From assembly GCA_000002445.1 (NCBI GenBank), contig CM000207.1:1-64000 (forward strand): a DNA stretch of 64,000 nucleotides. The letters are read 5' to 3'. The notes under the pieces were generated by a model, which saw only the letters and a list, made by a program, of their open reading frames with translations, was not told where the DNA came from and did no database searches. This stretch comes from Trypanosoma brucei (Eukaryota). This document shows positions 1-64,000 of this stretch, one piece after another. Each line of letters begins with the position of its first letter. Within the stretch, counting starts at the first letter, position 1. Made by a program: the position numbers and the translations under genes.

Positions 1-1600
1 ATTATAATATTCGTATATACACACTCACAACACTCTCTTATTATTATCATTATTATTATTATTATTATTATTACTGCTTATATTATAATATTCGTATACG
101 CACACTCACCATACTCTGCTATTATTATCATTATTATTATTATTATCATTATCTTTACTGCTCTTATTATATTATTAGTATATACACACACACTCACAAC
201 ACTCTCCTATTATTATCATTATTATTATTATTATCATTATCTTTACTGCTCTTATTATATTATTAGTATACGCACACTCACCATACTCTCCTATTATTAT
301 CATTATTATTATTATTATCATTATCTTTACTGCTCTTATTATATTATTAGTATATACACACACACTCACAACACTCTCCTATTATTATCATTATTATTAT
401 TATTATCATTATCTTTACTGCTCTTATTATATTATTAGTATACGCACACTCACCATACTCTCCTATTATTATTATTATTATTATTATTACTGCTATTAGT
501 ATAATATTTGTATATACACACTCACAACACACTCCTATTATTATCATCATCATTATTATTATTACTGCTCTAATTATAATATTTGTATATGCACACACTC
601 ACAACACTCTTCTATTATTATTATTATCATTACTATTATTATTACTGCTCTTATTATAATATTCGTATATACACACACTCACAACACACTCCTATTATTA
701 TCATCATCATTATTATTATTACTGCTCTTATTATAATATTCGTATATACACACACACAACACCCTCCTATCATCATCATTATTATTATTATTATTATTAT
801 TATTAGTATAATTATTACTGCTCTTATTATAATATTTGTATACACACACACTCACAACACTCTCCTATCATCATCATCATTATTATTATTATTATTATCA
901 TTATTACTATTATCACTATAATTATTATTATTACTGCTCTTATTATAATATTCGTATATACACACTCACAACACCCTCCTATCATCATCATTATTATTAT
1001 TATTATTATTATTATTAGTATAATTATTACTGCTCTTATTATAATATTTGTATACACACACACTCACAACACTCTCCTATCATCATCATCATTATTATTA
1101 TTATTATTATCATTATTACTATTATCACTATAATTATTATTAGTACTGCTCTTATTATAATATTTGTATATAAACACACTCACAACACTCTCCTATTATT
1201 ATTATTATTATTATTACTGCTATTAGTATAATATTTGTATATACACATTCTGACAACACTCTCCTATCATTATTATTATCATCATTATTATTATTATTAC
1301 TACTCTTATTATAATATTCGTATATACACACAATCACAACACTCTCCTATTATTATTATTATTATTATTATTACTGCTATTAGTATAATATTTGTATATA
1401 CACATTCTGACAACACTCTCCTATCATTATTATTATCATCATTATTATTATTATTACTACTCTTATTATAATATTCGTATATACACACAATCACAACACT
1501 CTCCTATTATCATCATTATTATTACTGCTCTTATTATAATATTCGTATATATACACACTCACAACACTTTCCTATTATTATTATTATCATTATTATTGTA
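1..1600 (-). repeat. VSG-associated 70-bp repeat array, reverse orientation, ~20 units, continues past the left window edge
   Basis: Tandem ~75-85 bp units, each with a (TAA/TTA)n tract plus the conserved core ATTATAATATTCGTATATACACACTCACAACACTCTC (reverse complement of the canonical GAGAGTGTTGTGAGTGTGTATATACGAATATTATAAT). Six-frame ORFs here are low-complexity I/Y-rich translations of the repeat. Confidence 0.9.
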
Positions 1601-1870
1601 CCACTAAATAATATCCATAAAGCTTATAAATAAAACAAAAAAATTAAATTTTAAGACTCTATCACCATTTTTCTTCACACCTATAGGTCCCTGTCATGCC
1701 AAAAATTCGTATTTTTTCGTTTCCGAAATTTTCAAAAATATGCAGAGTTTAATCTAAAAGTGTCACAATATATCGAATATTTCAGATGTGCGAAAAACTC
1801 ACAAAATAGCATCGTTACATAAAATTTATGGAATGGAGCAAAAATCCTTTAGAAATAACTCTTAAAAGTT

Positions 1871-3313
1871 TTATGCTAGAATCAAAAATGCAAGCCAAAG
1901 ATGGGCCTTGTGAATGACAATAGAATTGCTACCTGTGGTGTTTTGGGTTTCTGCTGTTCCTGTTTCTTCAACTTGAGCTATGCATTTGTCATTTTTTAAT
2001 TCGCATCCATCTTCTGTTTTGCATTTTTTTGTCATTTATCGCTTTGCATTTGTCGCTTATTTCTTTTCTCACTCCAGGACTGCTTGATGCAGTTGCTGCC
2101 GCCCTTGAGTCTATGAGCTGTTTGCCTTTCAAAAATGTTAGAACTTTTGCGGCGCCGTCGCTCCCTGCTGTTTCGAAGATCGTCTTGTCAAATGTCGTTT
2201 CTATTACTTTCAGATTGAGTGGCGCCTTCTCGATTGAATCTGTTATTTGTGCTGTGAACGGGTTTTGGTTGCTGCCGAGGTAGGTGTCTGTTATTCCCTT
2301 TTTTGACTGCGGCTCTGTTGGTGCTTTGCCACCTGGGTTTATCAGGTCCGTTAGAGCTTGCAGTGGTTTGTCGTTTGCTCTAACCGTTGCCATGATATTC
2401 GGTGTATTGGCGTATAAGTGGGTTTTTTGAGCTGAAGGATGCTGCAGAGTGCATTGCCTAGAGTATCCTTGTCGTATTCTGAGTACGGAACTGTGTCGCT
2501 GACTTTGGCGCACGCTTTTGTTACCACATTTGTGAACAGATTGACGTCAACGGTTTTGTAGGCCGTTGTTTGCTCAGTTAGTCTGGTTGCCATGGGGTTG
2601 GTCCTTTGATTTACGAAGTCGTTGCCTTGCTCTATGCATGCTCCATGTTGCGTGGCTGATGCAGTTGGTGTTGTTGTTACTGTGCCTTTACAATGTTTTG
2701 TTACTGTGAACGTTGTTGGCGGCTTTGCAAGGTCGACCAATTTGATTTTCGTGTGCTCGGTCGGTTCTATGTCCGCTGCTTTTACGCCACCGGTTTCAGA
2801 TTCAAGTGTGCAGTTCGTTGTATCTGCTGTGAAGGACGCTGTGCTTGTGCACGTTGCCATTCCTGTTACGCTGCTTAGTGATTGTCCAGACTGGGCTTCA
2901 GAGCTAGAGACGTTCGCCGTCTCCGGCTGTGTTTTGTGTAATGTCAGCATGGTGGCTTCCTGCTGCTTGATTGCTCGGAAGGCTCTTTCGTATACTTGGC
3001 TCTCCTCATTGGTTTGGCTGTCCAGCGTGTGTGGGTCTGTTTCGGTTACCGCCATTGCAAGAAAAGTTATGTGACTCGGCTTCTCTTGGCTGAAAGCGGC
3101 TTTTATTCTGTAAGCTAATGCTGCTTGTATTGCTTGCCGGCGGATCGCTATTGCAGAGGGCAGAGATTGCTCTAGTTTTCTTGCCAATTTGTGAAGGTAC
3201 TGCGCCGCGGCGCAAGCAGTTGATACTGCCTTCGTCGCCGTGTCCTCTATTTCTGCGGCTCCTACAGGCATGCTACTGACAAGTGTCATAACAAATGCGT
3301 GCCACAGGCTTTG
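1871..3313 (-). pseudogene. VSG pseudogene (a-type-like) with frameshift and lost start
   Basis: Minus ORFs 2351..3289 and 1989..2513 are in different frames. The C-terminus reads ...NTTGSNSIVIHKAHLWLAFLILA*, a GPI signal, ending at the stop at 1871-1873. Upstream of the first Met the frame stays open (QSLWHAFV-) with no signal-peptide Met. A reverse-complement 16-mer-like GTGTCACAATATATCG lies at 1760-1775. Confidence 0.75.
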
Positions 3314-4104
3314 TTACTTCATTTTTCTATGCTGTTTTGCTTTGACCAGAGACGAAGAGCTGTTTTATCGCTTGAATGGGGTCTTACTGCCTCATATGGT
3401 GTCGGTATATGAGGAAAACGGCAAATGCACACCTGTGTTTATTATGTCTGTAGCCCTTTGTGTTTTGTGTTGGTTCCTAATTTTTTAAGTTGCTACGTTT
3501 CCCAATATTGTTCTCTATTTAAATCCTTTTCCTCCTTTTATTCACTATGTCAACACATTTCACGCGGCACTATTTACCTTTATTGACATATCCTGCTGTT
3601 GGTAAAACTTGCAAGTGCTTCACGGCCATTTTGATTTGCCCCTCGTCGGCTTCAGTGCTAATAGCCTTGAAACGCCATCAGATTAAGCACAACCTCCGCA
3701 AAAATATCTTCCTTTGTACCAAAATATTTTCTAATAAAATATTTGGCGCCATCGGGTCCTTTTCATTAATAAGTATCTTCCGTCCTGTGCTTCTCAATTG
3801 TTTTACACTGTCATTTTATTCTTTATTTTTCATTTTCTTCGCCTGCTGTCGCTTTTTCTGTTAATAAAGTCCAGACCGCATTTATCTTGTATAGTGAACT
3901 CTGTTTGTCAATCATTCCCTTGTGCATAATAATGCCCACCTCTGTGTCTGTGCAGGAAAATTCGCATATTCTATCTCCTTTTCCATTTTCCTTCCTGAAT
4001 TCCTTCAATAATAATATTCCACGTACTCTCCATCTTGCTCATTGTTTCTTCTAACTCACTCGCTCTCACATAACCTTTGCTATCGTTTTAACTTCTCGCA
4101 TTTT

Positions 4105-4215
4105 TCTCTTCCACTTAGTCATTATTATCATTACTGCTCTTTTTATTACATTAGTATGCACACACTCCCAACACTTTCCCATTATCGCTGTTAATATTAC
4201 TATTACTCATAACTC
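4105..4215 (-). repeat. Single 70-bp repeat unit (reverse), upstream of the minus-strand VSG at 1871..3313
   Basis: ...attattatcattactgctctttttattacattagtatgcacacactcccaacactttccc... Confidence 0.75.
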
Positions 4216-4399
4216 TAAATAATATCCATAAAATAAACAACATAAGACAAATTAAAATATCACTCATTTTTCATACCGTGCCACCCTACTAATTAAAACC
4301 TATAAGCAACTTTCACACCAAAATTTCATATTTTCAGTTGCTGAGAAAGTGTTAAAATATGACAAAAATAGCTAAGTTTATAAATTATATAGAGTTTCA

Positions 4400-5900
4400 T
4401 AAAACTGAGAAGAATTATTTTAGAATATTAGAATGCTAGAATTCAACGAAAAACTAGCACAGCAAGCACCTGAGGAACAGAAACTCTCAAATTGCGAGAA
4501 AACGATTTTTCATTTTACTTGTCAGTTTCAACTGCCGGAAAGCATCTTTCACCCTCAGGCTTTTTATCATCAAAATCACAGCCAGTTTCATCTTTCCAAG
4601 GTTTCTCTGTTGTATGCTTTTTGCATTCGTCTGCTGTTTTAGGTGGATCTGCTGGTTTGTCTGCTTTTGATGGACATGAGGAGCCAGCTTGGTGTTTCTT
4701 TTTTTCTTCCTGTTCCTTAATGAAACGGCGAACAGTGTAACATGTTGCGGCATCTGGGATTTCTTGCGGTGCTGATATTGTCTTCAGTTGTCTGTCGCCA
4801 TTTCCTCCTACAGCGGCTTTAGGTTGTGTCAGGTCGTCAAGCGACTTCTCTACTGTGTTTTTAATCTCTTCTCCATTTTTGCCAATGGATTTCTTTAGTA
4901 AGTTATCTACTTTGGTTTTAGTCTCTTGGTTTCTGTACTTTGCGTTTTCGCCGTCTATGGCTTTCGCTGTTTTTCCTTGAGAGCGCCACTTGTTATTACC
5001 GTTTTTAAGTCCAGGTTTATTGTTAGCTGGCTAAGCTCAGAGGTTACCTTTTCTAGGACTGCTATGTTTTTTTAGCTCTGCCGCAATGGTTTTGGCGCTC
5101 GGTATGGCCGTGTTGGCTGTAGATGCTGTATACTCTTCCTTTCCACAGTCTGTTTTGCGCGTTAGTTTAAGTGCTTCTTCGACGAATAGGTTGCCGTCTA
5201 CTACCGCTAGTTTTGTGGTTTGTCCGCTGATGCAGGCGTTGCTGGCTGTGTGTTTGTATGTGGCCGCCGCATGTGCGCACACCGTGAGTACTGAGGCCAC
5301 TGCGGCGTTGGTTACAGTTACCGTTTTTAAGCTGATTAATACGATTGAATTCGTTCTTGTGCTGTCTGCCGTCGGCGGTGTTACATCAATGTCTCGGGCG
5401 GTGGCATCCCGCATGCAAGCCGCGTTTTCGTTGGTTTTTGTCGTCGGTTGGATTTTCGAGTAACTTTTGTCAGAAAATCTGGTTTTTGCTGTGACAAAGT
5501 TAGAGGAATCAATGGCAGCTGTTGCTAGCTCCGCTACAGCTTCCATTTGGCCACAGAGCTTGTAAGCTGATCTCGCCGCAGCGTAGATCTTCTGACGGTG
5601 CTTATTTACTTTATTTTGTACTTCATTGACCGACTGCAGCAGTGTTTGCGCCAGAAGATTGTCGACAAGCGACGGTTGGCCGCTTGATGCTTGAGCTACT
5701 ATCTGTAGCTTAGCCGCTGTAGCAGCTTCTGCAACGCTCTGCTGTGCTCCTGTTGTTAATATGGCCAGAGCGTTGTCTGCCAGTTCCTTTAGATAATCTG
5801 CCGTATGTCATGTTTTTTTGCTGCCGCCTTCAGTGGGTGCAGAGTAGGGGGGCCGACTGCATTTCTTGCTGCGAATAGAGCTAATAGAATGTATACTCTT
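4400..5900 (-). pseudogene. VSG pseudogene with multiple frameshifts and a truncated C-terminus
   Basis: Minus ORF 5037..5546 is a VSG N-domain-like sequence. Reverse translation of 4515..4700 gives a Cys-rich C-terminal domain (CKKHTTEKPWKDETGCDFDDKKPEGERCFPAVETDK*) with no in-frame GPI signal. A signal-peptide-like VYILLALFAARNA lies near 5890 without an in-frame Met. A reverse-complement 16-mer GTGTTAAAATATGACA is at 4349-4364. Confidence 0.65.
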
Positions 5901-7189
5901 ACATGCAATCCCGGTAAAGGTACATGTGTCAACGTTACTGTTAAAGTCCGTCGGAAGTTCTGGCCGTTTCTGGTTTGCTGGTGCATCGCTACCTTCTTTT
6001 GTTTTTTGAGAGATTTATTGCTCTTCAAGGTGCCAAAAGTGGGAAATTGTACGCCATATGATAAAAGAATGTTTCTAGAAAAATAGAACTCAGTTGAGCT
6101 AAAATTGTCCACTTTAAAAAAAACTTTATAATTGTACATCTATATCTCAAACAGTTAAGATTTGTTTTTTTTGCTTCTAATGCACCCCAACTTCTTTTGT
6201 GCTTCTGCAACTGAAATGAAGATATAACGCTGGCTTTTCTGCCTCACACGTTGATATTTTCATTTTTTACAATAATACTGGCTTACTTTAGACCTCTTTC
6301 TTTTTTTTCTTGGAAATTAATATACTGGTTTCAAAGTTTTTCCTGAAGTTTCTTGATGCTTTCCGTCACTGCCGCGTCAGTGCGTATTCTTCTGGGAATT
6401 AACTGTTTCCTGAAATCCCTTAATGTGTGGCAAGTTTAGCAATACGAAATGGGAAGAGTATCATTACAATTTTTTTGTAATTTATAGACACCATCTATCG
6501 CATCATATACGTTGAATTTCAAGCCTTTTTTTCCTTTTGATTCTCCTTTCGCTGTTAAAACTAGTATATTAGAGTTCTTAGTTTTAAATTCTCATCCACA
6601 TAATATAATATTGTTGCCGAAAAATGTTACTAAATTTTAGTGTATTTGTTAAGAAGAGGCTTTTGACATTATATAAACTTACCCAGTCCATCACCATCTT
6701 TTACCCTTTACAGCTAGACATTATGATCGGTAATCAGAGTAAAAACAATAGTCACCACAATCTCTGGTGTAGTATCTATCTTTTTTTAAAGAAACGCAGT
6801 GCATCATCGACAACTCCTCTTCCTTCTAAAGTATTGTTTCCCCCGGTGTTGTGATATCCGTATCGTCTTGTTTTTTTTTCATATTTTCTTCCTTTTCAAT
6901 TAGTTTTCTATCGATGCTTCTGTGGGAAACGTAGCAAAACTATTTTTCTTGTGTGATAGACTCTGTCACTCCACAATTGTCCACTTAATAACATCCTTGT
7001 ATGATAATATATTTCATCCTATTTGTGTTTAAAAATGCATATATTCCATCTCTCTCCTTTTTCTTTAATAAAAATTCTTTATGCTCTCCGATTACTACTC
7101 CAATTCACTCACTTATTAGAATTGCACCCTTGTTATTAATTAAGTGTCTCTCTTTAGTGGTTTCGGCTAACCCACTACACATCTATTAT

Positions 7190-7262
7190 AATATTAGTGT
7201 AAACAATCTCATAATACTCTCCAATAACTATCATTATTATTACTATTATAACCCTGACTGAT
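7190..7262 (-). repeat. Single 70-bp repeat unit (reverse)
   Basis: TTA-rich tract plus ...ctcataatactctccaataactatcattattattactattataa... Confidence 0.65.
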
Positions 7263-7470
7263 ATCCATAAAATTAAAAAATAAGCAAAATAAAACGAATT
7301 AAGGAAATTATAATAGCACTCATTTTTTATACACTATCACCTTGCTAATTTTCACCCATAGGACACAATCATAAAACTTTTAGCACACTTCATAAAATTT
7401 TAGCGAATTTTCTCAAATATCAAATCGCATAAAATTCATAAAATTGAGCAAGGGTCTTTTACAAACTTAA

Positions 7471-8922
7471 TTATAGAATCAAAAATGCGAGCAAAAGAGG
7501 CTCCTTGTTAATGAAAAAAGAATTTCTTCCTGTGGTTTTCGTGGTTTTTCCATCTTCTTTTGCTGCCTCTTTCTTTTTTGGTTTGTAATCCGGATATACT
7601 ACACATTTTTTATTTGGTCCGTCACCGTCCCGTTTACAGCCATCTTTGCAAGTATATCCTGCTACTTTGGCCCCGCACTTTCCATCTGTTTGTCATGTTT
7701 TTTTTTTCTTTTCTTGTCATACCCGAGCTGCCGCAAGCCGGAGTGCTATGCCCTTGAAATAGCTGCTTTCCAGGGCTAGGTCAGCGCCTGTTGCTATGCT
7801 GTCTAGAGTTCCTTCCAAATCTTGAGTTCCTTTTTTGTATTTTGCCTGCTTGGTGTAGAGGCCGGTGGTATATCGCTCTCTGAAGGCTGTAGCATCGTCG
7901 TAAGTACTTTTGATGTGTTGTCTGATTTGCTCGGCTTCTTTGTCTTCTGATTGTGTACCTGCCGGGATTTCAATTGTTAGAAGTTGGGCTGCAATGTACA
8001 AAAAGTCGGTGTCACCGATTAAGGTGTCTATTGTTGTCCTTTCTAGGCCGATCGTTGGAGGTGCTTCTGCCTTTTTTGCTTTGCACAGCAGTGATGTTAA
8101 CTTTGCTGCCGACGGGATTTTTTTTTGTGGATCTTCTGTCTGGGCCTCCCAGCTCTGGTTCAGTCGTTAAGCTTTTTTTGTTTGTAATAGCTCGCCTCCA
8201 TATGTTGTGCCAGCCGATTCTGCTACCATCGAAATGCTGCTGAGCGTTGTCTCTGTGGTAGATGTCGTTTGGCATCTGCCGCTGTTGTCTGTGTCGAGGG
8301 CCGTTGAAAGCGTGAGTTCCAGGTCGTAGCTGCTCAGTTCGACGTCTATCTCCGGTTAAGTAGCTGCCTTTACCTTGGTTGCCCGGATTGCCGAGATTTC
8401 CTGCCATTCTAGCGGTGGGTTGCTTACTGTTGTTGGGTCGCATTTGTGTTCGACGTGCTTGTTCCACGTCTTTGTAGCTTTTCATTTGGTGTTTGTTGCT
8501 TGTCTGTCGTTTTGTGAGATTGTTATCGACGTATAAGACTGTGCCCGCCCTTGGAGATAACTTATGCACTGGAGAATTCCTTCTCTGACGCCGGTTAGTG
8601 TTTTCTTGTAGGTCGATCCTTTGGCTTTGGTTTTGTCTATTTTTAGCCGGCCAAGAAAAGCCAGTGCCGAGTAGGCATTTTGTTCTGTCGGCGTTGTTGC
8701 TTTTGCTGCTTTAAGTTGCCATATGTGCATCAGCTTGTCTGCTTGCTCGACATCGGTGTCGGTTATCGAAATTATGGACTTGAAATCCTCTGCTACTTTA
8801 TGCAGATATTTGGTCTCGTTGCAGAGAGAGGTTATGGCACTTTCGGCTTCGCTTTCGGCCGTTGCGTTTTGTATCTTTAGCATAGACAGAGTTAACACCA
8901 GTACATGCTATTGGTTGTTGGG
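7471..8922 (-). pseudogene. VSG pseudogene with an in-frame stop in the signal peptide and internal frameshifts
   Basis: Reverse translation of 7471..7700 gives ...CKDGCKRDGDGPNKKC...TTGRNSFFINKEPLLLAFLIL*, an intact GPI signal ending at the stop at 7471-7473. The N-terminus reads MVQPNNQ*HVLVLTLSMLKIQNATAESEAESAITSLC. Minus ORFs 7717..8001 and 8482..8898 are in different frames. Confidence 0.75.
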
Positions 8923-9299
8923 CTGAACCATCTTACTTTGTGGTCTTTCTTCCCTTTCTTTTCGTATTGCTTATAATTGTTAGTTACTTTTGGGGCTGAG
9001 TGGTGAGTATATTTTTTTCAATTATTCCAACCCTATCGACACTTAGGACGCTAACAGGGACGCGAAACTGAGGGTATGAAATATATCTTTTAGCTTTTGA
9101 TGTCTTCCTGGCGGCATGTCAAATTGCCTACATGAATAAGCACCAGTCATTTGGATGATATTTGGCTGTGCTGTGGTTGTAAAGGAAAGCTATATTGACC
9201 GTCTATTTGGTTGGGGGAATTTCGATGCTTGTATTTTTCATTAAATTCCATGTAATATCTGCTTATAAAAATACAAGCCGCATTCACCCGTTATCCGTC

Positions 9300-10795
9300 A
9301 AATTCCAATGTATTGTCAAGCGGTCGAACATCTCTATTTCTATACCGCACAACGAAAAACCTCTTTTCAGATCTCAAACACTTACAACTCTGATTTCTGT
9401 GTGCTTCTAATGCGGTTCAAATCCTGGTCTACGGATTGATCTGTAATAACGACATAACGCTGTCATTTTTGTCGTAAGGATGAGTTTTGTCATTTCAAGT
9501 GTTATCCAGTCCTCCTGGTGTTGTCTTTCATCTAATCAGTGCCCTGGTATAGAGGTAAAGTACAATGCTCGTTGCAGATAGTACCGGAGTGGATCCCAGC
9601 TGGCGGCAAGTATTTAGCTTACACTAAGAATGGATCTGCCTCAACATGCCGCCAGGGTCCAGTACCAGAAGAGAAATCGACTGGGAAGCCGAATGTTCCA
9701 TCCAAACGGCGGCCGCAACACAGGATCTGACGCGCCCGCTCCGTGGGGAGAGAACTATTACTAAGTATTCCACGGTCCAGCGCCCTGCTCAGGTAGAGGA
9801 ACCCAAATTACTGATGCAACCCCCGTCTGGGGAAGCAGACGGATATGGTAAACATGGTTCAGATGCAATGCAGGAGAGTATGGAATCGAATGGGCGTCAA
9901 ATGGAGGACGCTACGCTTAACAAGGTCGCGGGCAGTCTGCCACCCGTGGGTATAGATTCATCAAAAAAAAACAGGGGGTTTTAGTGGGTAGGAACGCCGG
10001 TATCAAGCGTTGAGCCCCATACTACACCATGTCCTCGTGGTGTGGTGTGTGTAAATGCATTTCCTCCTTACAATTGGATAGAGGAATGCATGGTCCTGAC
10101 GTTTGTTAGAGGGAAAATCAAAAAAAATCATTTCCACCGCTGTATCAGTCTTGATTCGTTTTTTATTTGTCGTTGTAGGCGTAGCCAGCGCCGTACAAAG
10201 CTTCAAGTAATTTTTTTGAAGTGTTGATTTTTTTTCGGTTATCCGCTGTTCCCTATTTAAAAATTTCTTCCGAAGTGTCTGCTGTCCGTCTGCTAAGTGT
10301 TTGAAAGCCTTTCGAAACCGAAGTTTCAAAGCTTCTGGTATGGGAAGATGGTATTTTTTTGAAAGGTTATGGCTGGTGTCGCGGTACTTGCAACGTCATC
10401 GTAGATCCACCTCAGTTATACGAATTTAGGATCATCATGGCCCTCAAAGAAGCCCTTTGTCGTTGGCTCCTTGTCTCCAGCTTCAACGTTAGGACACTTC
10501 TGAGCGTTCTTAAGAACTGCGACTTTTTGTTCTTCCGATACTGTCAGATTGATCTTTTGTAACATGGTCACGATTCCACTCATCACATCGAATATAGGCT
10601 TTTTCTTCCCTTTCTAGCCTTCCGTCACATGTGGCTGAGGAATTGGTTTCGCCAAAAGCCGATACAGCTTGCAAATGGCTCTGAACTCTTTTGCATTTTC
10701 GTCTGCTGCGCTTAAGTTGGATCCAGTAATAACGACAGAGAATGCTGTTTTTTAAGAACATCTTGTCGCTTCCTCAGTTCTACTGCTGATTAAAG
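9300..10795 (-). pseudogene. Possible highly degenerate VSG pseudogene
   Basis: Minus-strand translation near 10700..10790 gives ...AFSVVITGSNLSAADENAKEFRAICKLYRLLAKP, an a-type VSG mature N-terminus motif of the form A.NA.E...LC.LY. No convincing C-terminal GPI signal was found and the body is riddled with stops. Confidence 0.35.
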
Positions 10796-11999
10796 AGAGG
10801 CAAAACAAGCTGCAGAAAATTATATAAATGTGAAATTATACATGTTATAGGAAACTACCCGAAGCTCATGTAGAATGCAGCTTCACGGCTACGGCTGTTC
10901 ACTTAAAACAGCTGTTAGTTAATACAAAGAGTCTCCACTTTACATCTAATATATACCACTGTGTATCTATCTAAAAAATTAACATTTACTGGCTCTGTGT
11001 GTTTCTAGTGCGTTACAACTCCTGTTGTGCGGATGCATCTCGAATAACGGTGTAATGCTAGGATTTCTACTGTACACATAACATTCATCTTTCCTTACTG
11101 CCATTCTGATTTGTTGGCAATTTCTTTCTTCTCTTTGCCGTCTCTCGTTTTCATAACTTCAATTTGTGCTTTGACTTTTTGTAATTTTCTGTCAATTGAG
11201 AGAAAACGTGTATTCTTTTGTGAATTAGAGGCTCTTTAAAGAGTTTAAATTTCTCACCTGTGTAATAAATTGGAATTAGTGGAGTCTCGCCGTTAAGTCC
11301 TGATGCTTCATAGAAATCGCCAATCGCTTCGTATATGTTCTATGTTAAGGACATTTCGCGATTTTTTTCCTCATTTTTTGTCTACGGTAATCCACTAGTA
11401 GAACAGATTTTAATATTCCTGTCGCTGTAACATCATATTGTTTCTAACAAATGTTGGACATAATTACCATATATGATGAGACGAAGATTTCAACTTTACA
11501 CTGCACATTTTCAACCTCTTCCTCATTCTGCTTCAAAGCTGGATATTAGGACTTACCATCAGAAGACTATATTTTCCACAGACGTCACCTCTGCAGTAGC
11601 ATATATTTACTTTTGAGTGAAATGTGGGGCATAATCTTATCCTGTATCATTTGTTTCGTGGTCTACTGTGCCGCGCATCCCATTGCTACATTCTACATTT
11701 TTCCTTCTTTTTTGTTGGCCCTGTTTCTTCTAATAAAGAAGAAACATCATTTGGGCTGCACACTTCCAATTCCCCATAATTTCTTCGTCCACTATCTACC
11801 TTTGTATACTGATGCACATAATCATATTTGTGTTTGAAACTTCTCATATACCATTACCGTCTCTTCTCTGTCTTTCAGCCTTCCCTTTAATAATATCCGT
11901 TGTTTCGTCTTATCTTCTTTAGAAATCACTGGTATACCCACTAACTTAATCTTATTACACTCTTGCCTTTGTTTTACGTGCTTATTGTTTTTTTTCAAG

Positions 12000-12060
12000 T
12001 CGTGCTGCACCACCACTATTATTATAATATTACTGTAACTGCAACCTAAATTACTCCTAT
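12000..12060 (-). repeat. Partial 70-bp repeat (reverse)
   Basis: ...cactattattataatattactgtaactgcaacctaaattactcctattatc... Confidence 0.5.
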
Positions 12061-12307
12061 TATCTATAAGTTGACAAAATAAATCAAAAACGTTTTACCC
12101 TATCACCCTACTGATTTGCACTCGTATACCACTATCATGCTCATTTCAACATGTTTTTCTTGTTTTTTCTTTTCGAAATTTCCCTTTATTGCATGTTTTT
12201 ATAAAAAAGTGTTAAAGTATCTCCAATTTTAGAAAAATTTGTAAATTTTTACAAAACAGAAAAATTTCATAAACTTCATAAATTTAGACAAAAATATTTT
12301 ATAAACT

Positions 12308-23699: not shown

Positions 23700-24700
23700 G
23701 AATTATTGTGGTTGTTTTTCAAAATTATACAACTTAAGAATGGTGTAGACTCATATCGATTCCCAAACTAAGCAAAGTTGAAATTATCACAATTGCGATG
23801 GGAGTTTTGTATATCCATGTTACGAGACCGACATGGGTTATGGAATTTTTAAAAAACAGATTGCAAGTGATGATGATATTGTAATTACTGTAGATGGATC
23901 TGATGTTATTGTTACTGATGGACAGAAGTATGAAAATGCTGTGAAATATTTTATACAAAATACTGTAGATAATGAGGAAAATTTTAGTGGAGAGGATATA
24001 GTCAAAGAAAAGCGGATTTCTTCAATTCTATTTACGTCGACAGCTGAGTATTTTTAACCTCAGTTGGATTTGCTTATGAACTCACATCACAAGGAAAATA
24101 TGGAGAGATGTTATTGGTTTTTAAAGGCTCTTTACTCAGGAAAGGAAAAAATCAACCTAACTCATTTGCTAAAATGGTGGATAACTAAAAAACCTTAGTT
24201 GAGCAGTTGTGGTATAATAGCTAGTGTGGAAATTCAGAAAGTTTTAGAAAGCGTTTAATGAAATGCTTAAAATGAGCAACAGGTGGTGGTCGGATCAAAG
24301 TATTTCAAAGCCTTTGCTAATATGAAGTGCTATTCAGGAAGAAGCTGTTGGCCAGAGATTTGTTTTGAAAAGAGGGATGATTGGAGTATGATTATTAGGA
24401 GAGATTTTTTTCTAATCCATATAGTGTGGTGATTGGAGAGAATCCAGTTATTCATTTTCCAGGTCAGCCAATTGAATGGGAGGAGAAATAGAAATTGATT
24501 GTGGAAAATCTTACTTAGAATAAAGAGTTGAAAGGGAGGAAATTTAGTACGGTAGAGTTGAGAAAGATTCGAACTTATACGAGAGGTTGAAAAAAATTTC
24601 ATTTCACGTATGACAAAATTTGTATTTACGCATTTAAGGAAGGGTATTTATTTGAGACTTATAAAATGTGATTCCGAAGGTACTTTAAAGATGTTTGATC
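23700..24700 (+). repeat. VSG-upstream module type 1, copy A (degenerate)
   Basis: Shares ...taactcaag/aatggtgtag.ctcatat.ga...caaactaag...attacaattg... and the reading-frame remnants ASDDDIVITVDGSDVIVTDGQKYENAV (ORF 23833..24057) and a frameshifted W.DQSISKPLLI... with copies at 28850..29720 and 51100..51960. Confidence 0.6.
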
Positions 24701-24884
24701 ACAAAAAATCACCTTCCACGGTAATTTCTAATTAATATTAATGTTTTAGCCTTAAAGTCTTAAAGAACGCCACAAACCGGAAAGGTTTCTGTGACTTCCA
24801 AACTTACTCACAAGCCACTATAATTGGACGAACATTTACGCATTTCAACAAAAATAAAACCATAAATTTACTAACTTATAGGTA

Positions 24885-26384
24885 ATGCGGTCACTAATAG
24901 CGAATCTACTAACCGCACTAGTAGCTTTGACTTCAGTGGCACATTCGGCGCGAGAAAATGCACAGGAGTACGAAGCTCTTTGTGCAGCATATCAGGCAGC
25001 GACAGGCACCATTGAACCGGCGGATTTCAATACCGCGCAGGCAGATGCAGAAGTACCGACAGCTGTGAAGGCACTGTACGCGGCAACCATACCAGACGAA
25101 CACTACAATAATAAAACCTTTGGCATCTTCACAACCGACACAGAATTTACAGCAGTCAAAGATACAGTAAAAACCGAAAAAAACATTGACAAGTCTCCAG
25201 TTTACACCAGGCCTCCGGAAAGCCCAGGTAAGCGCGCTGCACTCACTGCTTTAGAAAGGCTGTACAACTCAACGAAAGCAACAGCTGGCCAAGCAGCCGA
25301 GAAACAAAAGGAGCTACAAAGCTTAAAAGAAAAGGCCGAAAAATTCTTAAAAGCAGCGGTTTTCGGACATGAAACGGCCACCGAAGCAAAAGAAGAAAAT
25401 TTCGACACCCGGGCCAACGCATGCAACGGCGGCGGCAATGCAAAGGCTGCCAGCCAAAATCTAGCACAAGCGCTAGCATGCGTTTGCGGCACAGCAAGCA
25501 CCAACAACGGGATCTGCGTCCAAGGGGAGGACCAAGCCAACTACGGCACAGGCAGCGGCGCTAGCGCTGGCGTCAGCGCCTATAAAGCCATAGTAGCAAA
25601 ATGTCAACCCGCCACCGAACCAAAAAAAGTCACGGCAGAACTGTTGACAGCGGCAGTCAGCCAAGTAGAATCCGTGCTCGGCAACAAAGCCTTCACAGGC
25701 CACACCAACAACGGAAGGTACGTCCTAGGAAACGGCGCGGCAGCGAACTGCAATGGCGGGGACAGTTCAGCCACTTGCATTGATTACACGACAACAGTGG
25801 GAACAGGAACATTCCACAAAGTAAAATGGGTCGAAAACATGCTCCAAGCAACGAAGGAACTGAAAAAAGCATATACCATAAGAGCGGAGCAAGCCAAAAT
25901 GCAGGCCCAGCTGGAAGCAGCAGAGGCTCAAGCGTGGCAGCTACGCGACACTCTGGCCATAGCCACTATAACCGCAGCACATGCAGCAGAAACTATCAAA
26001 CCTTCCAAGCGCCAACGACAAGAAACAATCGACTCCAAAGAAGCAGAGTGCAATACCAAAGACAAAGACACAGATTGCAAACCGCCATGCGCGTGGAATG
26101 CCGAAGCAAAAGATGAGAAAAAAAGGTGCACATTGAGCGAGAAAGGCAAAGAGGCAGCAGAAAAAGTAGCAGCAAACCAAGCAGGGACAGATGGTAAAAA
26201 TGAATCAAAATGTGGCGAGGCGAAAACAGAAGACGAATGCAAAAAGGTCCCGGGCAAGACACCAGAGGGAAAGAAAGCCGTTTGTGGATGGATTGAAGGC
26301 AAATGTCAGGATTCCTCAATTCTAGCAAGCAAACAATTCGCCCTCAGCGTGGTTTCTGCTGCATTTGTGGCCTTGCTTTTTTAA
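24885..26384 (+). CDS. VSG: Variant surface glycoprotein, apparently intact (499 aa, a-type)
   Basis: Signal peptide MRSLIANLLTALVALTSVAHSA, mature start RENAQEYEALCAAYQA, Cys-rich C-terminal domain and GPI signal ...CQDSSILASKQFALSVVSAAFVALLF*. 16-mer TGATATGTTTTAACAC at 26432-26447. Confidence 0.88.
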   Translation: MRSLIANLLTALVALTSVAHSARENAQEYEALCAAYQAATGTIEPADFNTAQADAEVPTAVKALYAATIPDEHYNNKTFGIFTTDTEFTAVKDTVKTEKNIDKSPVYTRPPESPGKRAALTALERLYNSTKATAGQAAEKQKELQSLKEKAEKFLKAAVFGHETATEAKEENFDTRANACNGGGNAKAASQNLAQALACVCGTASTNNGICVQGEDQANYGTGSGASAGVSAYKAIVAKCQPATEPKKVTAELLTAAVSQVESVLGNKAFTGHTNNGRYVLGNGAAANCNGGDSSATCIDYTTTVGTGTFHKVKWVENMLQATKELKKAYTIRAEQAKMQAQLEAAEAQAWQLRDTLAIATITAAHAAETIKPSKRQRQETIDSKEAECNTKDKDTDCKPPCAWNAEAKDEKKRCTLSEKGKEAAEKVAANQAGTDGKNESKCGEAKTEDECKKVPGKTPEGKKAVCGWIEGKCQDSSILASKQFALSVVSAAFVALLF

Positions 26385-26431
26385 AACAATTTTTCCTCCT
26401 CAATTTTTTCCTTTAAAAAACTTTTGCTATT

Positions 26432-26447
26432 TGATATGTTTTAACAC
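26432..26447 (+). promoter_or_regulatory. VSG 3'UTR conserved 16-mer
   Basis: TGATATGTTTTAACAC versus consensus TGATATATTTTAACAC. Similar elements occur at 27603, 31881, 41840, 45253 and 58105 after the other plus-strand VSGs. Confidence 0.7.
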
Positions 26448-26584
26448 GCAAATTTACCCGAAAAAAGTGAACTGTTTTTGTAAGTTTGTAAAAAATTCTG
26501 ATTCTGTAAAAAAATATTTTGTTTTTCTGGCAACTAAAATTGTTTTTTTCCCGTTGTTTTTTGTTTTTTTTTGTGCAGGTAGGG

Positions 26585-26616
26585 GGGTTAGCCGGCTTAG
26601 ACTTAGGGTTAGGGTT
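26585..26616 (+). repeat. Interstitial telomere-like tract (degenerate TTAGGG x ~5)
   Basis: ggttagccggcttagacttagggttaggg about 200 bp downstream of the intact VSG stop. Confidence 0.6.
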
Positions 26617-27172
26617 TTTTAGTTTTGGGAGTATTTTTTAATTCTCTTTTTATAATTTTTATTTTTTTAATAAATCTCTATTTTCTTAATTGTAAGTGAT
26701 GTAGCGGCTTTTTTACGTCAATCCTAATCATTTTTCTACCAGAAGATAACTTTTATTCATATTTTTCACCTGCAGCGCCGACCAGATTTGTTACTTTCTT
26801 TTGCTTTTGTGAATTTCAGCTCTGCGTTTTGTGCTTCGCGCGGCCTTTAAAATTTTGAAAAAAAAACGTTGCCGCGTGGCCTATGGTGCTGTGGACCGCT
26901 TTTCTTTTTACGCTGTAACGGGGACTTTTGCTGCGCGAAACGACTTTCTTTTCAAGAGACGCTAACAAACAAAACTTAATATTTGGAAGCGGAACAATAT
27001 GGAGTTCGGAAGATAAAGCCATCCGAAATAACAGTCTGTACCGGTCGTGTCACACCACAACAACCTAGGCAAAACAAACGAAGCCCGCGACCAGTTAACT
27101 TGTGCGTCATCAGGCCAATGCGTGCACATCGCCATGCAGCAACAGATCAGGCAGCAGATGTAAAGCACCTTA

Positions 27173-27595
27173 ATGCAGGGCTCCATAATCACTACAGGCA
27201 TAAATCCACCTCAAAAACCAAGCAGAAAGCCAATAGTAGAGGAAAAGAATAAATGCAAACTAAAAAACACAACTGCTGTAGAAGGATGTGCGGCTATTGA
27301 CTATTACTATGATGAAACTAACAAAGAATACAAGACAAAACCAGGAAAAGAAAACACATCAACAGGAACAGGAAAGACAAGTACCGGAGTATACTGCAGT
27401 AAACACCAAACACAGCGAGCCTGTGAAGCGGAAAACAAGGATGTAAAACCGGGTCAGAAAGCAGTATCTGGATGTATTGAGGATAAGTGCAAAGATTTAT
27501 TTTTTCTCTTCAGTAAGAATTTTGCTCTGATGGCTGCTTCTTTTGTGAGCTTGGTACTATTCAAGGATTTTGAATTTTTAAATTTGTTATTTTGA
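27173..27595 (+). pseudogene. VSG C-terminal fragment with stop codon lost
   Basis: ...CEAENKDVKPGQKAVSGCIEDKCKDLFFLFSKNFALMAASFVSLVLF followed by read-through. 16-mer TGATATATTTCAACAC at 27603-27618. No N-domain upstream. Confidence 0.7.
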
Positions 27596-27784
27596 GAGAA
27601 TTTGATATATTTCAACACCTCCTGATGATAATGTGCAAATTTTAAAAACACAAAATTATAAAATTATGGTTTCAAATTGTCCATGGTTGTATCGTACTAA
27701 TTTTATAAGAATATTAAAAGATTTATAGTGTAATTTGCTTTATTTTTCTTGTTTTATGAACGTTAGTTAGGGTTATAATAGTGA

Positions 27785-27920
27785 TAGTAAGGTGAAAGAT
27801 AAGAGTAAGTTGTTAGTGTGTATATACTAATAGTATACTAAAAGCAGTAATTATAGTTATAATTATTATTATTAAGATAGGAGAGTGTTGTGAGTATATG
27901 ATAATAATATAAGTGGTGAA
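27785..27920 (+). repeat. 70-bp repeat(s), forward
   Basis: ...attattattattaagataggagagtgttgtgagtatatgataataatataag... Confidence 0.75.
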
Positions 27921-28849
27921 GACAAATTGAATGCTCCAAATAATAGCATTTCAAGCGATAGCAAGGGTTTAATAAAGTAAGTGGGAAAAGTAGTGTGAGA
28001 GTGAGTGCTTGGGAGAGAAAGAGAACAAGAGGAACATTATGAAAGATAATGGAGAATAATTTTTTTAAAAAATGAAAATGAAAGATAAGTAGCTTACAAT
28101 AAATACAAAACAATGTTCGTCTTTATACACAAGAAGATTATCGGGGAACAATATGAAAGAGACAAAATAGAGCGCAATGACCAACTATGGTTACCCCATC
28201 GGCCGCCGCGCACATACCGCAGAAATTTGTGATGTATCAGTATTAGTAGGAGAAGATTGTAGCCAACATGTCACTGAAGATCTACAGATTTAGCAACACA
28301 GATTGTGATAACAACAATAGTAACATTAGTTTATAAAGACACGATGATGGGACTTTCACGACAAAACAGGGTGGTTGGATAACTATGACAGGCAACTCGT
28401 AATATTCATAGAACATTTAAAATAATCAGGTCAACTAGCTACTTCCATTCAGAAAACTATGCATAGAGGTTAAATGTGAAGATTGTTAAACAGCAGTGGA
28501 ATTCCTCTAGCATTCACAGCACCAGATTATACTAAAACTGATACTAAAACAAAAAGTTAGAGATGTATGATTAAAGAGGTGTTTCAGACACTGATAATAC
28601 GTCATTTAACAACGAAATAATAACAATATTAATGTATTGTTATGTAAAACCAGTAGTGACTCAACATATTTTTTTCTTTTATTTGTTATGATTTTCTTAT
28701 AACATTCTCAAATTTTTTAAGTAAATTAAGTCATTAAATTTGGTGTTTTGGAAAATTTACTATTACCATTTATATTACATAAAGTGTTTCACAGTGCAAA
28801 AACATTTCCGGAAAAACAGGAAAATATAGAATAGGGTCAACATGGGAAG

Positions 28850-29720
28850 CCCAGAGTCTTTGTGATTGTCGTTCAAATAATGCAACTCAAGAATGGTGTA
28901 GGCTCATATTGAGTGACAAACTAAGTAATGTTGACATAATTACAATTGCGACAGAAGGTTTGTATAACCATATTAAAAGATCTGGATAGGTTGTACAATA
29001 TTGATAAAGGCATAATGCAAGTGATGAGGACAATGTTATTCATTTGGATGGGCCTGATGCTATTGTTAGTGATGGAAATAAATATGAGAATGCTGTGGAA
29101 TATTTGATACAAAATACTGCAGAAAATGAAGATAGGGTTGGTGAATAGGATATTTACAAAGAGCATGTGGAGAGATTGTTATTAGTTTTTTAATGTTGGT
29201 TACAGAAAAGAAGAGGATAATAAATTACTTTATTTACTAAAATCACCTCTTAGTAGAAAAAGCTTATCTTAGTGGCGGTGGTTTGATAGCAAGAGTTTGG
29301 GCATTTAAGAAATTTGAATATGCATTTGGAGAATTATTAAAGGGAAGTGGGGAGTGGTGGTCAGAGCAGAGTATTTACAAACCATTGCTAATATGGAGTG
29401 CAAGTGAGGAAGAAACTGTAGGACAGAGATTTGTTTTGAGAAGTGGAATGATTGGGTTATATGATGAAGCGAGATTTTTTTCTATTCAATATGGTCAAAA
29501 AATTGGAGAAGCTTTATTCATTCCACTTTTATCCTCCATTGATTGCATGGAAGAATGAGGCGAAGTTGATTGTGAAAAATATCTGTTGATGTAAAGAATT
29601 GGAAGGAAGGAAATTTAGTACAAGAGATTTGGGGGAACTTCAAACATACAAGATCGATAGCGAGAAATGTTATTTAGAATTTGTGGAGATTTGTTGTGAA
29701 GTGTTTAAAGCAAGGAATAT
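28850..29720 (+). repeat. VSG-upstream module type 1, copy B
   Basis: ASDEDNVIHLDGPDAIVSDGNKYENAVEYLIQNT frame and ORF 29283..29558 MIARVWAFKKFEYAFGELLKGSGEWWSEQSIYKPLLIWSASEEETVGQRFVL... Confidence 0.6.
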
Positions 29721-30290
29721 TTTTAAAGCTCAAAAACAGTAAAATTAAAATTCTGAGTCAGCTCAGGGCTTGCAGGTGCACAGGCTCTCAAGGATATTTT
29801 TTTATTAAAATACAATACCTACTTTTATCCAGACTATGTTAAAAACGGAAACGCGGGCACCGACAGAAGATTAGGCTGGCTTCACTACAGAAAACTACAA
29901 AAGCAATGACATCAGAAAAGTTCTCGGTTTTGACGACTTTCGCCTTTGGGATTCAATTGCGAAAACAGCAAGCACTGGCTAGAAAATAGAAGTCAGCTAG
30001 AACTGAACCTACGGCTAAGCACGACAGCGCAACACCAACCAATGCTTAGCGATACGAAAAACATTCGGCGGCAAAATAACAGTTCAGCGAGGTGTAGTTG
30101 TCTATAAAACAATCTTTCGCCAAAGGGCTGGGACTTACTTTAAGAAAAAAAACAAGTAAATACATACAGAGCAACTGTCAAAAACTTTAAACCGCTTTCA
30201 AAGGGCTGGAGACCTCACCCTCATCGCCGGCCAACAAACCTTAAAATACAAGCACCACCACCAGACACCCTTTCACTAACATAACAGAAA

Positions 30291-31860
30291 ATGAAAGCCA
30301 GACAAATAATTACTCACCTGGCGGTGCTGTTGCTATTAGTGACCCCGCAGGCACGGGCAGCGGCACCGGCAGATGGCGACAACTTAGCGACGCTGGCGTA
30401 CTTGTGCCCCGCCCTTCAGCTAGCGGACGGCGACATAACATTGCACCCCGAACAAAGCAATCTAGATGGCAGCCTACAAGACCTGCTAGCGCTAAACATG
30501 TCACTAGCAGACGCCGCCTGGGCAGCTCAATTCAAGGCCTCACCGCCAGGTGCAACGCCAGTAGCAGCAACCGAGCAGCAGCAGAAGCCAGACCCCGGGA
30601 CACCAGAACAAATTGCTGCGTGGAAAATCGCCAAGGCAACAGTAGATAACAGCGCAAACTTCAAAAATGTGCTCGCAAAATACGGTTACACCCCAGAAAA
30701 CGCCTCGCAGCTGATACCGTTGAAAGGACTGATCGCTAAATACGCTGAAGCGGCATTCGACATACAGACAGCCGAAAAGTCGCAACTGCCGACCGGTCAT
30801 ACGGACGATCAACTGAAAACTCTGATAAAAACAGCAGTCTACGGGCATAACGGCGGCTACGACGTAAGCAAAAAAGCAGAGCTGGGATTTCCAGACAGCG
30901 AAAACCGAGAAGCCGCCTGCACGGCCCAAAGCAACAGCAACCCCGTAAAAACGATTTCCAGCATGGTCGCCTGTTTGTGTACAGTCAAAGACAACATGGC
31001 GCCAGCCAAAGCTCCGTGCGGCCCATACGGCAGCCAAGACCTCAAATGGGGCACAACCACGCCGCCAGGAAACGCTTTGTGGAAAAAGATGCGATCCAGC
31101 TGCCCAGAGGAACCCAAAAAGCCGGTAACCGCTATGAGAATACAAAACGCGCTCACGGCAGCAAAACTAGCGTTCCAAGCAGGAGGCAGCGATCTTTATG
31201 TAGGGAAATACGACGGGACAGGATGCGACGGCAGCACCAATACTGCCTGTATAAAATACACAGGCCAGGCAACAAACTCAGTACCTATCTTCACAAAAGC
31301 CGAGTGGCTCGACAAACTTCAAACAGTACAAAGCGACTTGCAGCAGCGCCTGTTAGCGGAGCAGTCAAAAAGCCAGGTAATCAGGCAAATAAAAACACTA
31401 AAGCAGCTGGTCAAAGCAGCCACCAAACACGCAGAAAAACTTACACCGCCAACGACGCAGCACCATAGCGACCCAAAACTAGCCACCGCAAACGACAAAA
31501 ATAGCCAAGCTCAGAAAACAGCAGATTGCTCAAAACTTGAAAAAGCGGAGTGCAAGCCCGATGTGGGATGCAGATATAACGAAACAACGACTAAATGCGA
31601 AAACGATGCCCAAAATCCAGTTTCAAAAACGAACAAAGAAGCTACAGGAGGAACAACAAACTCTGAAGGTAAGAAGTGCCCCGAAAAGAAAAAAGCAAGA
31701 AGACTGCAAAGATGGCTGCAAATGGAACGGAACAGAATGCAAAGATTCCAGTTTTCTCCTAAACAAACAATTCGCCCTCAGCGTGGTTTCTGCTGCATTT
31801 GTGACCTTGCTGTTTCAAAATTTTAAAACTTACAAGGGGTTTTGTTTAGTTTTGTGAAAC
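30291..31860 (+). pseudogene. VSG pseudogene with intact N-domain, C-terminal frameshift and lost stop
   Basis: 511-aa ORF 30291..31826 with signal MKARQIITHLAVLLLLVTPQARAAAP. Its C-terminus is out of frame. The proper C-terminus ...CKDGCKWNGTECKDSSFLLNKQFALSVVSAAFVTLLF sits in ORF 31537..31857 and runs on (QNFKTY...) because TAA is replaced. Confidence 0.75.
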
Positions 31861-32009
31861 TTATGTTACTTTCTAAAATTTAATATATTTTAACACTCTT
31901 TATCAAACATTTGCAAATTATTGTGTCTTTTTGAAAATATGAAAAATGTTTATAAACGTTTCCAATAGACATAAAGTAGTATGGTGATAGGGTATAAAAT
32001 GGGTGATAT

Positions 32010-32345
32010 TCTAATTTGTTTATTCAGTTATTTTTTGTTTTTATTAAATGGATATTTACTATTGTTATAATAATGATAAAAATAGGAGAGTGTTGTGAGT
32101 GTGTGTATACGTATATTATAATAATATTAATAATAATAATAGTAATGATAATAATAATAATAATAGGAGAGTGTTGTAAGTGTGTGTATACGTATATTAT
32201 AATAATAGTAATAATAATAATAACAGTAATGATAATAATAATAATAGGAAAGTGTTGTGAGTGTGTATATACAAATATTATAATAAGAGCAGTAACAATG
32301 ATAATAATATCGGTGTGTTGTTAGTTTGCATACACTAATATTATA
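32010..32345 (+). repeat. 70-bp repeat array, forward, ~4 units
   Basis: Repeated ...ataggagagtgttgtgagtgtgtgtatacgtatattataataat... Confidence 0.85.
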
Positions 32346-33257
32346 ATAAAAGTTGTCGTGAACACTAAATACACGAAGAAAACACAATCATTTAAATTAA
32401 TAAAAAAAGTGAGACAGGAAAAGGTGAGTAAAACTGTGAGAAAGAGATAAAGTATATTATTATCGAAGGAAGTGCAACAAAACCAGTGACGAATTTGGAT
32501 AAAATACGTGTAACCTTAAATACACGCATAATGCTTGGCGCCATCACTGTATACAAGGAGATTATGGGACGTTCAATACGATATTGGTAGAGCTCAGTTT
32601 ACAGGGGAAATGGAATCGGTACGTTATCTGCAAAAGAAGCGACAGAAAACAAAAAATAGGAAAATATAGAATTAAACGACACAATATGCAACAGCACATA
32701 AGAGAGAAAAAAGTACATCAAGAACAACAAGAACAGGTGAAGCCTTGCATTTTTCTTGGAAATATATGGGCGCATCAGCTGAGATGTTTCAAACTGCTGT
32801 TTTTAATCTTATTATGGATACTAGTGTGAAACAATGACTGCAGTGAGAGGAGGCTAGTATGCTAACTGTGTGTTATTTGCCATAGCCACAAATAAGAGAG
32901 CATAAATGGAGAGGTAAGATGGTCACTTTTTTTGCTGATATTGGTAGAAATGGGTGAATAATCTACACATAATTCAAAGGAAAAGGTATAGCCCACGTCG
33001 ATCCATCTGGTGGGAAGTGTAAATAGACCTACCCGCGGTCATTGAAAGCGCCAACTTGTCTTGATCCATAAGAAGAGGGAAAACATGCGAATCATCCTTC
33101 AAAAGCTGGCTCATCCAGCAGAAATGTACCAGCGTAATGCTAATCCGCTGTCAAAACTAAGTTATATTCCTCTTAAAAAGACTTTTTTCGTCCTTAAACT
33201 AGCCTCACCACAACAGGAATCAAATATCCCCTTTACAAGATAGGCAAAGTCAATTAA

Positions 33258-34789
33258 ATGTCAAACTGGAGGGCATTTTTTCCTCTGTTCCTGGTAATCA
33301 ACACTAGGGATGGCGGTGCAACAGCCAACGGTAAATCAGCGCGCCAGTATTACACCCTTTGCGAAATCTACAGTAGCGCCCTAAAGCTGACATCACAAAC
33401 CTACGTTTCACTCGGCGATTCCAGCGACTACAACAATATACTTGACTATAACATGTCTGTGGCCCCACAGTCGTGGCAACTGTTGTTCGCTGACCAGACG
33501 GACTCAAACACATGGGAGGAAAAGAAATCTGAGCTGCAGGCTAAAGACAGAAAAATAAACTGGGAGAAAGACTGGGAAACGTGGAGAAAAGCCAAAAAGC
33601 CGTCGATGACAAAAACAGCCAGTGGAGTAAACTAATAGACAACAGGGCGCCACCAAAGCCAAACTCACTGGCAGCGCAACAAATCAGGGCACTAACCCGA
33701 CAAGCGAAGACTATCCTGCGAGCGGTAGAAAACGAGCCAGCCAAAAAGAGAAAACCGTTGACAGCGGAAATCAAAGATCAGCTAATGGGAGCTCTCTGTG
33801 CGGGAAAGGCCGCTTGGGACGCAGCAAAAACTAAATGCGACATGAAGACACCAACGGACACCAAAGCAACAAACTGCGCGGACAGTAAAGCCGGGAAATC
33901 GGTATTATCGGACATGGTCTGCCTTTGTCAGACAAGGACAAACGGCGAGTGCATGCAAAGCGGTGCGAGCAGCAACCTCGAAGATGGAAGCGGTAACGGC
34001 AAAGCAGGAGGAATGCAGGAACTAATAGACAACTGTCCTAAGTCGGGAGACGGAAGCGACGCACACGAACAACTTAAGAAAGCATTATCCTCGTTCATGA
34101 GCATGGTTGGAACCGGCAGCACTGTCGATGGCGCTGTAATCTTCGGCGGAGCCGTCGACACAAACTGCCAAAACGAAGCTTCGGCGTGTGTGGACTACAA
34201 AAACCACTTCAAGAAAAATCAAAAAGGCTTTGCTGCGATTCCATGGTTAAACAAACTACGGACCGCAATCAGCTACCAGCAGCACTACGACCAACACCAA
34301 GCACATCAGCGGTCAGCAAAGCGTCGATTCCAAGAAATTTCTGATTCCATTCACAGTCTCTACACAGAACCAGAAACGGCACAAATAGGACAACAGCCAA
34401 AGAAGCCATTAATGACGGCACCTAAATGCAAACCACAAAACACAACTCCCTCTGAATACCCAGAAACTGAATGCGATTATGACGCAAATGCGGCAGATGG
34501 TAAAAAATGTAATCCTAAGGAGACAGGAACAGAAACCACAGTAACATGAGCAGCAGGGGGAAATACAGGTACAGCAGCTGCAAACGGATGTGCAAAACAC
34601 GGAACTGGTAAGACAAATTGTGAGGCTGACAAAACAGGCGACAAACAAAATTGTGCATGAAGGAAGGGTAAAGATAATGAGCCTGATCTAGAAAAAGAAA
34701 TGTGCCGTGATTCCAGCATTATCGGAAATAAGAAATTAGCTATGATTTCTGCTACTTTTGTGTGTTTGGGAGCATTTCAGGTATTTTGA
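33258..34789 (+). pseudogene. VSG pseudogene with a frameshift near 33600 and two in-frame TGA stops in the C-terminal domain
   Basis: ORFs 33258..33635 and 33581..34549. Downstream, ...VT*AAGGNTGTAAANGCAKHGTGKTNCEADKTGDKQNCA*RKGKDNEPDLEKEMCRDSSIIGNKKLAMISATFVCLGAFQVF* parallels the intact VSG 52253..53779, where the corresponding codon is TGG (NCAWRRG). Confidence 0.75.
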
Positions 34790-35019
34790 AATTATAGGTG
34801 TATTTGGTAAACTTTATCAAATTTTCTTTTCTTGAGATAATTTTCAAAATTACTGAAATTATATATTTTTCAACAATTTTCGATGGAAATATTCAAAATT
34901 TGAAAAACTTGAAGATGCAAAATGTTGGAGTGAAAGCAACATATTGTAGCTAAGTAGTTTGTTCTCAGTGTATAAATAATGTTTGCTATTATAAAGTCAC
35001 TAATTTAATTCATGTTATG

Positions 35020-35110
35020 CATATTAGTTATTGATACGACAGTAATAGTAAGAATAATGATAATAATAGAAGCGTGCTGTCAGCGTGTGTATACTAATAT
35101 TATAATAAAA
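35020..35110 (+). repeat. 70-bp repeat, forward, single
   Basis: ...gataataatagaagcgtgctgtcagcgtgtgtatactaatattataat... Confidence 0.75.
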
Positions 35111-35699
35111 GTTTGGTAAAGACTAAATGGACGGGTAAAAAGTAGGATTTACAACAATGAAAATGTTGTAGTAGGAGTGAGTGAGTGAGTGAGTGATAGT
35201 GTCTAGGAGAGAACGTGGAATATTATTAAAGAACAGGAAAAAATACAAATAGAAAAAGAGTACTTTGAATATGCACAGTTACAAGCACAAATATAACAAA
35301 GAAAATCACCTTGCACAGTGAAATGATCGAGGGGAAAATCATGGGGAGGCAATGTCCAGTGTACAGGCCAAGCATAGTTCCAACGTTATCCAAAGTGGTA
35401 TAGGCCATAGAGAAAAAAATGGAGGAAAATAGAAAGTGAAACAACGGGATAATCGAAATAATAGCAAGGAAGAAAATGATAGGATATAAATAGTGTGGCT
35501 TATTCCACACAGAAATTGATTGATGCTCTTTCAGTGATTATAGTATCTACTGGAATTTTAAATCTGATAGCGGATTCTAGTATATAGCTGTTAATAAATC
35601 GACCCAGAAGTAAGTAATTGGGTAAATGTGAGGTAATGTCGGAGTAGTATTATCATTATATATAGTAAAAAAGACATATATTTGTGAAACAATATGATA

Positions 35700-35900
35700 T
35701 CACCTGGAGAATAATTTTACAACTAGGGATGCTTCTGGATTACCATGCTCATAAAAAAAATAATGAAAACGTAAAAAATCATAAATAATACATATATGAA
35801 TATGTGGAAGAGGTTTATAAAGTAGAGAGAATCAATGGTGATACTCTTCCAATTTTCTATTGATACATTGGTCTGATATTAAAAGCTTTGAAGAAAAGAG
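35700..35900 (+). repeat. VSG-upstream module type 2, copy 1
   Basis: ...gagaatcaatggtgatactcttccaattttctattgatacattggtctgatattaaaagc... recurs at 42770-42850 and 54480-54560. Confidence 0.5.
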
Positions 35901-36576
35901 TAATTCCTATTTAGGTAATTCGTGACACAGAAATTATGGATCATCTCAAACACTTCAAAGAAAATAAGTGGAATCACGGCCAAAAATGCCTAAATAGAGA
36001 CGAAAAATACATACAACAAAAGAGGAAAATACTACAGAATGCTCAAGGTAATCCGTATTGTAGAAATGTCGACGTCATATCGTCATTGCAGATGAATATA
36101 TACAGCAGGAGCCGACCAACACTAGATGAGCACAGCGCAGAACATTAGTGAAAATGTTTTATATATAGATACAGAACACAATAGATTGGAAAGTAAAAGT
36201 GAAAACATTTCGAAAAATAAAACTCATGCAATGACTACAAACATTTTTGCATTTCCCACAAAAACTAGAGCAGCGCTGCTAACGCGGGCAACGGACAGTT
36301 GTAATATTGTCACCTTAATATTATTTTCTTCCAGATGCATCCGATAAGCTATTCAGAAACATTAATGAGCGAAATCTAGAAATAAAAAAAGAAGAAGAGA
36401 TAACAGAACCTAATTTACAACTACATCACTTTACAACGTATGCGGTGCAACAATTATTAATACCCTTTTGGCAGCGGTGACCGCAGTTTTAAACACCCCC
36501 GACACGAAATTTAAAGAATGGGACAAACCAACCCCCAAACTTTCTTCCAAAAGCCCCATACACACACAGATTTGAG

Positions 36577-38188
36577 ATGGTTTCACTAACAGCACTAGTT
36601 TTCGTCATCTGTGTCGTGCCAGGGATCAGGGCGGCGAGCAAAGCGGCTCTACATGCCAAAGCCGTAAACCAGGTTTGTGAGCTAACGCACGACCTAAAAG
36701 CAGCCACTGTCGATCTTGTCTCACTAATTAACAATACCAAGGCAGACTTGGTGGAAATCGAAAAGGCCGAACAGTGAGCTCAACTTTACTACTGGAAACT
36801 GGGGCCGAATCATACAGCCTGGGCCAAGGCAAGAGTCTATGCAGCTTTCTCAGCGAGAAAACGGCAAGTGGCTGAGGCGGCGTTCGCTCAACTAGCAGCA
36901 ATAGCAGCAGAAACAGCAGGGCGCAGCGGCTTAGCAGCAGGCCGCCTAGACGAATTCGTCAATATCTTTTATACAACAGCGGGTTCAGCAAACGGCTGTT
37001 TAACGAAAACCACAGCCGCGCAAACCAAAGCAACGCACACAGCCTTAACAAAGTGTTACTCGGCACCGAACACGATGACGCGAATCCCAACAATAATCGG
37101 TGCAGGAGCCGCTCAACCAGGGACGACAGCGACGACAATAACAACGAAGATAACCAGTGCCATAGGCAAAGTCAAAAGAACCGGCGCCAAGCTTGCGGAT
37201 CAAGCAACCCAGATTCTCGGCAACGGTAACCAATGCGAGTACCTCACAACAACAGCTAACCACGGCATCTTTACAACAGGACAGCTAACATTAAGATTCG
37301 GAGACGACCTAATAATTGTCACAAGCGGCGATAATGCACACACCTACACGGCCTAACACGAGAAGGCGCCGACATATGGCCGACAAGCAACACTTTACGA
37401 CGTGAAACAGGCATTAGCCAAGCTTACCACGCCCGAAGCAACAATCGAACCAGCAAAAAAATGCTAACAATAGAAGGAAGGGAGAAGCTCAGCAGCGACA
37501 CCCAGCTTCAGGAAGCATACGCCGACATCCTAGGGATAGCGAGAGAAATCGTAACGGAGCAAACAATCGAAGCTGCTTTTGGAACCAAAGACGAAAAAAC
37601 ATTCAAAAACAAGTTATGGAATGCAATTGACAGCTCAGAAGTTGAAACTATTTCGTTCAACAAATAGGGAAGTGGCACCACAAAAATAAACCTTGCCCCT
37701 ACAGTAGAGGACCTAACGAAGGCACTATTTTTTTACCAGAACAAAAGCATAAACAAGCTTCAAAAACAGGCAACAGAAAGCGTGGAAGGTAAAATATCCT
37801 GTCAAACACCAGGGACTAAAGAAACAAAGACACCATCTAAAGAAGAGTGCGCCAAACACAAAGAGCAAGAACCGTGCAAGAACGCGGGATGCAAATTCGA
37901 TAATAACAAAAAAGATGGTGAAAAATGCTTTCCAGACCATGAGAGAAAAACAGATAAGAAAGATGAAGGAGATGGAAAAACGACAACTGTAAACTGTGGC
38001 CAACATACTGAGAAAACTAAATGTGAGGAAGAAAACAAGGGTAAAACAACCCCGTTTGTGGCTGGAAAAGGGGCAAAAACGGCGAAACAGATGAGCCTGA
38101 CAAAGAAAAAAGCAGAAACAACAGTTTTCTTGTCAATAAGAAATTCGCTCTTATGGTTGCTATTTCTCTTATTTATGTGGCATTTTAA
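36577..38188 (+). pseudogene. VSG pseudogene (b-type-like N-terminus) with multiple frameshifts
   Basis: N-terminus MVSLTALVFVICVVPGIRAASKAALHAKAVNQVCELTHDLKA (ORF 36577..36777). The N-domain continues in ORF 36868..37356, then 37461..37667. C-terminal Cys-rich domain in ORF 37782..38327, with the GPI signal SFLVNKKFALMVAISLIYVAF* in a shifted frame ending at 38188. Confidence 0.7.
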
Positions 38189-38439
38189 CACTTTAAGAAT
38201 TTTTCCCAATTTTAAGAAGTTTATGAAACTTTATACTTTGAGAGAATTTGCTTTGCTTGCTAAATTTTTATGTGTCTTATCACTCATTGATGGAAATTTT
38301 AAAAATAGTAAAAATGCAAAAATATGAAGACTAGGTATGACATTGGGCTGTGGGCGTAAAGCACTATGGTTGTAAGGTATGAAAAATGAGTCATATTCCA
38401 ATATTGTATATTTTCTCTATCTTGTTTACTAAATGGACA

Positions 38440-38600
38440 TTAGCATGGGTTATAATAGCAATATTTTATTGCAATAATAGTGGCTTTCTGTGAGTGTGTA
38501 TATGCTAATATTTTAATAAAAGTAGTAATAATAATAATAACAATAATAATAGGAGTGTGTTGTGAGAGTGTATATAATAATATTATAATAAAAGGAGTTG
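38440..38600 (+). repeat. 70-bp repeats, forward, ~2 units
   Basis: ...aataataggagtgtgttgtgagagtgtatataataatattataat... Confidence 0.8.
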
Positions 38601-40418
38601 TAAATACTAAATATGTGGACAGAATAGGAACAATTCAAACAATAGAAAAGGTGAAATTGGAGAGAGAGTGTGTAAGAGATAAAGAGAACGTGGAATATTA
38701 TTAAAATAAAGTAAAGACAGGGAGGAAAGACGAATTGAAGATGCGCAGTTTTATACACAAACATGACTATGACCAGCATCATACATAAGGAGATAAGGGA
38801 GAGAACAATAAAGGAGACACAGTGTCTGGAAAAAATGAAGGCACCGAAAGTAATGCAAAGAAGCATTGCAAGTTAAATGGACACTAGTTGCGCTTTTTTC
38901 AATATGCTCTCAAGAACTCGTCAAATAATGCATTATTTAACTCAAAGCACTCTCATGGATAAAGATCAGCCTTCCACAGAGAATATAGCTGACTAATAGC
39001 TGTGAACGTTGCCTGAAAGTGCGTTTCTTGTACGGAAGGTAACTACTCTTATATGTAAATTATAATGTAGCGGTTTTTGATTTCACCCAACTTTGCCTTA
39101 AATGTCAAAAGTAGCATAAAATTTAAAAAGTGACAGGAAGAGAAAGAACGCACAAACCACAAGTGGAAAAGCAAAATTAAGACTCTTATTTCTGCTTAAG
39201 GTAGCTTATAAACGTCAACCTTTGATCCTCATGTACTCAGGCGAGTTCGTAAAGTTACAAGACAAAACAAAGCATTTTTTGTCCTAGGATGATGCCAGGT
39301 AGAGGTTTGGAAAGTGAGGTTAAATGGAAGATGTAGAAAATTACATATGTTCTGACTTTTTAGACGATGATTAAAAATTATTATCAGAACAAAAACCAGA
39401 AAAAGGAGTAATTTCCGATCATAATTTCATCCATTTTACATGTTTCTGTCTCTTTAAGCTTATAACAAAAAACATCAAGAAACAAAATGTCCTTTAAAAA
39501 CATAAAAAAACTTTGCGTATAATAGTTTTACGATATGGTCCAGCAGAAAAAAACAAGTTCTATTTAGCGCAAACACACAGTCAAATAAAAAATGCAAAGA
39601 ATAAGCAACTAAAAAGAAGCAACCAATTAGTTTGAATAACTGCAGTCTTAGCAACTCTCCCTAACACACACGGCAAAGAAAGACAATAAAAACGACACAA
39701 TAGCAATAAAGCGACCATATCTTCCCGAAAGTGGCCACTCCAGGCGGCTCAACTATTGCCTTTCACTGGGGTAAAGGCTCAATTCACCGAAGAAACTGAA
39801 GTCTAGAGCCAGCGATCTTTTCAGCAGAAGTCTGAAACGGTAGACAGAATTGGACAGAGTCTAAAGAAACAGCGTTGAACAAATCACGGGTACACCAGTT
39901 GGTTTGGCCTAATTTTTCAAACTCAATAGCAATGTAATGGAAGTGTATTTTTTAAAACAAAGGGTATCATTACCAAGAAAATTGTAAACGGCTTGAAAAG
40001 ACACGAAGTTCAATTCACAGGCGCAAGCACACAGACAAATAAAGCCAGACCATGGTCGAGCAAACAATTAGATTCCGTATATTTATTCCGAAACAAATAC
40101 GAAAAGGGAAAAGGGAAGAAAACTACATGCCTCAGCGACCAAATAATGCAGACAACCAACTCTATTTCTAGAACGAGCATTTAAAGCTAAAACATCCGAA
40201 CGGCAGAAAATCCCTGGACTTGGTCATTTTGTATGCGGCAAAAACCACACAGAAAACAGTGCAAGTATCAACTTGTTCAGGCGACACAGCAAGTCAGAGA
40301 AACATAATACCTTCATACAAGACACCACTTCCGAATATGACTAATGAACCACAACTCCGGTAAATGCAAATCTGCCATTAAAATACTTCCTGGTTTTTAA
40401 TTACTTCTTGTTAGTCAC

Positions 40419-41750
40419 CATGAAGGCTTACTTAGTGATTTTTTTACTCTTTGGCGTGTTTTTTCAGATCCAAACAGCATACGCTGACGACAATGATGAG
40501 CTGGCGACAGCGGCAGCGACGTTATGCGAGGAAAAGGCTTATCTAACATAGCTGAGGCCACACTTAACAGCTGCTGCACCGAAAAAAGCAAAGACACAAA
40601 AGAAGCCTCGGAACTGACATAGCAAGCGACAAGGTACCTGTGGCCGCGGAAGCTACCAGCGAGCATATAAGGCTGATTAAGAAGGTGAAACACTTTGCAA
40701 AGATAACATTCACAGACTCAGGAGCACCGCACGGAGGCAGCAACGCAAACAGCCGCAATTTTAATATAAACAAGACGCTAGGGGGAAAGCCGCTATGCAC
40801 AGCAGTTGAAAACATCAATAGGAGAGGAGGTAAAAACAAACAGTCTGAGTATAGCAAGCCGCATACAATTAAGACATAAGACGCAACTAAGATAATGGAC
40901 TTCCTAGAAGGGGTGAAGACAACACTAACTGTCCTCAACAGCTGCACAGACACAACCGGCGTAAGCCGCACATACACGGCAGCGATGGTCTCCAGCTCGT
41001 ACCTCAGCAGCACAACAGTAACCGCAACTCTAACAAGAGCAGACACAACCTACCACGGCCAAGACAAACATATTTTTGTTGATACGAGAGCCAAGAAACC
41101 TGAAAAGAAACTACAATCACAGACAGCAATGCCAAAGACAAAAAACAAAATGCATTTGCTTTTCGAAGCACCGAAATCAATAGACACGCAGACTGCAAAC
41201 CCAAGTGAGCTTAGCGGCGCGACCCTCGAGAGTGACCACGAAACTCTAACAACATCCGCAACTGCAACCCACAGTTTCAGGCGATAAGCGACATAAACGC
41301 CGGAGATGAAGCTAAAGCACTAAAAAAGTACGTCAAAGAAGCTTACGGTGAGGACAGCGCAAAATTCAGCGAAAAAAATTCATCAAACGACTAAGCCAAA
41401 TTAAACCAACTGTGAGGAAGGACAAAACAAGCGACGCCACAAAGAGCGTGGATGACGTGGTAAATAGCGCCGACAGTGGCGCGGCACAAAGCCATGCCGA
41501 AGGAGAAAGAATTAAAAGGGAAAAAGAAGCAGGAAAAAAGAGTGCTATTGCTAAAGCAGTTTATTTCAAAGCAACAGAGGACTACAAAGCAGAGAAAAAA
41601 CGAAAGTAAATGCAACAATAAGAACCGGTGTGAATAAAAAGAAGGTAAGTGCAAGGATAAAGTGGAAGAATCAGCAGGGGGAACAGGAAACACCACAGAG
41701 AGCAATTATTTGGTGATAAGAGCTCCTTTTTTCTCCGCATTTTTGCTTCT
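40419..41750 (+). pseudogene. VSG pseudogene, heavily degenerate
   Basis: Signal MKAYLVIFLLFGVFFQIQTAYADDNDELATAAATLCEEKAYLT*, then several frames (ORFs 40640.., 40895.., 41412..), ending ...APFFSAFLLL-like. 16-mer-like GGATTTATTTTAACAT at 41840. Confidence 0.6.
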
Positions 41751-41899
41751 GTAATTAAAAATTTATAAAGATTTTTGCTCAATTTTATGAAAACTACGAA
41801 ACATTCCTTGTTAAGAGAATTTGATAAATTATCTAAATTGGATTTATTTTAACATTTTTGTAAAACACTTGAGAAATTGCAAATTTGAATAAAAGTAAA

Positions 41900-41904
<5 letters not shown>

Positions 41905-41932
<28 letters not shown>
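41905..41932. repeat. (TA)14 microsatellite
   Basis: atatatatatatatatatatatatatat. Confidence 0.9.
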
Positions 41933-41934
<2 letters not shown>

Positions 41935-42039
41935 CATGAAGGTGTTCTGTAGATGTAAAGCAGTATGGTGTTATGGTATGAAAAATTATTGATTTTCTAA
42001 TTTGGTTCATTTGCTTTATGGAAAACGGAAATGATAATA

Positions 42040-42115
42040 AACGTAAAAGATAACAACGAAAGCAATGCAAGAGCTTTGTAAGTGTGTATAATGCTCAAAT
42101 TGTAATTAGAGTGTT
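42040..42115 (+). repeat. Degenerate 70-bp repeat, forward
   Basis: gataataaacg...gtaagtgtgtataatgctcaaattgtaattagag. Confidence 0.5.
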
Positions 42116-42689
42116 TGTAACGGCCGAATGAATTTTTTGAGTAGAAGAACTTAAAATAAAAGTTCATTTGCAGTAGATATGAGTAGAGGTTAGAGGGAGA
42201 GTATGAAGAATATTATTAAAGTAAATGGTAAAAGTTAGTGAGAGAAATAAATATGGAATATTTGACGTGTAATACACAAACATTACGGTGGGGATAATTA
42301 AGCACAATGAGATAATTGAGGGAATAGTGAGGGAACGTAGAAACACTGTGTTTAGGATAAAATTCTTCGGTACGCTATTGGCAGAAATAACAGCAAAAGA
42401 CGACAAGGAAGAAATAATATAAAGAAAAGAAGATTTACGAATAATTACATGTATTTTACTTAAGAATGGGTAGTTTCTGCCGCTGAGAAGCGGCAGTTAT
42501 GGTTTTTAATCTGATCGAAGATCCTAATATTCAATTGCGAAAAGAAACAGGAGGAGGAACAGATTTGGTAATTGTAAAGTAATGTTTAAGCTATCTTCTC
42601 ACCAGACATTGTAATATTGATAAACATATTGGGAAACAATATAACATCATTTGGTGAAAATGTTTAATACTAGGAGCAGTAATGTATTT

Positions 42690-42900
42690 CTATGAACAGC
42701 ATAAGAAGAATAGAAACTCAAAAATTGCTTCACATAGCCGATAAATGGACTAATGGAGCGTTACTGCAAGGTGATAAAATCAATGGTGATACTCTTCCGA
42801 TTCTGTATCGTTATACAGCTCTGATATTAAGGCTTTTTTCAGAGGAGAGCAATAAATATAACAAAAGGTCACTAAATCGCACCTTGAAGACAGCATGAGT
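42690..42900 (+). repeat. VSG-upstream module type 2, copy 2
   Basis: ...aaaatcaatggtgatactcttccgattctgtatcgttatacagctctgatattaaggc... (ORF 42692..42898 is a translation of this module). Confidence 0.5.
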
Positions 42901-43484
42901 AAAACGCAAGCAATAAGGAACACACATTTAATACACAAAGTTCCCCGTTTTAAACGATACCGACCCAAAGGTTGGATACATGACAGAGTTAAGAAGTAAT
43001 AGCGAAACCGTATTTGTGAGAGTCAGCAGTGGTACCTGACTATTTTGAGTCAGGAAATAATGTAAAATTAGCGCAACGACAGCAAAAGTGAAAACCATAA
43101 ATTTTAAATACTTTATATGCGGTAAAAGATACGTTATTGTAAAAACTCGTAAAAAAGGGATTGTAAATTATAATAATGCAAACAAAAAATAGACAAAGTC
43201 TTGTATAGATTGAAATTAGCTGGAAACCCTGGAAAAGAACAAAATATAGGTTAAAATGTTTTCATAATTTTTATAACGTCCATGGTTTTCCATGGTAAAA
43301 CTAATTTTTTTATCAGCTGATCAAATGAAAATCGCAACCAAATATAGTGAAAATCTACTTTTTATATTTTTTAATATGTTATTTGTATCTACTGATACCA
43401 AATTAATCAAATAAAAACTATCATTTACTGACCTGGAAATACTGGTTCAGACGAAATACCCGTAATTCCAATCAAGTCGCCAAC

Positions 43485-45221
43485 ATGTTCACCTGTACTA
43501 AAACAACTGCTCTCTCCTCCACAGAAGACCCACCACGTTTGCAACGACAAGAAAAGAAACGACAAAATCCGCAGAGAATGCAACAGTCAAGAAGCAGGAC
43601 ACCGGTCTGCTCCAAAAATTGCGCGCTAAAAGCGCTTTGCATAACCCTAGCGACACTGATACTAGCACCTAAAACTAGCGACGCCGCGGCAGCTACAGCC
43701 GGAAGCAACTCAGCCGTTTTCCAGCACCTGTGCACACTGGTGAATGCAGTCACTGAAGTCGAGAAAGTGGGAGACGTACCGGCGACAGTAACGCAAATAC
43801 ACGCCATTGCAGAAAGAACTGCACTAATATTCAGGGCAGCAAAAGAACTAGAGGAACTAGCAGCCCAAACCCCTGGAACCACAAAAAAGGAAGTGGCGTC
43901 AAAGAAGCCAAACACAATTTGCACTGAACAATTGAAGGACGCATGTGCCAGGGCAGCAACATACTTGAAGCAAATGAAACCACAGGACAGGCAGCATTTA
44001 CTAGCTTTTGTCGCTAGCGGTAACCCAGCAGTGCAGCTAGTAAACGACACGGCTAACTCGTTACTGTTAAAGACGTCAAATTTCATAGCCGATGCAGAAA
44101 AAAGGTCTAATAAGGAAGCTCTAAAACATCTGCGTACGACTTTCTACAGTGAAGGTAGAGACTCAGTAACTAATGCAATATTTGCTGATGCAAGCGGCTG
44201 GAAAGACGAATGCGGTAGCCAGAGCGGGGCAGCAGCCACGGGTGCAAAAAATAATCTAGCTGCAACCTTTCTTTGCCTGTGCGCAGCCGACTCAAGTGGC
44301 TGCAACCCAACCTGCAAGACTTGCGACAACGAGGCGGTGCCGGCCGTCACATTCACAACCGGCGGTAACGACGCGACAACAGCATTCGACAAAATAAAGA
44401 CAATATGCAAACGACGGGCAGCGACACCGAATCTTAACCAGCTACCAGAGGCAATAGCAAAAACGGTAGCCGCAATTGAAGAGGACTTAGCGGCGCACAA
44501 AGGCAACGGCCCCGACGTCGGCATGATTGGCGCCATCACCTCCGGCGGCCGGCCAGCCTGCGACGGCTCCAGCACGGCAGGCAAAGGAGCGTGCGTCTAC
44601 CTTGGTGCAAGCGGGAGCGCGCCGAGCAAGCCAAGCTGGCTCGATGAACTGACCCAAGCACTGCTCGCTGCCCAAACTGCTGCAAAAGCGGAACTCGATA
44701 GCACAGCACAAGCAGCTCATATTGAGGGAATCAACACAACCCTAGCGCTAGCACTACTAAACGGCATTTATCAAACACAAGCCAACAGCAGACAACAGAC
44801 ACATCAGGAGGCGCCTCAACACCCTAGAGAACACATGGCTAACTCAGCCAAGACACAAAAAGAATTTGAGCAACACAAAGACAACAAAACTGCTTGTACA
44901 GAAGCCAAATGCAAATGGAAAGGAGGGGACGATGAAAAAGGGGAGTGCAAAGTAGATAAAAGTAAGGTTAAACAACAGATAAATACAGCAGTAACAGGGG
45001 ATGAAACTGCAGGAACAACAAAAGATGTGTATATATAACACGAAACCAATAATGAAGCCTTTGTATCTGACGAAAAATGTAAAAAAAATAATCGTGCATT
45101 CAGAAAGGGTAAAGATAATGAAGATGACAAGGATACAGAAAAGTATAGAAATGGTAGATTTATCGTCAATAATAAAATGGTTCTGAGTATGAATGCTGCC
45201 TTTTTGGATTTATTTTTCTAA
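43485..45221 (+). pseudogene. VSG with intact N-domain and a C-terminal frameshift (GPI signal out of frame)
   Basis: 517-aa ORF ends ...CKWKGGDDEKGECKVDKSKVKQQINTAVTGDETAGTTKDVYI* with no GPI signal. A shifted frame downstream encodes ...NGRFIVNNKMVLSMNAAFLDLFF* ending at 45219-45221. The probable true start is M at 43581 (MQQSRSRTPVCSKNCALKALCITLATLILAPKTSDA), and the upstream 32 aa look like read-through. 16-mer CGATATTTTTTAACAC at 45253. Confidence 0.75.
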
Positions 45222-45399
45222 ATTTTTTCCCATTTAAAAATTTTTTATAATACGATATTTTTTAACACCTTTTGTAAAAAAGTTGCAGATTTATAAAATT
45301 TTCGTATGAAAGTGGGATATGAGTACAAAAAAGTAAAATGATAGGTTATAAAAGATGAGTGACATTCTAATTTAATTTTGTTTTTTAATGATGGACATT

Positions 45400-45480
45400 A
45401 AGTAGGGCTATAATAGCAATAGTCATAATAATTATTAGATGAGAGTGTTGTGAGTGTATATGCACCAATATTATAAGGTG
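45400..45480 (+). repeat. 70-bp repeat, forward, single
   Basis: ...aattattagatgagagtgttgtgagtgtatatgcaccaatattataag... Confidence 0.75.
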
Positions 45481-46191
45481 AGTGGTTAAGCCTAATTGCA
45501 CGAGCAACATAGAAGCACTTACAACAGTTAAGATAGTGTAATATTAGTAAGTTTGCGAGTTAGAAAGAACAGGCAGGACAATTATGAATGTTATGATAAA
45601 GGAAAATGAAGGGTTGGGGCGACTCACCCGTAATGTCAAAATAAGAAGTGCACAAGTAAAAATCATTAGAAATAATATAGGAAACGCAATCATGGGGAGG
45701 CTCAACGCCTAGGGAGAATAAAAAAAAGTTGACACGTTGAACGCAGCAAAAGCAAAAGGATATTCTGTTGGGCACGGTGCAAAGGAAGACACTCAAATCA
45801 AAGATAAGAAAGAGCGGACTTTTTTTCTTTCGTGCCTTCGTGGGAGTTTCCCCCACTGGCGCGGCCATCAACCATCACCGTAGAGCCCTGAGATGCTATC
45901 GATCTGGCGACTGTGGTAGAGTCTCCCTTTTTTATTCAGCCTAACACACCCTTTATAATTTTTGTTGTAGTTCCGCAGTTGAACGGAATACAGCAGATGG
46001 GGCGAGAAGCCTCCCACTCCGGACTCTCCCAAAGATGTCAATTAGCAATCCTTTTGTTTTGATTTTTGTTATTCGTTTATTATTCTCTTCTCCCTCTTTC
46101 TGTTTCTGTTGCTTGTTGATTGCATACCCCCTCTGTCTCTGAGGGTGTCTGGACTATTCCTGCGTCCGGTGCTTTTCCTGCTAGCTCCACA

Positions 46192-48318
46192 CTAGGCAAT
46201 AAGGGGGGAAGTTGCAGAAGGGAGAGTGGGTTGTATGACTGTTACCTTAGGTGAGGACTTCACCTGCGGCCGGCTCCGTTCAACCGCAATGAGAAACTGC
46301 GCCAGCCTTTTAGAGAAACATACATCCTGCACACACTCACCTTCTACCGCAAACCTGACATGTAACTCCTTCAAACCGGGGCAGCTCATCAAGTGCAGCG
46401 ACGTTTCTTCGCAGTCGCCGCGTTGGCTGGTAACAGCGCGCTCTACCTTCATACCGTGCATCTTCTTTTGATGTAGGGTGAGGCCAGTTTTGCTAGCACA
46501 CTTCCTTCCGCATGTCGGGCACACCAACATGGATGTGTTTGTATGCGGGGAATCAGTGGCACACAATTTTGTGCTTTTGCTGCATTTAAGCTCGGCTCCC
46601 TCACCTTTGTGGAAAGCCTTACAGTGTCGGATGAGGGAGTCCCTGCAACTGAGCACTTTTTGGCACACACCACACTGCACCTCTCCTCTCCCCCGGACGT
46701 CAACGTTTCCCTCACGGGCACGCTTACGAGGGAATTGCACCACCACAACGGTACCTTCCTCCGTCACTATGCTTTTATGTTTGAATTTTTTGTGTAGTGA
46801 CAGGGAAGAGCGTGTACCGAAGCTCGCCTCACACAGGTCACATTGAAACGGCAGCTTCCGTGTATCCTGAGGAGCTGGCACTGCTGGGACGCTACCATCT
46901 CCTTGCACTGAGTCCTCGTTTTCTTGCCCCCTTTTCACGTGGCAACTACCGTTACCTATGCCATGTATTGTTCTAAGGTGGTGTAATAGTCGGCCTTGCA
47001 CTGCGAATTTGGAGGCACAGATGGTACAATGAAGCAACTGCGGTCTCATCGGGACTCGTGTGTTCGATGGTAGAGGAACGATCGCCACCACTGGAGGGGG
47101 CTCCGGGGGGATATCCACTGCAGGTGTTGCATCGCCGTATTTGATCCTCCGGAGGGCATCAGCTCGCACAAAGCCATGTTTGTTTACCATGTGCGTTACA
47201 GCACTCGAGCGGCATTGGTATGTGGCATCACATTCCGTACATTTTGTCGGTTCGGAGGTTCTCTGAAGAGTGCGTGTCGCAACAGGTGGGGCCTTTTGTA
47301 TTGTTGGTCCTATCGGTGCATGTTTCTGGTTGCACCATCGGCACTGTGGAGGCACACTCGGGTTGATCTTTCGCAACATCCATCCATAGTGTCTTGAAGA
47401 CCCAACCCGAAAGCGTGCCAGTGCCGTTTCTTCTTCCCTCGTCAGTTCTTCTTTATGTTTTGTTGGAAAGTGGTTGCCCGTGATACCAAACCTATGAGTG
47501 TTCTCATGGACTTCTTCCGACCTAAGCACTCGCTTCGCATAAGCAATGATGTTGGGGATCCATGTGTCTCGCAACTGTGGTAAATCTGCGGCCTTTTTGG
47601 CCATTTTATCACAAACCTCATTCCGTTTCACGCTACAATGGCCAAACACAAATTGCAGTCGGATACGCACTTTCCTTCTCTGAACTTGAAGCAGAAGCCT
47701 CCATAGTCGTCTCAGAATTAGCTCTGTTACGGGTACGGGGCCTATCTGCAGTGCTGTTAACATTGACAGCGAGTAAGAGAAGATGGACAACCTGCTCGGT
47801 GTGCTTCTGTATGCCAGAAACCATTTCAGCAGCCTTTGCAGTCCTATCTCTAATGCTACGCATTCCGCTCTGTAACTGCATGAGAGTTCCCCTGCTCCGG
47901 TCTTGGGTGCACAAATCAGCGTGTTGTTTCTATGGAGCATGGCAGCTGCTCCGGACTTCTCACCGAGGGACACGGATCCATCAGTCCACAATTCGTAGTG
48001 CTCTCGTCGCGATGGCTCCTTCCCCCTCCGTGCAAAATGCCGTTCAATCCACTTTTCGTAAGCCTCCCTTTTAACATCGTCAGGGTCATCAGCGCACACA
48101 GGCTTTACCTGCGTGTGAAATAGCGGTCGGCAGCTGTGGCGGAGCGTCGATGTCTCTAGTGGGTGCTCGCGTGGCTCAATGTGGAGGTGGGGGTAGGACC
48201 GCATGATGCGGGAATGTAAGACTCTGACTGGGTGTTTGCTGTGGTATACTTCCTCGGCACTGCGCCGCAAACATCCGCCTCGTGACTCATACATCAGCAT
48301 GAATTTCATACTGCCCAC
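46192..48318 (-). pseudogene. ingi copy 2 ORF segment: RNase H/C2H2 zinc-finger C-terminal region
   Basis: About 95% identical at the protein level to the 16124..18853 segment of copy 1. Confidence 0.75.
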
Positions 48319-48810
48319 AAGAGTGGCCGTCTTGAGTGGCAGGAGGTTTGCTTCCAGCAGAGAGTCCTCTTTGCGCGTCCCATGCGGTATGCCGGCTATG
48401 ATGCGACTGGCCTTGTGTTGTGCTGCTGCAAGGAGGTCGCGACTTCGTTTCGAAGCGTCTCAGTACCATACCTCACTGCCATACATGGTGTGTGCCTCTA
48501 CGAGTGCTAGATAAAAAGCTCTCAGTACTTGTCGTCTTGGCCCCCATGTAGAAGTTGAGATGGCTGCTATCTGCAGTAGTCGAAAGTCCATCTTGCGTCT
48601 CGTTTCGGCCGCATGTGTTGCCATCCCTTGCAGACACTGGAATGTTACTCCTAGAAGCTTCGGTGTCCTGTCAGCTCCTATTCTTTCGCCGTTCAGTTGT
48701 AATGTAAGGGAGTGGCGCTCTATACACCCGAAGAGTGTGCACTTTGTTTTCGCTACGTTGACATACATGAAGTACTCTTTTGACCACTGTAACACCACGT
48801 TTAGGCCGCA

Positions 48811-50001
48811 TTACAGCGTGTGGTTAATGACATCCCTCTCTGTGTGCCTCGCAAGTAGCGTCAGGTCGTCTGCAAAGAATCCGTGCTGCAGCAACGGCAC
48901 TTCTGCAAGGAACTGGCTCAACGAGTTCATGACAATAATGAACATGATTGGGCCAAGGACAGTTCCTTGTGGCACTCCTCGCTCAAATGTTCTGCTTCTA
49001 GAAAGCTTCTCCTTGAATCTCACTCTGCCAGTTCGGTTACTCAGAAATGATACGCACCACTTCACAATGTGGGGTGATACCTTCATTCTGTGCAATTCTC
49101 TCACAATTTTGTCGTGTTCTACTGTATCGAATGCCTTCTCGTAGTCGACGAATACAGCACCCGTACGAGATTGGTGCGTGGGACGGCAGAGGGAAGCGCG
49201 GACGTGCAGGAGTTGTTCCAGCGTTGAGCATCCGGGGCGAAAGCCTGATTGCTGCGGCGTCAGCTGGGACTCAACAGTGTCTCTAAGTCTCGCGGCAATT
49301 ATGCGTTCCATGAATTTGCAGAGACAGCTCGTGAGCGTCACAGGCCTGTAAGAATCGAGGTCCTCCGCCTTTTTTCCGGCCTTCAGGATGGGGATGATAA
49401 CACCGGTCTTCCATGTAGGCGGCACGACTCCCGTTCGTAGGTTCTCATTGAATAGCATCAGAACAACATTCAGCGCTGCTCTACCGAGATGTTGCAGTGC
49501 CTCGTTGTATAAGCAATCAGGTCCGGCTGCGGATCCACTCGGTAGCAGTTTGATCGATCTCCGTAGTTCAGCCATCGTGATGGGACTGAACTCACTCGCT
49601 ATTGTCTTTATGGGTGCCTGTGGGTGTGAGTCGATGTGCCTTCTTTCTCGGGACGAGTACAGTTTACTGAACCTCTCAGCTTGACGGTAGTCCGTGATGG
49701 CCACGTAATCAACAAGTACAGCCGGTGTGGTTAGTGGTCGTGGCGCATATACCTTCTTGACAATGTGCCAACTGCAGCGGTCTGACACCGCAAGTCTGGA
49801 GCATAGCGTGCTCCATCTCTTCTTTGTGGTACGGTCCAGGATCTGCTTACGCGTGACTACCAACTTTTCCCTTCGGTGGGATGTTCCGCATCCAGCGATC
49901 TCTTCATCGAGTTTCGCGAGCTCGGGTGTCCAATGTGGTGGCGTTGCTCTGCAGCCACGGGGGACGGAGGCCTTCGTCGCAATGAGGATGGCGGAGCTCA
50001 A
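48811..50001 (-). pseudogene. ingi copy 2 ORF segment: reverse transcriptase
   Basis: ...PQGTVLGPIMFIIVMNSLSQFLAEVPLLQHGFFADDLTLLARH... Confidence 0.75.
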
Positions 50002-50079
50002 TTTCTGTTCCAGGGTGTTGACGTTCTTCTCTCTACCAATTTTCCTGCAGAGCTCGTCAACCTTGAGACGGAAATTACT

Positions 50080-51058
50080 CTAGTCAGCTTTTAGCCATGC
50101 GTACATGGGCTTTCGAAGCCGCGGGCAACTCAGTGCATCTGTGTCCTCTCCAACGATAACGTCGAAAAATATGTGATGGTGATCGCTATCGGAAGAATAC
50201 AGCGATGTCCACGTGTACACTGTACAATTCCTTGACAGTGTCACATCAGGGGTGGACTCCCCATGGTGGCGCGCGTACCTGGTGCACTCACCAGTGTTGC
50301 AAACCAGAAACTGGTTGTCAATGCACCACTGTGTGAGGGTTTCACCCTTGGTATTTGTTGGGCTCGCGCGATCCCATGCCAACGCGTGTGCGTTAGCGTC
50401 TGCACCGATGAGCTGGGCACCGACAGTTGTCAGAAGCGTATCTAGGTCAGTTGCCGTGAAGATATATTTTGGTGGGATGTATGCCGACGTGACAGTCAGC
50501 GCCGTTGCACGTGTAAGGTGAATTGTTGCATGCACTTGTTCAATGCGACCAATAACGGCCATACCGGTATCGACTGGTAGGTCCTCCCTCACTAGTATTG
50601 ATACACCACCTCCTTTGCAGTTACGAGCTATTCCGTGATGTTGGTAGCCAGCAACGCTAAAGCAAGCCGCCTCTCCAGGCGTCATCCTTGTCTCGCTCAA
50701 CAGACAAAAGGCGATCCGCTCATCAACAAGGGTTTTGTGGAGTGCTAATCTCTTTCCTTGAGATAGCCCGGCGCAGTTCCACTGCATCCCGCGCAACGAC
50801 GGGCCGGGATTCTCTTCCACATCACCGGACATCAGAATCTTGGTGCGGATGATACTGCTGATGGCACGCTGGCAAATGCCCATGGACTGACAAATGAAAA
50901 ACGGTGTCCCAGCAAGACGCTGCTGATCCCTGTGCTGTATTATGCCGTAGCAGGAGCGAAGCATTGTTCCCCATGAAAGGAACGCTGCTGGCTCTTGGCT
51001 TCCCCCGATGATACGGGGCACTGGACCCTGGCACCACGTTGAGGTGGCTGGCATCGCC
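50080..51058 (-). pseudogene. ingi copy 2 ORF segment: endonuclease-like N-terminal region with 2A-like peptide
   Basis: ...MPATSTWCQGPVPRIIGG...RTKILMSGDVEENPGPSLRGMQWNCAGLSQGKRLALHKTLVDERIAF... The called ORF starts in flanking DNA (MRSFFAIFVVLFTQA). Confidence 0.7.
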
Positions 51059-51099
51059 TGAGTAAATAGTACAACAAAGATAGCAAAGAATGACCGCAA

Positions 51100-51960
51100 A
51101 AATCCCAGTGTTTGTGGTTGTAGTAAAACTTATGTAACTCAAGTATCGTGTAGATTAATATTGAGTGACAAACTAAGCCATATTAAAATTATTACAATTG
51201 AAATGGGAGGTTTGTATACTCATGCTAAGAGGCGTAGGTGGGTTATAAAATTTTTAGAAATACAAAATGCAAGTGATGAGGATATTGTAATAAGTGTAGA
51301 TGGGTCTGATGTTATAATTTCTGATGGGAATAAGAACGAGATTGTTGTGAACATTTTATACGAGAAACAACTCACAGTGGGAACAAATTTCATGAAGAAG
51401 ATATTCACAGAAAGCACATAAACAGATGTTATTAGTTTTTTAATGTTGGACACAGAAAAGAAGAGGATAAGAAGTTACCTCACTTACTTAAATCATCTCC
51501 TGGTTGAAACACCTATCTTAGTGGTGGTCGTTTGATAGGGCGAGTATGGACATTTAAGAAATTTGAATATGCTTTTAGAGAGTTACTAAAGGGAAGTGGG
51601 GAGTGGTGGTCAGAGCAGAGTATTTACAAAGCATTGTTAATATGGAGTGCAATTCAGGAAGAAGCTGTTGGACAGAGCTTTGTTTTGAAGAGGGGAAAGA
51701 ATGTATTTGATTATAAGAAGATATTTCTTACTATAACAAATAGTGTCATATAGGAGCGGAAACATTGATACATTTTGCAGAGCAGCCAATTGCATGGGAA
51801 CATAAAGCGGAACGGATTGTGGAAAAATTTACTTGGCACAGATAGTTTAAAAGGACGGTGTTTACAACTACTGAATCGAAAAATTCAAGAATATGCAGTA
51901 TCTAGAGAGAAATGTGGTTTTAGCTATCGGGAAATTCGTGGTGAAAGTTTTTCATAAGTG
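51100..51960 (+). repeat. VSG-upstream module type 1, copy C, abutting the ingi copy 2 5' end
   Basis: ORF 51161..51421 (...ASDEDIVISVDGSDVIISDGNKNE...) and ORF 51532..51753 MIGRVWTFKKFEYAFRELLKGSGEWWSEQSIYKALLIWSAIQEEAVGQSFVL. Confidence 0.6.
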
Positions 51961-52252
51961 GATCTGTTTAAAGTTATGAAGTTGTAAACATAAAAATGGA
52001 CGGTAATGTTTACTTCCAAGCCCTTGCATTCTAACAGGCGAAACCTTTACCAAGGCAAAACTAACCATGTGAAGACCGCCTTTGTGTGCCGTTCTGCTTC
52101 ATGGAGATACAACCTCTAAAGCGTAGGGGTCAAACACTTATACAAAATGAGGCAGCGGAGACAACTAGACTACAATGCAACACAACCTGCCTTAACACCT
52201 GCCCTGTTACTTATTGCTGATACACAAAAAGCTCCAAGCAAAGTAGAATCTG

Positions 52253-53779
52253 ATGATCTATATAGTGCTCCTAGCGCTCTTTGCGTTACCCAAGGCAGTA
52301 TCTCCAGCTGCCAACCAAAACGCAGCTGAGTACAGAGCTTTATGCGATTTAATAGCGCTCAAGGAGTCCATTTCGACGTTAACTGAACCAACAGCCGACA
52401 CTGCAGTTACAGACATCGTTAACGACATCGAAATGCTGAACATATCAACGGCCACAGACAGTTTCATAGCGGACAGAGATGGCGAACTTAAAGAGACAGA
52501 ATCGGGAGTCAAAAAAAGCGAAAAAGAGGCATGGCAGGAAAAGATAAAAAAGCTCGATCAAGAGACAGGAGAACCCAAAACTGTCAAATACAAAAGACTA
52601 AAAGACAAAACGACGCGTGGGCCAGCAAACCAAAACATCAACAAGTTGCTGCAACGGGCTCAGCAGCTGAAAATTGCTTACGAACAACAGATCTCAGAGG
52701 CGAAATCAAAAAAAACAGCGATTACAACATCAATTAAAAACGCTATTTACGGAAAAGGACAGGAAGACTTCCAAGAAAAAGCACTTGACACCAACGACGC
52801 AAAAAACAACTGCGGAAAAGCGGCAGGCAGCGAAAACGTCGGTCAAAGCCTAAGCAACGACCTGGTGTGCCTTTGCATACCGGACCAAGGCGCGAACGGA
52901 AACGACTTGTGCGAACACGGGCTGCAACCAACAGCGGTAGCCGTAGCAAACCGAGGCAGCCAAACCACACCACAGTACACCACCATGGTCAACGGCTGCA
53001 AACTGCAGCATCGGAAAAGACAACTGACGCCATATTTAATAATCCAACGCCTCGCAGCGTTTGACAGCCTTTTGGGCAGACAAGCGCAAACAGCGACCAC
53101 AGCAGCGGCGACAAGAACACTTGGCAAACCACACAGCGATGGAAACTGCGACAACAGCGCAACCCAGGGCATGTGCGTCAACTATAAGCAGCAAATAGAA
53201 ACAGCAACCACAGGCATCCCATGGGTAGCACAACTAACCCAAGCCGCCCATGATTTAACAGCAATGAACAAAGCAACAGAACATGCGGCAGCCATCAAGA
53301 CACAACTGGAGAGCATTCAAGCGAGTGCTTGGGCTGTCTACGCAGCGGCGGTAAACACCGAGCTCAACCAACGGCACCCAAAGCAAAACGAACAACCGAT
53401 ACAAGCAACAACAGTCAACGACAACAAGTGCAAGCCAACAAACGCAACTCCTGCCGAATGCCCAAGCGACCATTGCGTTTATGACGATAAAGCAACAGAT
53501 GGTAACAAATGCAAACCTAAACCAGGAACAGAAACCACAGCAGCAGCAGGAACAGGAGAGACACCAAAAGAGGGAGCAGCTGCAACTGGGTGTGTAGCAC
53601 ACAAAGATAAAACCACTTGTGAAAATGACAAAACAGGCGACAAGCAAAATTGTGCATGGAGAAGGGGAAAAGATAGTGAGCCTGACCGAGAAAAAGAAAT
53701 GTGCCTTGATTCCAGTTCTCTTGTCAATAAGAAGTTGGATCTGATGGCTGCTGCTTTTGTGAGCTTGGTAAAATTTTAG
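52253..53779 (+). CDS. VSG: Variant surface glycoprotein, apparently intact (508 aa, a-type)
   Basis: MIYIVLLALFALPKAVSPAANQNAAEYRALCDLIAL... A complete C-terminal domain ...CENDKTGDKQNCAWRRGKDSEPDREKEMCLDSSSLVNKKLDLMAAAFVSLVKF*. The signal peptide is short, so the start codon is uncertain. Confidence 0.8.
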   Translation: MIYIVLLALFALPKAVSPAANQNAAEYRALCDLIALKESISTLTEPTADTAVTDIVNDIEMLNISTATDSFIADRDGELKETESGVKKSEKEAWQEKIKKLDQETGEPKTVKYKRLKDKTTRGPANQNINKLLQRAQQLKIAYEQQISEAKSKKTAITTSIKNAIYGKGQEDFQEKALDTNDAKNNCGKAAGSENVGQSLSNDLVCLCIPDQGANGNDLCEHGLQPTAVAVANRGSQTTPQYTTMVNGCKLQHRKRQLTPYLIIQRLAAFDSLLGRQAQTATTAAATRTLGKPHSDGNCDNSATQGMCVNYKQQIETATTGIPWVAQLTQAAHDLTAMNKATEHAAAIKTQLESIQASAWAVYAAAVNTELNQRHPKQNEQPIQATTVNDNKCKPTNATPAECPSDHCVYDDKATDGNKCKPKPGTETTAAAGTGETPKEGAAATGCVAHKDKTTCENDKTGDKQNCAWRRGKDSEPDREKEMCLDSSSLVNKKLDLMAAAFVSLVKF

Positions 53780-54019
53780 AATTATAAGTATTTTGGGTCA
53801 ATTTTATAAAATTTATGAAACTTTCTAAATTTGATAAAATTTTCACTATTGCTTTTAACAATTTGCAAATTGATCAAAAGTTTTAATTGTTATTCAAATG
53901 TGAAATACGAAAATATGCTACGAAAGTGAAATATCAGATCAAGGTGGTATAGTTATATGGTATGAGAAATTAGCGTTATTATAATTTGGTTTTTTGTATT
54001 TTGTTTGCTTTATGGATAC

Positions 54020-54125
54020 TAGTTATGGTTTTATAAATAATAAAGATGGTAATAATAACAATAATAATAATGATACTAAGAGAGTTTTGTGAGTGTGTAT
54101 ATACTAATATTATAATAAGAATGAT
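54020..54125 (+). repeat. 70-bp repeat(s), forward
   Basis: ...aataataatgatactaagagagttttgtgagtgtgtatatactaatattataat... Confidence 0.8.
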
Positions 54126-54399
54126 GTTGAGGACGAAACGGACAGAGACGAAAAAGCACTTAAAACAGTGCTGAAGATGTAATGGGAGTACATGAGTTAG
54201 AAAAAGCTTTGAGAAGCGACCAGCTATATTATTAGACAAAATGCAGAGAGGGGATGTATCATACGCATTGCGAAGAAAATACGTAATGATAGATCATCAT
54301 AAGAAAGAATATGGTGGCAGAAATCATCAAGTGGAACAGCGTAGTAAATGGACCAAATGTAGTTACTGCCTTTTACGTAACAGAAGCAGAAGGAGATGC

Positions 54400-54600
54400 T
54401 TCTGCCTAAAGCCCCAGTAAAGACCGGCGACAAAGGAATGAGAATGCGCGCATATGACACAATGGAGGATATCTATGAAGCGGGTTCAATCAGCGGTGAT
54501 ACTCCTGGAACTCCTAGTGGCGTACTGAAAGGACGCTAACCTCTTTCAAGAGCGAATGATAAATATAATTGCTTTTACTGACGAAGGGGTAAAGGCACAA
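54400..54600 (+). repeat. VSG-upstream module type 2, copy 3 (divergent)
   Basis: ...ttcaatcagcggtgatactcctggaactcctagtggcgtactgaaaggacgc... Confidence 0.4.
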
Positions 54601-55353
54601 TTTTATAAAGCAAAAGCGGCTGAAAACGAATTTCTGGACCCAATTTGTGCAGCCTAAACGACAGAGAAGTACAGCGACACAGTCTGTATGGCGTAAGTGG
54701 ATGAGCGAATACTTTCAGCAGAAAAGGAAAAAACGGTACCTGATTACTCAGAGTAAAAGCAAAACCTTAAAATTAATAGAAGATAAAAGAGAGTAAGAAT
54801 AATAAGGAATAGATGCTTTAGATATAGATATAGAATAACTTTCTTGCAATTAATATTGAGATTTATTCAATTAAGCTGCTCGCATATTCACGTCAGCACT
54901 GCAACACTGCAGATGGACAACATCATCTTTTTCACTTCCCTATACATTACAAAAAGAAACAATCGAAACGCAAAATCTATTGAGGTCAGTTCTCCATTAA
55001 TAAAATTTTTGTGTGCTGGACGATAATGATATAACACAAAGTCAGCAACCAGCACGACTGCTTCGGAAACAGCGCTTGTAATCCAGCTTTTCTGGATGGT
55101 AAAGGCTAAGCTGACCTAAGTCAATTTGGTGAACCTTTTTCTGGTCCATTTAAATGCAGATTCACGCTCAGCGAAACCGCCGGCCAACCGTTAAATACTT
55201 TCAAGCCTATTTTTCTGTCGACTGCCGGCGTCCACAAACCTGTGTCCTTTCATAGACTAAGTCGAGAAGCCAAACCAGAGATGCAAAATAAATGCTCCCG
55301 GTTTTTTCAGTGTACGAGCGCTCAGTGCCAAACATTGCACAGGTTAAGCCACT

Positions 55354-55668
55354 GTGTATCTTAAAGTAAAGTTAGACCATCGCATGAACTTTCTTCTGGC
55401 ACTTTCACTGGTGTTTGGGACAACCGGCGTTGTTCACTGCGCCGATAAGGCGGCGCTAACCGCGGGCGCCGTTAACGTCGTATGCAAGTTGACAACAAGC
55501 CTCAAAGCTTCAGCCAAGAGGTACAAGGGTATTCTGTCAGAAGCGGACGCCAAGCTCGCACCTATGAGACGTCAAATTCTCAAAGCGCGACTCTACAAGA
55601 TTCTAGCCAACAAGACAAGAGAAGCCGAACGAGTGACGACCATATCCAGAACAGACAGAAAAAAATGA
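55354..55668 (+). pseudogene. VSG N-terminal fragment (b-type-like)
   Basis: MYLKVKLDHRMNFLLALSLVFGTTGVVHCADKAALTAGAVNVVCKLTTSLKASAKRYKG..., paralogous to the N-terminus at 36577. The downstream ~1.1 kb (55680-56780) has no continuous frame. Confidence 0.55.
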
Positions 55669-56787
55669 AAACCTAAGGCAGAAGTACCAGAATTAGAGTG
55701 TAAAACGCGATCACAAAAGCAGCCGCACCAGCAGGTCTAACAGTTTGGAACATGGGCAACGCGATAATGCTAATGTTCCAAGTTGACGGAACTACAAACA
55801 GATGTCTGTTTGAATCTACTTTTCTGGCACCACAGCGGCGGCGGCACATCTAACAGCTTGATTAACCGGATGCAGCGGCTTAATTGCCATTAAAGCCACC
55901 AAAGCCGAGGGAGACATAGCAACAGCGGCATTGCGGCAGGTTATTTCACGCCTAAAATTTCCGCTCCGGCTCCACCACATAATTTCCCTCAGTCACCTTT
56001 CCAACAGTGAAGCTCGGATAGCCTTTAAGATTTAAGAAATGGATGCAATCGGATAGTACACGACGAACTTTTGCCAGGGACACACGGAGTTTCAGGAACT
56101 GACCACTACACGCAATGACACCAATATCATTTTTTGTAGCAGTAGCATTTACAGTCACTTTAAACAATGCAACAACTGAAGGCACGGAATATACAGCGGC
56201 CGACGACAGAAGTTGAAAAAATCAAGGACAAGGGAAATTTTTCATAGTAGGTTACGAAAGAAGTTGCAGCTTCTCGGCTGGTAGCCAGAGGCAGCAACAC
56301 CAGTCCATAAAAAAAATACAAAATAGTGGTAAAAAAAGGTCACATAAAGGACTTTTAACTCCACTTAAACGGCAGCATTCCCTCGACCAAAAGGAACCTG
56401 AAGGGTCAACCCAATGAATTGCAAACGAAAAAACACAACGAAGTAAGCAAGAGGAAAGTCATGGAAGATGCGAAAAGGCGTACAAAAGGACAAGCACACG
56501 AGAAAGTTCAATGCAAATGGTATCGCATTCCGGTATTCCAACACAGATAGCTTTTTATCGCTCTGCGTTTAATACGCAAAGGTCAATAGCCAAACGAGCC
56601 GGTAGAATACAATCCAATGTAAGAAAAACAAAGAAGGATGACCATAAGAGCAGCCGGTGCGCTGCAGATAGTATTGTGGACCCTTAGCTTCACAAATGGG
56701 GATGGCGAATTGGAACAATGCGCGTCTCCTTGCGCCTGCGAAAAGAGAGCTGAGAACACGGCGCGAAACCGGCAGAGCTTGCTGTAA

Positions 56788-58024
56788 ACCAAAACAGCGA
56801 TAGTTTCTGATAACGCGGCAGTAGAAATACGGCTTTTGGCAGCGGCGACAACGACCGACAACCCAAACCCCTTTCAGCTGGGACCGGCAGCGGCAGTGGC
56901 ACTAAAAATTGTCTCAGAGGACACCGGAAAGCTGAAGGAAGCAACGCCAACGATATTGTCAGCAATCAAACGCCTCAGCCGCCTGCAAGAGTATTACGCC
57001 ACAGCAAACAGGCTAACAAGAGATGATATAACAGTCAAACTAGCCGGAGGCTACAGCGGCACCTCGTTTCAAAACGGGCCGATAACCAAGGCAACGATCA
57101 CAGAGCACAAACCGAGCAGCTGCCGCGAGGACGCAGCTGAAGATGAAAAAACAAAGGCAGCCTTACAACTAGAACAGAAAATGAACTTCAAGAAAATCGA
57201 CATCGGGGCCAACGTGTACCATGCATGCGCCGACAACATAGACTCGACGCCATGCAACGGAAACTCAGAAACCAGCTACATTTGTACAAAAATAGAAATC
57301 GGCAAAACGCTGCAGACCACCGCGGACGCCAACCTCGGAACCGACGGACATTACAAAAAATCTGGCTTCGGCCCACTACTAACGCAGCTACTCACCCCGG
57401 ACGACGTATACAATAAAATGACTGACGTCATTGCGGAAGTAGAGAAACTACGCAGTATCTCCTCATTAAAGGACGCCAAACTCTTCTCAGATTACCCGAC
57501 CGTGACGGCATTCATAGAAAGGCAAGTGATCGGGGTACCCATCGGACAGTCACCGACACCCCAACAGGCCACAGCCATAGCGGAGCAAATAAAAACTGCC
57601 TACGGCACAAGCAGCCGACTTCTAACAGAAAATATGGAAAACAACACAAGAAACAACAACCACATTCAACGCCCCAAAAGAAGCGGTGAGCAAAAAAATT
57701 GAACAAATTAACTCCGACTCAGACCTTATATCGGTTATTGCAATAAATTTAGCGAAAAGCGGAAAAGAAACTAAAACAGCGTGTCCTACGTTATCCATAC
57801 AAGACAAACAAGTAGGGAAAGAATGCAGTGGAGAAACCGAGAAAGATAAATGTAACGACAAAGAAGGATGCAAATATAACGATAAAGAAAAGAAATGCGA
57901 AGAAGATCCTGCAAAAACTACAGCAGCAGAAGCCAAAGATTCCAAAACAACAAACACCACAGGAAGCAATTCTTTTGTCATTCATAAGACTCCTTTTTTG
58001 ATTGCACTTTTCCTAATAGGATAA
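56788..58024 (+). pseudogene. VSG pseudogene lacking an N-terminal signal; C-terminal domain in a shifted frame with an intact GPI signal
   Basis: ORF 56836..57702 is an N-domain with only a TTG start. ORF 57686..58024 gives ...CSGETEKDKCNDKEGCKYNDKEKKCEED...NTTGSNSFVIHKTPFLIALFLIG*. 16-mer TGGTATATTTTAAAAC at 58105. Confidence 0.7.
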
Positions 58025-58264
58025 AACGTTTAGCTTTTTGCTTAAACTTTTTAAATTTATGAAACTTTGCTATTTTGGAAGAATTTGCTAGCATTTATTA
58101 AATTTGGTATATTTTAAAACTTTTTGACAACCGCTTTCAAATTTCTGAAGACTTTTTAAAATTTTAGTAAAATGTTTATGAAAGTAGCATAGGGGTATAC
58201 AGCAGCAAGGTGATAGAGCATGGAAATGAGTACTGTTCTCATTTGTCCTATTTTGTTTATTTTA

Positions 58265-58380
58265 TGGATATTAGTTATATTAATTACAGTATTATCAATA
58301 ATCATAATAATAATGGTGATGATAAGAAAGTGTTGTGAGTGCTTAAATGCGAATATTATAATAAAAGTGGTCGTAGAGAG
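58265..58380 (+). repeat. 70-bp repeat, forward
   Basis: ...ataataataatggtgatgataagaaagtgttgtgagtgcttaaatgcgaatattataat... Confidence 0.75.
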
Positions 58381-59972
58381 TGAATGAACTGAAAGAAGTG
58401 AAGCAGTAAGAATAATGACAGCTGTGCAATGGAAGTGAGTAAGGGACTGAGAGGCAGAGGTGGAATATGCTCATTTTCGAACACATCCACGAAGATGGCT
58501 ATTATCATACACAATGATGTAATCTATGTGGCAGTAAGGAATAGACTGTACAGTTTTAAACAAAATTTTGTTGCTACGTTAGCCGAATTGATTTTTCAAA
58601 AAGCTAAAAATAGGAAAGAGAGTATGGAATGAAATAACTGAATGCGTAATAGTACTCAAACAAGGATACAAAAGTCAATGATTTCTAGTTTTATACTAAA
58701 AAAATAGTTTCAACGTGCAGCTAGCAGCGGCTGTGGACTTTAAACTAATAGAGGATACAAAAGTCAAAATTAAGTGTAACACTCACTGCTCTTTCATCAA
58801 GTAGTTGGTAGTTTGTAGTTGGGGATGGAGGTAATAGAATATAAAATTTATATATAACGACAAAAACGTGTTGTAATTTTATTAAAAAAAAAGAGTAACA
58901 TGGGGTTTAGATTCCAAACGCAACTATAACCTGTCTAAAGTTTGTTCTACGGTAAAATATTCCTGCATCGACAGAAGTCTAGAACCAGTATCGACCAAAA
59001 ACAAGACTATACACACCCACAGCGAATTCAAAGACCAAAATAGTCGATGCAACGCAGTTAACTGAAAAATAGTTGTTTCCATAGCCAGTCAAACAGAGGT
59101 GGAAAGTATAATATCAATGCAACTAACTGCTAACCAAATACAGTCTACCAACACATGAATGAAATAAACAGCTAAATTGGTTGTAATCAGGTATTGAGAG
59201 CAAAGCTAACGTGAAAGATGTTCCTTTAATTTTTGGACACCCACGCGGAGAAATTTGATGGCATTTGACGACTTTAACATAGAGAGGATAAATTTAATAG
59301 AGGAAAAGTAGGGGAAGGTTCTTTTGTGGATAATTTTATGACGTAGCTACAACCAATGCCACTTAGCAGGACGAGTATCACGAAATACAAAAGGTGGAAT
59401 GCAGAACGTGTACAAGCAGCCGACAGAACTTGTTTCCACCTCCATCAAACGCGTCACTTGAAAACCACACGACAAATGGACTATATTTCGGACAGGCGCA
59501 AAAGGTACAAGCAGTCTTTGCAATAGAATGATCAAGCATTCTTCATAAGTTCAGACGGCATCAAGGTAATCAGACAATAATTGACTTCCTGTTTTCCGTG
59601 CTCCTTTTAATGACAAAGTGACATCACAAAGTCGATACTGCAATACCGGCAGGGTTATTTTCAGTGTCCTTGGAGCCAGTGACCTACATGACAGAGAAGC
59701 CAGCAAAAACTGGCCACAAAAAGATCTCGAAACAAAGAACTAACACGGGGAAAATGGAGGTCATCAAGCACACCAGACCGAGGCAACGCATTTATACAAA
59801 GGCATGCGCCGTAGAAGCGGAAGTTCAAAGCATCGCAGCATCAAACAGCCGTCACCACGGTGATTACAAAGGAAGAGTAAAAACCACCATGAAAATAGCG
59901 GAGACGATACCTCATCTGCAACTACAACAGACGCAATCCAGCAATCCTTTTTGTTAATAAAAGGAAGCAAGC

Positions 59973-61372
59973 ATGAAGAAAATGAAATTACTGGCTTTGA
60001 TCGCGCTTCTCACACTAGGGACACAAACCCGATATACAGCAGGTAACAAGAAAGCCATGAAAGTCAGTGCCTTCAAAGCTCTGTGCGACATAAGCGGTGA
60101 GCTGAAAAAAGATGCGGCTATAGCCGGCGAAGCTCTAGCAAACCTACTGTCTCAAGCCCAAAAGAACAGAGATATCTCAGTTGACCTGCACATACTAGGT
60201 AGACAAAACGAAACAGCAGAGCTTGCTGCAGCGGCCGCCATAGCATTCATGGCCGACAGGAAAGCCGACAAGATAACTAGCCAGGTCAAGAAAATGGCCT
60301 CAAAAGCCACCCACGCGGCGGCGACGACCGCATATCTAAGCGGCTTTATAGACCAAACCACAAGCATTTTCGATCAAGCCGCCGGAAGCACCGACCACTG
60401 CATCGCACAAGAAAACGGAAACAGGAACACAAACTACGGCGAATTAGCCGGGTGCTTAACAGAAAGCAAAAGTCACCCGGCAATACCCACATCAACAGCA
60501 GGCGAGCCCGACCTCGACGCGAAGATCAAAGCTGTAGCTCAGCTCAACAACCAAGACAAAAGCAGCGGAACTAACGTTTGCTTGCTGACGTCGACGCAAA
60601 GCGGCCCCACTGGATACGGCGGGACAACAAACCAACCGAACAACAGTCGAACGGGTTGGCGGCATCATGTCGTTCGGCAACGCAGCACTAGCAACCAGCG
60701 CCTTCCCGAAAACAGCATCAACCATCGGCGAAACCCCATTAATCAAAGCGGCTACGACAGCGGTAGACAACGCAGAAACTCCAGCAGAATGCCTAGACGC
60801 CGAAGCGGTCATCCTCAACAAAATAGCAGAGACAACGGCCAGACAAACGTTCACAGACTTTGACACAACGGAGCAGCGCGTAGGACAAAGCGAAAAAACA
60901 ACGCAACACAAAATAAAAGGGATAGACTTGACAAACCTAGCAGCGAAGCTGAAAGGCTACCAAGACAGTCAAGGTGGCGAGGCAAAGATTCAAAAGAAAC
61001 GAAAAGAATACCAAAAAACGTACTCCAGACAACTTAACGAGGTTACAGTACACTGCCAGACAATGGAATGCGAGGTGCGTACCACAAATAAAGCAGAAGA
61101 AAGCGAGTGCAATTCAGCAGGAGACGACGCAAGAAAATGTATGACACTAGAAAAAAAGGGTGCACTTTTAACAAAAAAACAAAAAAATGTGAGTTGAAAA
61201 AGGATGCGAAAGCTGAACTAGAAAAAGAAAGCCAAGAAACAGGAGGGAATGATGAGAAAACTAAATCGAAGTGGACATGTAAAGAGCAAAAAGAGTGCAC
61301 AAAAAGTTGCAAATGAGAAAATAATGCTTGCAAGGATTCTAGTTTTCTCGTCCATAATAAATTCGCCTGATG
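59973..61372 (+). pseudogene. VSG pseudogene with at least two frameshifts and a premature stop in the GPI signal
   Basis: ORFs 59973..60863 (signal MKKMKLLALIALLTLGTQTRYTAGNKKAMKVSAFKALCDI), 60667..61197 and 61107..61316. The C-terminus ...KGCTFNKKTKKCELKKDAKAELEKESQETGGNDEKT...ENNACKDSSFLVHNKFA* is cut by TGA where paralogs have LMAA. Confidence 0.75.
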
Positions 61373-61699
61373 ACTGATAATTTTATGAGTATGGTAGACT
61401 TTTAGAATTTCAATGATTTTAGAGTTATAAGGATTTTTTGCACAATTTCATAAAAGCTATGAAAATATGAAAAATTAGTAAAATGTGACGTATTATTATA
61501 CTTTTTGACGAAAATGTGCGATTAACGACATTTATGAAAATATGAAAAGCTTTACAATTTTAAAACTTTTGTAAAGTGTGTATGATAGTAGAATATGTGT
61601 GTAAATTAGTGTGGTGAAATAGTTTGAAGAAAGAGAACAGTTCTTATTTTATTTATTCAATTTATATTAGTTATTCTACTTATACATGTTAGTGCTATA

Positions 61700-61770
61700 G
61701 CAATTTTTAAACAGTAACGGCAAGGATAATGATATGTTGTAACTGTGTATATACTAATATTATAAGAGTG
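61700..61770 (+). repeat. 70-bp repeat, forward, single
   Basis: ...gataatgatatgttgtaactgtgtatatactaatattataag... Confidence 0.7.
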
Positions 61771-62661
61771 GTTGTATGGAACACCTAGAACCCAAAAATC
61801 AAATCACTTAAAACAATAGAATGTGTACAATGAAAGTATACGAGGGTGTAAGAGATAACACGAGGAATATTATTAGGAGAAACATAAAAAAAAGAGAAGG
61901 GGAAGGAATATCCACAGTTTAATGCACACGTATTACTATGAGAGCCGTAGTTACACACAAAAAATGACGATGGAGGGGAAAGTTAAAGAGACACAGTGTT
62001 CAGTATATAAGGCATATGAAATCGCTATGTCATTCGCAGAAGCAAAGATCGAATACAAAAAAAAGGGAAATAAATGCAGAACGAATCAACTGAAGATGTG
62101 GAACGGAAGCGCACTGCAGAGGAAAATAGCACCTTAGGATGTGGAGCAACCGATGATTAACTGTACTGCACTCCAAAAGGATTGATGAAGCATATGAGAT
62201 GATAGCATCGGTGAGTTTTGATATTCGTGGTTGATGCATACGTTAAGCACAAAGACTGAAATGATAGAAAACCGTAGGGTGGCCGTCGTTTTTAAGGAAA
62301 AAGAACAATAGAAGGCCACAGCAGGGATGGTTTACTGAATTTTCACAGGGTTATGCCCCGGATGTTCTGTTTCAGCGGCATGTAAAAACAGCAAATAGAG
62401 AAGGGCCGGTGACAAAAGCAAAAATAACCGTTGAATTGCCAATAATACGATGAACCACGACCAAGTGCTTTATTGACAATGTGTGCAAGTCAAGAAAATG
62501 CGCACTACTAAAGACACCGAGGGACTCGCAGTGGCAATTATTGGTCTCCGCAGTTCTTCTTGCCAGCTAATGTGCAAATTCACTGTTACCTGCCCTATTA
62601 TTAATACTGAAGAGGAAAGAGACCACGTTTTTCAATAGAGGTAGATTATTAAAGACGCGGA

Positions 62662-63966
62662 ATGATGAATCAGCTGACTCTACCTGTTTTAGCAGCAGCT
62701 TTAGTCTTTCTTGGAGCTTCAAGCCGAGTGTATGGAGCAGCTGGCGACGGAGCGAACGGCGCAGACTTTCACGTGTTGTGCAACCTAGTCAATCTAGCAA
62801 AGACGCCAGTTGACACAGTAATTCCACAACTAAACCTAGACGAGAAGGCACTTGACGATATAAGGGAGATTTGGGTAGCACTAGCCGACCCCAAGTACAC
62901 AAACTCATTACCAAACAAGTTAGGGGCAGAGGGAGCGGCAACGGCTGAAACCGCCTGCCAAACATCCCCAAAAGCCGCCAAATGCAAATCAAACTGGACA
63001 AAATGGCAGGCTGCAAAGCAAAGAACTGCAACAGCTGGAGAACAAGCTAAGCATAAACCATTAAGTGACGAACTACGAAATTCAGTGTGGGGGAAACAAG
63101 CAGCCGAAGCAGTTACTCATCTGGAGGCACTAGCGGCAAAAGACTTAAACGACTACACTAGCAGCCTCAAAAGCCAGATCGACACCATGCGAGCGACACT
63201 CAAATCACAGCTAACAGATGCTCTCTATGGAAATGGCCAAATTTCGTTTGAGGGAGCGGAGGGAGCCACGCGGACAGTCGGTGCCAACAGAGCAGCAGGA
63301 TGCAAAGGTGCAAACGTGGGAAAAAGCCTGGTAGGCGACCTCTTTTGCCTCTGTGCAGTAGACAGCAGCCAGAACTCGGCGAGACACTGCGGCTTTCTAA
63401 CAGACAGCTGCAGCAGCGGGCTTTGGAGGGCCTGTACCGGCAACAATGCTAAAACAGCATGGCAAAAGATCAGCGCCGAGTGCGAGCATTTCTCAAAGCT
63501 GGAGTTCGGAGCACAATCACTCACCCTAGAATTAGCGGCTTTTAGCGGGCGGCTCAGAAGCGATGCAACAGCAAGCGGGCCAGCAGAAGCCGCAGTTTTC
63601 CTAGGGAAATCCAATACTCAAAGCTGCGCCACCGGAGGCAATACGGCGAGATGCATCGACTACAGCGACGCATTCAAAGAAGGTGGCCAACGTCAAAAGA
63701 TCAGCTTGTACGACAAGCTTGCAGCAGCGGCCACAACCATAGCGACGATAACAGAGAAGCAAGCAGAAGTTCAAACAAAGCAATACGCTATAAATCAACT
63801 TGCACAGGAAGCGGAGAGGATTTATCTCTCACTTTCCACGCTAAACATCAAAGACATAGAAGTTCATCCTCAACCACCTCCCGCCCTAGCAGCCGCATTG
63901 AACAACCAAAAGGAAAAATGTTTTCAGTACCACAACAAGTCGAAGGAATGCACAGATAATGGATGA
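62662..63966 (+). CDS. VSG: VSG, N-domain intact, C-terminal region incomplete (in-frame stop at 63964; C-terminus not resolved within this window)
   Basis: Signal MMNQLTLPVLAAALVFLGASSRVYGAAGDGANGADFHVLCNLVNLAK, then a 434-aa open frame ending ...KEKCFQYHNKSKECTDNG*, about 34 bp before the window edge, with no GPI signal yet seen. Confidence 0.65.
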   Translation: MMNQLTLPVLAAALVFLGASSRVYGAAGDGANGADFHVLCNLVNLAKTPVDTVIPQLNLDEKALDDIREIWVALADPKYTNSLPNKLGAEGAATAETACQTSPKAAKCKSNWTKWQAAKQRTATAGEQAKHKPLSDELRNSVWGKQAAEAVTHLEALAAKDLNDYTSSLKSQIDTMRATLKSQLTDALYGNGQISFEGAEGATRTVGANRAAGCKGANVGKSLVGDLFCLCAVDSSQNSARHCGFLTDSCSSGLWRACTGNNAKTAWQKISAECEHFSKLEFGAQSLTLELAAFSGRLRSDATASGPAEAAVFLGKSNTQSCATGGNTARCIDYSDAFKEGGQRQKISLYDKLAAAATTIATITEKQAEVQTKQYAINQLAQEAERIYLSLSTLNIKDIEVHPQPPPALAAALNNQKEKCFQYHNKSKECTDNG

Positions 63967-64000
63967 AAATCGATTGGAGACAGCGAAAACAAGAGAGAGC

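What the first reader, a model, noticed from the sequence alone, without database searches (positions are those of the whole stretch)
1..64000. Divergent switch of VSG cassette orientation, centred on an ingi retrotransposon
All VSG genes and pseudogenes in 1..13.8 kb are on the minus strand, with reverse-oriented 70-bp repeats at their upstream side. All those from 21.2 kb onward are on the plus strand with forward 70-bp repeats. The switch point (13.8-21.2 kb) is occupied by the RIME fragment plus ingi copy 1. The last plus-strand VSG body starts directly at the ingi 5' end with no 70-bp repeat of its own. In the known organisation of T. brucei subtelomeric VSG arrays, orientation switches usually mark inversion or recombination breakpoints. 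Here the breakpoint coincides with a retroelement.
Basis: partly seen in the sequence, partly recalled or inferred. Interest (0 to 1): 0.55.

Follow-up and report, generated by a model that had tools for sequence, protein, structure and literature searches.

The report
VSG array flip at ingi retrotransposon
In this published stretch of the Trypanosoma brucei TREU927 genome, two blocks of silent surface-antigen (VSG) genes point away from each other, and the join lies at a retrotransposon that most likely served as the recombination site; this is a clear example of a known kind of rearrangement, not a new one.

Summary
Four VSG genes or pseudogenes and 21 70-bp repeat units in 1-13.8 kb are on the minus strand. 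At least eleven VSGs and every 70-bp repeat from 21.1 kb onward are on the plus strand. No call on either side contradicts this. Between the two blocks lie 1.85 kb of unassigned DNA, a 216-nt ingi 5' unit and a full-length ingi (15864-21116, minus strand).

The ingi is not a simple insertion:
- Its 3' end carries the 12-bp target duplication ATCAAGTGAGTA, but its 5' end abuts codon ~57 of a plus-strand VSG pseudogene.
- The first ~56 codons of that pseudogene are nowhere in the window.
- A homologous cassette in T. b. equiperdum (86.5% identical over 1.9 kb) has the same VSG interrupted at the same site by only a 213-216-nt ingi 5' unit with its own 12-bp duplication. Its VSG 5' part, upstream region and 70-bp repeats are intact and co-oriented.

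The window's arrangement is therefore derived. Most likely, ectopic homologous recombination through ingi 5' sequence joined two array segments of opposite polarity. I could not tell inversion from translocation or break-induced copying, and I could not exclude a mis-join inside the ingi repeat in the assembly. The region is already annotated, and ingi-mediated rearrangement is known. Interest is modest.

The parts
1..1598 (-). Run of 19 70-bp repeat units, cut by the window edge. It lies upstream of a minus-strand VSG that would sit to the left of the window.
   Evidence: TRF, core matches, nhmmer
1874..3322 (-). VSG pseudogene, frameshifted. N-terminal domain, C-terminal domain and GPI signal are all present.
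   Evidence: 72% identical to VSG 1562, E 3.7e-125; tblastn map; frame reading
4120..4205 (-). 70-bp repeat upstream of the 1874-3322 VSG
   Evidence: nhmmer E 9e-12
4518..5807 (-). VSG pseudogene
   Evidence: phmmer against PDB: VSG MITat 1.21 E 5.6e-48, VSG 545 E 1.7e-42
7184..7248 (-). 70-bp repeat upstream of the 4518-5807 VSG
   Evidence: nhmmer E 9e-7
7474..8907 (-). VSG pseudogene in several frames. It has no upstream 70-bp repeat.
   Evidence: PDB: VSGsur E 2.4e-14, MITat 1.2 C-terminal domain E 1.3e-8
12308..13771 (-). Intact VSG (A-type), = EAN76223.1 / XP_803371.1, annotated 'VSG, atypical'. It has no upstream 70-bp repeat.
   Evidence: Pfam PF00913 E 1e-104; 100% identity; no repeat found
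13772..15623 (.). Unassigned DNA between the last minus-strand VSG and the retroelements. It is not similar to VSG, ingi or 70-bp repeats, and matches nothing else in the window.
15624..15635 (-). 12-bp direct repeat ATCAAGTGAGTA, copy 2, downstream of the 216-nt unit
   Evidence: exact match; this sequence occurs only twice in the window
15636..15851 (-). 216-nt unit equal to the first 216 nt of ingi/RIME. It has no RIME 3' half and no poly(A), and is bounded by the 12-bp repeat.
   Evidence: 94% identical to the ingi 1 5' end
15852..15863 (-). 12-bp direct repeat ATCAAGTGAGTA, copy 1, between the ingi 1 poly(A) and the 216-nt unit
15864..21116 (-). ingi 1: full-length non-LTR retrotransposon with an 11-A tail. 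No target-site duplication links its two ends.
   Evidence: 97.5% identical to ingi 2 over 5237 nt; RVT_1, endonuclease, RNase H and zinc-finger domains; ends read
21117..21128 (+). CTTTGAAACGGA, the surviving copy of the old target duplication of the element inserted in the VSG. T. b. equiperdum has CTTCGAAACGGA / CCTCGAAACGGA on both sides of its unit.
21118..22449 (+). VSG pseudogene that starts at about codon 57, flush with the ingi 1 5' end. It is in a single frame with 4 in-frame stops.
   Evidence: aligns from residue 57 of the 471-aa VSG P0022, E 3e-56; equals residues 55-499 of the reconstructed T. b. equiperdum VSG; C-terminal domain matches ILTat 1.24, E 2.6e-6; HMMER hits
22671..22776 (+). 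First plus-strand 70-bp repeat
   Evidence: nhmmer
24885..26384 (+). Intact VSG (B-type), = EAN76224.1
   Evidence: Pfam VSG_B E 1e-55 plus C-terminal domain
27311..27618 (+). Remnant of a VSG C-terminal domain, followed by the 3' UTR 16-mer
   Evidence: tblastn; 16-mer
27777..27911 (+). 70-bp repeats
30291..31826 (+). VSG (B-type) open reading frame
   Evidence: Pfam VSG_B E 2e-64
32059..32360 (+). 70-bp repeats, 4 units
33581..34777 (+). VSG pseudogene (B-type)
   Evidence: Pfam; tblastn
35043..35111 (+). 70-bp repeat
36580..38185 (+). VSG pseudogene (A-type)
   Evidence: Pfam; tblastn
38472..38601 (+). 70-bp repeats
41602..41893 (+). VSG C-terminal / 3' homology from a degenerate pseudogene
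43485..45038 (+). VSG (B-type) open reading frame
   Evidence: Pfam
45417..45485 (+). 70-bp repeat
45820..51058 (-). ingi 2, antisense within a plus-strand cassette. It has no clear target-site duplication, and there is no strand switch here.
52253..53779 (+). Intact VSG (B-type), = EAN76225.1
   Evidence: Pfam
54054..54120 (+). 70-bp repeat
56836..58021 (+). VSG pseudogene
   Evidence: C-terminal-domain tblastn hits
58299..58371 (+). 70-bp repeat
59973..61367 (+). VSG pseudogene (A-type)
   Evidence: Pfam
61713..61768 (+). 70-bp repeat
62662..63966 (+). VSG (B-type) open reading frame
   Evidence: Pfam

Best explanation
The divergent switch is the scar of an ectopic homologous recombination that used ingi sequence as the homology.

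**Step 1 (shown).** A plus-strand VSG cassette already carried, at codon ~57, an antisense insertion of an ingi 5'-end unit flanked by the 12-bp duplication TCCGTTTC(A/G)AAG. A homologous cassette in T. b. equiperdum still has this state, with the VSG 5' part, the upstream region and 70-bp repeats all co-oriented.

**Step 2 (inferred from the 12-bp repeats).** Elsewhere, a full-length ingi and a 216-nt unit had inserted in tandem at the target ATCAAGTGAGTA, next to a block of VSGs of the opposite polarity.

**Step 3 (inferred).** Recombination joined the two contexts. It took place between the unit in the VSG and the 5' end of that full-length ingi, with the exchange point within roughly the first 50 nt of the element.

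**Result.** ingi 1 keeps the VSG-side 5' junction of one element and the 3' junction of another. The VSG lost its first ~56 codons, its upstream region and its 70-bp repeat. Minus-strand and plus-strand VSG blocks now diverge from the element.

The event could have been an intrachromosomal inversion, a reciprocal exchange between subtelomeres, or one-sided copying (break-induced replication or gene conversion). The data do not decide between these.
For: **The flanks of ingi 1 do not match.**
- ATCAAGTGAGTA follows its poly(A) and recurs after the 216-nt unit. It occurs exactly twice in the window, against 0.29 expected.
- The 5' flank is TTCCGTTTCAAAG, with no second copy at an ingi 3' end.
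- PMC3820030 states that Tbingi/TbRIME have 12-bp target duplications and that tandem elements separated by one duplication are common. On that basis a third ATCAAGTGAGTA copy would be expected at the ingi 1 5' end, and it is missing.

**The VSG is cut at the junction.**
- Its frame runs right up to the junction and starts at residue ~57 of full-length homologues.
- The missing N-terminus is nowhere in the window.

**A collinear homologue exists in T. b. equiperdum (L002).**
- L002 9561-11493 matches window 20900-22834 at 86.5%.
- In L002 a 213-216-nt unit sits at the same site, flanked by CCTCGAAACGGA / CTTCGAAACGGA.
- Removing the unit and one duplication copy restores a 499-codon VSG frame from Met1, with the same in-frame stop as the window copy.
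- All VSGs and 70-bp repeats in L002 are on the plus strand.

**The exchange point appears to lie near the 5' end of ingi 1.**
- Within its first 216 nt, ingi 1 has 1 private change against 9 in the T. b. equiperdum unit.
- It differs from that unit at four shared-polymorphism sites and shares only the C at nt 4.
- So all but the extreme 5' end looks foreign and young.

**ingi 1 shows no internal scar.** It is full-length and collinear with ingi 2.

Against: - The T. b. equiperdum cassette is only 86.5% identical. It is a paralogue, not the orthologous position, so it shows the ancestral cassette structure and not the history of this exact locus.
- No reciprocal product or partner element was found. 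No T. brucei genome could be searched by DNA with these tools.
- ingi 2, which sits inside a co-oriented cassette, also lacks a clear target duplication. A missing duplication alone is therefore weak evidence.
- The exchange-point inference rests on a handful of sites.
- A mis-join inside the 5.2-kb repeat in the Sanger-era assembly would look the same.
Confidence: 0.6

Rival explanations
1. Assembly artefact. The two blocks are real but not adjacent. The TREU927 assembly joined them wrongly inside the 5.2-kb ingi repeat, which single Sanger reads cannot span.
For: - ingi copies are 97.5% identical over 5.2 kb.
- Discordant flanks are what a join between two different ingi loci would produce.
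- Subtelomeric assemblies are described as difficult (PMC2854126; PMC6784898).
Against: - The VSG/ingi 5' junction itself is real and old, because it is shared with an independent T. b. equiperdum assembly.
- The three annotated intact VSGs are consecutive in the public record, although that is the same assembly.
- There is no positive sign of misassembly.
Confidence: 0.13
2. Retrotransposition-coupled joining. ingi 1 inserted by target-primed reverse transcription at ATCAAGTGAGTA. Its cDNA 5' end was then captured by a different DNA end (the old ingi-like unit in the VSG). One insertion event thus deleted or rearranged the DNA in between, as described for L1 insertions in mammals (from my own knowledge).
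For: - The poly(A) lies directly on the ATCAAGTGAGTA site.
- The element is full-length.
- The 216-nt unit in the VSG would offer homology for annealing.
Against: - This route has not been described for ingi in the papers I could read.
- It needs a coincident break at the VSG unit.
- The outcome cannot be told apart from ordinary homologous recombination using sequence alone.
Confidence: 0.12
3. Bystander insertion. A divergent switch already existed, and the ingi simply landed in it. The retroelement played no part in creating the switch.
For: - ingi elements are frequent in these arrays. A second copy sits in a co-oriented cassette with no switch.
- That second copy also lacks a clean target duplication.
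Against: - A simple insertion would leave the VSG 5' part and a matching 12-bp duplication on the other side, as in T. b. equiperdum. Neither is present in the window.
- The left flank carries a different duplication.
Confidence: 0.07
4. Intrachromosomal inversion specifically. Recombination between two inverted ingi copies on the same chromosome flipped the left block. This is a sub-case of the best explanation.
For: The evidence is the same as for the best explanation. An inversion would turn a uniformly plus-strand array into the observed minus/plus pattern.
Against: - Both ingi copies in the window are in the same orientation.
- There are no inverted repeats of 200 nt or more other than 70-bp repeats and VSG 3' ends.
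- The partner would have to lie beyond the left edge of the window.
- The long 70-bp repeat run at the left edge fits a telomere-directed block acquired from another chromosome end at least as well.
Confidence: 0.2

Closest known systems
ingi/RIME-mediated genome rearrangement in T. brucei, as stated in the T. b. gambiense genome paper (PMC2854126)
   Same: - A full-length ingi sits at a break in collinearity.
- The flanks do not belong together.
- A related genome keeps the collinear state.
   Different: - The case here lies inside a silent VSG array and changes cassette polarity.
- The homology used appears to be a 216-nt 5'-only unit and not two full elements.
- The type of event (inversion, exchange or copying) is unresolved.
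Tandem ingi/RIME arrangements separated by a single 12-bp target-site duplication (Bringaud and colleagues; summarised in PMC3820030)
   Same: The order ingi 1 - ATCAAGTGAGTA - short ingi-derived unit - ATCAAGTGAGTA is this architecture.
   Different: - The short partner lacks the RIME 3' half and poly(A).
- The expected third copy of the duplication, upstream of the ingi, is replaced by a truncated VSG.
VSG cassette organisation of subtelomeric arrays (70-bp repeat, upstream region, VSG, conserved 3' 16-mer), as in the TREU927 genome description
   Same: Both blocks consist of such cassettes, mostly pseudogenes, each with 1-4 repeat units.
   Different: - Two minus-strand VSGs and the truncated plus-strand VSG have no upstream 70-bp repeat.
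- A 19-unit repeat run lies at the window edge.
NARTc of T. cruzi, a 0.25-kb non-autonomous element derived from L1Tc by a 3' deletion (PMC2323293)
   Same: The 213-216-nt units keep only the 5' end of the autonomous element and are flanked by 12-bp duplications.
   Different: - They have no poly(A) or A-rich tail.
- Only two copies were seen here.
- Mobility is inferred, not shown.

Membership tests
Subtelomeric VSG array cassette | VSG N-terminal and C-terminal domain homology on one strand | tested here: met
   Pfam, PDB, HMMER and tblastn hits. All are minus-strand left of 13.8 kb and plus-strand right of 21.1 kb.
Subtelomeric VSG array cassette | 70-bp repeat(s) upstream of each VSG, in the same orientation | tested here: inconclusive
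   Present for most cassettes. Absent for VSGs 7474-8907, 12308-13771 and 21118-22449.
Subtelomeric VSG array cassette | Conserved 16-mer in the 3' UTR | tested here: met
   Six matches with at most 2 mismatches against 0.06 expected. Their strands agree with the VSG calls.
ingi (autonomous non-LTR retrotransposon, ingi clade) | Element of about 5.25 kb with endonuclease, reverse transcriptase, RNase H and C2H2 zinc-finger coding capacity | tested here: met
   ingi 1 is 5253 nt. It hits PF14529, PF00078, PF00075 and PF13894 and is 97.5% identical to ingi 2.
ingi (autonomous non-LTR retrotransposon, ingi clade) | Conserved 5' signature and 3' poly(A) | tested here: met
   A shared 5' end CCC(C/T)GGCGATGCC... 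is seen in four copies. The tails have 11 A and 7 A.
ingi (autonomous non-LTR retrotransposon, ingi clade) | 12-bp target-site duplication on both sides (mark of an undisturbed insertion) | tested here: not met
   ingi 1 has TTCCGTTTCAAAG at its 5' side and ATCAAGTGAGTA at its 3' side. ingi 2 has no convincing duplication.
RIME (0.5-kb non-autonomous partner of ingi) | 5' end of ingi joined to the 3' end of ingi, plus poly(A) | tested here: not met
   The unit at 15636-15851 has only nt 1-216. It has no 3' half and no A tail.
RIME (0.5-kb non-autonomous partner of ingi) | 12-bp target-site duplication | tested here: met
   ATCAAGTGAGTA lies on both sides, 12 of 12 matching.
Hybrid retroelement at an ectopic-recombination junction | Intact element whose two flanks carry different target duplications | tested here: met
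Hybrid retroelement at an ectopic-recombination junction | An unrearranged homologous locus with collinear flanks exists | tested here: met
   T. b. equiperdum L002. It is a paralogue at 86.5% identity, not the orthologous site.
Hybrid retroelement at an ectopic-recombination junction | Reciprocal product or donor locus identified | not testable with these tools
   No T. brucei genome can be searched by DNA. Exact-protein look-ups for TREU927 genes and junction ORFs found nothing.
Inversion between inverted repeats | Partner element in inverted orientation with the reciprocal flanks | tested here: not met
   Not present within the window. Both ingi copies are minus-strand, and there are no long inverted repeats. 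Beyond the window this cannot be tested.
Pol II divergent strand-switch region (transcription start region) | Boundary of two transcribed polycistronic units carrying start-site chromatin marks | not testable with these tools
   Both sides are silent VSG (pseudo)gene cassettes. No chromatin or RNA data were available. No RNA genes were found.

The most novel reading that the evidence does not exclude
T. brucei-group genomes carry a discrete 213-216-nt ingi 5'-only unit. It resembles NARTc but has no poly(A). It inserts with a 12-bp target duplication, and its copies inside VSG cassettes act as landing pads for recombination with full-length ingi elements. Such recombination would flip or exchange whole segments of the silent VSG archive.
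Probability: 0.2. Interest if true: 0.5.

Novelty: new member of a known kind. Interest (0 to 1): 0.3.

Why it matters
The silent VSG archive is the raw material of antigenic variation, and how its arrays are reshuffled is still known mostly in outline. This locus is a readable example. A retroelement remnant inside a VSG pseudogene appears to have supplied the homology that joined two array segments of opposite polarity, and one cassette lost its 5' end and its 70-bp repeat in the process.

It adds a documented case to the known role of ingi/RIME in rearrangement. It does not change how the system is understood. The region is already in the public TREU927 annotation.

Tried and rejected
- **Six-frame Pfam scan of 1.6-12.3 kb, and Pfam on single ORFs.** These missed three of the four minus-strand VSGs. 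PDB, HMMER and word-based searches were needed instead.
- **Exact-protein look-ups.** TREU927 VSGs, the chromosome-6 paralogue and junction-spanning ORFs were not on record, so no TREU927 or other-strain synteny could be obtained that way.
- **Locus L001, fetched through the 52-aa cluster member P0010.** It is unrelated DNA and was discarded.
- **Search for degenerate ingi remnants in the unassigned regions.** None were found.
- **Test for chimerism of ingi 1 against ingi 2.** Divergence is uniform except at the 5' end. One search shows that most of that excess comes from changes private to ingi 2 (seven of the twelve differences).
- **Palindromic or inverted duplication around the switch.** Rejected, because no inverted repeats exist beyond 70-bp repeats and VSG 3' ends.
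- **Rfam and tRNA scans.** Nothing was found.
- **Literature on the usual orientation of VSG arrays and on ingi at array strand switches.** No explicit statement was found. The TREU927 genome paper and the VSG-archive paper are not held.

Full report
**Identity of the window**

The window comes from the Trypanosoma brucei brucei TREU927 reference genome.
- The ORF at 12308-13771 (minus strand) is 100% identical to EAN76223.1 / XP_803371.1, annotated 'VSG, atypical'.
- The ORFs at 24885-26384 and 52253-53779 (plus strand) are identical to EAN76224.1 and EAN76225.1.
- All three lie on one 3,057,547-bp NCBI record and have consecutive protein numbers. The region is therefore already public and annotated, and these are successive intact genes across the switch.

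**Checking the observation**

Strand calls rest on four independent kinds of evidence, and all four agree.

1. *VSG protein homology.*
   - On the minus strand: 1874-3322 (72% identical to VSG 1562, E 3.7e-125), 4518-5807 (PDB VSG MITat 1.21, E 5.6e-48), 7474-8907 (VSGsur, E 2.4e-14) and 12308-13771 (Pfam PF00913, E 1e-104).
   - On the plus strand: 21118-22449, eight ORFs with Pfam VSG domains from 24.9 to 64 kb, and C-terminal-domain remnants at 27.3, 41.6 and 57.8 kb.
   - A tblastn run with 20 VSG proteins found no hit on the opposite strand in either block.
2. *70-bp repeats.* A profile built from the window's own units finds 19 units at 1-1598, plus 4120-4205 and 7184-7248, all on the minus strand. 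It finds nine loci from 22671 to 61768, all on the plus strand. It finds nothing between 7248 and 22671. The 16-nt core gives 26 matches against 0.05 expected.
3. *The conserved 3' UTR 16-mer.* Its strand follows the same pattern.
4. *AT skew.* It changes sign at about 21 kb, and reverts only over the antisense ingi 2.

- Only two of the four minus-strand VSGs have an upstream repeat.
- The long repeat run at the left edge belongs to a gene outside the window.
- 13772-15623 is unassigned DNA, not retroelement.
- The 'RIME fragment' is not a RIME.

**Anatomy of the switch**

Reading the minus strand from right to left, the order is:
1. the plus-strand VSG pseudogene, here seen antisense;
2. ingi 1 (21116 down to 15864; 5253 nt; 11-A tail);
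3. ATCAAGTGAGTA;
4. a 216-nt copy of the ingi 5' end (15851-15636);
5. ATCAAGTGAGTA again;
6. 1.85 kb of unassigned DNA;
7. the intact minus-strand VSG.

ingi 1 is collinear with ingi 2 over 5237 nt at 97.5% identity. It encodes endonuclease, reverse transcriptase, RNase H and zinc-finger domains.

The literature held here says that Tbingi/TbRIME make 12-bp target duplications. It also says that tandem elements separated by a single duplication are frequent, because the same target is re-used (PMC3820030). Under that rule a third ATCAAGTGAGTA should precede the ingi 1 5' end. Instead the flank there is TTCCGTTTCAAAG.

This flank is coding sequence of the plus-strand VSG.
- The VSG frame runs up to the junction.
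- It aligns from residue 57 of full-length VSG homologues (E 3e-56).
- The first ~56 codons, the upstream region and the 70-bp repeat of this cassette are nowhere in the window.

**A comparison locus**

The HMMER search with the longest stop-free stretch of the truncated VSG returned a T. b. equiperdum protein, P0021. The contig that encodes it could be fetched as L002, which is CM010675.1:2224293-2245408.

L002 9561-11493 matches window 20900-22834 at 86.5% over 1940 nt. The match runs from the ingi 5' end, across the junction and through the VSG, to the next 70-bp repeat. In L002:
- The element is only 213-216 nt long and sits at the same site in the same orientation.
- It is flanked by CCTCGAAACGGA and CTTCGAAACGGA. 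The window retains CTTTGAAACGGA on the VSG side.
- Deleting the unit and one duplication copy restores a 499-codon VSG frame from Met1. That frame aligns end to end with full-length VSGs and carries the same in-frame stop as the window copy.
- The upstream region, a 70-bp repeat pair at 7892-8058, and all other VSGs and repeats in the 21-kb locus are on the plus strand.

The insertion and the stop codon therefore predate the divergence of the two cassettes. The collinear, co-oriented state is ancestral, and the window's state is derived.

At 86.5% identity L002 is a paralogous cassette, not the orthologous position. It shows what the cassette looked like, not the history of this exact site.

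**Where the exchange happened**

Four copies of the first 216 nt of the element were compared.
- ingi 1 has one private change, against nine in the T. b. equiperdum unit.
- ingi 1 differs from that unit at four sites that are polymorphic among the copies.
- The two share only the unusual C at nt 4.

If the ingi 1 5' end had descended along with the flanking VSG, which is 13.5% diverged, it should carry many more private changes. Apart from its first few nucleotides, the element next to the VSG therefore looks young and foreign. This places the exchange point near the extreme 5' end. The inference rests on few sites.

**Most likely mechanism**

I favour ectopic homologous recombination between the old ingi 5' unit inside the VSG and the 5' end of a full-length ingi that had inserted, in tandem with another 216-nt unit, at ATCAAGTGAGTA next to a VSG block of opposite polarity.
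- Shown: the discordant flanks, the truncation, the ancestral collinear structure, and the intact hybrid element.
- Inferred: the partner locus and the type of event.

An inversion would need an inverted partner beyond the left edge of the window. Both ingi copies in the window are minus-strand, and there are no long inverted repeats. A reciprocal exchange, or one-sided copying from another chromosome end, fits equally well.

Two further observations fit a telomere-directed block joined to an array that points away from the telomere, though this is only suggestive.
- The 19-unit repeat run at the left edge is far longer than the 1-4 units seen elsewhere here and in L002.
- The T. b. equiperdum array points away from the nearer contig end.

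**Rival explanations**

- *Mis-join inside the ingi repeat in the Sanger-era assembly.* This would mimic everything except the VSG/ingi junction itself, which is independently confirmed. I give it about 0.13.
- *Retrotransposition-coupled joining.* A cDNA 5' end captured by the old unit cannot be separated from ordinary recombination by sequence alone. About 0.12.
- *Bystander insertion into a pre-existing switch.* The missing VSG 5' part and the different duplications argue against it. About 0.07.

**Comparison with what is known, and novelty**

The T. b. gambiense genome paper states that ingi and RIME sequences recombine and cause rearrangements (PMC2854126). Tandem ingi/short-element arrangements and 12-bp duplications are textbook features of this clade (PMC3820030, PMC2323293). 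This locus is a well-resolved new instance of a known kind of event, inside an already annotated region.

The less expected by-product is the 216-nt 5'-only unit, seen twice with different 12-bp duplications and the same 3' boundary. It recalls T. cruzi NARTc but lacks an A tail. I could not census it genome-wide.

**Limits**

- No T. brucei genome could be searched by DNA.
- Most exact-protein look-ups failed.
- Key papers on array organisation were not available.

Noticed in passing
window 15636-15851 (with 12-bp repeats at 15624-15635 and 15852-15863); L002 9565-9777 (with repeats at 9553-9564 and 9778-9789): Two independent 213-216-nt copies of the ingi 5' end have the same 3' boundary (...CAGCAGTATCATCC) and no poly(A). 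Each is flanked by its own 12-bp direct repeat (12/12 and 11/12 matching). They look like a discrete 5'-only mini-element, similar to NARTc but without an A tail. Target-primed reverse transcription from a poly(A) RNA does not explain them.
   Followed up: partly
window 1-1598: A run of at least 19 70-bp repeat units on the minus strand is cut by the window edge. This is far longer than the 1-4 units at every other cassette here and in the T. b. equiperdum locus. Such runs are typical of telomere-proximal or expression-site VSGs (from my own knowledge), so the left edge may be close to a chromosome end or an assembly gap.
   Followed up: partly
window 8908-12307: About 3.4 kb between two minus-strand VSGs has relatively high G+C and near-zero AT skew at 9-11 kb. 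It has no 70-bp repeat, no VSG, ingi or Pfam similarity in any frame, and no match elsewhere in the window. Its origin is unknown.
   Followed up: partly
window 12308-13771: This intact 'atypical' VSG has no upstream 70-bp repeat. Even so, database entries named only 'variant surface glycoprotein, T. brucei' (for example AGQ49803.1, 528 aa) are 95-97% identical over residues 1-462 and then switch to a different C-terminal domain. A 90-94% paralogue lies on a 1.6-Mb TREU927 record. This suggests mosaic or segmental use of this gene family.
   Followed up: no
window 45820-51058: ingi 2 sits antisense between a 70-bp repeat and the upstream region of VSG 52253. Its first four bases are replaced (CTCA instead of CCCT) and it has no convincing target duplication. 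The 8-mer TATCTTTG lies about 13-16 nt outside each end, which may be chance.
   Followed up: partly
window 27311-27618: An orphan VSG C-terminal-domain remnant with its own 3' UTR 16-mer lies between VSG 24885-26384 and the next 70-bp repeat. This cassette therefore has two successive VSG 3' ends.
   Followed up: no
window 2351-3289, 21214-21747, 56836-57702: Several clear VSG N-terminal domains get no hit from the Pfam VSG models (PF00913, PF13206), even though they have 60-75% identical VSG homologues. Pfam-only annotation would miss them.
   Followed up: yes
L002 (T. b. equiperdum CM010675.1:2224293-2245408): All VSGs and 70-bp repeats in this 21-kb stretch point away from the nearer contig end, which is about 120 kb away.
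   Followed up: no

What the first reader, a model, noticed from the sequence alone, without database searches (positions are those of the whole stretch)
23700..24700. Recurring VSG-upstream module (type 1) carrying conserved short reading frames, three copies
Three regions lie in the same place, between the 70-bp repeat and an a-type VSG: 23700-24700, 28850-29720 and 51100-51960. All begin with ...aactcaag.atggtgtag.ctcatat.ga..caaactaag...attacaattg.. and contain two colinear ORF remnants. ORF remnant 1: ASD(D/E)D.VI.(V/L)DG(S/P)D(V/A)I(V/I)(T/S)DG(Q/N)K(Y/N)EN/I.V. ORF remnant 2: (I/M)(A/G)RVW(A/T)FKKFEYAF(G/R)ELLKGSGEWWSEQSIYK(P/A)LLIWSA..EE.VGQ(R/S)FVL. The three downstream VSGs are unrelated in their N-domains. 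The module is therefore conserved independently of the VSG, partly at the amino-acid level: copies B and C keep an open frame of ~75-90 aa while copy A is frameshifted. This could be a co-transposed upstream unit with a degenerating ancestral small gene, or a functional small ORF or uORF that travels with VSG cassettes.
Basis: seen in the sequence. Interest (0 to 1): 0.65.

Follow-up and report, generated by a model that had tools for sequence, protein, structure and literature searches.

The report
Decayed ESAG3 pseudogenes upstream of VSGs
The three repeated "modules" are dead copies of ESAG3, a known trypanosome gene whose pseudogenes are known to litter the silent surface-antigen (VSG) gene arrays, so the finding is real but ordinary.

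Summary
Three homologous ~1-kb segments lie between a 70-bp repeat and a VSG gene, and they carry colinear reading-frame remnants. They are not a small gene or a uORF. The majority consensus of the three copies restores one ~297-codon frame with only two stops. That consensus matches T. brucei ESAG3 (368 aa) at E = 1.9e-135, 67% identity, 97% coverage.

A frameshift-aware alignment shows full-length or near full-length ESAG3 pseudogenes:
- A: 23581-24671
- B: 28733-29742
- C: 51059-51987, cut at its 5' end by an ingi retroelement

Each copy has 3-10 in-frame stops and 4-5 frameshifts. A and B have lost the ATG. B and C share an 87-bp deletion and a W184-to-stop change.

Remnant 1 holds the DXXD metal site. 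Remnant 2 holds the glycine loop and the WWSEQ pocket. Substitutions favour third codon positions (omega 0.1-0.3 in the core). I read this as a legacy of selection before the copies died.

Published work already states that ESAG3 pseudogenes are common in VSG arrays and can sit 3' of the 70-bp repeats. Verdict: already known, low interest.

The parts
23581..24671 (+). ESAG3 pseudogene, copy A. Full length, ESAG3 aa 1-368 plus TGA. ATG is now ATA. 10 in-frame stops and 4 frameshifts. Keeps the 29 codons that B and C have lost.
   Evidence: Frameshift-aware alignment to ESAG3 P0001, 60% aa identity. tblastn HSPs in frames 2/1/2/3. nhmmer E = 2.3e-289.
28733..29742 (+). ESAG3 pseudogene, copy B. 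Full length apart from an 87-bp (29-codon) deletion at about aa 146-175. ATG is now ATT. 7 in-frame stops and 4 frameshifts. W184 is now TAG, shared with C.
   Evidence: The deletion is visible in the DNA alignment. 63% aa identity to P0001.
51059..51987 (+). ESAG3 pseudogene, copy C. Covers ESAG3 aa ~30-368, cut at the 5' end by an ingi element. 3 in-frame stops and 5 frameshifts. Shares the 87-bp deletion and the W184 stop with B.
   Evidence: The junction with the ingi 5' end at 51058 was read and mapped by BLAST to the other ingi copy.
23869..23940 (+). It contains the metal-binding DXXD motif D110/D113. Equivalents lie at about 29017-29088 (B) and 51269-51340 (C).
   Evidence: Alignment. 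Residue states. Motif positions from bioRxiv 10.64898/2026.01.27.701950.
29283..29444 (+). It starts just after the glycine loop G215-G216 and holds W242 and E244/Q245 (WWSEQ). This is the best conserved block. Equivalents lie at about 24224-24388 (A) and 51532-51693 (C).
   Evidence: omega 0.10-0.30; third-position bias p = 0.0006-0.002 for A against B or C.. Motifs.
22676..22773 (+). 70-bp-repeat unit upstream of copy A.
   Evidence: BLAST to the 70-bp arrays at 1-1597 and 32067-32349. Motif TGTTATGAGTGTG at 22738.
27775..27912 (+). 70-bp-repeat units upstream of copy B.
45410..45476 (+). 70-bp-repeat unit upstream of the ingi and copy C.
22775..23580 (+). Spacer between the 70-bp repeat and ESAG3 pseudogene A. 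Weakly homologous to the B spacer (27915-28732).
   Evidence: Local alignment, 64% identity over ~650 aligned bases, z = 18 against shuffles.
45820..51058 (-). ingi retroelement interrupting or truncating cassette C. Its 5' end abuts ESAG3 codon ~30.
   Evidence: 96% identity of both ends to the ingi copy at ~15867-21112. Long minus-strand ORFs. Sequence read.
24885..26384 (+). VSG downstream of copy A, with a B-type N-terminal domain. The other two B-type VSGs are at 30291-31826 and 52253-53779.
   Evidence: Pfam VSG_B, E = 1e-55 to 1e-72. Mutual identity 19-27%.

Best explanation
The 'type 1 upstream module' is an ESAG3 pseudogene. ESAG3 (expression-site-associated gene 3, cell-surface family Fam53) encodes a 368-aa ER-resident GT-A glycosyltransferase. 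It is intact in bloodstream VSG expression sites, and many dead copies exist in subtelomeric VSG arrays.

Shown: all three copies here are non-functional relics. They have lost start codons, carry multiple stops and frameshifts, and include an 87-bp deletion and an ingi truncation.

Inferred:
- Segmental duplication of array cassettes (70-bp repeat, spacer, ESAG3 pseudogene, VSG) carried them along, and they are decaying in place.
- The amino-acid-level conservation is a historical footprint. The lineages diverged while still coding, under purifying selection that was strongest on the catalytic core (DXXD, Gly loop, WWSEQ pocket). That is why those two stretches still read as peptides.
- Later gene conversion between copies made them mosaics. 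One such block explains why B and C are 80-93% identical in the centre.
- At most, their present role is passive, as extra homology for recombination.
For: 1. Majority consensus of the three copies: one frame of ~297 codons has 2 stops, against about 29 and 47 in the other two frames.
2. The consensus hits ESAG3 (P0001, Q26748/AAA63784) at E = 1.9e-135, 67% identity, 97% coverage. Most members of that 90% cluster are named ESAG3 from T. b. brucei and T. b. gambiense; the rest are older GenBank records named VSG or variant-specific antigen.
3. Frameshift-aware alignment covers ESAG3 aa 1-368 (A), 1-367 (B) and ~30-368 (C) at 60-63% identity, with 10/7/3 stops and 4/4/5 frameshifts. ATG is ATA in A and ATT in B.
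4. B and C share derived lesions: the 87-bp deletion and W184 to TAG.
5. Third-position bias holds over the whole gene (p = 0.002-0.018; omega 0.39-0.47) and peaks at aa 209-275 (omega 0.10-0.30).
6. Catalytic codons D110, D113, W242, Q245 and H297 are retained in all three copies. Residue roles come from the preprint.
7. The pattern of shared sites is mosaic (permutation p = 0.0006).
8. [quoted passage not shown] ESAG3 'is also in VSG arrays' (PMC3607257). BES7 and BES15 carry an 'ESAG3 psi 3' of 70-bp repeat' (PMC2567434).
Against: - Only three copies could be examined, because no T. brucei genome is reachable with these tools.
- B against C still gives omega 0.30 in the core despite their shared stop codon. 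The counts are small (12 synonymous, 17 non-synonymous), the Nei-Gojobori method ignores transition bias, and the codon-position test for that pair is not significant (p = 0.28).
- No expression data were available, so transcription or translation of fragments cannot be formally excluded.
- The copies are only 60-63% identical to expression-site ESAG3. They therefore belong to diverged array sub-lineages whose intact relatives I could not retrieve.
Confidence: 0.95

Rival explanations
1. Exapted recombination substrate. The ESAG3 pseudogenes are kept upstream of array VSGs because ~1 kb of homology to ESAG3 copies elsewhere helps VSG cassettes pair and convert. Partners would be other arrays, or expression sites such as BES7 and BES15 that also carry an ESAG3 pseudogene 3' of the 70-bp repeats.
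For: - Mosaic pairwise relationships along the copies indicate gene conversion among them (p = 0.0006; sliding identities).
- Homology stops at the ESAG3 stop codon, and the VSG with its immediate 5' flank is unrelated. A boundary of exchange would look like this.
- Hertz-Fowler et al. note that recombination breakpoints in expression sites coincide with ESAG3 loci and suggest a role in orientating sites for exchange (PMC2567434).
Against: - Conversion among repeats is expected for any dispersed repeat and does not show selection for it.
- Only 3 of about 9 cassettes in the window carry the element.
- The 70-bp repeats already supply the upstream homology.
- The copies are 30% diverged overall, which makes them poor substrates outside a few blocks.
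Confidence: 0.15
2. A functional small ORF or uORF. The 75-105-codon open stretches in B and C would encode a peptide, or regulate the downstream VSG, and travel with the cassette.
For: - Stop-free stretches of 105 (B) and 81 (C) codons occur in 33% GC DNA.
- Substitutions there are biased to third positions.
Against: - The stretches are the central part of a decayed 368-codon ESAG3 frame.
- C has no in-frame ATG, and B's first ATG lies after the conserved block.
- A has two stops and a frameshift in the same block.
- B and C carry a shared upstream stop (W184) and a frameshift between it and the block.
- VSG arrays are described as transcriptionally silent, which I take from established knowledge and did not test here.
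- The third-position bias extends over the whole ESAG3 frame, not only the open stretches.
Confidence: 0.02
3. Relic of an ancestral enzyme-plus-substrate cassette. ESAG3 O-glucosylates class B VSGs. The ESAG3 pseudogenes would sit specifically upstream of B-type VSGs because a functional ESAG3 was once linked to, and duplicated with, a B-type VSG.
For: - All three ESAG3-pseudogene-linked VSGs are Pfam VSG_B.
- BES7, which holds VSG 427-3 (VSG3, used as a class B substrate in the preprint), also has an ESAG3 pseudogene between the 70-bp repeats and the VSG.
Against: - About 6 of the 9 classifiable VSGs in the window are B-type anyway, and three of those lack the pseudogene. Three out of three therefore has a chance probability of about 0.2-0.3.
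- No genome-wide count was possible.
Confidence: 0.12

Closest known systems
ESAG3 (expression-site-associated gene 3; Fam53) of Trypanosoma brucei, and specifically the ESAG3 pseudogenes of subtelomeric VSG arrays
   Same: - Full-length colinear similarity to the 368-aa expression-site ESAG3 (E = 1.9e-135 for the consensus; 60-63% identity per copy).
- Catalytic motif codons are retained.
- The location in a VSG array and the pseudogene state match published descriptions (PMC6152948, PMC3607257, PMC4766357).
   Different: - The copies are much more diverged than expression-site ESAG3 genes, which all fall within one 90% cluster.
- The interface residues H54 and W345 are replaced in all three.
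- Copy A's central block resembles fragment representatives P0016 and P0031 in some positions. This suggests descent from ESAG3-related array sub-lineages rather than from the expression-site genes themselves.
'ESAG3 psi 3' of 70-bp repeat' in bloodstream expression sites BES7 and BES15 of Lister 427 (Hertz-Fowler et al. 2008, PMC2567434)
   Same: The order of elements is the same: 70-bp repeat, then ESAG3 pseudogene, then VSG.
   Different: Those copies are telomeric, in promoter-driven expression sites. The copies here are internal array cassettes with further cassettes on both sides. I could not compare sequences because pseudogene DNA is not in the searchable collections.
VSG co-transposed region (CTR), the DNA between the 70-bp repeats and the VSG that is copied with the gene during duplicative transposition
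   Same: The position is the same, and all three units lie inside that interval.
   Different: The CTR is a positional concept and does not imply sequence conservation or a gene. Here part of the interval is a recognisable pseudogene. Whether it is co-transposed on activation was not testable.
GT-A glycosyltransferase domain of LH3/PLOD3
   Same: ESAG3 aa 44-118 weakly matches the LH3 glycosyltransferase domain by sequence (E = 0.029). The preprint reports a GT-A fold with matching DXXD, Gly loop, acidic-polar pair and His.
   Different: This concerns the parent protein only. The window copies cannot encode a folded enzyme.

Membership tests
ESAG3 / Fam53 gene family | Significant colinear sequence similarity to ESAG3 over most of its length | tested here: met
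   The consensus hits P0001 at E = 1.9e-135, 67% identity, 97% coverage. Per-copy frameshift-aware alignments cover aa 1-368, 1-367 and ~30-368 at 60-63% identity. tblastn sum E-values for the linked HSPs reach 1e-74 to 1e-102.
ESAG3 / Fam53 gene family | GT-A catalytic signature: DXXD (D110/D113), G215-G216, W242, E244/Q245, H297 | tested here: met
   As codons, D110, D113, W242, Q245 and H297 are kept in all three copies. A has G215C and E244D, and C has G216R. Residue roles come from bioRxiv 10.64898/2026.01.27.701950.
Functional ESAG3 gene (as opposed to a pseudogene) | ATG start, signal peptide and an uninterrupted ~368-codon frame | tested here: not met
   The start codon is ATA in A and ATT in B, and C lacks about the first 29 codons. 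There are 10, 7 and 3 in-frame stops and 4, 4 and 5 frameshifts. B and C have a 29-codon deletion.
Functional ESAG3 gene (as opposed to a pseudogene) | [quoted passage not shown] | tested here: not met
   Further 70-bp/VSG cassettes and ingi elements flank the copies on both sides across the 64-kb window. No other ESAG3-like sequence occurs in the window. Transcription itself is not testable here.
Array ESAG3 pseudogenes (published category) | A disabled ESAG3-derived sequence lying within a subtelomeric VSG array | tested here: met
   The category is described in PMC6152948, PMC3607257 and PMC4766357.
VSG co-transposed region | Lies between the 70-bp repeat and the VSG start | tested here: met
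   70-bp units lie at 22676-22773, 27775-27912 and 45410-45476. VSG ORFs start at 24885, 30291 and 52253.
VSG co-transposed region | Is copied together with the VSG into an expression site during duplicative activation | not testable with these tools
   This needs sequences of activated copies.
Functional small ORF / uORF | An initiation codon and open frame conserved across copies | tested here: not met
   The C stretch has no ATG. In B the first ATG is at codon 70 of 105. A has two stops and a frameshift in the block.

The most novel reading that the evidence does not exclude
ESAG3 pseudogenes may be preferentially linked to class B VSG cassettes, the class that ESAG3 is reported to O-glucosylate. 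They would be relics of an ancestral cassette in which the glucosyltransferase gene and its VSG substrate were duplicated as one unit. Such a linkage could still bias which donors recombine into expression sites (BES7, BES15) that carry the same pseudogene 3' of the 70-bp repeats. In this window 3 of 3 linked VSGs are B-type. That is weak evidence, because B-type VSGs are the majority here anyway.
Probability: 0.12. Interest if true: 0.45.

Novelty: already known. Interest (0 to 1): 0.1.

Why it matters
It matters little as a discovery. ESAG3 pseudogenes in VSG arrays, and even 3' of the 70-bp repeats in some expression sites, are already in the literature.

The check is useful in three ways:
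- It removes a false lead, the 'new small ORF / uORF'.
- It shows that a third-codon-position bias can persist in long-dead pseudogenes and should not be read as present function.
- It gives exact boundaries and lesion lists for three copies.

A minor point of interest follows from the recent report that ESAG3 is the VSG O-glucosyltransferase. The array pseudogenes are a fossil record of how that enzyme family diversified. For example, the octadecamer interface residues H54 and W345 are replaced in all three copies. Their possible linkage to class B VSGs could be tallied genome-wide in minutes.

Tried and rejected
- Pfam on the individual ORF pieces and on the consensus found nothing significant. 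Pfam has no ESAG3 family, since P0001 itself also gives no hit.
- The search for homologous proteins with the 91-aa ORF2 of copy B alone found nothing at E <= 1. The word-seeded search needed the longer consensus, which succeeded.
- I considered that the module might be part of a retroelement (ingi, RIME or DIRE) because the ingi 5' end lies next to copy C. I rejected this. The ingi ends at 51058, and the module aligns to ESAG3 from that point.
- I looked on the far side of the ingi (45477-45819) for the missing ESAG3 5' end of copy C. No significant similarity to the A or B spacer plus N-terminus appeared, apart from ~120 bp next to the 70-bp repeat (z = 3.2). I saw no obvious target-site duplication. 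The ingi is therefore associated with a ~560-bp loss rather than a clean insertion.
- I looked for further, weaker copies upstream of the other VSGs with tblastn (E <= 10) and with nhmmer --max using the three-copy profile. There were none.
- I looked for homology downstream of the ESAG3 stop, towards the VSG. There was none (z <= 1.6).
- Marcello & Barry 2007 (VSG archive analysis) could not be read because it is not held.
- No T. brucei genome is available in the searchable DNA collections, so genome-wide copy collection was not possible.

Full report
**Setting.** The window is a Trypanosoma brucei-type subtelomeric VSG array.
- A long array of 70-bp repeats lies in reverse orientation at 1-1597. 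Short forward 70-bp units lie at about 22.7, 27.8, 32.1-32.3, 35.0, 38.5, 45.4, 54.1, 58.3 and 61.7 kb.
- VSG ORFs or fragments follow most of these units.
- Two ingi retroelements lie on the minus strand, at about 15867-21112 and 45820-51058.

- BLASTN of each region against the window finds the other two and nothing else. HSPs are 69-78% identical. A MAFFT alignment confirms colinearity over about 900 bp.
- An nhmmer profile built from the three copies scores each at E = 1e-279 to 1e-298 and finds no fourth copy.
- Each copy lies downstream of a 70-bp unit and upstream of a VSG ORF.

**What is it?**
- The decisive step was a plain majority consensus of the three aligned copies. One frame reads through about 297 codons with only two stops, while the other two frames have about 29 and 47 stops.
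- Searching that consensus gave a single overwhelming hit: P0001 (UniProt Q26748 / GenBank AAA63784, 368 aa), at E = 1.9e-135, 67% identity and 97% coverage.
- Its 90%-identity cluster has 15 members. Most are named ESAG3 from T. b. brucei and T. b. gambiense, and the rest are older GenBank records named VSG or variant-specific antigen.
- The 91-aa fragment alone had found nothing, and Pfam has no model for the family. This is why the pieces looked orphan.

**Anatomy.** I aligned ESAG3 to each copy with a dynamic-programming alignment that allows frameshifts.

| Copy | Window | ESAG3 aa | Identity | Start codon | In-frame stops | Frameshifts | Other |
|---|---|---|---|---|---|---|---|
| A | 23581-24671 | 1-368 | 60% | ATA | 10 | 4 | keeps the 29 codons lost in B and C |
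| B | 28733-29742 | 1-367 | 63% | ATT | 7 | 4 | 87-bp (29-codon) deletion at about aa 146-175 |
| C | 51059-51987 | ~30-368 | 62% | absent | 3 | 5 | same deletion; starts at the ingi 5' end (51058) |

- B and C also share W184 to TAG, so at least their central parts descend from a copy that was already dead.
That N-terminal (signal-peptide) part is too diverged for BLAST, but it is clearly alignable in A and B.

**Why the two remnants stand out.** A 2026 preprint reports that ESAG3 is a Mn2+-dependent, UDP-glucose-specific GT-A O-glucosyltransferase that modifies class B VSGs. Its DXXD metal site is D110/D113. It also has a glycine loop G215-G216, a pocket residue W242, an acidic-polar pair E244/Q245, and H297 (bioRxiv 10.64898/2026.01.27.701950).
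- The numbering agrees with P0001. Remnant 1 (ASDEDIVI.VDGSDVIV) is the DXXD region.
- Remnant 2 (…LIARVWAFKKFEYAF.ELLKGSGEWWSEQSIYK…) starts just after the glycine loop and holds the WWSEQ pocket.
- All three pseudogenes still have D110, D113, W242, Q245 and H297 as codons. A has G215C and E244D, and C has G216R. The ring-interface residues H54 and W345 are replaced in all three.
- Independently, phmmer of ESAG3 against PDB sequences weakly picks up the LH3/PLOD3 glycosyltransferase domain at aa 44-118 (E = 0.029).

Substitutions are not spread evenly over codon positions.
- In the ORF2 core, the counts at positions 1/2/3 from the DNA alignment are 11/9/24 (A vs B) and 8/7/26 (A vs C).
- On the ESAG3-anchored codon alignment, aa 209-275 gives 16/9/30 and 14/11/33 (p = 0.002 and 0.0006), with omega 0.15 and 0.10.
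- The whole gene gives omega 0.39-0.47, with p = 0.002-0.018.
- So there was protein-level constraint. It covers the whole ESAG3 frame, peaks on the catalytic core, and coexists with many disabling lesions. I infer that it records divergence among once-functional ESAG3 lineages before each died.
- In line with this, copy A's central block carries residues (KAFNEMLKMSNRWWSDQSI) also seen in separate ESAG3-related fragment representatives, P0016 and P0031, found by the exhaustive HMMER search.
- B against C gives omega 0.30 in the core. This rests on 29 substitutions, the codon-position test is not significant (p = 0.28), and the method ignores transition bias. I do not read it as current selection.

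**Against a small functional ORF.** The 'open frames' come from an ORF list that accepts TTG and GTG starts.
- From stop to stop, the B stretch is 105 codons with its first ATG at codon 70, after the conserved block.
- The C stretch is 81 codons with no ATG at all.
- A has two stops and a frameshift in the same block.

**Extent of the duplicated unit, and mosaicism.**
- The ~800-bp spacers between the 70-bp unit and the ESAG3 start are also homologous between A and B (64% identity, z = 18).
- There is no detectable homology downstream of the ESAG3 stop codon, and the VSGs are only 19-27% identical.
- The conserved unit is therefore 70-bp repeat, spacer and ESAG3 pseudogene.
- Sites where two copies agree against the third are clustered along the sequence (permutation p = 0.0006). 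A central block at about aa 176-275 groups B with C, while the 3' third shows long private branches for B and C (sliding identities). This fits gene conversion among copies.
- In cassette C the ingi is associated with the loss of about 560 bp (most of the spacer plus ESAG3 codons 1-29). I saw no target-site duplication.

**Corrections to the finding.**
- The three downstream VSGs match Pfam VSG_B (PF13206; E = 1e-55 to 1e-72), not the A-type family.
- Other cassettes in the window hold both B-type VSGs (43485, 62662, 33581) and A-type VSGs (12308 minus strand, 36868, 59973), none with an ESAG3 pseudogene.

**Comparison with what is known.** The literature already describes this arrangement.
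[quoted passage not shown] - In Lister 427, BES7 and BES15 carry an 'ESAG3 psi 3' of 70-bp repeat'. The same paper notes that recombination breakpoints coincide with ESAG3 loci (PMC2567434).

**Verdict.** The element is a known kind of object, so novelty is 'already known' and interest is low. The only mildly novel thread is whether ESAG3 pseudogenes are preferentially linked to class B VSGs, the enzyme's substrates. Three of three here is compatible with chance and would need a genome-wide tally.

Noticed in passing
ESAG3 is reported to O-glucosylate class B VSGs, so a pseudogene/B-type linkage is worth a genome-wide tally. In this window it is compatible with chance, because 6 of about 9 classifiable VSGs are B-type.
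   Followed up: partly
window 45820-51058 (minus strand) and flanks 45477-45819 / 51059-51110: The ingi element abuts ESAG3 codon ~30 of copy C. About 560 bp expected from comparison with cassette B (most of the spacer plus ESAG3 codons 1-29) are missing. No target-site duplication is apparent. This suggests a deletion or an ingi-ingi recombination rather than a simple insertion.
   Followed up: partly
window 15700-21112: A second full-length ingi lies on the minus strand at about 15867-21112. Directly next to its poly(A) end, at about 15700-15838, is the 5' end of another ingi/RIME-like element. This is a tandem arrangement of retroelements.
   Followed up: no
window 22775-23580 vs 27915-28732: The ~800-bp spacers between the 70-bp repeat and the ESAG3 pseudogene start are homologous between cassettes A and B (64% identity, z = 18), and their lengths are nearly equal (806 and 818 bp). 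The ancient duplicated unit therefore included the repeat, the spacer and ESAG3, but not the present VSG.
   Followed up: yes
ESAG3 residues H54 and W345 in copies A, B, C (for example window ~23726, ~24597): The two residues reported to stack across the octadecamer interface of expression-site ESAG3 are replaced in all three array pseudogenes (H54 to Y/N/Y; W345 to F/C/C), while the catalytic residues are kept. The ancestral array lineage may have differed in oligomerisation.
   Followed up: no
proteins P0016, P0026, P0031, P0035: The 1.84-billion-protein library holds only 46 representatives related to ESAG3 at E <= 0.001. Several are short fragments (95-187 aa) at 47-68% identity, which look like ORFs called on ESAG3-related pseudogenes. 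Copy A's central block shares diagnostic residues with P0016 and P0031.
   Followed up: partly
window 1-1597 vs 32067-32349: The long 70-bp-repeat array at the left end is in the opposite orientation to all the other 70-bp units, and the VSG ORFs at 2351-3289 and 12308-13771 are on the minus strand. The window therefore spans a change of cassette orientation somewhere between about 13.8 and 22.7 kb, around the ingi cluster.
   Followed up: no

What the first reader, a model, noticed from the sequence alone, without database searches (positions are those of the whole stretch)
26585..26616. Fossil telomere repeats just downstream of an intact array VSG
About 200 bp past the stop and 3'UTR 16-mer of the intact VSG at 24885..26384, the sequence reads ggttagccggcttagacttagggttaggg. 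That is roughly five degenerate units of the trypanosome telomere hexamer TTAGGG. Telomere-adjacent VSGs (expression-site or minichromosomal copies) are known to sit within 1-2 kb of the telomere tract. An interstitial tract here suggests this cassette was once telomere-proximal, or was copied together with its telomeric 3' flank. It may also be a healed break or an internalised chromosome end.
Basis: partly seen in the sequence, partly recalled or inferred. Interest (0 to 1): 0.6.

Follow-up and report, generated by a model that had tools for sequence, protein, structure and literature searches.

The report
Fossil telomere behind an array VSG
A silent surface-coat (VSG) gene inside a Trypanosoma brucei gene array still carries, just downstream, the flank and first few repeats of a chromosome end, so this copy once sat beside a telomere or was copied from one that did.

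Summary
GGTTAGCCGGCTTAGACTTAGGGTTAGGG lies at 26586-26614, 196 nt or more past the stop of the intact VSG at 24885-26384 (T. b. brucei TREU927, EAN76224.1). No shuffled window reached its telomere-phase match (20/24; 0 of 300).

Two Trypanosoma equiperdum contigs end in a VSG followed by TTAGGG arrays (L005, L006). Their 3' flanks are homologous to window 26392-26616 (184 of 200 ungapped columns identical to L006). The homology stops at the second perfect repeat.

The first TAGG unit lies 133 nt after the 3'UTR 16-mer in the window, against 129 and 135 nt in the two telomeric contigs. A profile of the ordinary array 3' flank matches the other 14 VSG 3' ends in the window, but not this one. A profile of the telomeric flank matches only this one.

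After 26616 come about 620 nt of unassigned sequence. An orphan VSG C-terminal fragment with an ordinary array flank follows.

My best reading is a former array-terminal, telomere-proximal cassette whose telomere shrank to a few repeats and was then joined to more array. A copy from a telomeric donor is the main alternative.

The tract is probably inert today. It might give this VSG extra 3' homology to expression sites.

The parts
22476..22776 (+). 5' boundary of the cassette: the generic array 3' flank of the upstream VSG pseudogene, followed by about one 70-bp repeat unit
   Evidence: The generic-flank profile hits 22479-22696 and 22701-22773. 22676-22773 matches the 70-bp repeats of L006.
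22777..24884 (+). Co-transposed region between the 70-bp repeat and the VSG start
   Evidence: Homologous to the regions upstream of T. equiperdum VSGs: L001 at 80-86%, L004 at 72%, L005 at 76%.
24885..26384 (+). Intact type-B VSG, 499 aa, EAN76224.1 / XP_803373.1 of T. b. brucei TREU927
   Evidence: ORF. Exact match in the protein collection. Pfam VSG_B plus Trypan_glycop_C.
26385..26447 (+). VSG 3'UTR, with the conserved 16-mer at 26432-26447
   Evidence: The 16-mer matches with one mismatch. The region aligns with the 3'UTRs of L004, L005 and L006.
26448..26578 (+). T-rich 3' flank of the telomere-proximal type (46% T on the coding strand)
   Evidence: The L006 flank has a single blastn hit in the window, 26462-26572, 84% identity, E 2e-28. 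The L005 flank has a single hit, 26451-26575, E 2.5e-10, with a Smith-Waterman score of 102 against 18-29 for the 14 other flanks. The telomeric-flank profile hits only 26450-26565, E 8e-17. The generic array-flank profile does not match beyond about 26484.
26579..26616 (+). Truncated start of a telomere tract: GTAGGG GGG TTAGCC GGC TTAGAC TTAGGG TTAGGG TT, with the G-rich strand running 5'->3' away from the VSG as at a native chromosome end
   Evidence: Searches give the sequence and its statistics. It aligns with the degenerate and first perfect units of L006 (11732-11772) and L005, and the alignment ends at 26616. The 16-mer-to-first-TAGG distance is 133 nt, against 129 and 135 nt in the telomeric contigs.
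26617..27239 (.). Unassigned sequence distal to the breakpoint: T-rich to about 26790, then more GC-rich. It belongs to whatever was joined to the eroded end.
   Evidence: No significant match elsewhere in the window or in the T. equiperdum loci. No VSG similarity. No Pfam hit in six frames. No Rfam hit.
27240..27586 (+). Orphan VSG C-terminal-domain fragment with no N-terminal domain upstream
   Evidence: blastx matches to VSG C-terminal domains over 27239-27586. Pfam Trypan_glycop_C profile positions 28-104 of 104.
27603..27916 (+). The fragment's own 16-mer (27603-27618), a generic array 3' flank and a 70-bp repeat; the ordinary array resumes here
   Evidence: 16-mer. (generic-flank profile 27604-27846, E 3e-42; 70-bp part 27851-27909).

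Best explanation
The tract is the proximal stump of a real telomere. The VSG at 24885-26384 carries the 3' flank that is characteristic of telomere-proximal VSGs: 3'UTR, about 130 nt of T-rich conserved sequence, degenerate TTAGGG-like units, then perfect repeats. The repeats stop after two units, and unrelated sequence and more VSG array follow.

Shown:
- The flank and tract are homologous, in position and orientation, to the flanks of VSGs that end in telomere arrays.
- The flank is unlike that of every other VSG in the window.
- The homology ends at 26616.

Inferred history. This cassette was once the last VSG of an array, next to the telomere, as in T. equiperdum contig L006. The telomere eroded or broke down to a few repeats. 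The deprotected end was then repaired by break-induced replication or microhomology-mediated joining onto another array segment, which made the old end internal. I put this at about 45% of the probability given a telomeric origin. It explains why only two perfect repeats survive.

The main alternative, at about 30%, is a duplicative copy from a telomeric donor into the array. That copy would start in the 70-bp repeat and end by template switching just inside the telomere tract.

Present function: most likely none (a neutral relic).
For: - Sequence and statistics of the tract.
- L006 is the contig end of T. b. equiperdum BoTat QSBY01000012.1. It has a VSG, a 16-mer, a T-rich flank, (TTAGGG)5 and 29-nt repeats up to the contig end. 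Window 26392-26616 aligns to L006 11558-11772 with 184 of 200 ungapped columns identical.
- L005 is T. equiperdum OVI CZPT02001929.1. It has a VSG followed by (TTAGGG)n at the contig end, and its local alignment to the window ends at 26614.
- Flank-only queries, without the 16-mer and without telomere units, hit the window once each, at 26451-26575. They score 102 against 18-29 for the other 14 flanks, and 24.7 +/- 4.4 for shuffles.
- The generic array-flank profile matches 14 of 15 VSG 3' ends in the window and 3 internal ends in L006. It does not match this flank or the terminal VSGs of L004-L006.
- The first TAGG lies 133, 129 and 135 nt after the 16-mer in the window, L006 and L005.
- Literature: telomere repeats start 200-1590 nt after BES VSGs (PMC2567434). 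'TTAGGG-like' repeats 3' of VSGs are used as a marker of telomere-proximal VSGs (PMC3708902, citing Aline & Stuart 1989).
- An orphan C-terminal-domain fragment and unassigned DNA distal to the tract mark a rearrangement joint.
Against: - Only two perfect repeats remain.
- The telomeric comparators come from T. equiperdum and carry different VSGs. No telomeric copy of this same VSG could be retrieved, and no 'empty site' allele either, so the event is not dated and its breakpoints are defined on one side only.
- TREU927 and Lister 427 DNA could not be reached with these tools.
- The sample of flanks is small: 15 in the window, 3 internal and 3 terminal in T. equiperdum. The frequency of this flank type at internal sites genome-wide is therefore unknown.
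- The nature of 26617-27239 is unexplained.
- An assembly or cloning chimera at 26616 cannot be excluded from sequence alone.
Confidence: 0.82

Rival explanations
1. An older relic inherited by internal duplication. The telomeric-type flank with its short tract is telomere-derived in origin, but this particular copy was duplicated from another internal copy and was never itself at a chromosome end.
For: VSG cassettes duplicate within arrays. A paralogous cassette with 86% identity, including the co-transposed region, exists in T. equiperdum (L001). The degenerate units here (TTAGCC, GGC, TTAGAC) differ from those in L005 and L006, which suggests some age.
Against: No second copy of this flank occurs in the 64-kb window. 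The flank is still 84-92% identical to a present-day telomeric flank. The L001 contig ends before the flank, so a paralogue with the same joint has not been shown.
Confidence: 0.1
2. A healed break or telomerase-mediated insertion. A double-strand break about 200 nt downstream of an ordinary array VSG was repaired with addition of a few TTAGGG units by telomerase. This is how short interstitial telomeric sequences form in mammals.
For: Short interstitial tracts inserted at repaired breaks are documented in vertebrates (PMC7215372 and PMC2246262, listed). The tract is short.
Against: The 130 nt upstream of the tract are not array-type flank. They are homologous to native telomeric flanks, and the degenerate units preceding the perfect repeats align with those of L005 and L006. 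The tract therefore sits at the native telomere start of this flank family, not at an arbitrary break.
Confidence: 0.03
3. Assembly or cloning artefact. A telomeric VSG clone or read was joined in error to array sequence at a short repeat.
For: Subtelomeric VSG arrays are hard to assemble. The joint is abrupt, and the 620 nt after it are unassigned.
Against: Reads from a real telomere would carry long TTAGGG runs, not two units followed by unique sequence. Sequence on both sides is otherwise well-formed cassette structure. This cannot be tested with these tools.
Confidence: 0.04
4. Chance resemblance in a T/G-containing intergenic region.
For: With one mismatch allowed, 15 of 100 shuffles contain a 12-mer hit.
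Against: The exact 12-mer occurred in 0 of 300 shuffles, and 20/24 in phase was never reached. Chance also does not explain the independent flank homology that ends exactly at the tract, or the matching distance from the 16-mer.
Confidence: 0.01

Closest known systems
Conserved 3' organisation of telomere-proximal VSG genes (Aline & Stuart 1989; 'TTAGGG-like repeats 3' of telomere-proximal VSGs' in Hall et al. 2013, PMC3708902)
   Same: 3'UTR with the 16-mer, a T-rich conserved flank of about 130 nt, degenerate TTAGGG-like units, then perfect repeats. The order, spacing and orientation match those in the telomeric contigs L005 and L006.
   Different: The repeat tract stops after two perfect units. 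It is followed by non-telomeric DNA and at least 37 kb of further VSG array, so the gene is not telomere-proximal now.
Interstitial telomeric sequences (ITS) of other eukaryotes: relics of internalised or fused chromosome ends, or telomerase insertions at repaired breaks
   Same: A short telomere-repeat tract at an internal chromosomal site that marks a past rearrangement.
   Different: The subtelomeric flank is preserved with the tract, which identifies the origin as a native end and not an insertion. There is no head-to-head CCCTAA partner as in end-to-end fusions. I found no description of such tracts in T. brucei VSG arrays in the searchable literature.
Ordinary array VSG cassette (70-bp repeat, co-transposed region, VSG, 3'UTR, generic flank, next 70-bp repeat)
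   Same: The upstream 70-bp repeat, the co-transposed region, the intact VSG and the 3'UTR are all standard.
   Different: The 3' flank beyond about 40 nt past the 16-mer is not the generic one found at the other 14 VSG ends in the window.
Telomere conversion / duplicative transposition of telomeric VSGs (established VSG switching routes)
   Same: They involve copying a VSG together with its downstream telomeric flank.
   Different: The known events copy into an expression-site telomere and run to the chromosome end. Here the product is internal and silent, which implies movement in the opposite direction, from telomere to archive.

Membership tests
Telomere-proximal VSG 3' flank | VSG 3'UTR with the conserved 16-mer immediately upstream | tested here: met
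   TGATATGTTTTAACAC at 26432-26447.
Telomere-proximal VSG 3' flank | Flank homologous to flanks of VSGs that demonstrably abut telomere arrays | tested here: met
   Single, specific hits of the L005 and L006 flanks and of their profile at 26450-26575. 184 of 200 ungapped columns are identical to L006.
Telomere-proximal VSG 3' flank | Degenerate TTAGGG-like units at a fixed distance after the 16-mer, G-rich strand pointing away from the gene | tested here: met
   The first TAGG is at +133 nt, against +129 (L006) and +135 (L005). The tract is on the coding strand.
Telomere-proximal VSG 3' flank | Continuation into a long (TTAGGG)n array to the chromosome end | tested here: not met
   There are two perfect units only. 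Unique sequence and further array follow to 64000.
Generic array VSG cassette | 70-bp repeat upstream of the co-transposed region | tested here: met
   22676-22773.
Generic array VSG cassette | Generic 3' flank leading into the next 70-bp repeat | tested here: not met
   The profile built from 8 flanks matches 14 of 15 ends but not this one. There is only weak similarity up to about 26484.
Interstitial telomeric sequence | Telomere-repeat units at a non-terminal site | tested here: met
   The tract at 26579-26616 has more than 37 kb of sequence on its distal side. This rests on the assembly being correct.
Interstitial telomeric sequence, telomerase-insertion type | Repeats inserted between otherwise contiguous flanks (an ITS-less orthologue exists) | not testable with these tools
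   No orthologous or allelic locus could be retrieved. The upstream flank is of the telomeric type, which argues against this subtype.
Interstitial telomeric sequence, fusion type | Head-to-head TTAGGG/CCCTAA arrays | tested here: not met
   There is no CCCTAA run nearby. The only CCCTAA hexamers in the window are at 33379 and 39659.

The most novel reading that the evidence does not exclude
The fossil telomeric flank gives this silent array VSG about 230 nt of extra 3' homology to the flanks of expression-site and minichromosomal VSGs. It would then recombine like a telomeric donor and be activated unusually early.

By gene order (intact type-B VSG, with the next annotated VSG about 10 genes downstream) this gene may be Tb09.v4.0077. 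That array VSG reproducibly becomes dominant in TREU927 infections (PMC3708902 Table S1, Set_08; PMC6464242). The identity is not verified here.
Probability: 0.12. Interest if true: 0.8.

Novelty: new member of a known kind. Interest (0 to 1): 0.55.

Why it matters
VSG genes are known to be copied from silent arrays into telomeric expression sites. How the silent archive itself is renewed is poorly documented, including whether telomeric (possibly newly assembled) VSGs ever return to internal arrays. An intact array VSG that keeps a telomeric flank and the first telomere repeats is direct sequence evidence for movement from a chromosome end into the array, or for growth of an array beyond a former end.

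The two flank profiles built here separated terminal from internal VSG 3' ends cleanly in the small sample available (15 ends in the window, 3 internal and 3 terminal ends in T. equiperdum). They offer a simple test that could be run genome-wide to count such events. The same test could ask whether VSGs with this flank are activated earlier in infection.

Tried and rejected
- Direct look-ups of the window VSG, of two other TREU927 VSGs and of Lister 427 VSG2 in the contig index found nothing. No T. brucei DNA outside the window was available.
- A word-index search with the C-terminal domain alone returned nothing.
- P0027, listed in the VSG's 90% cluster, is an unrelated 32-aa metagenome peptide.
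- The closest VSG relative with DNA (T. equiperdum L001, 86%) ends inside the C-terminal domain, so it gives no flank. L002 has a retroelement-like insertion immediately after its 3'UTR (recognised by eye as ingi/RIME, not tested).
- Exact-pattern scans of the metagenome and prokaryote-genome collections for the tract found nothing, as expected.
- I first suspected that the tract was a variant of a G-rich block (GGTGATAGGGTAT) in the ordinary array flank. I rejected this. That block is only loosely conserved: 10 of 14 flanks match within 3 substitutions, and only 2 contain TAGGGT. The generic profile does not align to the tract region.
- Rfam and six-frame Pfam searches of 26000-28000 and 26600-27600 found only the orphan C-terminal-domain fragment.
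- Literature searches found no paper on interstitial telomere repeats in T. brucei arrays. Marcello & Barry 2007 and Cross et al. 2014 are not held.
- I could not verify that this VSG is Tb09.v4.0077.

Full report
**Source and setting.** The window is a VSG array of Trypanosoma brucei brucei TREU927. The ORF at 24885-26384 is exactly EAN76224.1 / XP_803373.1, on a 3,057,547-bp chromosome record. Its annotated neighbours EAN76223 and EAN76225 are the ORFs at 12308-13771 (-) and 52253-53779 (+). The window holds 70-bp repeats, VSG 3'UTR 16-mers, long retroelement-like ORFs that I read as ingi without testing them, and about 15 VSG genes, pseudogenes and fragments.

**The observation.** The VSG stop ends at 26384 and the 16-mer TGATATGTTTTAACAC is at 26432-26447. 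The tract therefore starts 196 nt after the stop.
- It is the only TTAGGGTTAGGG in the window.
- It is the best match to a phased telomere array on either strand, at 20/24 against 17/24 for the runner-up.
- In 300 dinucleotide-preserving shuffles the exact 12-mer never appeared and no 24-mer exceeded 18/24.
- With one mismatch allowed, 15% of shuffles give a hit. Two hexamers alone would not carry the case.

**This flank is not the ordinary array flank.** I aligned the sequence after eight other 16-mers in the window. They share a clear architecture: TGCAAATTT, a purine-rich stretch, a loosely conserved GGTGATAGGGTAT block, TTTATTTTATGGATATTA, then the next 70-bp repeat.
- A profile of that alignment found six further full-length copies, giving 14 VSG 3' ends in total. 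It found nothing behind the VSG at 24885-26384.
- Run with all filters off on 26380-26900, it aligned only weakly, up to about 26484.
- blastn of 26385-27250 against the window matched only within the 3'UTR.
- So 14 of 15 VSG ends are generic and this one is the exception.

**Getting telomeric comparators.** T. brucei genomic DNA could not be reached directly. A full HMMER search with the C-terminal domain, followed by cluster look-ups, pointed to T. equiperdum VSGs on short or terminal contigs.
- L005 (strain OVI, CZPT02001929.1, 2711 bp) has a VSG ending at 2348 and a 16-mer ending at 2425. A T-rich flank follows, then degenerate units from 2560, then perfect (TTAGGG)n to the contig end.
- L006 (strain BoTat, QSBY01000012.1) ends with a VSG (stop at 11551) and the same kind of flank. 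It then has (TTAGGG)5 at 11759-11788 and two copies of a 29-nt repeat, TTAGGGTTATCGGGTTCAGGTGTTTCGGG, up to the contig end. From memory, this is the telomere-derived 29-bp subtelomeric repeat of the 1980s-90s literature; I did not check that here.
- L004 has the same flank, but its contig stops 150 nt after the stop codon.

**The decisive comparison.**
- Window 26392-26616 aligns with L006 11558-11772, with 184 of 200 ungapped columns identical. The alignment runs through the degenerate units and ends at the second perfect repeat.
- Ordinary blastn gives 26274-26616 against L006 11447-11778 (E 3e-59), again ending at 26616.
- The alignment with L005 ends at 26614.
- The post-16-mer flanks alone, without telomere repeats, each hit the window exactly once. 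L006 hits 26462-26572 at 84% identity (E 2e-28). L005 hits 26451-26575 (E 2.5e-10).
- The Smith-Waterman score of the L005 flank is 102 against this flank. It is 18-29 against the other 14 flanks, and 24.7 +/- 4.4 (maximum 44) against shuffles.
- A profile built only from the T. equiperdum flanks hits the window once, at 26450-26565 (E 8e-17). The generic profile hits three internal VSG ends of L006, but not its terminal VSG and not L004 or L005.
- The distance from the 16-mer to the first TAGG is 133 nt in the window, 129 nt in L006 and 135 nt in L005.
- The G-rich strand points away from the gene, as at a native end.

**Literature context.**
- In 17 sequenced Lister 427 expression-site clones, the VSG-to-telomere-repeat distance was 200-1590 nt (PMC2567434).
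- The flank type is therefore known. I found no report of it behind an internal array VSG, and none of interstitial telomere repeats in T. brucei arrays. Key subscription papers are not held.

**What lies beyond the tract.**
- From 26617 the homology to telomeric flanks is lost.
- 26617-27239 matches nothing in the window or the fetched loci. It has no VSG, Pfam or Rfam similarity.
- At 27240-27586 there is a VSG C-terminal-domain fragment (Pfam profile positions 28-104 of 104) with no N-terminal domain. It has its own 16-mer (27603), a generic flank and a 70-bp repeat.
- The tract is thus one side of a rearrangement joint, and ordinary array resumes about 1 kb downstream.

**Mechanism.**
- Shown: the cassette carries a telomeric-type flank and the first units of a telomere, truncated at 26616.
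- Inferred: contig L006 shows the likely ancestral state, an array of generic-flank VSGs whose last member abuts the telomere.
- I favour erosion or breakage of that telomere down to a few repeats. The end would then be repaired by break-induced replication or microhomology-mediated joining onto other array DNA, which internalised the old end. This explains why so few repeats remain. T. brucei is reported to lack canonical end joining (PMC13233330).
- The main alternative is a duplicative copy from a telomeric donor, starting in the 70-bp repeat at 22676-22773 and leaving the template just inside the telomere.
- An older relic propagated by internal duplication is also possible.
- De novo telomerase addition at a break is disfavoured, because the flank and the degenerate units are native telomeric sequence.
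- An assembly chimera cannot be excluded without reads.

**A lead I could not close.** In TREU927 infections the array VSG Tb09.v4.0077 (intact, type B) reproducibly becomes dominant (PMC3708902 Table S1; PMC6464242). The VSG here is an intact type-B gene. The next annotated VSG lies roughly ten genes downstream, which would fit Tb09.v4.0088. I could not verify the locus tag. If the identity holds, the extra roughly 230 nt of homology to telomeric flanks would be a candidate reason for early activation.

**Verdict.** It is a new example of a known kind of feature: an interstitial telomere relic carrying a known flank type. It is of moderate interest as direct evidence for telomere-to-array traffic of VSG cassettes.

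Noticed in passing
window 1-64000 (14 sites listed, e.g. 31883-32124, 45253-45482, 58106-58367): The 3' flanks of array VSGs share a well-conserved architecture of about 250 nt between the 16-mer and the next 70-bp repeat. In the sample available here, a profile of it separates internal VSG ends from telomere-proximal ones, in both T. brucei and T. equiperdum.
   Followed up: yes
window 27240-27586: An orphan VSG C-terminal-domain fragment with its own 16-mer and generic flank but no N-terminal domain. It is preceded by about 620 nt (26617-27239) that match nothing available.
   Followed up: partly
window 24885-26384: This VSG may be Tb09.v4.0077, the array VSG that reproducibly dominates TREU927 infections by about day 12-20 (PMC6464242, PMC3708902). 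Several expressed array donors in those studies have neighbouring locus numbers (Tb09.v4.0071, 0073, 0075, 0077, 0088). The identity rests on a gene-order argument only.
   Followed up: partly
window 13771-24885: VSG orientation switches from the - strand (genes at 1877-13771) to the + strand (24885 onward). Long retroelement-like ORFs, read as ingi without testing, lie at 16124-20754 (-) in the switch region. A second such element is at 46192-51099 (-).
   Followed up: no
window 30291-31826 and 43485-45038: Two full-length VSG_B ORFs (511 and 517 aa) are absent from the protein collection, although their neighbours are present. They are presumably annotated as pseudogenes or atypical genes. 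The first has no Pfam C-terminal-domain hit and the second only a partial one.
   Followed up: partly
L006 11789-11849: After five perfect TTAGGG units, the T. equiperdum BoTat contig end carries two copies of a 29-nt repeat, TTAGGGTTATCGGGTTCAGGTGTTTCGGG. No trace of this repeat is present in window 26000-28000.
   Followed up: partly
window 1-1600 and 32067-32350: There is a long 70-bp-repeat array of about 1.6 kb at the left edge of the window. Most other cassettes, including the one studied, have only one to three units.
   Followed up: no

What the first reader, a model, noticed from the sequence alone, without database searches (positions are those of the whole stretch)
45400..52253. Both ingi copies sit at VSG cassette boundaries; the 70-bp repeat is present or missing around them
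ingi copy 2 (45819-51058) lies between a single 70-bp repeat (45400-45480) and a type 1 module plus intact VSG (51100-53779). The element therefore separates a VSG from its own 70-bp repeat by 5.2 kb. ingi copy 1 directly abuts the body of a plus-strand VSG pseudogene (21250..) that has no 70-bp repeat. On the ingi's other side, the intact minus-strand VSG 12308..13771 has no 70-bp repeat within 1.8 kb upstream. The 70-bp repeats are the upstream homology used for duplicative VSG gene conversion. VSGs cut off from their 70-bp repeats by retroelements should therefore be less able to donate to expression sites. The two copies are near-identical, implying recent activity or conversion between copies. 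Both share the 2A-like DVEENPGP and both are broken by stops, so they depend on intact copies elsewhere.
Basis: partly seen in the sequence, partly recalled or inferred. Interest (0 to 1): 0.5.

Follow-up and report, generated by a model that had tools for sequence, protein, structure and literature searches.

The report
Dead ingi retrotransposons at VSG-array rearrangement joints
Two broken copies of the known ingi retrotransposon lie in a silent surface-antigen (VSG) gene array at the left end of Trypanosoma brucei chromosome 9, and both mark old rearrangement joints rather than clean insertions, which is ordinary, already catalogued biology.

Summary
The window is T. brucei TREU927 chromosome 9 (NC_007282), bases 1-64000. 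A published table lists both ingi copies at these same coordinates.

- ingi copy 2 is 45820-51058/62 (-). Copy 1 is 15864-21116 (-).
- The copies are 97.5% identical, and both carry DVEENPGP.
- All disabling mutations are private. Copy 1 has one stop and one 1-nt deletion. Copy 2 has four stops.
- A single 70-bp repeat lies at 45406-45496. No repeat lies upstream of VSG 12308-13771 or of the truncated VSG pseudogene at 21117.

- Neither copy has a matching 12-nt target-site duplication.
- Copy 1 is a recombinant. A T. equiperdum paralogue keeps VSG codons 1-56, with only a 213-nt ingi 5' fragment in the ORF.
- At copy 2, homology to the "type 1" upstream module starts at the ingi edge. About 840-940 nt of that module are missing. 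The left flank resembles a different cassette.
- So the 70-bp repeat at 45406 probably belonged to another, deleted cassette.

Both VSGs are annotated "atypical". VSG 12308 still appears to have fed expressed mosaic VSGs. A working Lister 427 expression site carries an ingi between its 70-bp repeats and its VSG. The finding is known biology and of low interest.

The parts
45406..45496 (+). Single 70-bp repeat downstream of VSG 43485-45038
   Evidence: nhmmer profile hit, E=1e-18. Core motif GAGTGTTGTGAGTGT at 45443-45457 with 0 mismatches.
45497..45819 (+). 323-nt post-repeat spacer, left flank of ingi copy 2. It is of the 'cassette 54048' type, not type 1.
   Evidence: 45513-45766 matches 54154-54400 (E=2.8e-9). 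Local-alignment z=13.9 to cassette 54048, against z=1.3 and 3.8 to the two type-1 cassettes. Only the first ~110 nt resemble the T. equiperdum type-1 cassette.
45820..51062 (-). ingi copy 2, full length with an A7 tail, inactivated by four private stop codons
   Evidence: 97.5% identical to copy 1. Pfam finds Exo_endo_phos, RNase_H and zf-C2H2. Stops at 50080-82, 48811-13, 48460-62 and 46192-94 are sense codons in copy 1. Listed as INGI at NC_007282 45829-51058 (m) in PMC4660242. No TSD: the flanking 12-mers GAAAGAGCGGAC and TAAATAGTACAA match at 6 of 12 positions.
50800..50823 (-). 2A-like motif DVEENPGP in copy 2
   Evidence: Translation. Residues 79-86 of the ORF.
51063..52252 (+). Distal part of a 'type 1' VSG upstream module, right flank of copy 2, truncated at the ingi edge
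   Evidence: 51060/51076-51995 matches 23653-24665 (62%) and 28822-29750 (71%). It also matches T. equiperdum L001 4818-5740 (71%). In those three cassettes the module continues 860-940 nt further upstream to a 70-bp repeat.
52253..53779 (+). B-type VSG, 508 aa, open reading frame but 'atypical'
   Evidence: Pfam VSG_B 1.2e-72 plus Trypan_glycop_C 3e-25. 100% identical to EAN76225/XP_803375 'VSG, atypical' of TREU927. C-terminus reads ...CLDSSSLVNKKLDLMAAAFVSLVKF. No 3'UTR 16-mer within 3 mismatches.
15864..21116 (-). ingi copy 1, full length with an A10-11 tail. It has one private stop and one private 1-nt deletion. It is a recombinant element with unmatched flanks.
   Evidence: Alignment. 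Stop at 20833-35 (W to stop). 1-nt deletion at element position 2237, about window 18876. Pfam finds RVT_1, Exo_endo_phos_2, RNase_H and zf-C2H2. The 3' flank carries TSD TACTCACTTGAT and the 5' flank carries CTTTGAAACGGA. Listed in PMC4660242 with end coordinate 21112.
20854..20877 (-). 2A-like motif DVEENPGP in copy 1
   Evidence: Translation.
15636..15851 (-). 216-nt ingi/RIME 5'-only fragment in tandem with copy 1
   Evidence: 90-94% identical to the 5' ends of both copies. It is bounded by two exact copies of TACTCACTTGAT, at 15624-15635 and 15852-15863. These are the only two in the window, against 0 expected.
21117..21128 (+). CTTTGAAACGGA, one copy of the 12-nt TSD of the old insertion into the VSG ORF
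   Evidence: In T. equiperdum L001 the 213-nt fragment is flanked by CCTCGAAACGGA and CTTCGAAACGGA inside the intact VSG 5' region.
21117..22452 (+). 5'-truncated VSG pseudogene, lacking about 54 codons, with 4 in-frame stops and no upstream cassette
   Evidence: Frame translation. 66% identical to VSG 1125.283, starting from that protein's residue 55. The missing N-terminus occurs nowhere in the window. No Pfam hit.
12308..13771 (-). A-type VSG, 487 aa, 'atypical', and probable donor to expressed mosaics
   Evidence: Pfam Trypan_glycop 9.8e-105. It is EAN76223 'VSG, atypical'. P0058 (AGQ49803) is 97% identical over residues 1-462 with a different C-terminal domain. P0062 and P0063 are 94-95% identical.
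13772..15623 (-). 1.85-kb upstream region of VSG 12308-13771, with no 70-bp repeat
   Evidence: No nhmmer hit at E<=10. No similarity to other parts of the window or to L001. No RHS or other Pfam domain.

Best explanation
These are two old, dead copies of the T. brucei ingi non-LTR retrotransposon in the silent subtelomeric VSG array at the left end of TREU927 chromosome 9. Neither is a clean insertion. Each marks a joint where different array sequences were brought together, most likely by homologous recombination between dispersed ingi sequences.

Copy 1.
- Shown: a short ingi 5' fragment had inserted into a VSG ORF with a 12-nt TSD. That state survives in a T. equiperdum paralogue.
- Inferred: the fragment later recombined with a full-length ingi from a chromosome-6-like locus. 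That locus carries an ingi, a poly(A) tail, the TSD TACTCACTTGAT and a 5' fragment in tandem.
- Inferred result: the event deleted VSG codons 1-54, the upstream region and the 70-bp repeat. It also created the divergent strand switch of the array.

Copy 2.
- Shown: there is no TSD, and the flanks are not collinear.
- Inferred: the ingi joins the 70-bp repeat and proximal spacer of one cassette to the distal 1.2 kb of a type-1 upstream module belonging to VSG 52253.
- Inferred consequence: VSG 52253 has lost its own 70-bp repeat and sits 6.8 kb from a foreign one.

Function (inferred from established VSG-switching biology). Whole-cassette gene conversion starting in 70-bp repeats is disfavoured for the flanking VSGs. 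They remain usable through homology inside the ORF, that is, by mosaic formation.
For: Identity and location. The window is NC_007282 bases 1-64000, and both elements are listed at the same coordinates. The VSG proteins are 100% identical to TREU927 entries.

ingi features. Length, domains, poly(A) tail and the 2A motif are all present.

Copy 1 is a recombinant.
- The 3' flank TSD TACTCACTTGAT has no partner at the 5' end. The 5' flank is CTTTGAAACGGA.
- L001 9561-11493 matches window 20900-22834 at 86.5%. There, VSG codons 1-56 are present and a 213-nt fragment is flanked by C[C/T]TCGAAACGGA.
- Copy 1 and L001 share the terminal variant GCCGGGG.
- Chromosome 6 has the same tail, GAAGAAAATTCC-A6-TCAAGTGAGTA-fragment, and the same TSD at the ingi 5' side.
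- The VSG N-terminus is absent from the window.

Copy 2 sits at a joint.
- It has no TSD.
- Type-1 homology starts at the ingi edge in three independent cassettes. Those cassettes are collinear from the 70-bp repeat to the VSG.
- The left flank is of another cassette type.

Literature.
- The Tbingi TSD is 12 bp, and tandem elements separated by a TSD are common (PMC3820030).
- ingi and RIME recombine and cause rearrangements (PMC2854126).
Against: - For copy 2 no paralogous or 'empty' locus could be retrieved, so recombination is inferred only from non-collinear flanks. An insertion with a target-site deletion, or an insertion at a double-strand break, would look similar.
- Only three type-1 cassettes were available as the reference architecture. 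Upstream regions might be naturally modular.
- The chromosome 6 comparison rests on 100-nt flank strings in a supplementary table, not on the sequence itself.
- A mis-join of the assembly inside the 5.2-kb repeat cannot be excluded with these tools.
- The functional consequence was not tested.
Confidence: 0.62

Rival explanations
1. Copy 2 is a simple target-primed insertion into the intact cassette of VSG 52253. On this view the 70-bp repeat at 45406 is that VSG's own, and the TSD has decayed.
For: The order 70-bp repeat then VSG stays one-to-one along the plus-strand block. Without the ingi, the repeat-to-ATG distance would be about 1.5 kb. That lies inside the 0.9-2.4 kb range of the other cassettes. 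The flanking 12-mers match at 6 of 12 positions.
Against: A match of 6/12 is below the >65% used for vestigial TSDs (PMC3820030). The left flank shows no type-1 homology beyond about 110 nt, although the right flank is 62-71% identical to type 1. About 840-940 nt of the module are absent.
Confidence: 0.15
2. Copy 2 entered by an endonuclease-independent or aberrant retrotransposition event at a DNA break. The event was accompanied by a deletion or by capture of foreign flanking DNA, rather than by later ingi-ingi recombination.
For: There is no TSD. The module is truncated exactly at the element's complete 5' end.
Against: Nothing here separates this from ingi-ingi recombination. Copy 1 shows that ingi-homology recombination did happen in this same array.
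Confidence: 0.15
3. The chimeric flanks are an assembly artefact. Contigs would have been mis-joined inside the 5.2-kb ingi repeat in the TREU927 reference.
For: ingi is a high-copy, roughly 97%-identical repeat. Subtelomeres are the least reliable parts of the assembly (general knowledge). [quoted passage not shown]
Against: The two copies differ at 129 positions spread evenly, with no identical run longer than 250 nt. Sanger reads could therefore tell them apart. Copy 1's 5' junction is independently present in a T. equiperdum assembly. The chromosome 6 locus independently shows the 3' composite.
Confidence: 0.07
4. The ingi elements act mainly as barriers. They functionally silence the adjacent VSGs as donors by uncoupling them from 70-bp repeats.
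For: [quoted passage not shown] No expressed VSG more than 45% identical to VSG 52253 is in the protein collection, which appears to hold the TREU927 cDNA-derived VSGs (that these entries are the Hall 2013 cDNAs is inferred).
Against: VSG 12308 has no 70-bp repeat at all. It nevertheless has 94-97% identical entries in the protein collection that are inferred to be expressed mosaic VSGs, which fits the Set_31 donor Tb927.9.160. BES2 in Lister 427 works with an ingi between the 70-bp repeats and the VSG. Both VSGs are atypical and need 3' donation in any case.
Confidence: 0.2

Closest known systems
Tbingi (ingi4 subclade) non-LTR retrotransposon of Trypanosoma brucei, as annotated in TREU927 chromosome 9
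   Same: About 5.24 kb. Conserved 5' signature CCC(T/C)GGCGATGCC.... One long ORF starting at about nt 5, with endonuclease, RT, RNase H and C2H2 fingers. An N-terminal 2A-like DVEENPGP motif. A short poly(A) tail. The same coordinates appear in a published ingi/RIME table.
   Different: Neither copy has the matched 12-bp TSD of a fresh insertion. Both ORFs are broken.
Tandem ingi/RIME arrangements separated only by a 12-bp TSD (Bringaud et al. 2004 and 2011, PMC3820030)
   Same: Copy 1's poly(A) tail is followed by TACTCACTTGAT, then a second element 5' end, then TACTCACTTGAT again. The same composite exists on chromosome 6.
   Different: The second element is only 216 nt of 5' sequence with no 3' half and no poly(A), so it is not a full 500-bp RIME.
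ingi/RIME-mediated rearrangements in T. brucei genomes (Jackson et al. 2010, PMC2854126)
   Same: The elements have unmatched flanks. Cassette parts are lost and a strand switch lies at the element.
   Different: The joints here lie inside a silent VSG array and remove or swap 70-bp repeats. The cited examples are core-chromosome indels.
Lister 427 BES2 (VSG 427-9/VO2), with an ingi element 3' of the 70-bp repeats (Hertz-Fowler et al. 2008, PMC2567434)
   Same: An ingi lies between 70-bp repeat sequence and a VSG.
   Different: BES2 is a telomeric, transcribable expression site with a long repeat array. This locus is a silent array cassette with a single repeat and an atypical VSG.

Membership tests
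Tbingi non-LTR retrotransposon | About 5.2-kb element with the conserved 5' terminal signature shared by ingi and RIME | tested here: met
   5,235 and 5,236 nt align. The 5' ends align with each other, with the 216-nt fragment and with a T. equiperdum fragment. PMC4660242 lists both as INGI/RIME, element positions 5-5237.
Tbingi non-LTR retrotransposon | Single long ORF encoding AP-endonuclease, reverse transcriptase, RNase H and C2H2 zinc fingers | tested here: met
   Pfam finds Exo_endo_phos(_2), RVT_1, RNase_H and zf-C2H2 in the ORF pieces. A frame of about 1,661 codons can be reconstructed, interrupted by 1 stop plus 1 frameshift in copy 1 and by 4 stops in copy 2.
Tbingi non-LTR retrotransposon | 3' poly(A) tail | tested here: met
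   A10-11 in copy 1 and A7 in copy 2.
Tbingi non-LTR retrotransposon | Matched 12-bp target-site duplication flanking the element (PMC3820030) | tested here: not met
   Copy 2 flanks match at 6 of 12 positions. Copy 1 has TACTCACTTGAT at the 3' side and CTTTGAAACGGA at the 5' side. This counts against 'undisturbed insertion', not against the element being an ingi.
Tbingi non-LTR retrotransposon | N-terminal 2A-like D(V/I)ExNPGP motif, known for L1Tc and ingi (own knowledge) | tested here: met
   DVEENPGP in both copies.
Array VSG cassette (70-bp repeat, upstream region, VSG, conserved 3'UTR) | 70-bp repeat(s) 1-2.5 kb upstream of the VSG | tested here: not met
   For VSG 52253 the nearest repeat is 6.76 kb upstream and probably foreign. 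For VSG 12308 and the pseudogene at 21117 there is none. Eight plus-strand and two minus-strand VSG genes or pseudogenes in the window do have one.
Array VSG cassette (70-bp repeat, upstream region, VSG, conserved 3'UTR) | VSG N-terminal and C-terminal domains | tested here: met
   VSG 52253 has VSG_B plus Trypan_glycop_C. VSG 12308 has Trypan_glycop (A-type).
Array VSG cassette (70-bp repeat, upstream region, VSG, conserved 3'UTR) | Canonical GPI signal and 3'UTR 16-mer TGATATATTTTAACAC | tested here: not met
   VSG 52253 has no 16-mer within 3 mismatches downstream, and its C-terminus ends ...SLVKF. Both VSGs are annotated 'atypical'. VSG 12308 has a 16-mer with 3 mismatches at 12209-12224.
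70-bp repeat | Match to the repeat consensus, including the GAGTGTTGTGAGTGT core flanked by TAA/TGA-rich runs | tested here: met
   45406-45496, nhmmer E=1e-18. The core has 0 mismatches.

The most novel reading that the evidence does not exclude
The roughly 215-nt '5'-only' ingi fragment may be a distinct short retroposon that lacks poly(A) and is mobilised by the ingi machinery. It is found with 12-nt TSDs and the same internal end at two independent sites. One site is window 15636-15851. The other is inside a VSG ORF in T. equiperdum. Such short copies inside VSG genes would then act as seeds of homology. Through them, full-length ingi elements and whole foreign array blocks could be recombined in. 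That would remove 70-bp repeats and reshape which VSGs can act as whole-cassette donors.
Probability: 0.15. Interest if true: 0.4.

Novelty: already known. Interest (0 to 1): 0.2.

Why it matters
The finding adds little to what is known. ingi elements in VSG arrays, their 2A-like motif, their decay, their 12-bp TSDs and tandems, and their role in rearrangements are all published. These two copies sit in the reference annotation and in a published table.

The useful outcome is a correction. The 70-bp repeat at 45406 should not be treated as the partner of VSG 52253. Both elements should be read as rearrangement scars.

As a worked example, the locus shows how retroelement homology can strip VSGs of their 70-bp repeats. 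Such VSGs are then pushed toward use only through mosaic formation. A genome-wide version of that question (donor use against 70-bp status, controlled for intactness) would be worthwhile. It needs switch datasets, not this window.

Tried and rejected
- Exact look-ups of VSG 52253 in assemblies found no place, so no other strain's locus could be read. Its closest protein relative is only 45% identical, so no 'empty site' allele could be sought.
- Pfam found nothing in the pseudogene ORFs on the minus-strand block or in the 21117 pseudogene. The latter was confirmed as a VSG only by homology search.
- I tested whether the 13772-15640 region is an RHS (retrotransposon hot spot) remnant. That would have explained the recurrent TSD TCAAGTGAGTA. 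There was no Pfam signal and no similarity to anything else held, so I rejected it.
- I looked for swapped TSDs between copy 1 and copy 2, which an exchange between the two copies would leave. None were found.
- I looked for a recent conversion tract between the copies. The longest identical run is 250 nt, about what 129 evenly spread differences give.
- Rfam (gathering threshold) and tRNA scans of the whole window found nothing.
- Literature searches for the gene IDs Tb927.9.160 and Tb09.354.0060 gave only spurious prefix matches. The equivalence of VSG 12308 with Tb927.9.160 therefore remains an inference.

Full report
**Where the window is.** VSG 52253-53779 is 100% identical to a TREU927 protein on a 3,057,547-bp contig, annotated 'VSG, atypical'. 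A published table of ingi/RIME positions lists elements on NC_007282 (chromosome 9) at 45829-51058 (m) and 15636-21112 (m). Their 5' flank strings equal the window sequence. The window is therefore chromosome 9, bases 1-64000. This is the left subtelomeric VSG array.

**Check of the observation.**
- A profile built from the window's own 70-bp repeats finds a single repeat at 45406-45496 (E=1e-18).
- The same profile finds a regular alternation of repeat and VSG along the plus-strand block. Repeats lie at 22698, 27776-27925, 32051-32361, 35040, 38488-38599, 42069 (weak), 45406, 54048, 58293 and 61713.
- On the minus strand it finds a tract of at least 20 copies at 1-1600, plus 4122-4205 and 7184-7250.
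- It finds nothing between 7250 and 22665.
- ingi copy 2 aligns to copy 1 at 97.5% identity, with 126 mismatches and three 1-nt indels.
- With tails and terminal bases, the elements span 45820-51062 and 15864-21116, both on the minus strand.
- Pfam finds endonuclease, RT, RNase H and C2H2 fingers.
- DVEENPGP is present in both copies.
- The factual content of the finding is therefore right, subject to the corrections given under the observation check.

- The coding frame runs from about nt 5 to a natural stop at about nt 4988, roughly 1,661 codons.
- Copy 1 has one premature stop (W to stop, window 20833-35) and a 1-nt deletion at element position 2237.
- Copy 2 has four premature stops, at window 50080-82, 48811-13, 48460-62 and 46192-94.
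- At every one of these sites the other copy has a sense codon. No disabling mutation is shared.
- Differences are spread evenly, at 7-16 per 500 nt. The longest identical run is 250 nt. dN/dS between the copies is 0.50.
- The copies are therefore independent descendants of coding-competent sources. They are not a duplicated dead copy, and they show no recent conversion tract.

**Copy 1 is a recombinant element.**
- Immediately 3' of its poly(A) tail lies TACTCACTTGAT (15852-15863). Next comes a 216-nt ingi 5' fragment (15636-15851), then a second exact TACTCACTTGAT (15624-15635). These are the only two copies of that 12-mer in the window.
- Tbingi TSDs are 12 bp. Tandem elements separated only by a TSD are a known product of repeated insertion at one target (PMC3820030).
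- The 5' end of copy 1 is not followed by that 12-mer. It is followed by CTTTGAAACGGA and then directly by a VSG reading frame.
- That frame is 66% identical to VSG 1125.283, starting at that protein's residue 55. The missing 54 N-terminal codons occur nowhere in the window.
- A T. equiperdum locus (L001, CM010675.1) holds a paralogous cassette. It is 86.5% identical over 1,940 nt, with L001 9561-11493 matching window 20900-22834.
- In L001, VSG codons 1-56 are present. Only a 213-nt ingi 5' fragment interrupts the ORF, flanked by CCTCGAAACGGA and CTTCGAAACGGA. A 70-bp repeat lies 1.5 kb upstream.
- Copy 1 and the L001 fragment share the terminal variant GCCGGGG.
- On chromosome 6, the published table shows the same unusual tail, GAAGAAAATTCC-A6-TCAAGTGAGTA, followed by a 5' fragment. 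It also shows the same 12-mer at the 5' side of the ingi.
- The simplest history has two steps. First, a short fragment inserted into a VSG ORF. Later, that fragment recombined with the 5' end of a full-length ingi from a chromosome-6-like locus.
- That event removed the VSG 5' end and its 70-bp repeat. It also juxtaposed a minus-strand block with the plus-strand block.
- The second donor of Hall's Set_31, Tb927.6.5370, is 94% identical to Tb927.9.160. This fits the left block being a chromosome 6 paralogue. That link is an inference.

**Copy 2 also sits at a joint.**
- The 12 nt on either side (GAAAGAGCGGAC and TAAATAGTACAA) match at 6 of 12 positions, and no longer shared word lies adjacent to the element.
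- To the right, homology to the upstream modules of VSG 24885 and VSG 30291 begins at 51060-51076 and runs to 51995 (62% and 71%). The same holds for a third type-1 cassette in T. equiperdum (L001 4818-5740, 71%).
- Those three cassettes are collinear with one another from the 70-bp repeat onward. They have 860-940 nt between the repeat and the point that corresponds to the ingi edge.
- In the copy 2 cassette only 323 nt lie between the repeat and the ingi. Those 323 nt resemble the spacer of cassette 54048 (z=13.9). They do not resemble the type-1 proximal segments (z=1.3 and 3.8).
- Hence the 70-bp repeat at 45406 most likely belongs to another cassette whose remainder is gone.
- Recombination between two ingi copies in different cassettes explains this best.
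- An insertion with a target deletion, or an insertion at a break, cannot be excluded. A clean insertion is unlikely.

**Function.**
- 70-bp repeats in the expression site promote access to archival VSGs (PMC4858185). Loss of the repeat should therefore lower whole-cassette donation.
- Three facts limit the point for this locus.
  1. Both VSGs are 'atypical'. VSG 52253 has a non-canonical C-terminal signal and no recognisable 3'UTR 16-mer. It would need 3' donation in any case.
  2. VSG 12308, which has no repeat at all, clusters with T. brucei VSG proteins that look like expressed cDNAs. P0058 is 97% identical over residues 1-462 with a different C-terminal domain. P0062 and P0063 are 94-95% identical, with patchy differences at residues 86-285.
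  3. Lister 427 BES2 has an ingi 3' of its 70-bp repeats and can be activated (PMC2567434).
- The pattern in point 2 fits Hall et al. 2013 Table S1, Set_31. That set is a mosaic with donors Tb927.9.160 (A-type, atypical) and Tb927.6.5370, with 3' donation. The ID match and the cDNA origin are inferred from accession style, gene order and properties. They are not proven.
- No expressed relative of VSG 52253 was found. That agrees with poor use but does not demonstrate it.

**Comparison with what is known, and verdict.**
- Everything here belongs to described categories. These are Tbingi and its 2A-like motif, 12-bp TSDs and tandems, ingi-mediated rearrangement (PMC2854126), and array VSGs that lack 70-bp repeats and are used as mosaic donors (PMC3708902).
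- The elements are already annotated and tabulated.
- The analysis adds a corrected reading of the locus. It also gives a small lead: a roughly 215-nt 5'-only fragment with TSDs at two independent sites.
- Novelty: already known. Interest: low.

Noticed in passing
window 15636-15851 (-), TSDs at 15624-15635 and 15852-15863; L001 9561-9777: A roughly 215-nt ingi 5'-only fragment with no poly(A) occurs at two independent sites. Each has 12-nt duplications and the same internal end (GGATGATACTG...). In T. equiperdum it sits inside a VSG ORF. The published ingi/RIME table also lists many 'RIME A' pieces of 1-211 and 1-220 nt. These may form a short mobile family or come from a recurrent truncation mechanism.
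   Followed up: partly
window 1-1600 (-): The chromosome 9 assembly starts inside a tract of at least 20 70-bp repeats on the minus strand. The tract is far longer than the 1-4 copies at array cassettes. It points to a VSG or telomere beyond the assembly end.
   Followed up: no
window 27038-27571 (+), 16-mer at 27603-27618: A partial VSG aligns to residues 149-511 across the panel VSGs. It has its own 3'UTR 16-mer but no 70-bp repeat of its own. It follows VSG 24885-26384 directly.
   Followed up: no
window 12308-21116 versus NC_007279 (chromosome 6) about 1.484-1.490 Mb: Chromosome 6 carries the same composite of ingi tail, TCAAGTGAGTA and 5' fragment. The 94%-identical VSG paralogue Tb927.6.5370 is on that chromosome. 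The whole left block of the window, up to a point inside ingi copy 1, may be a segmental duplicate of the chromosome 6 right subtelomere.
   Followed up: partly
window 20833-35, 50080-82, 48460-62 (-): Three of the five premature stops in the two ingi copies are TGG (Trp) to stop changes. Overall, transitions versus transversions between the copies stand at 70:56.
   Followed up: no
window 30291-31826 (+) and 43485-45038 (+): Two full-length open VSG ORFs (511 and 517 aa) are not in the protein collection as exact sequences. They are perhaps annotated as pseudogenes or with other starts. VSG 30291 has no Pfam C-terminal domain hit.
   Followed up: no
window 8900-12300 (-): An A-type VSG N-terminal remnant lies at 10111-10706. 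A degenerate 70-bp/post-repeat remnant lies near 11936-12040. Neither this cassette nor the possible VSG-derived ORFs at 7717-8898 (no Pfam or VSG-panel hit) has a recognisable repeat of full strength.
   Followed up: no
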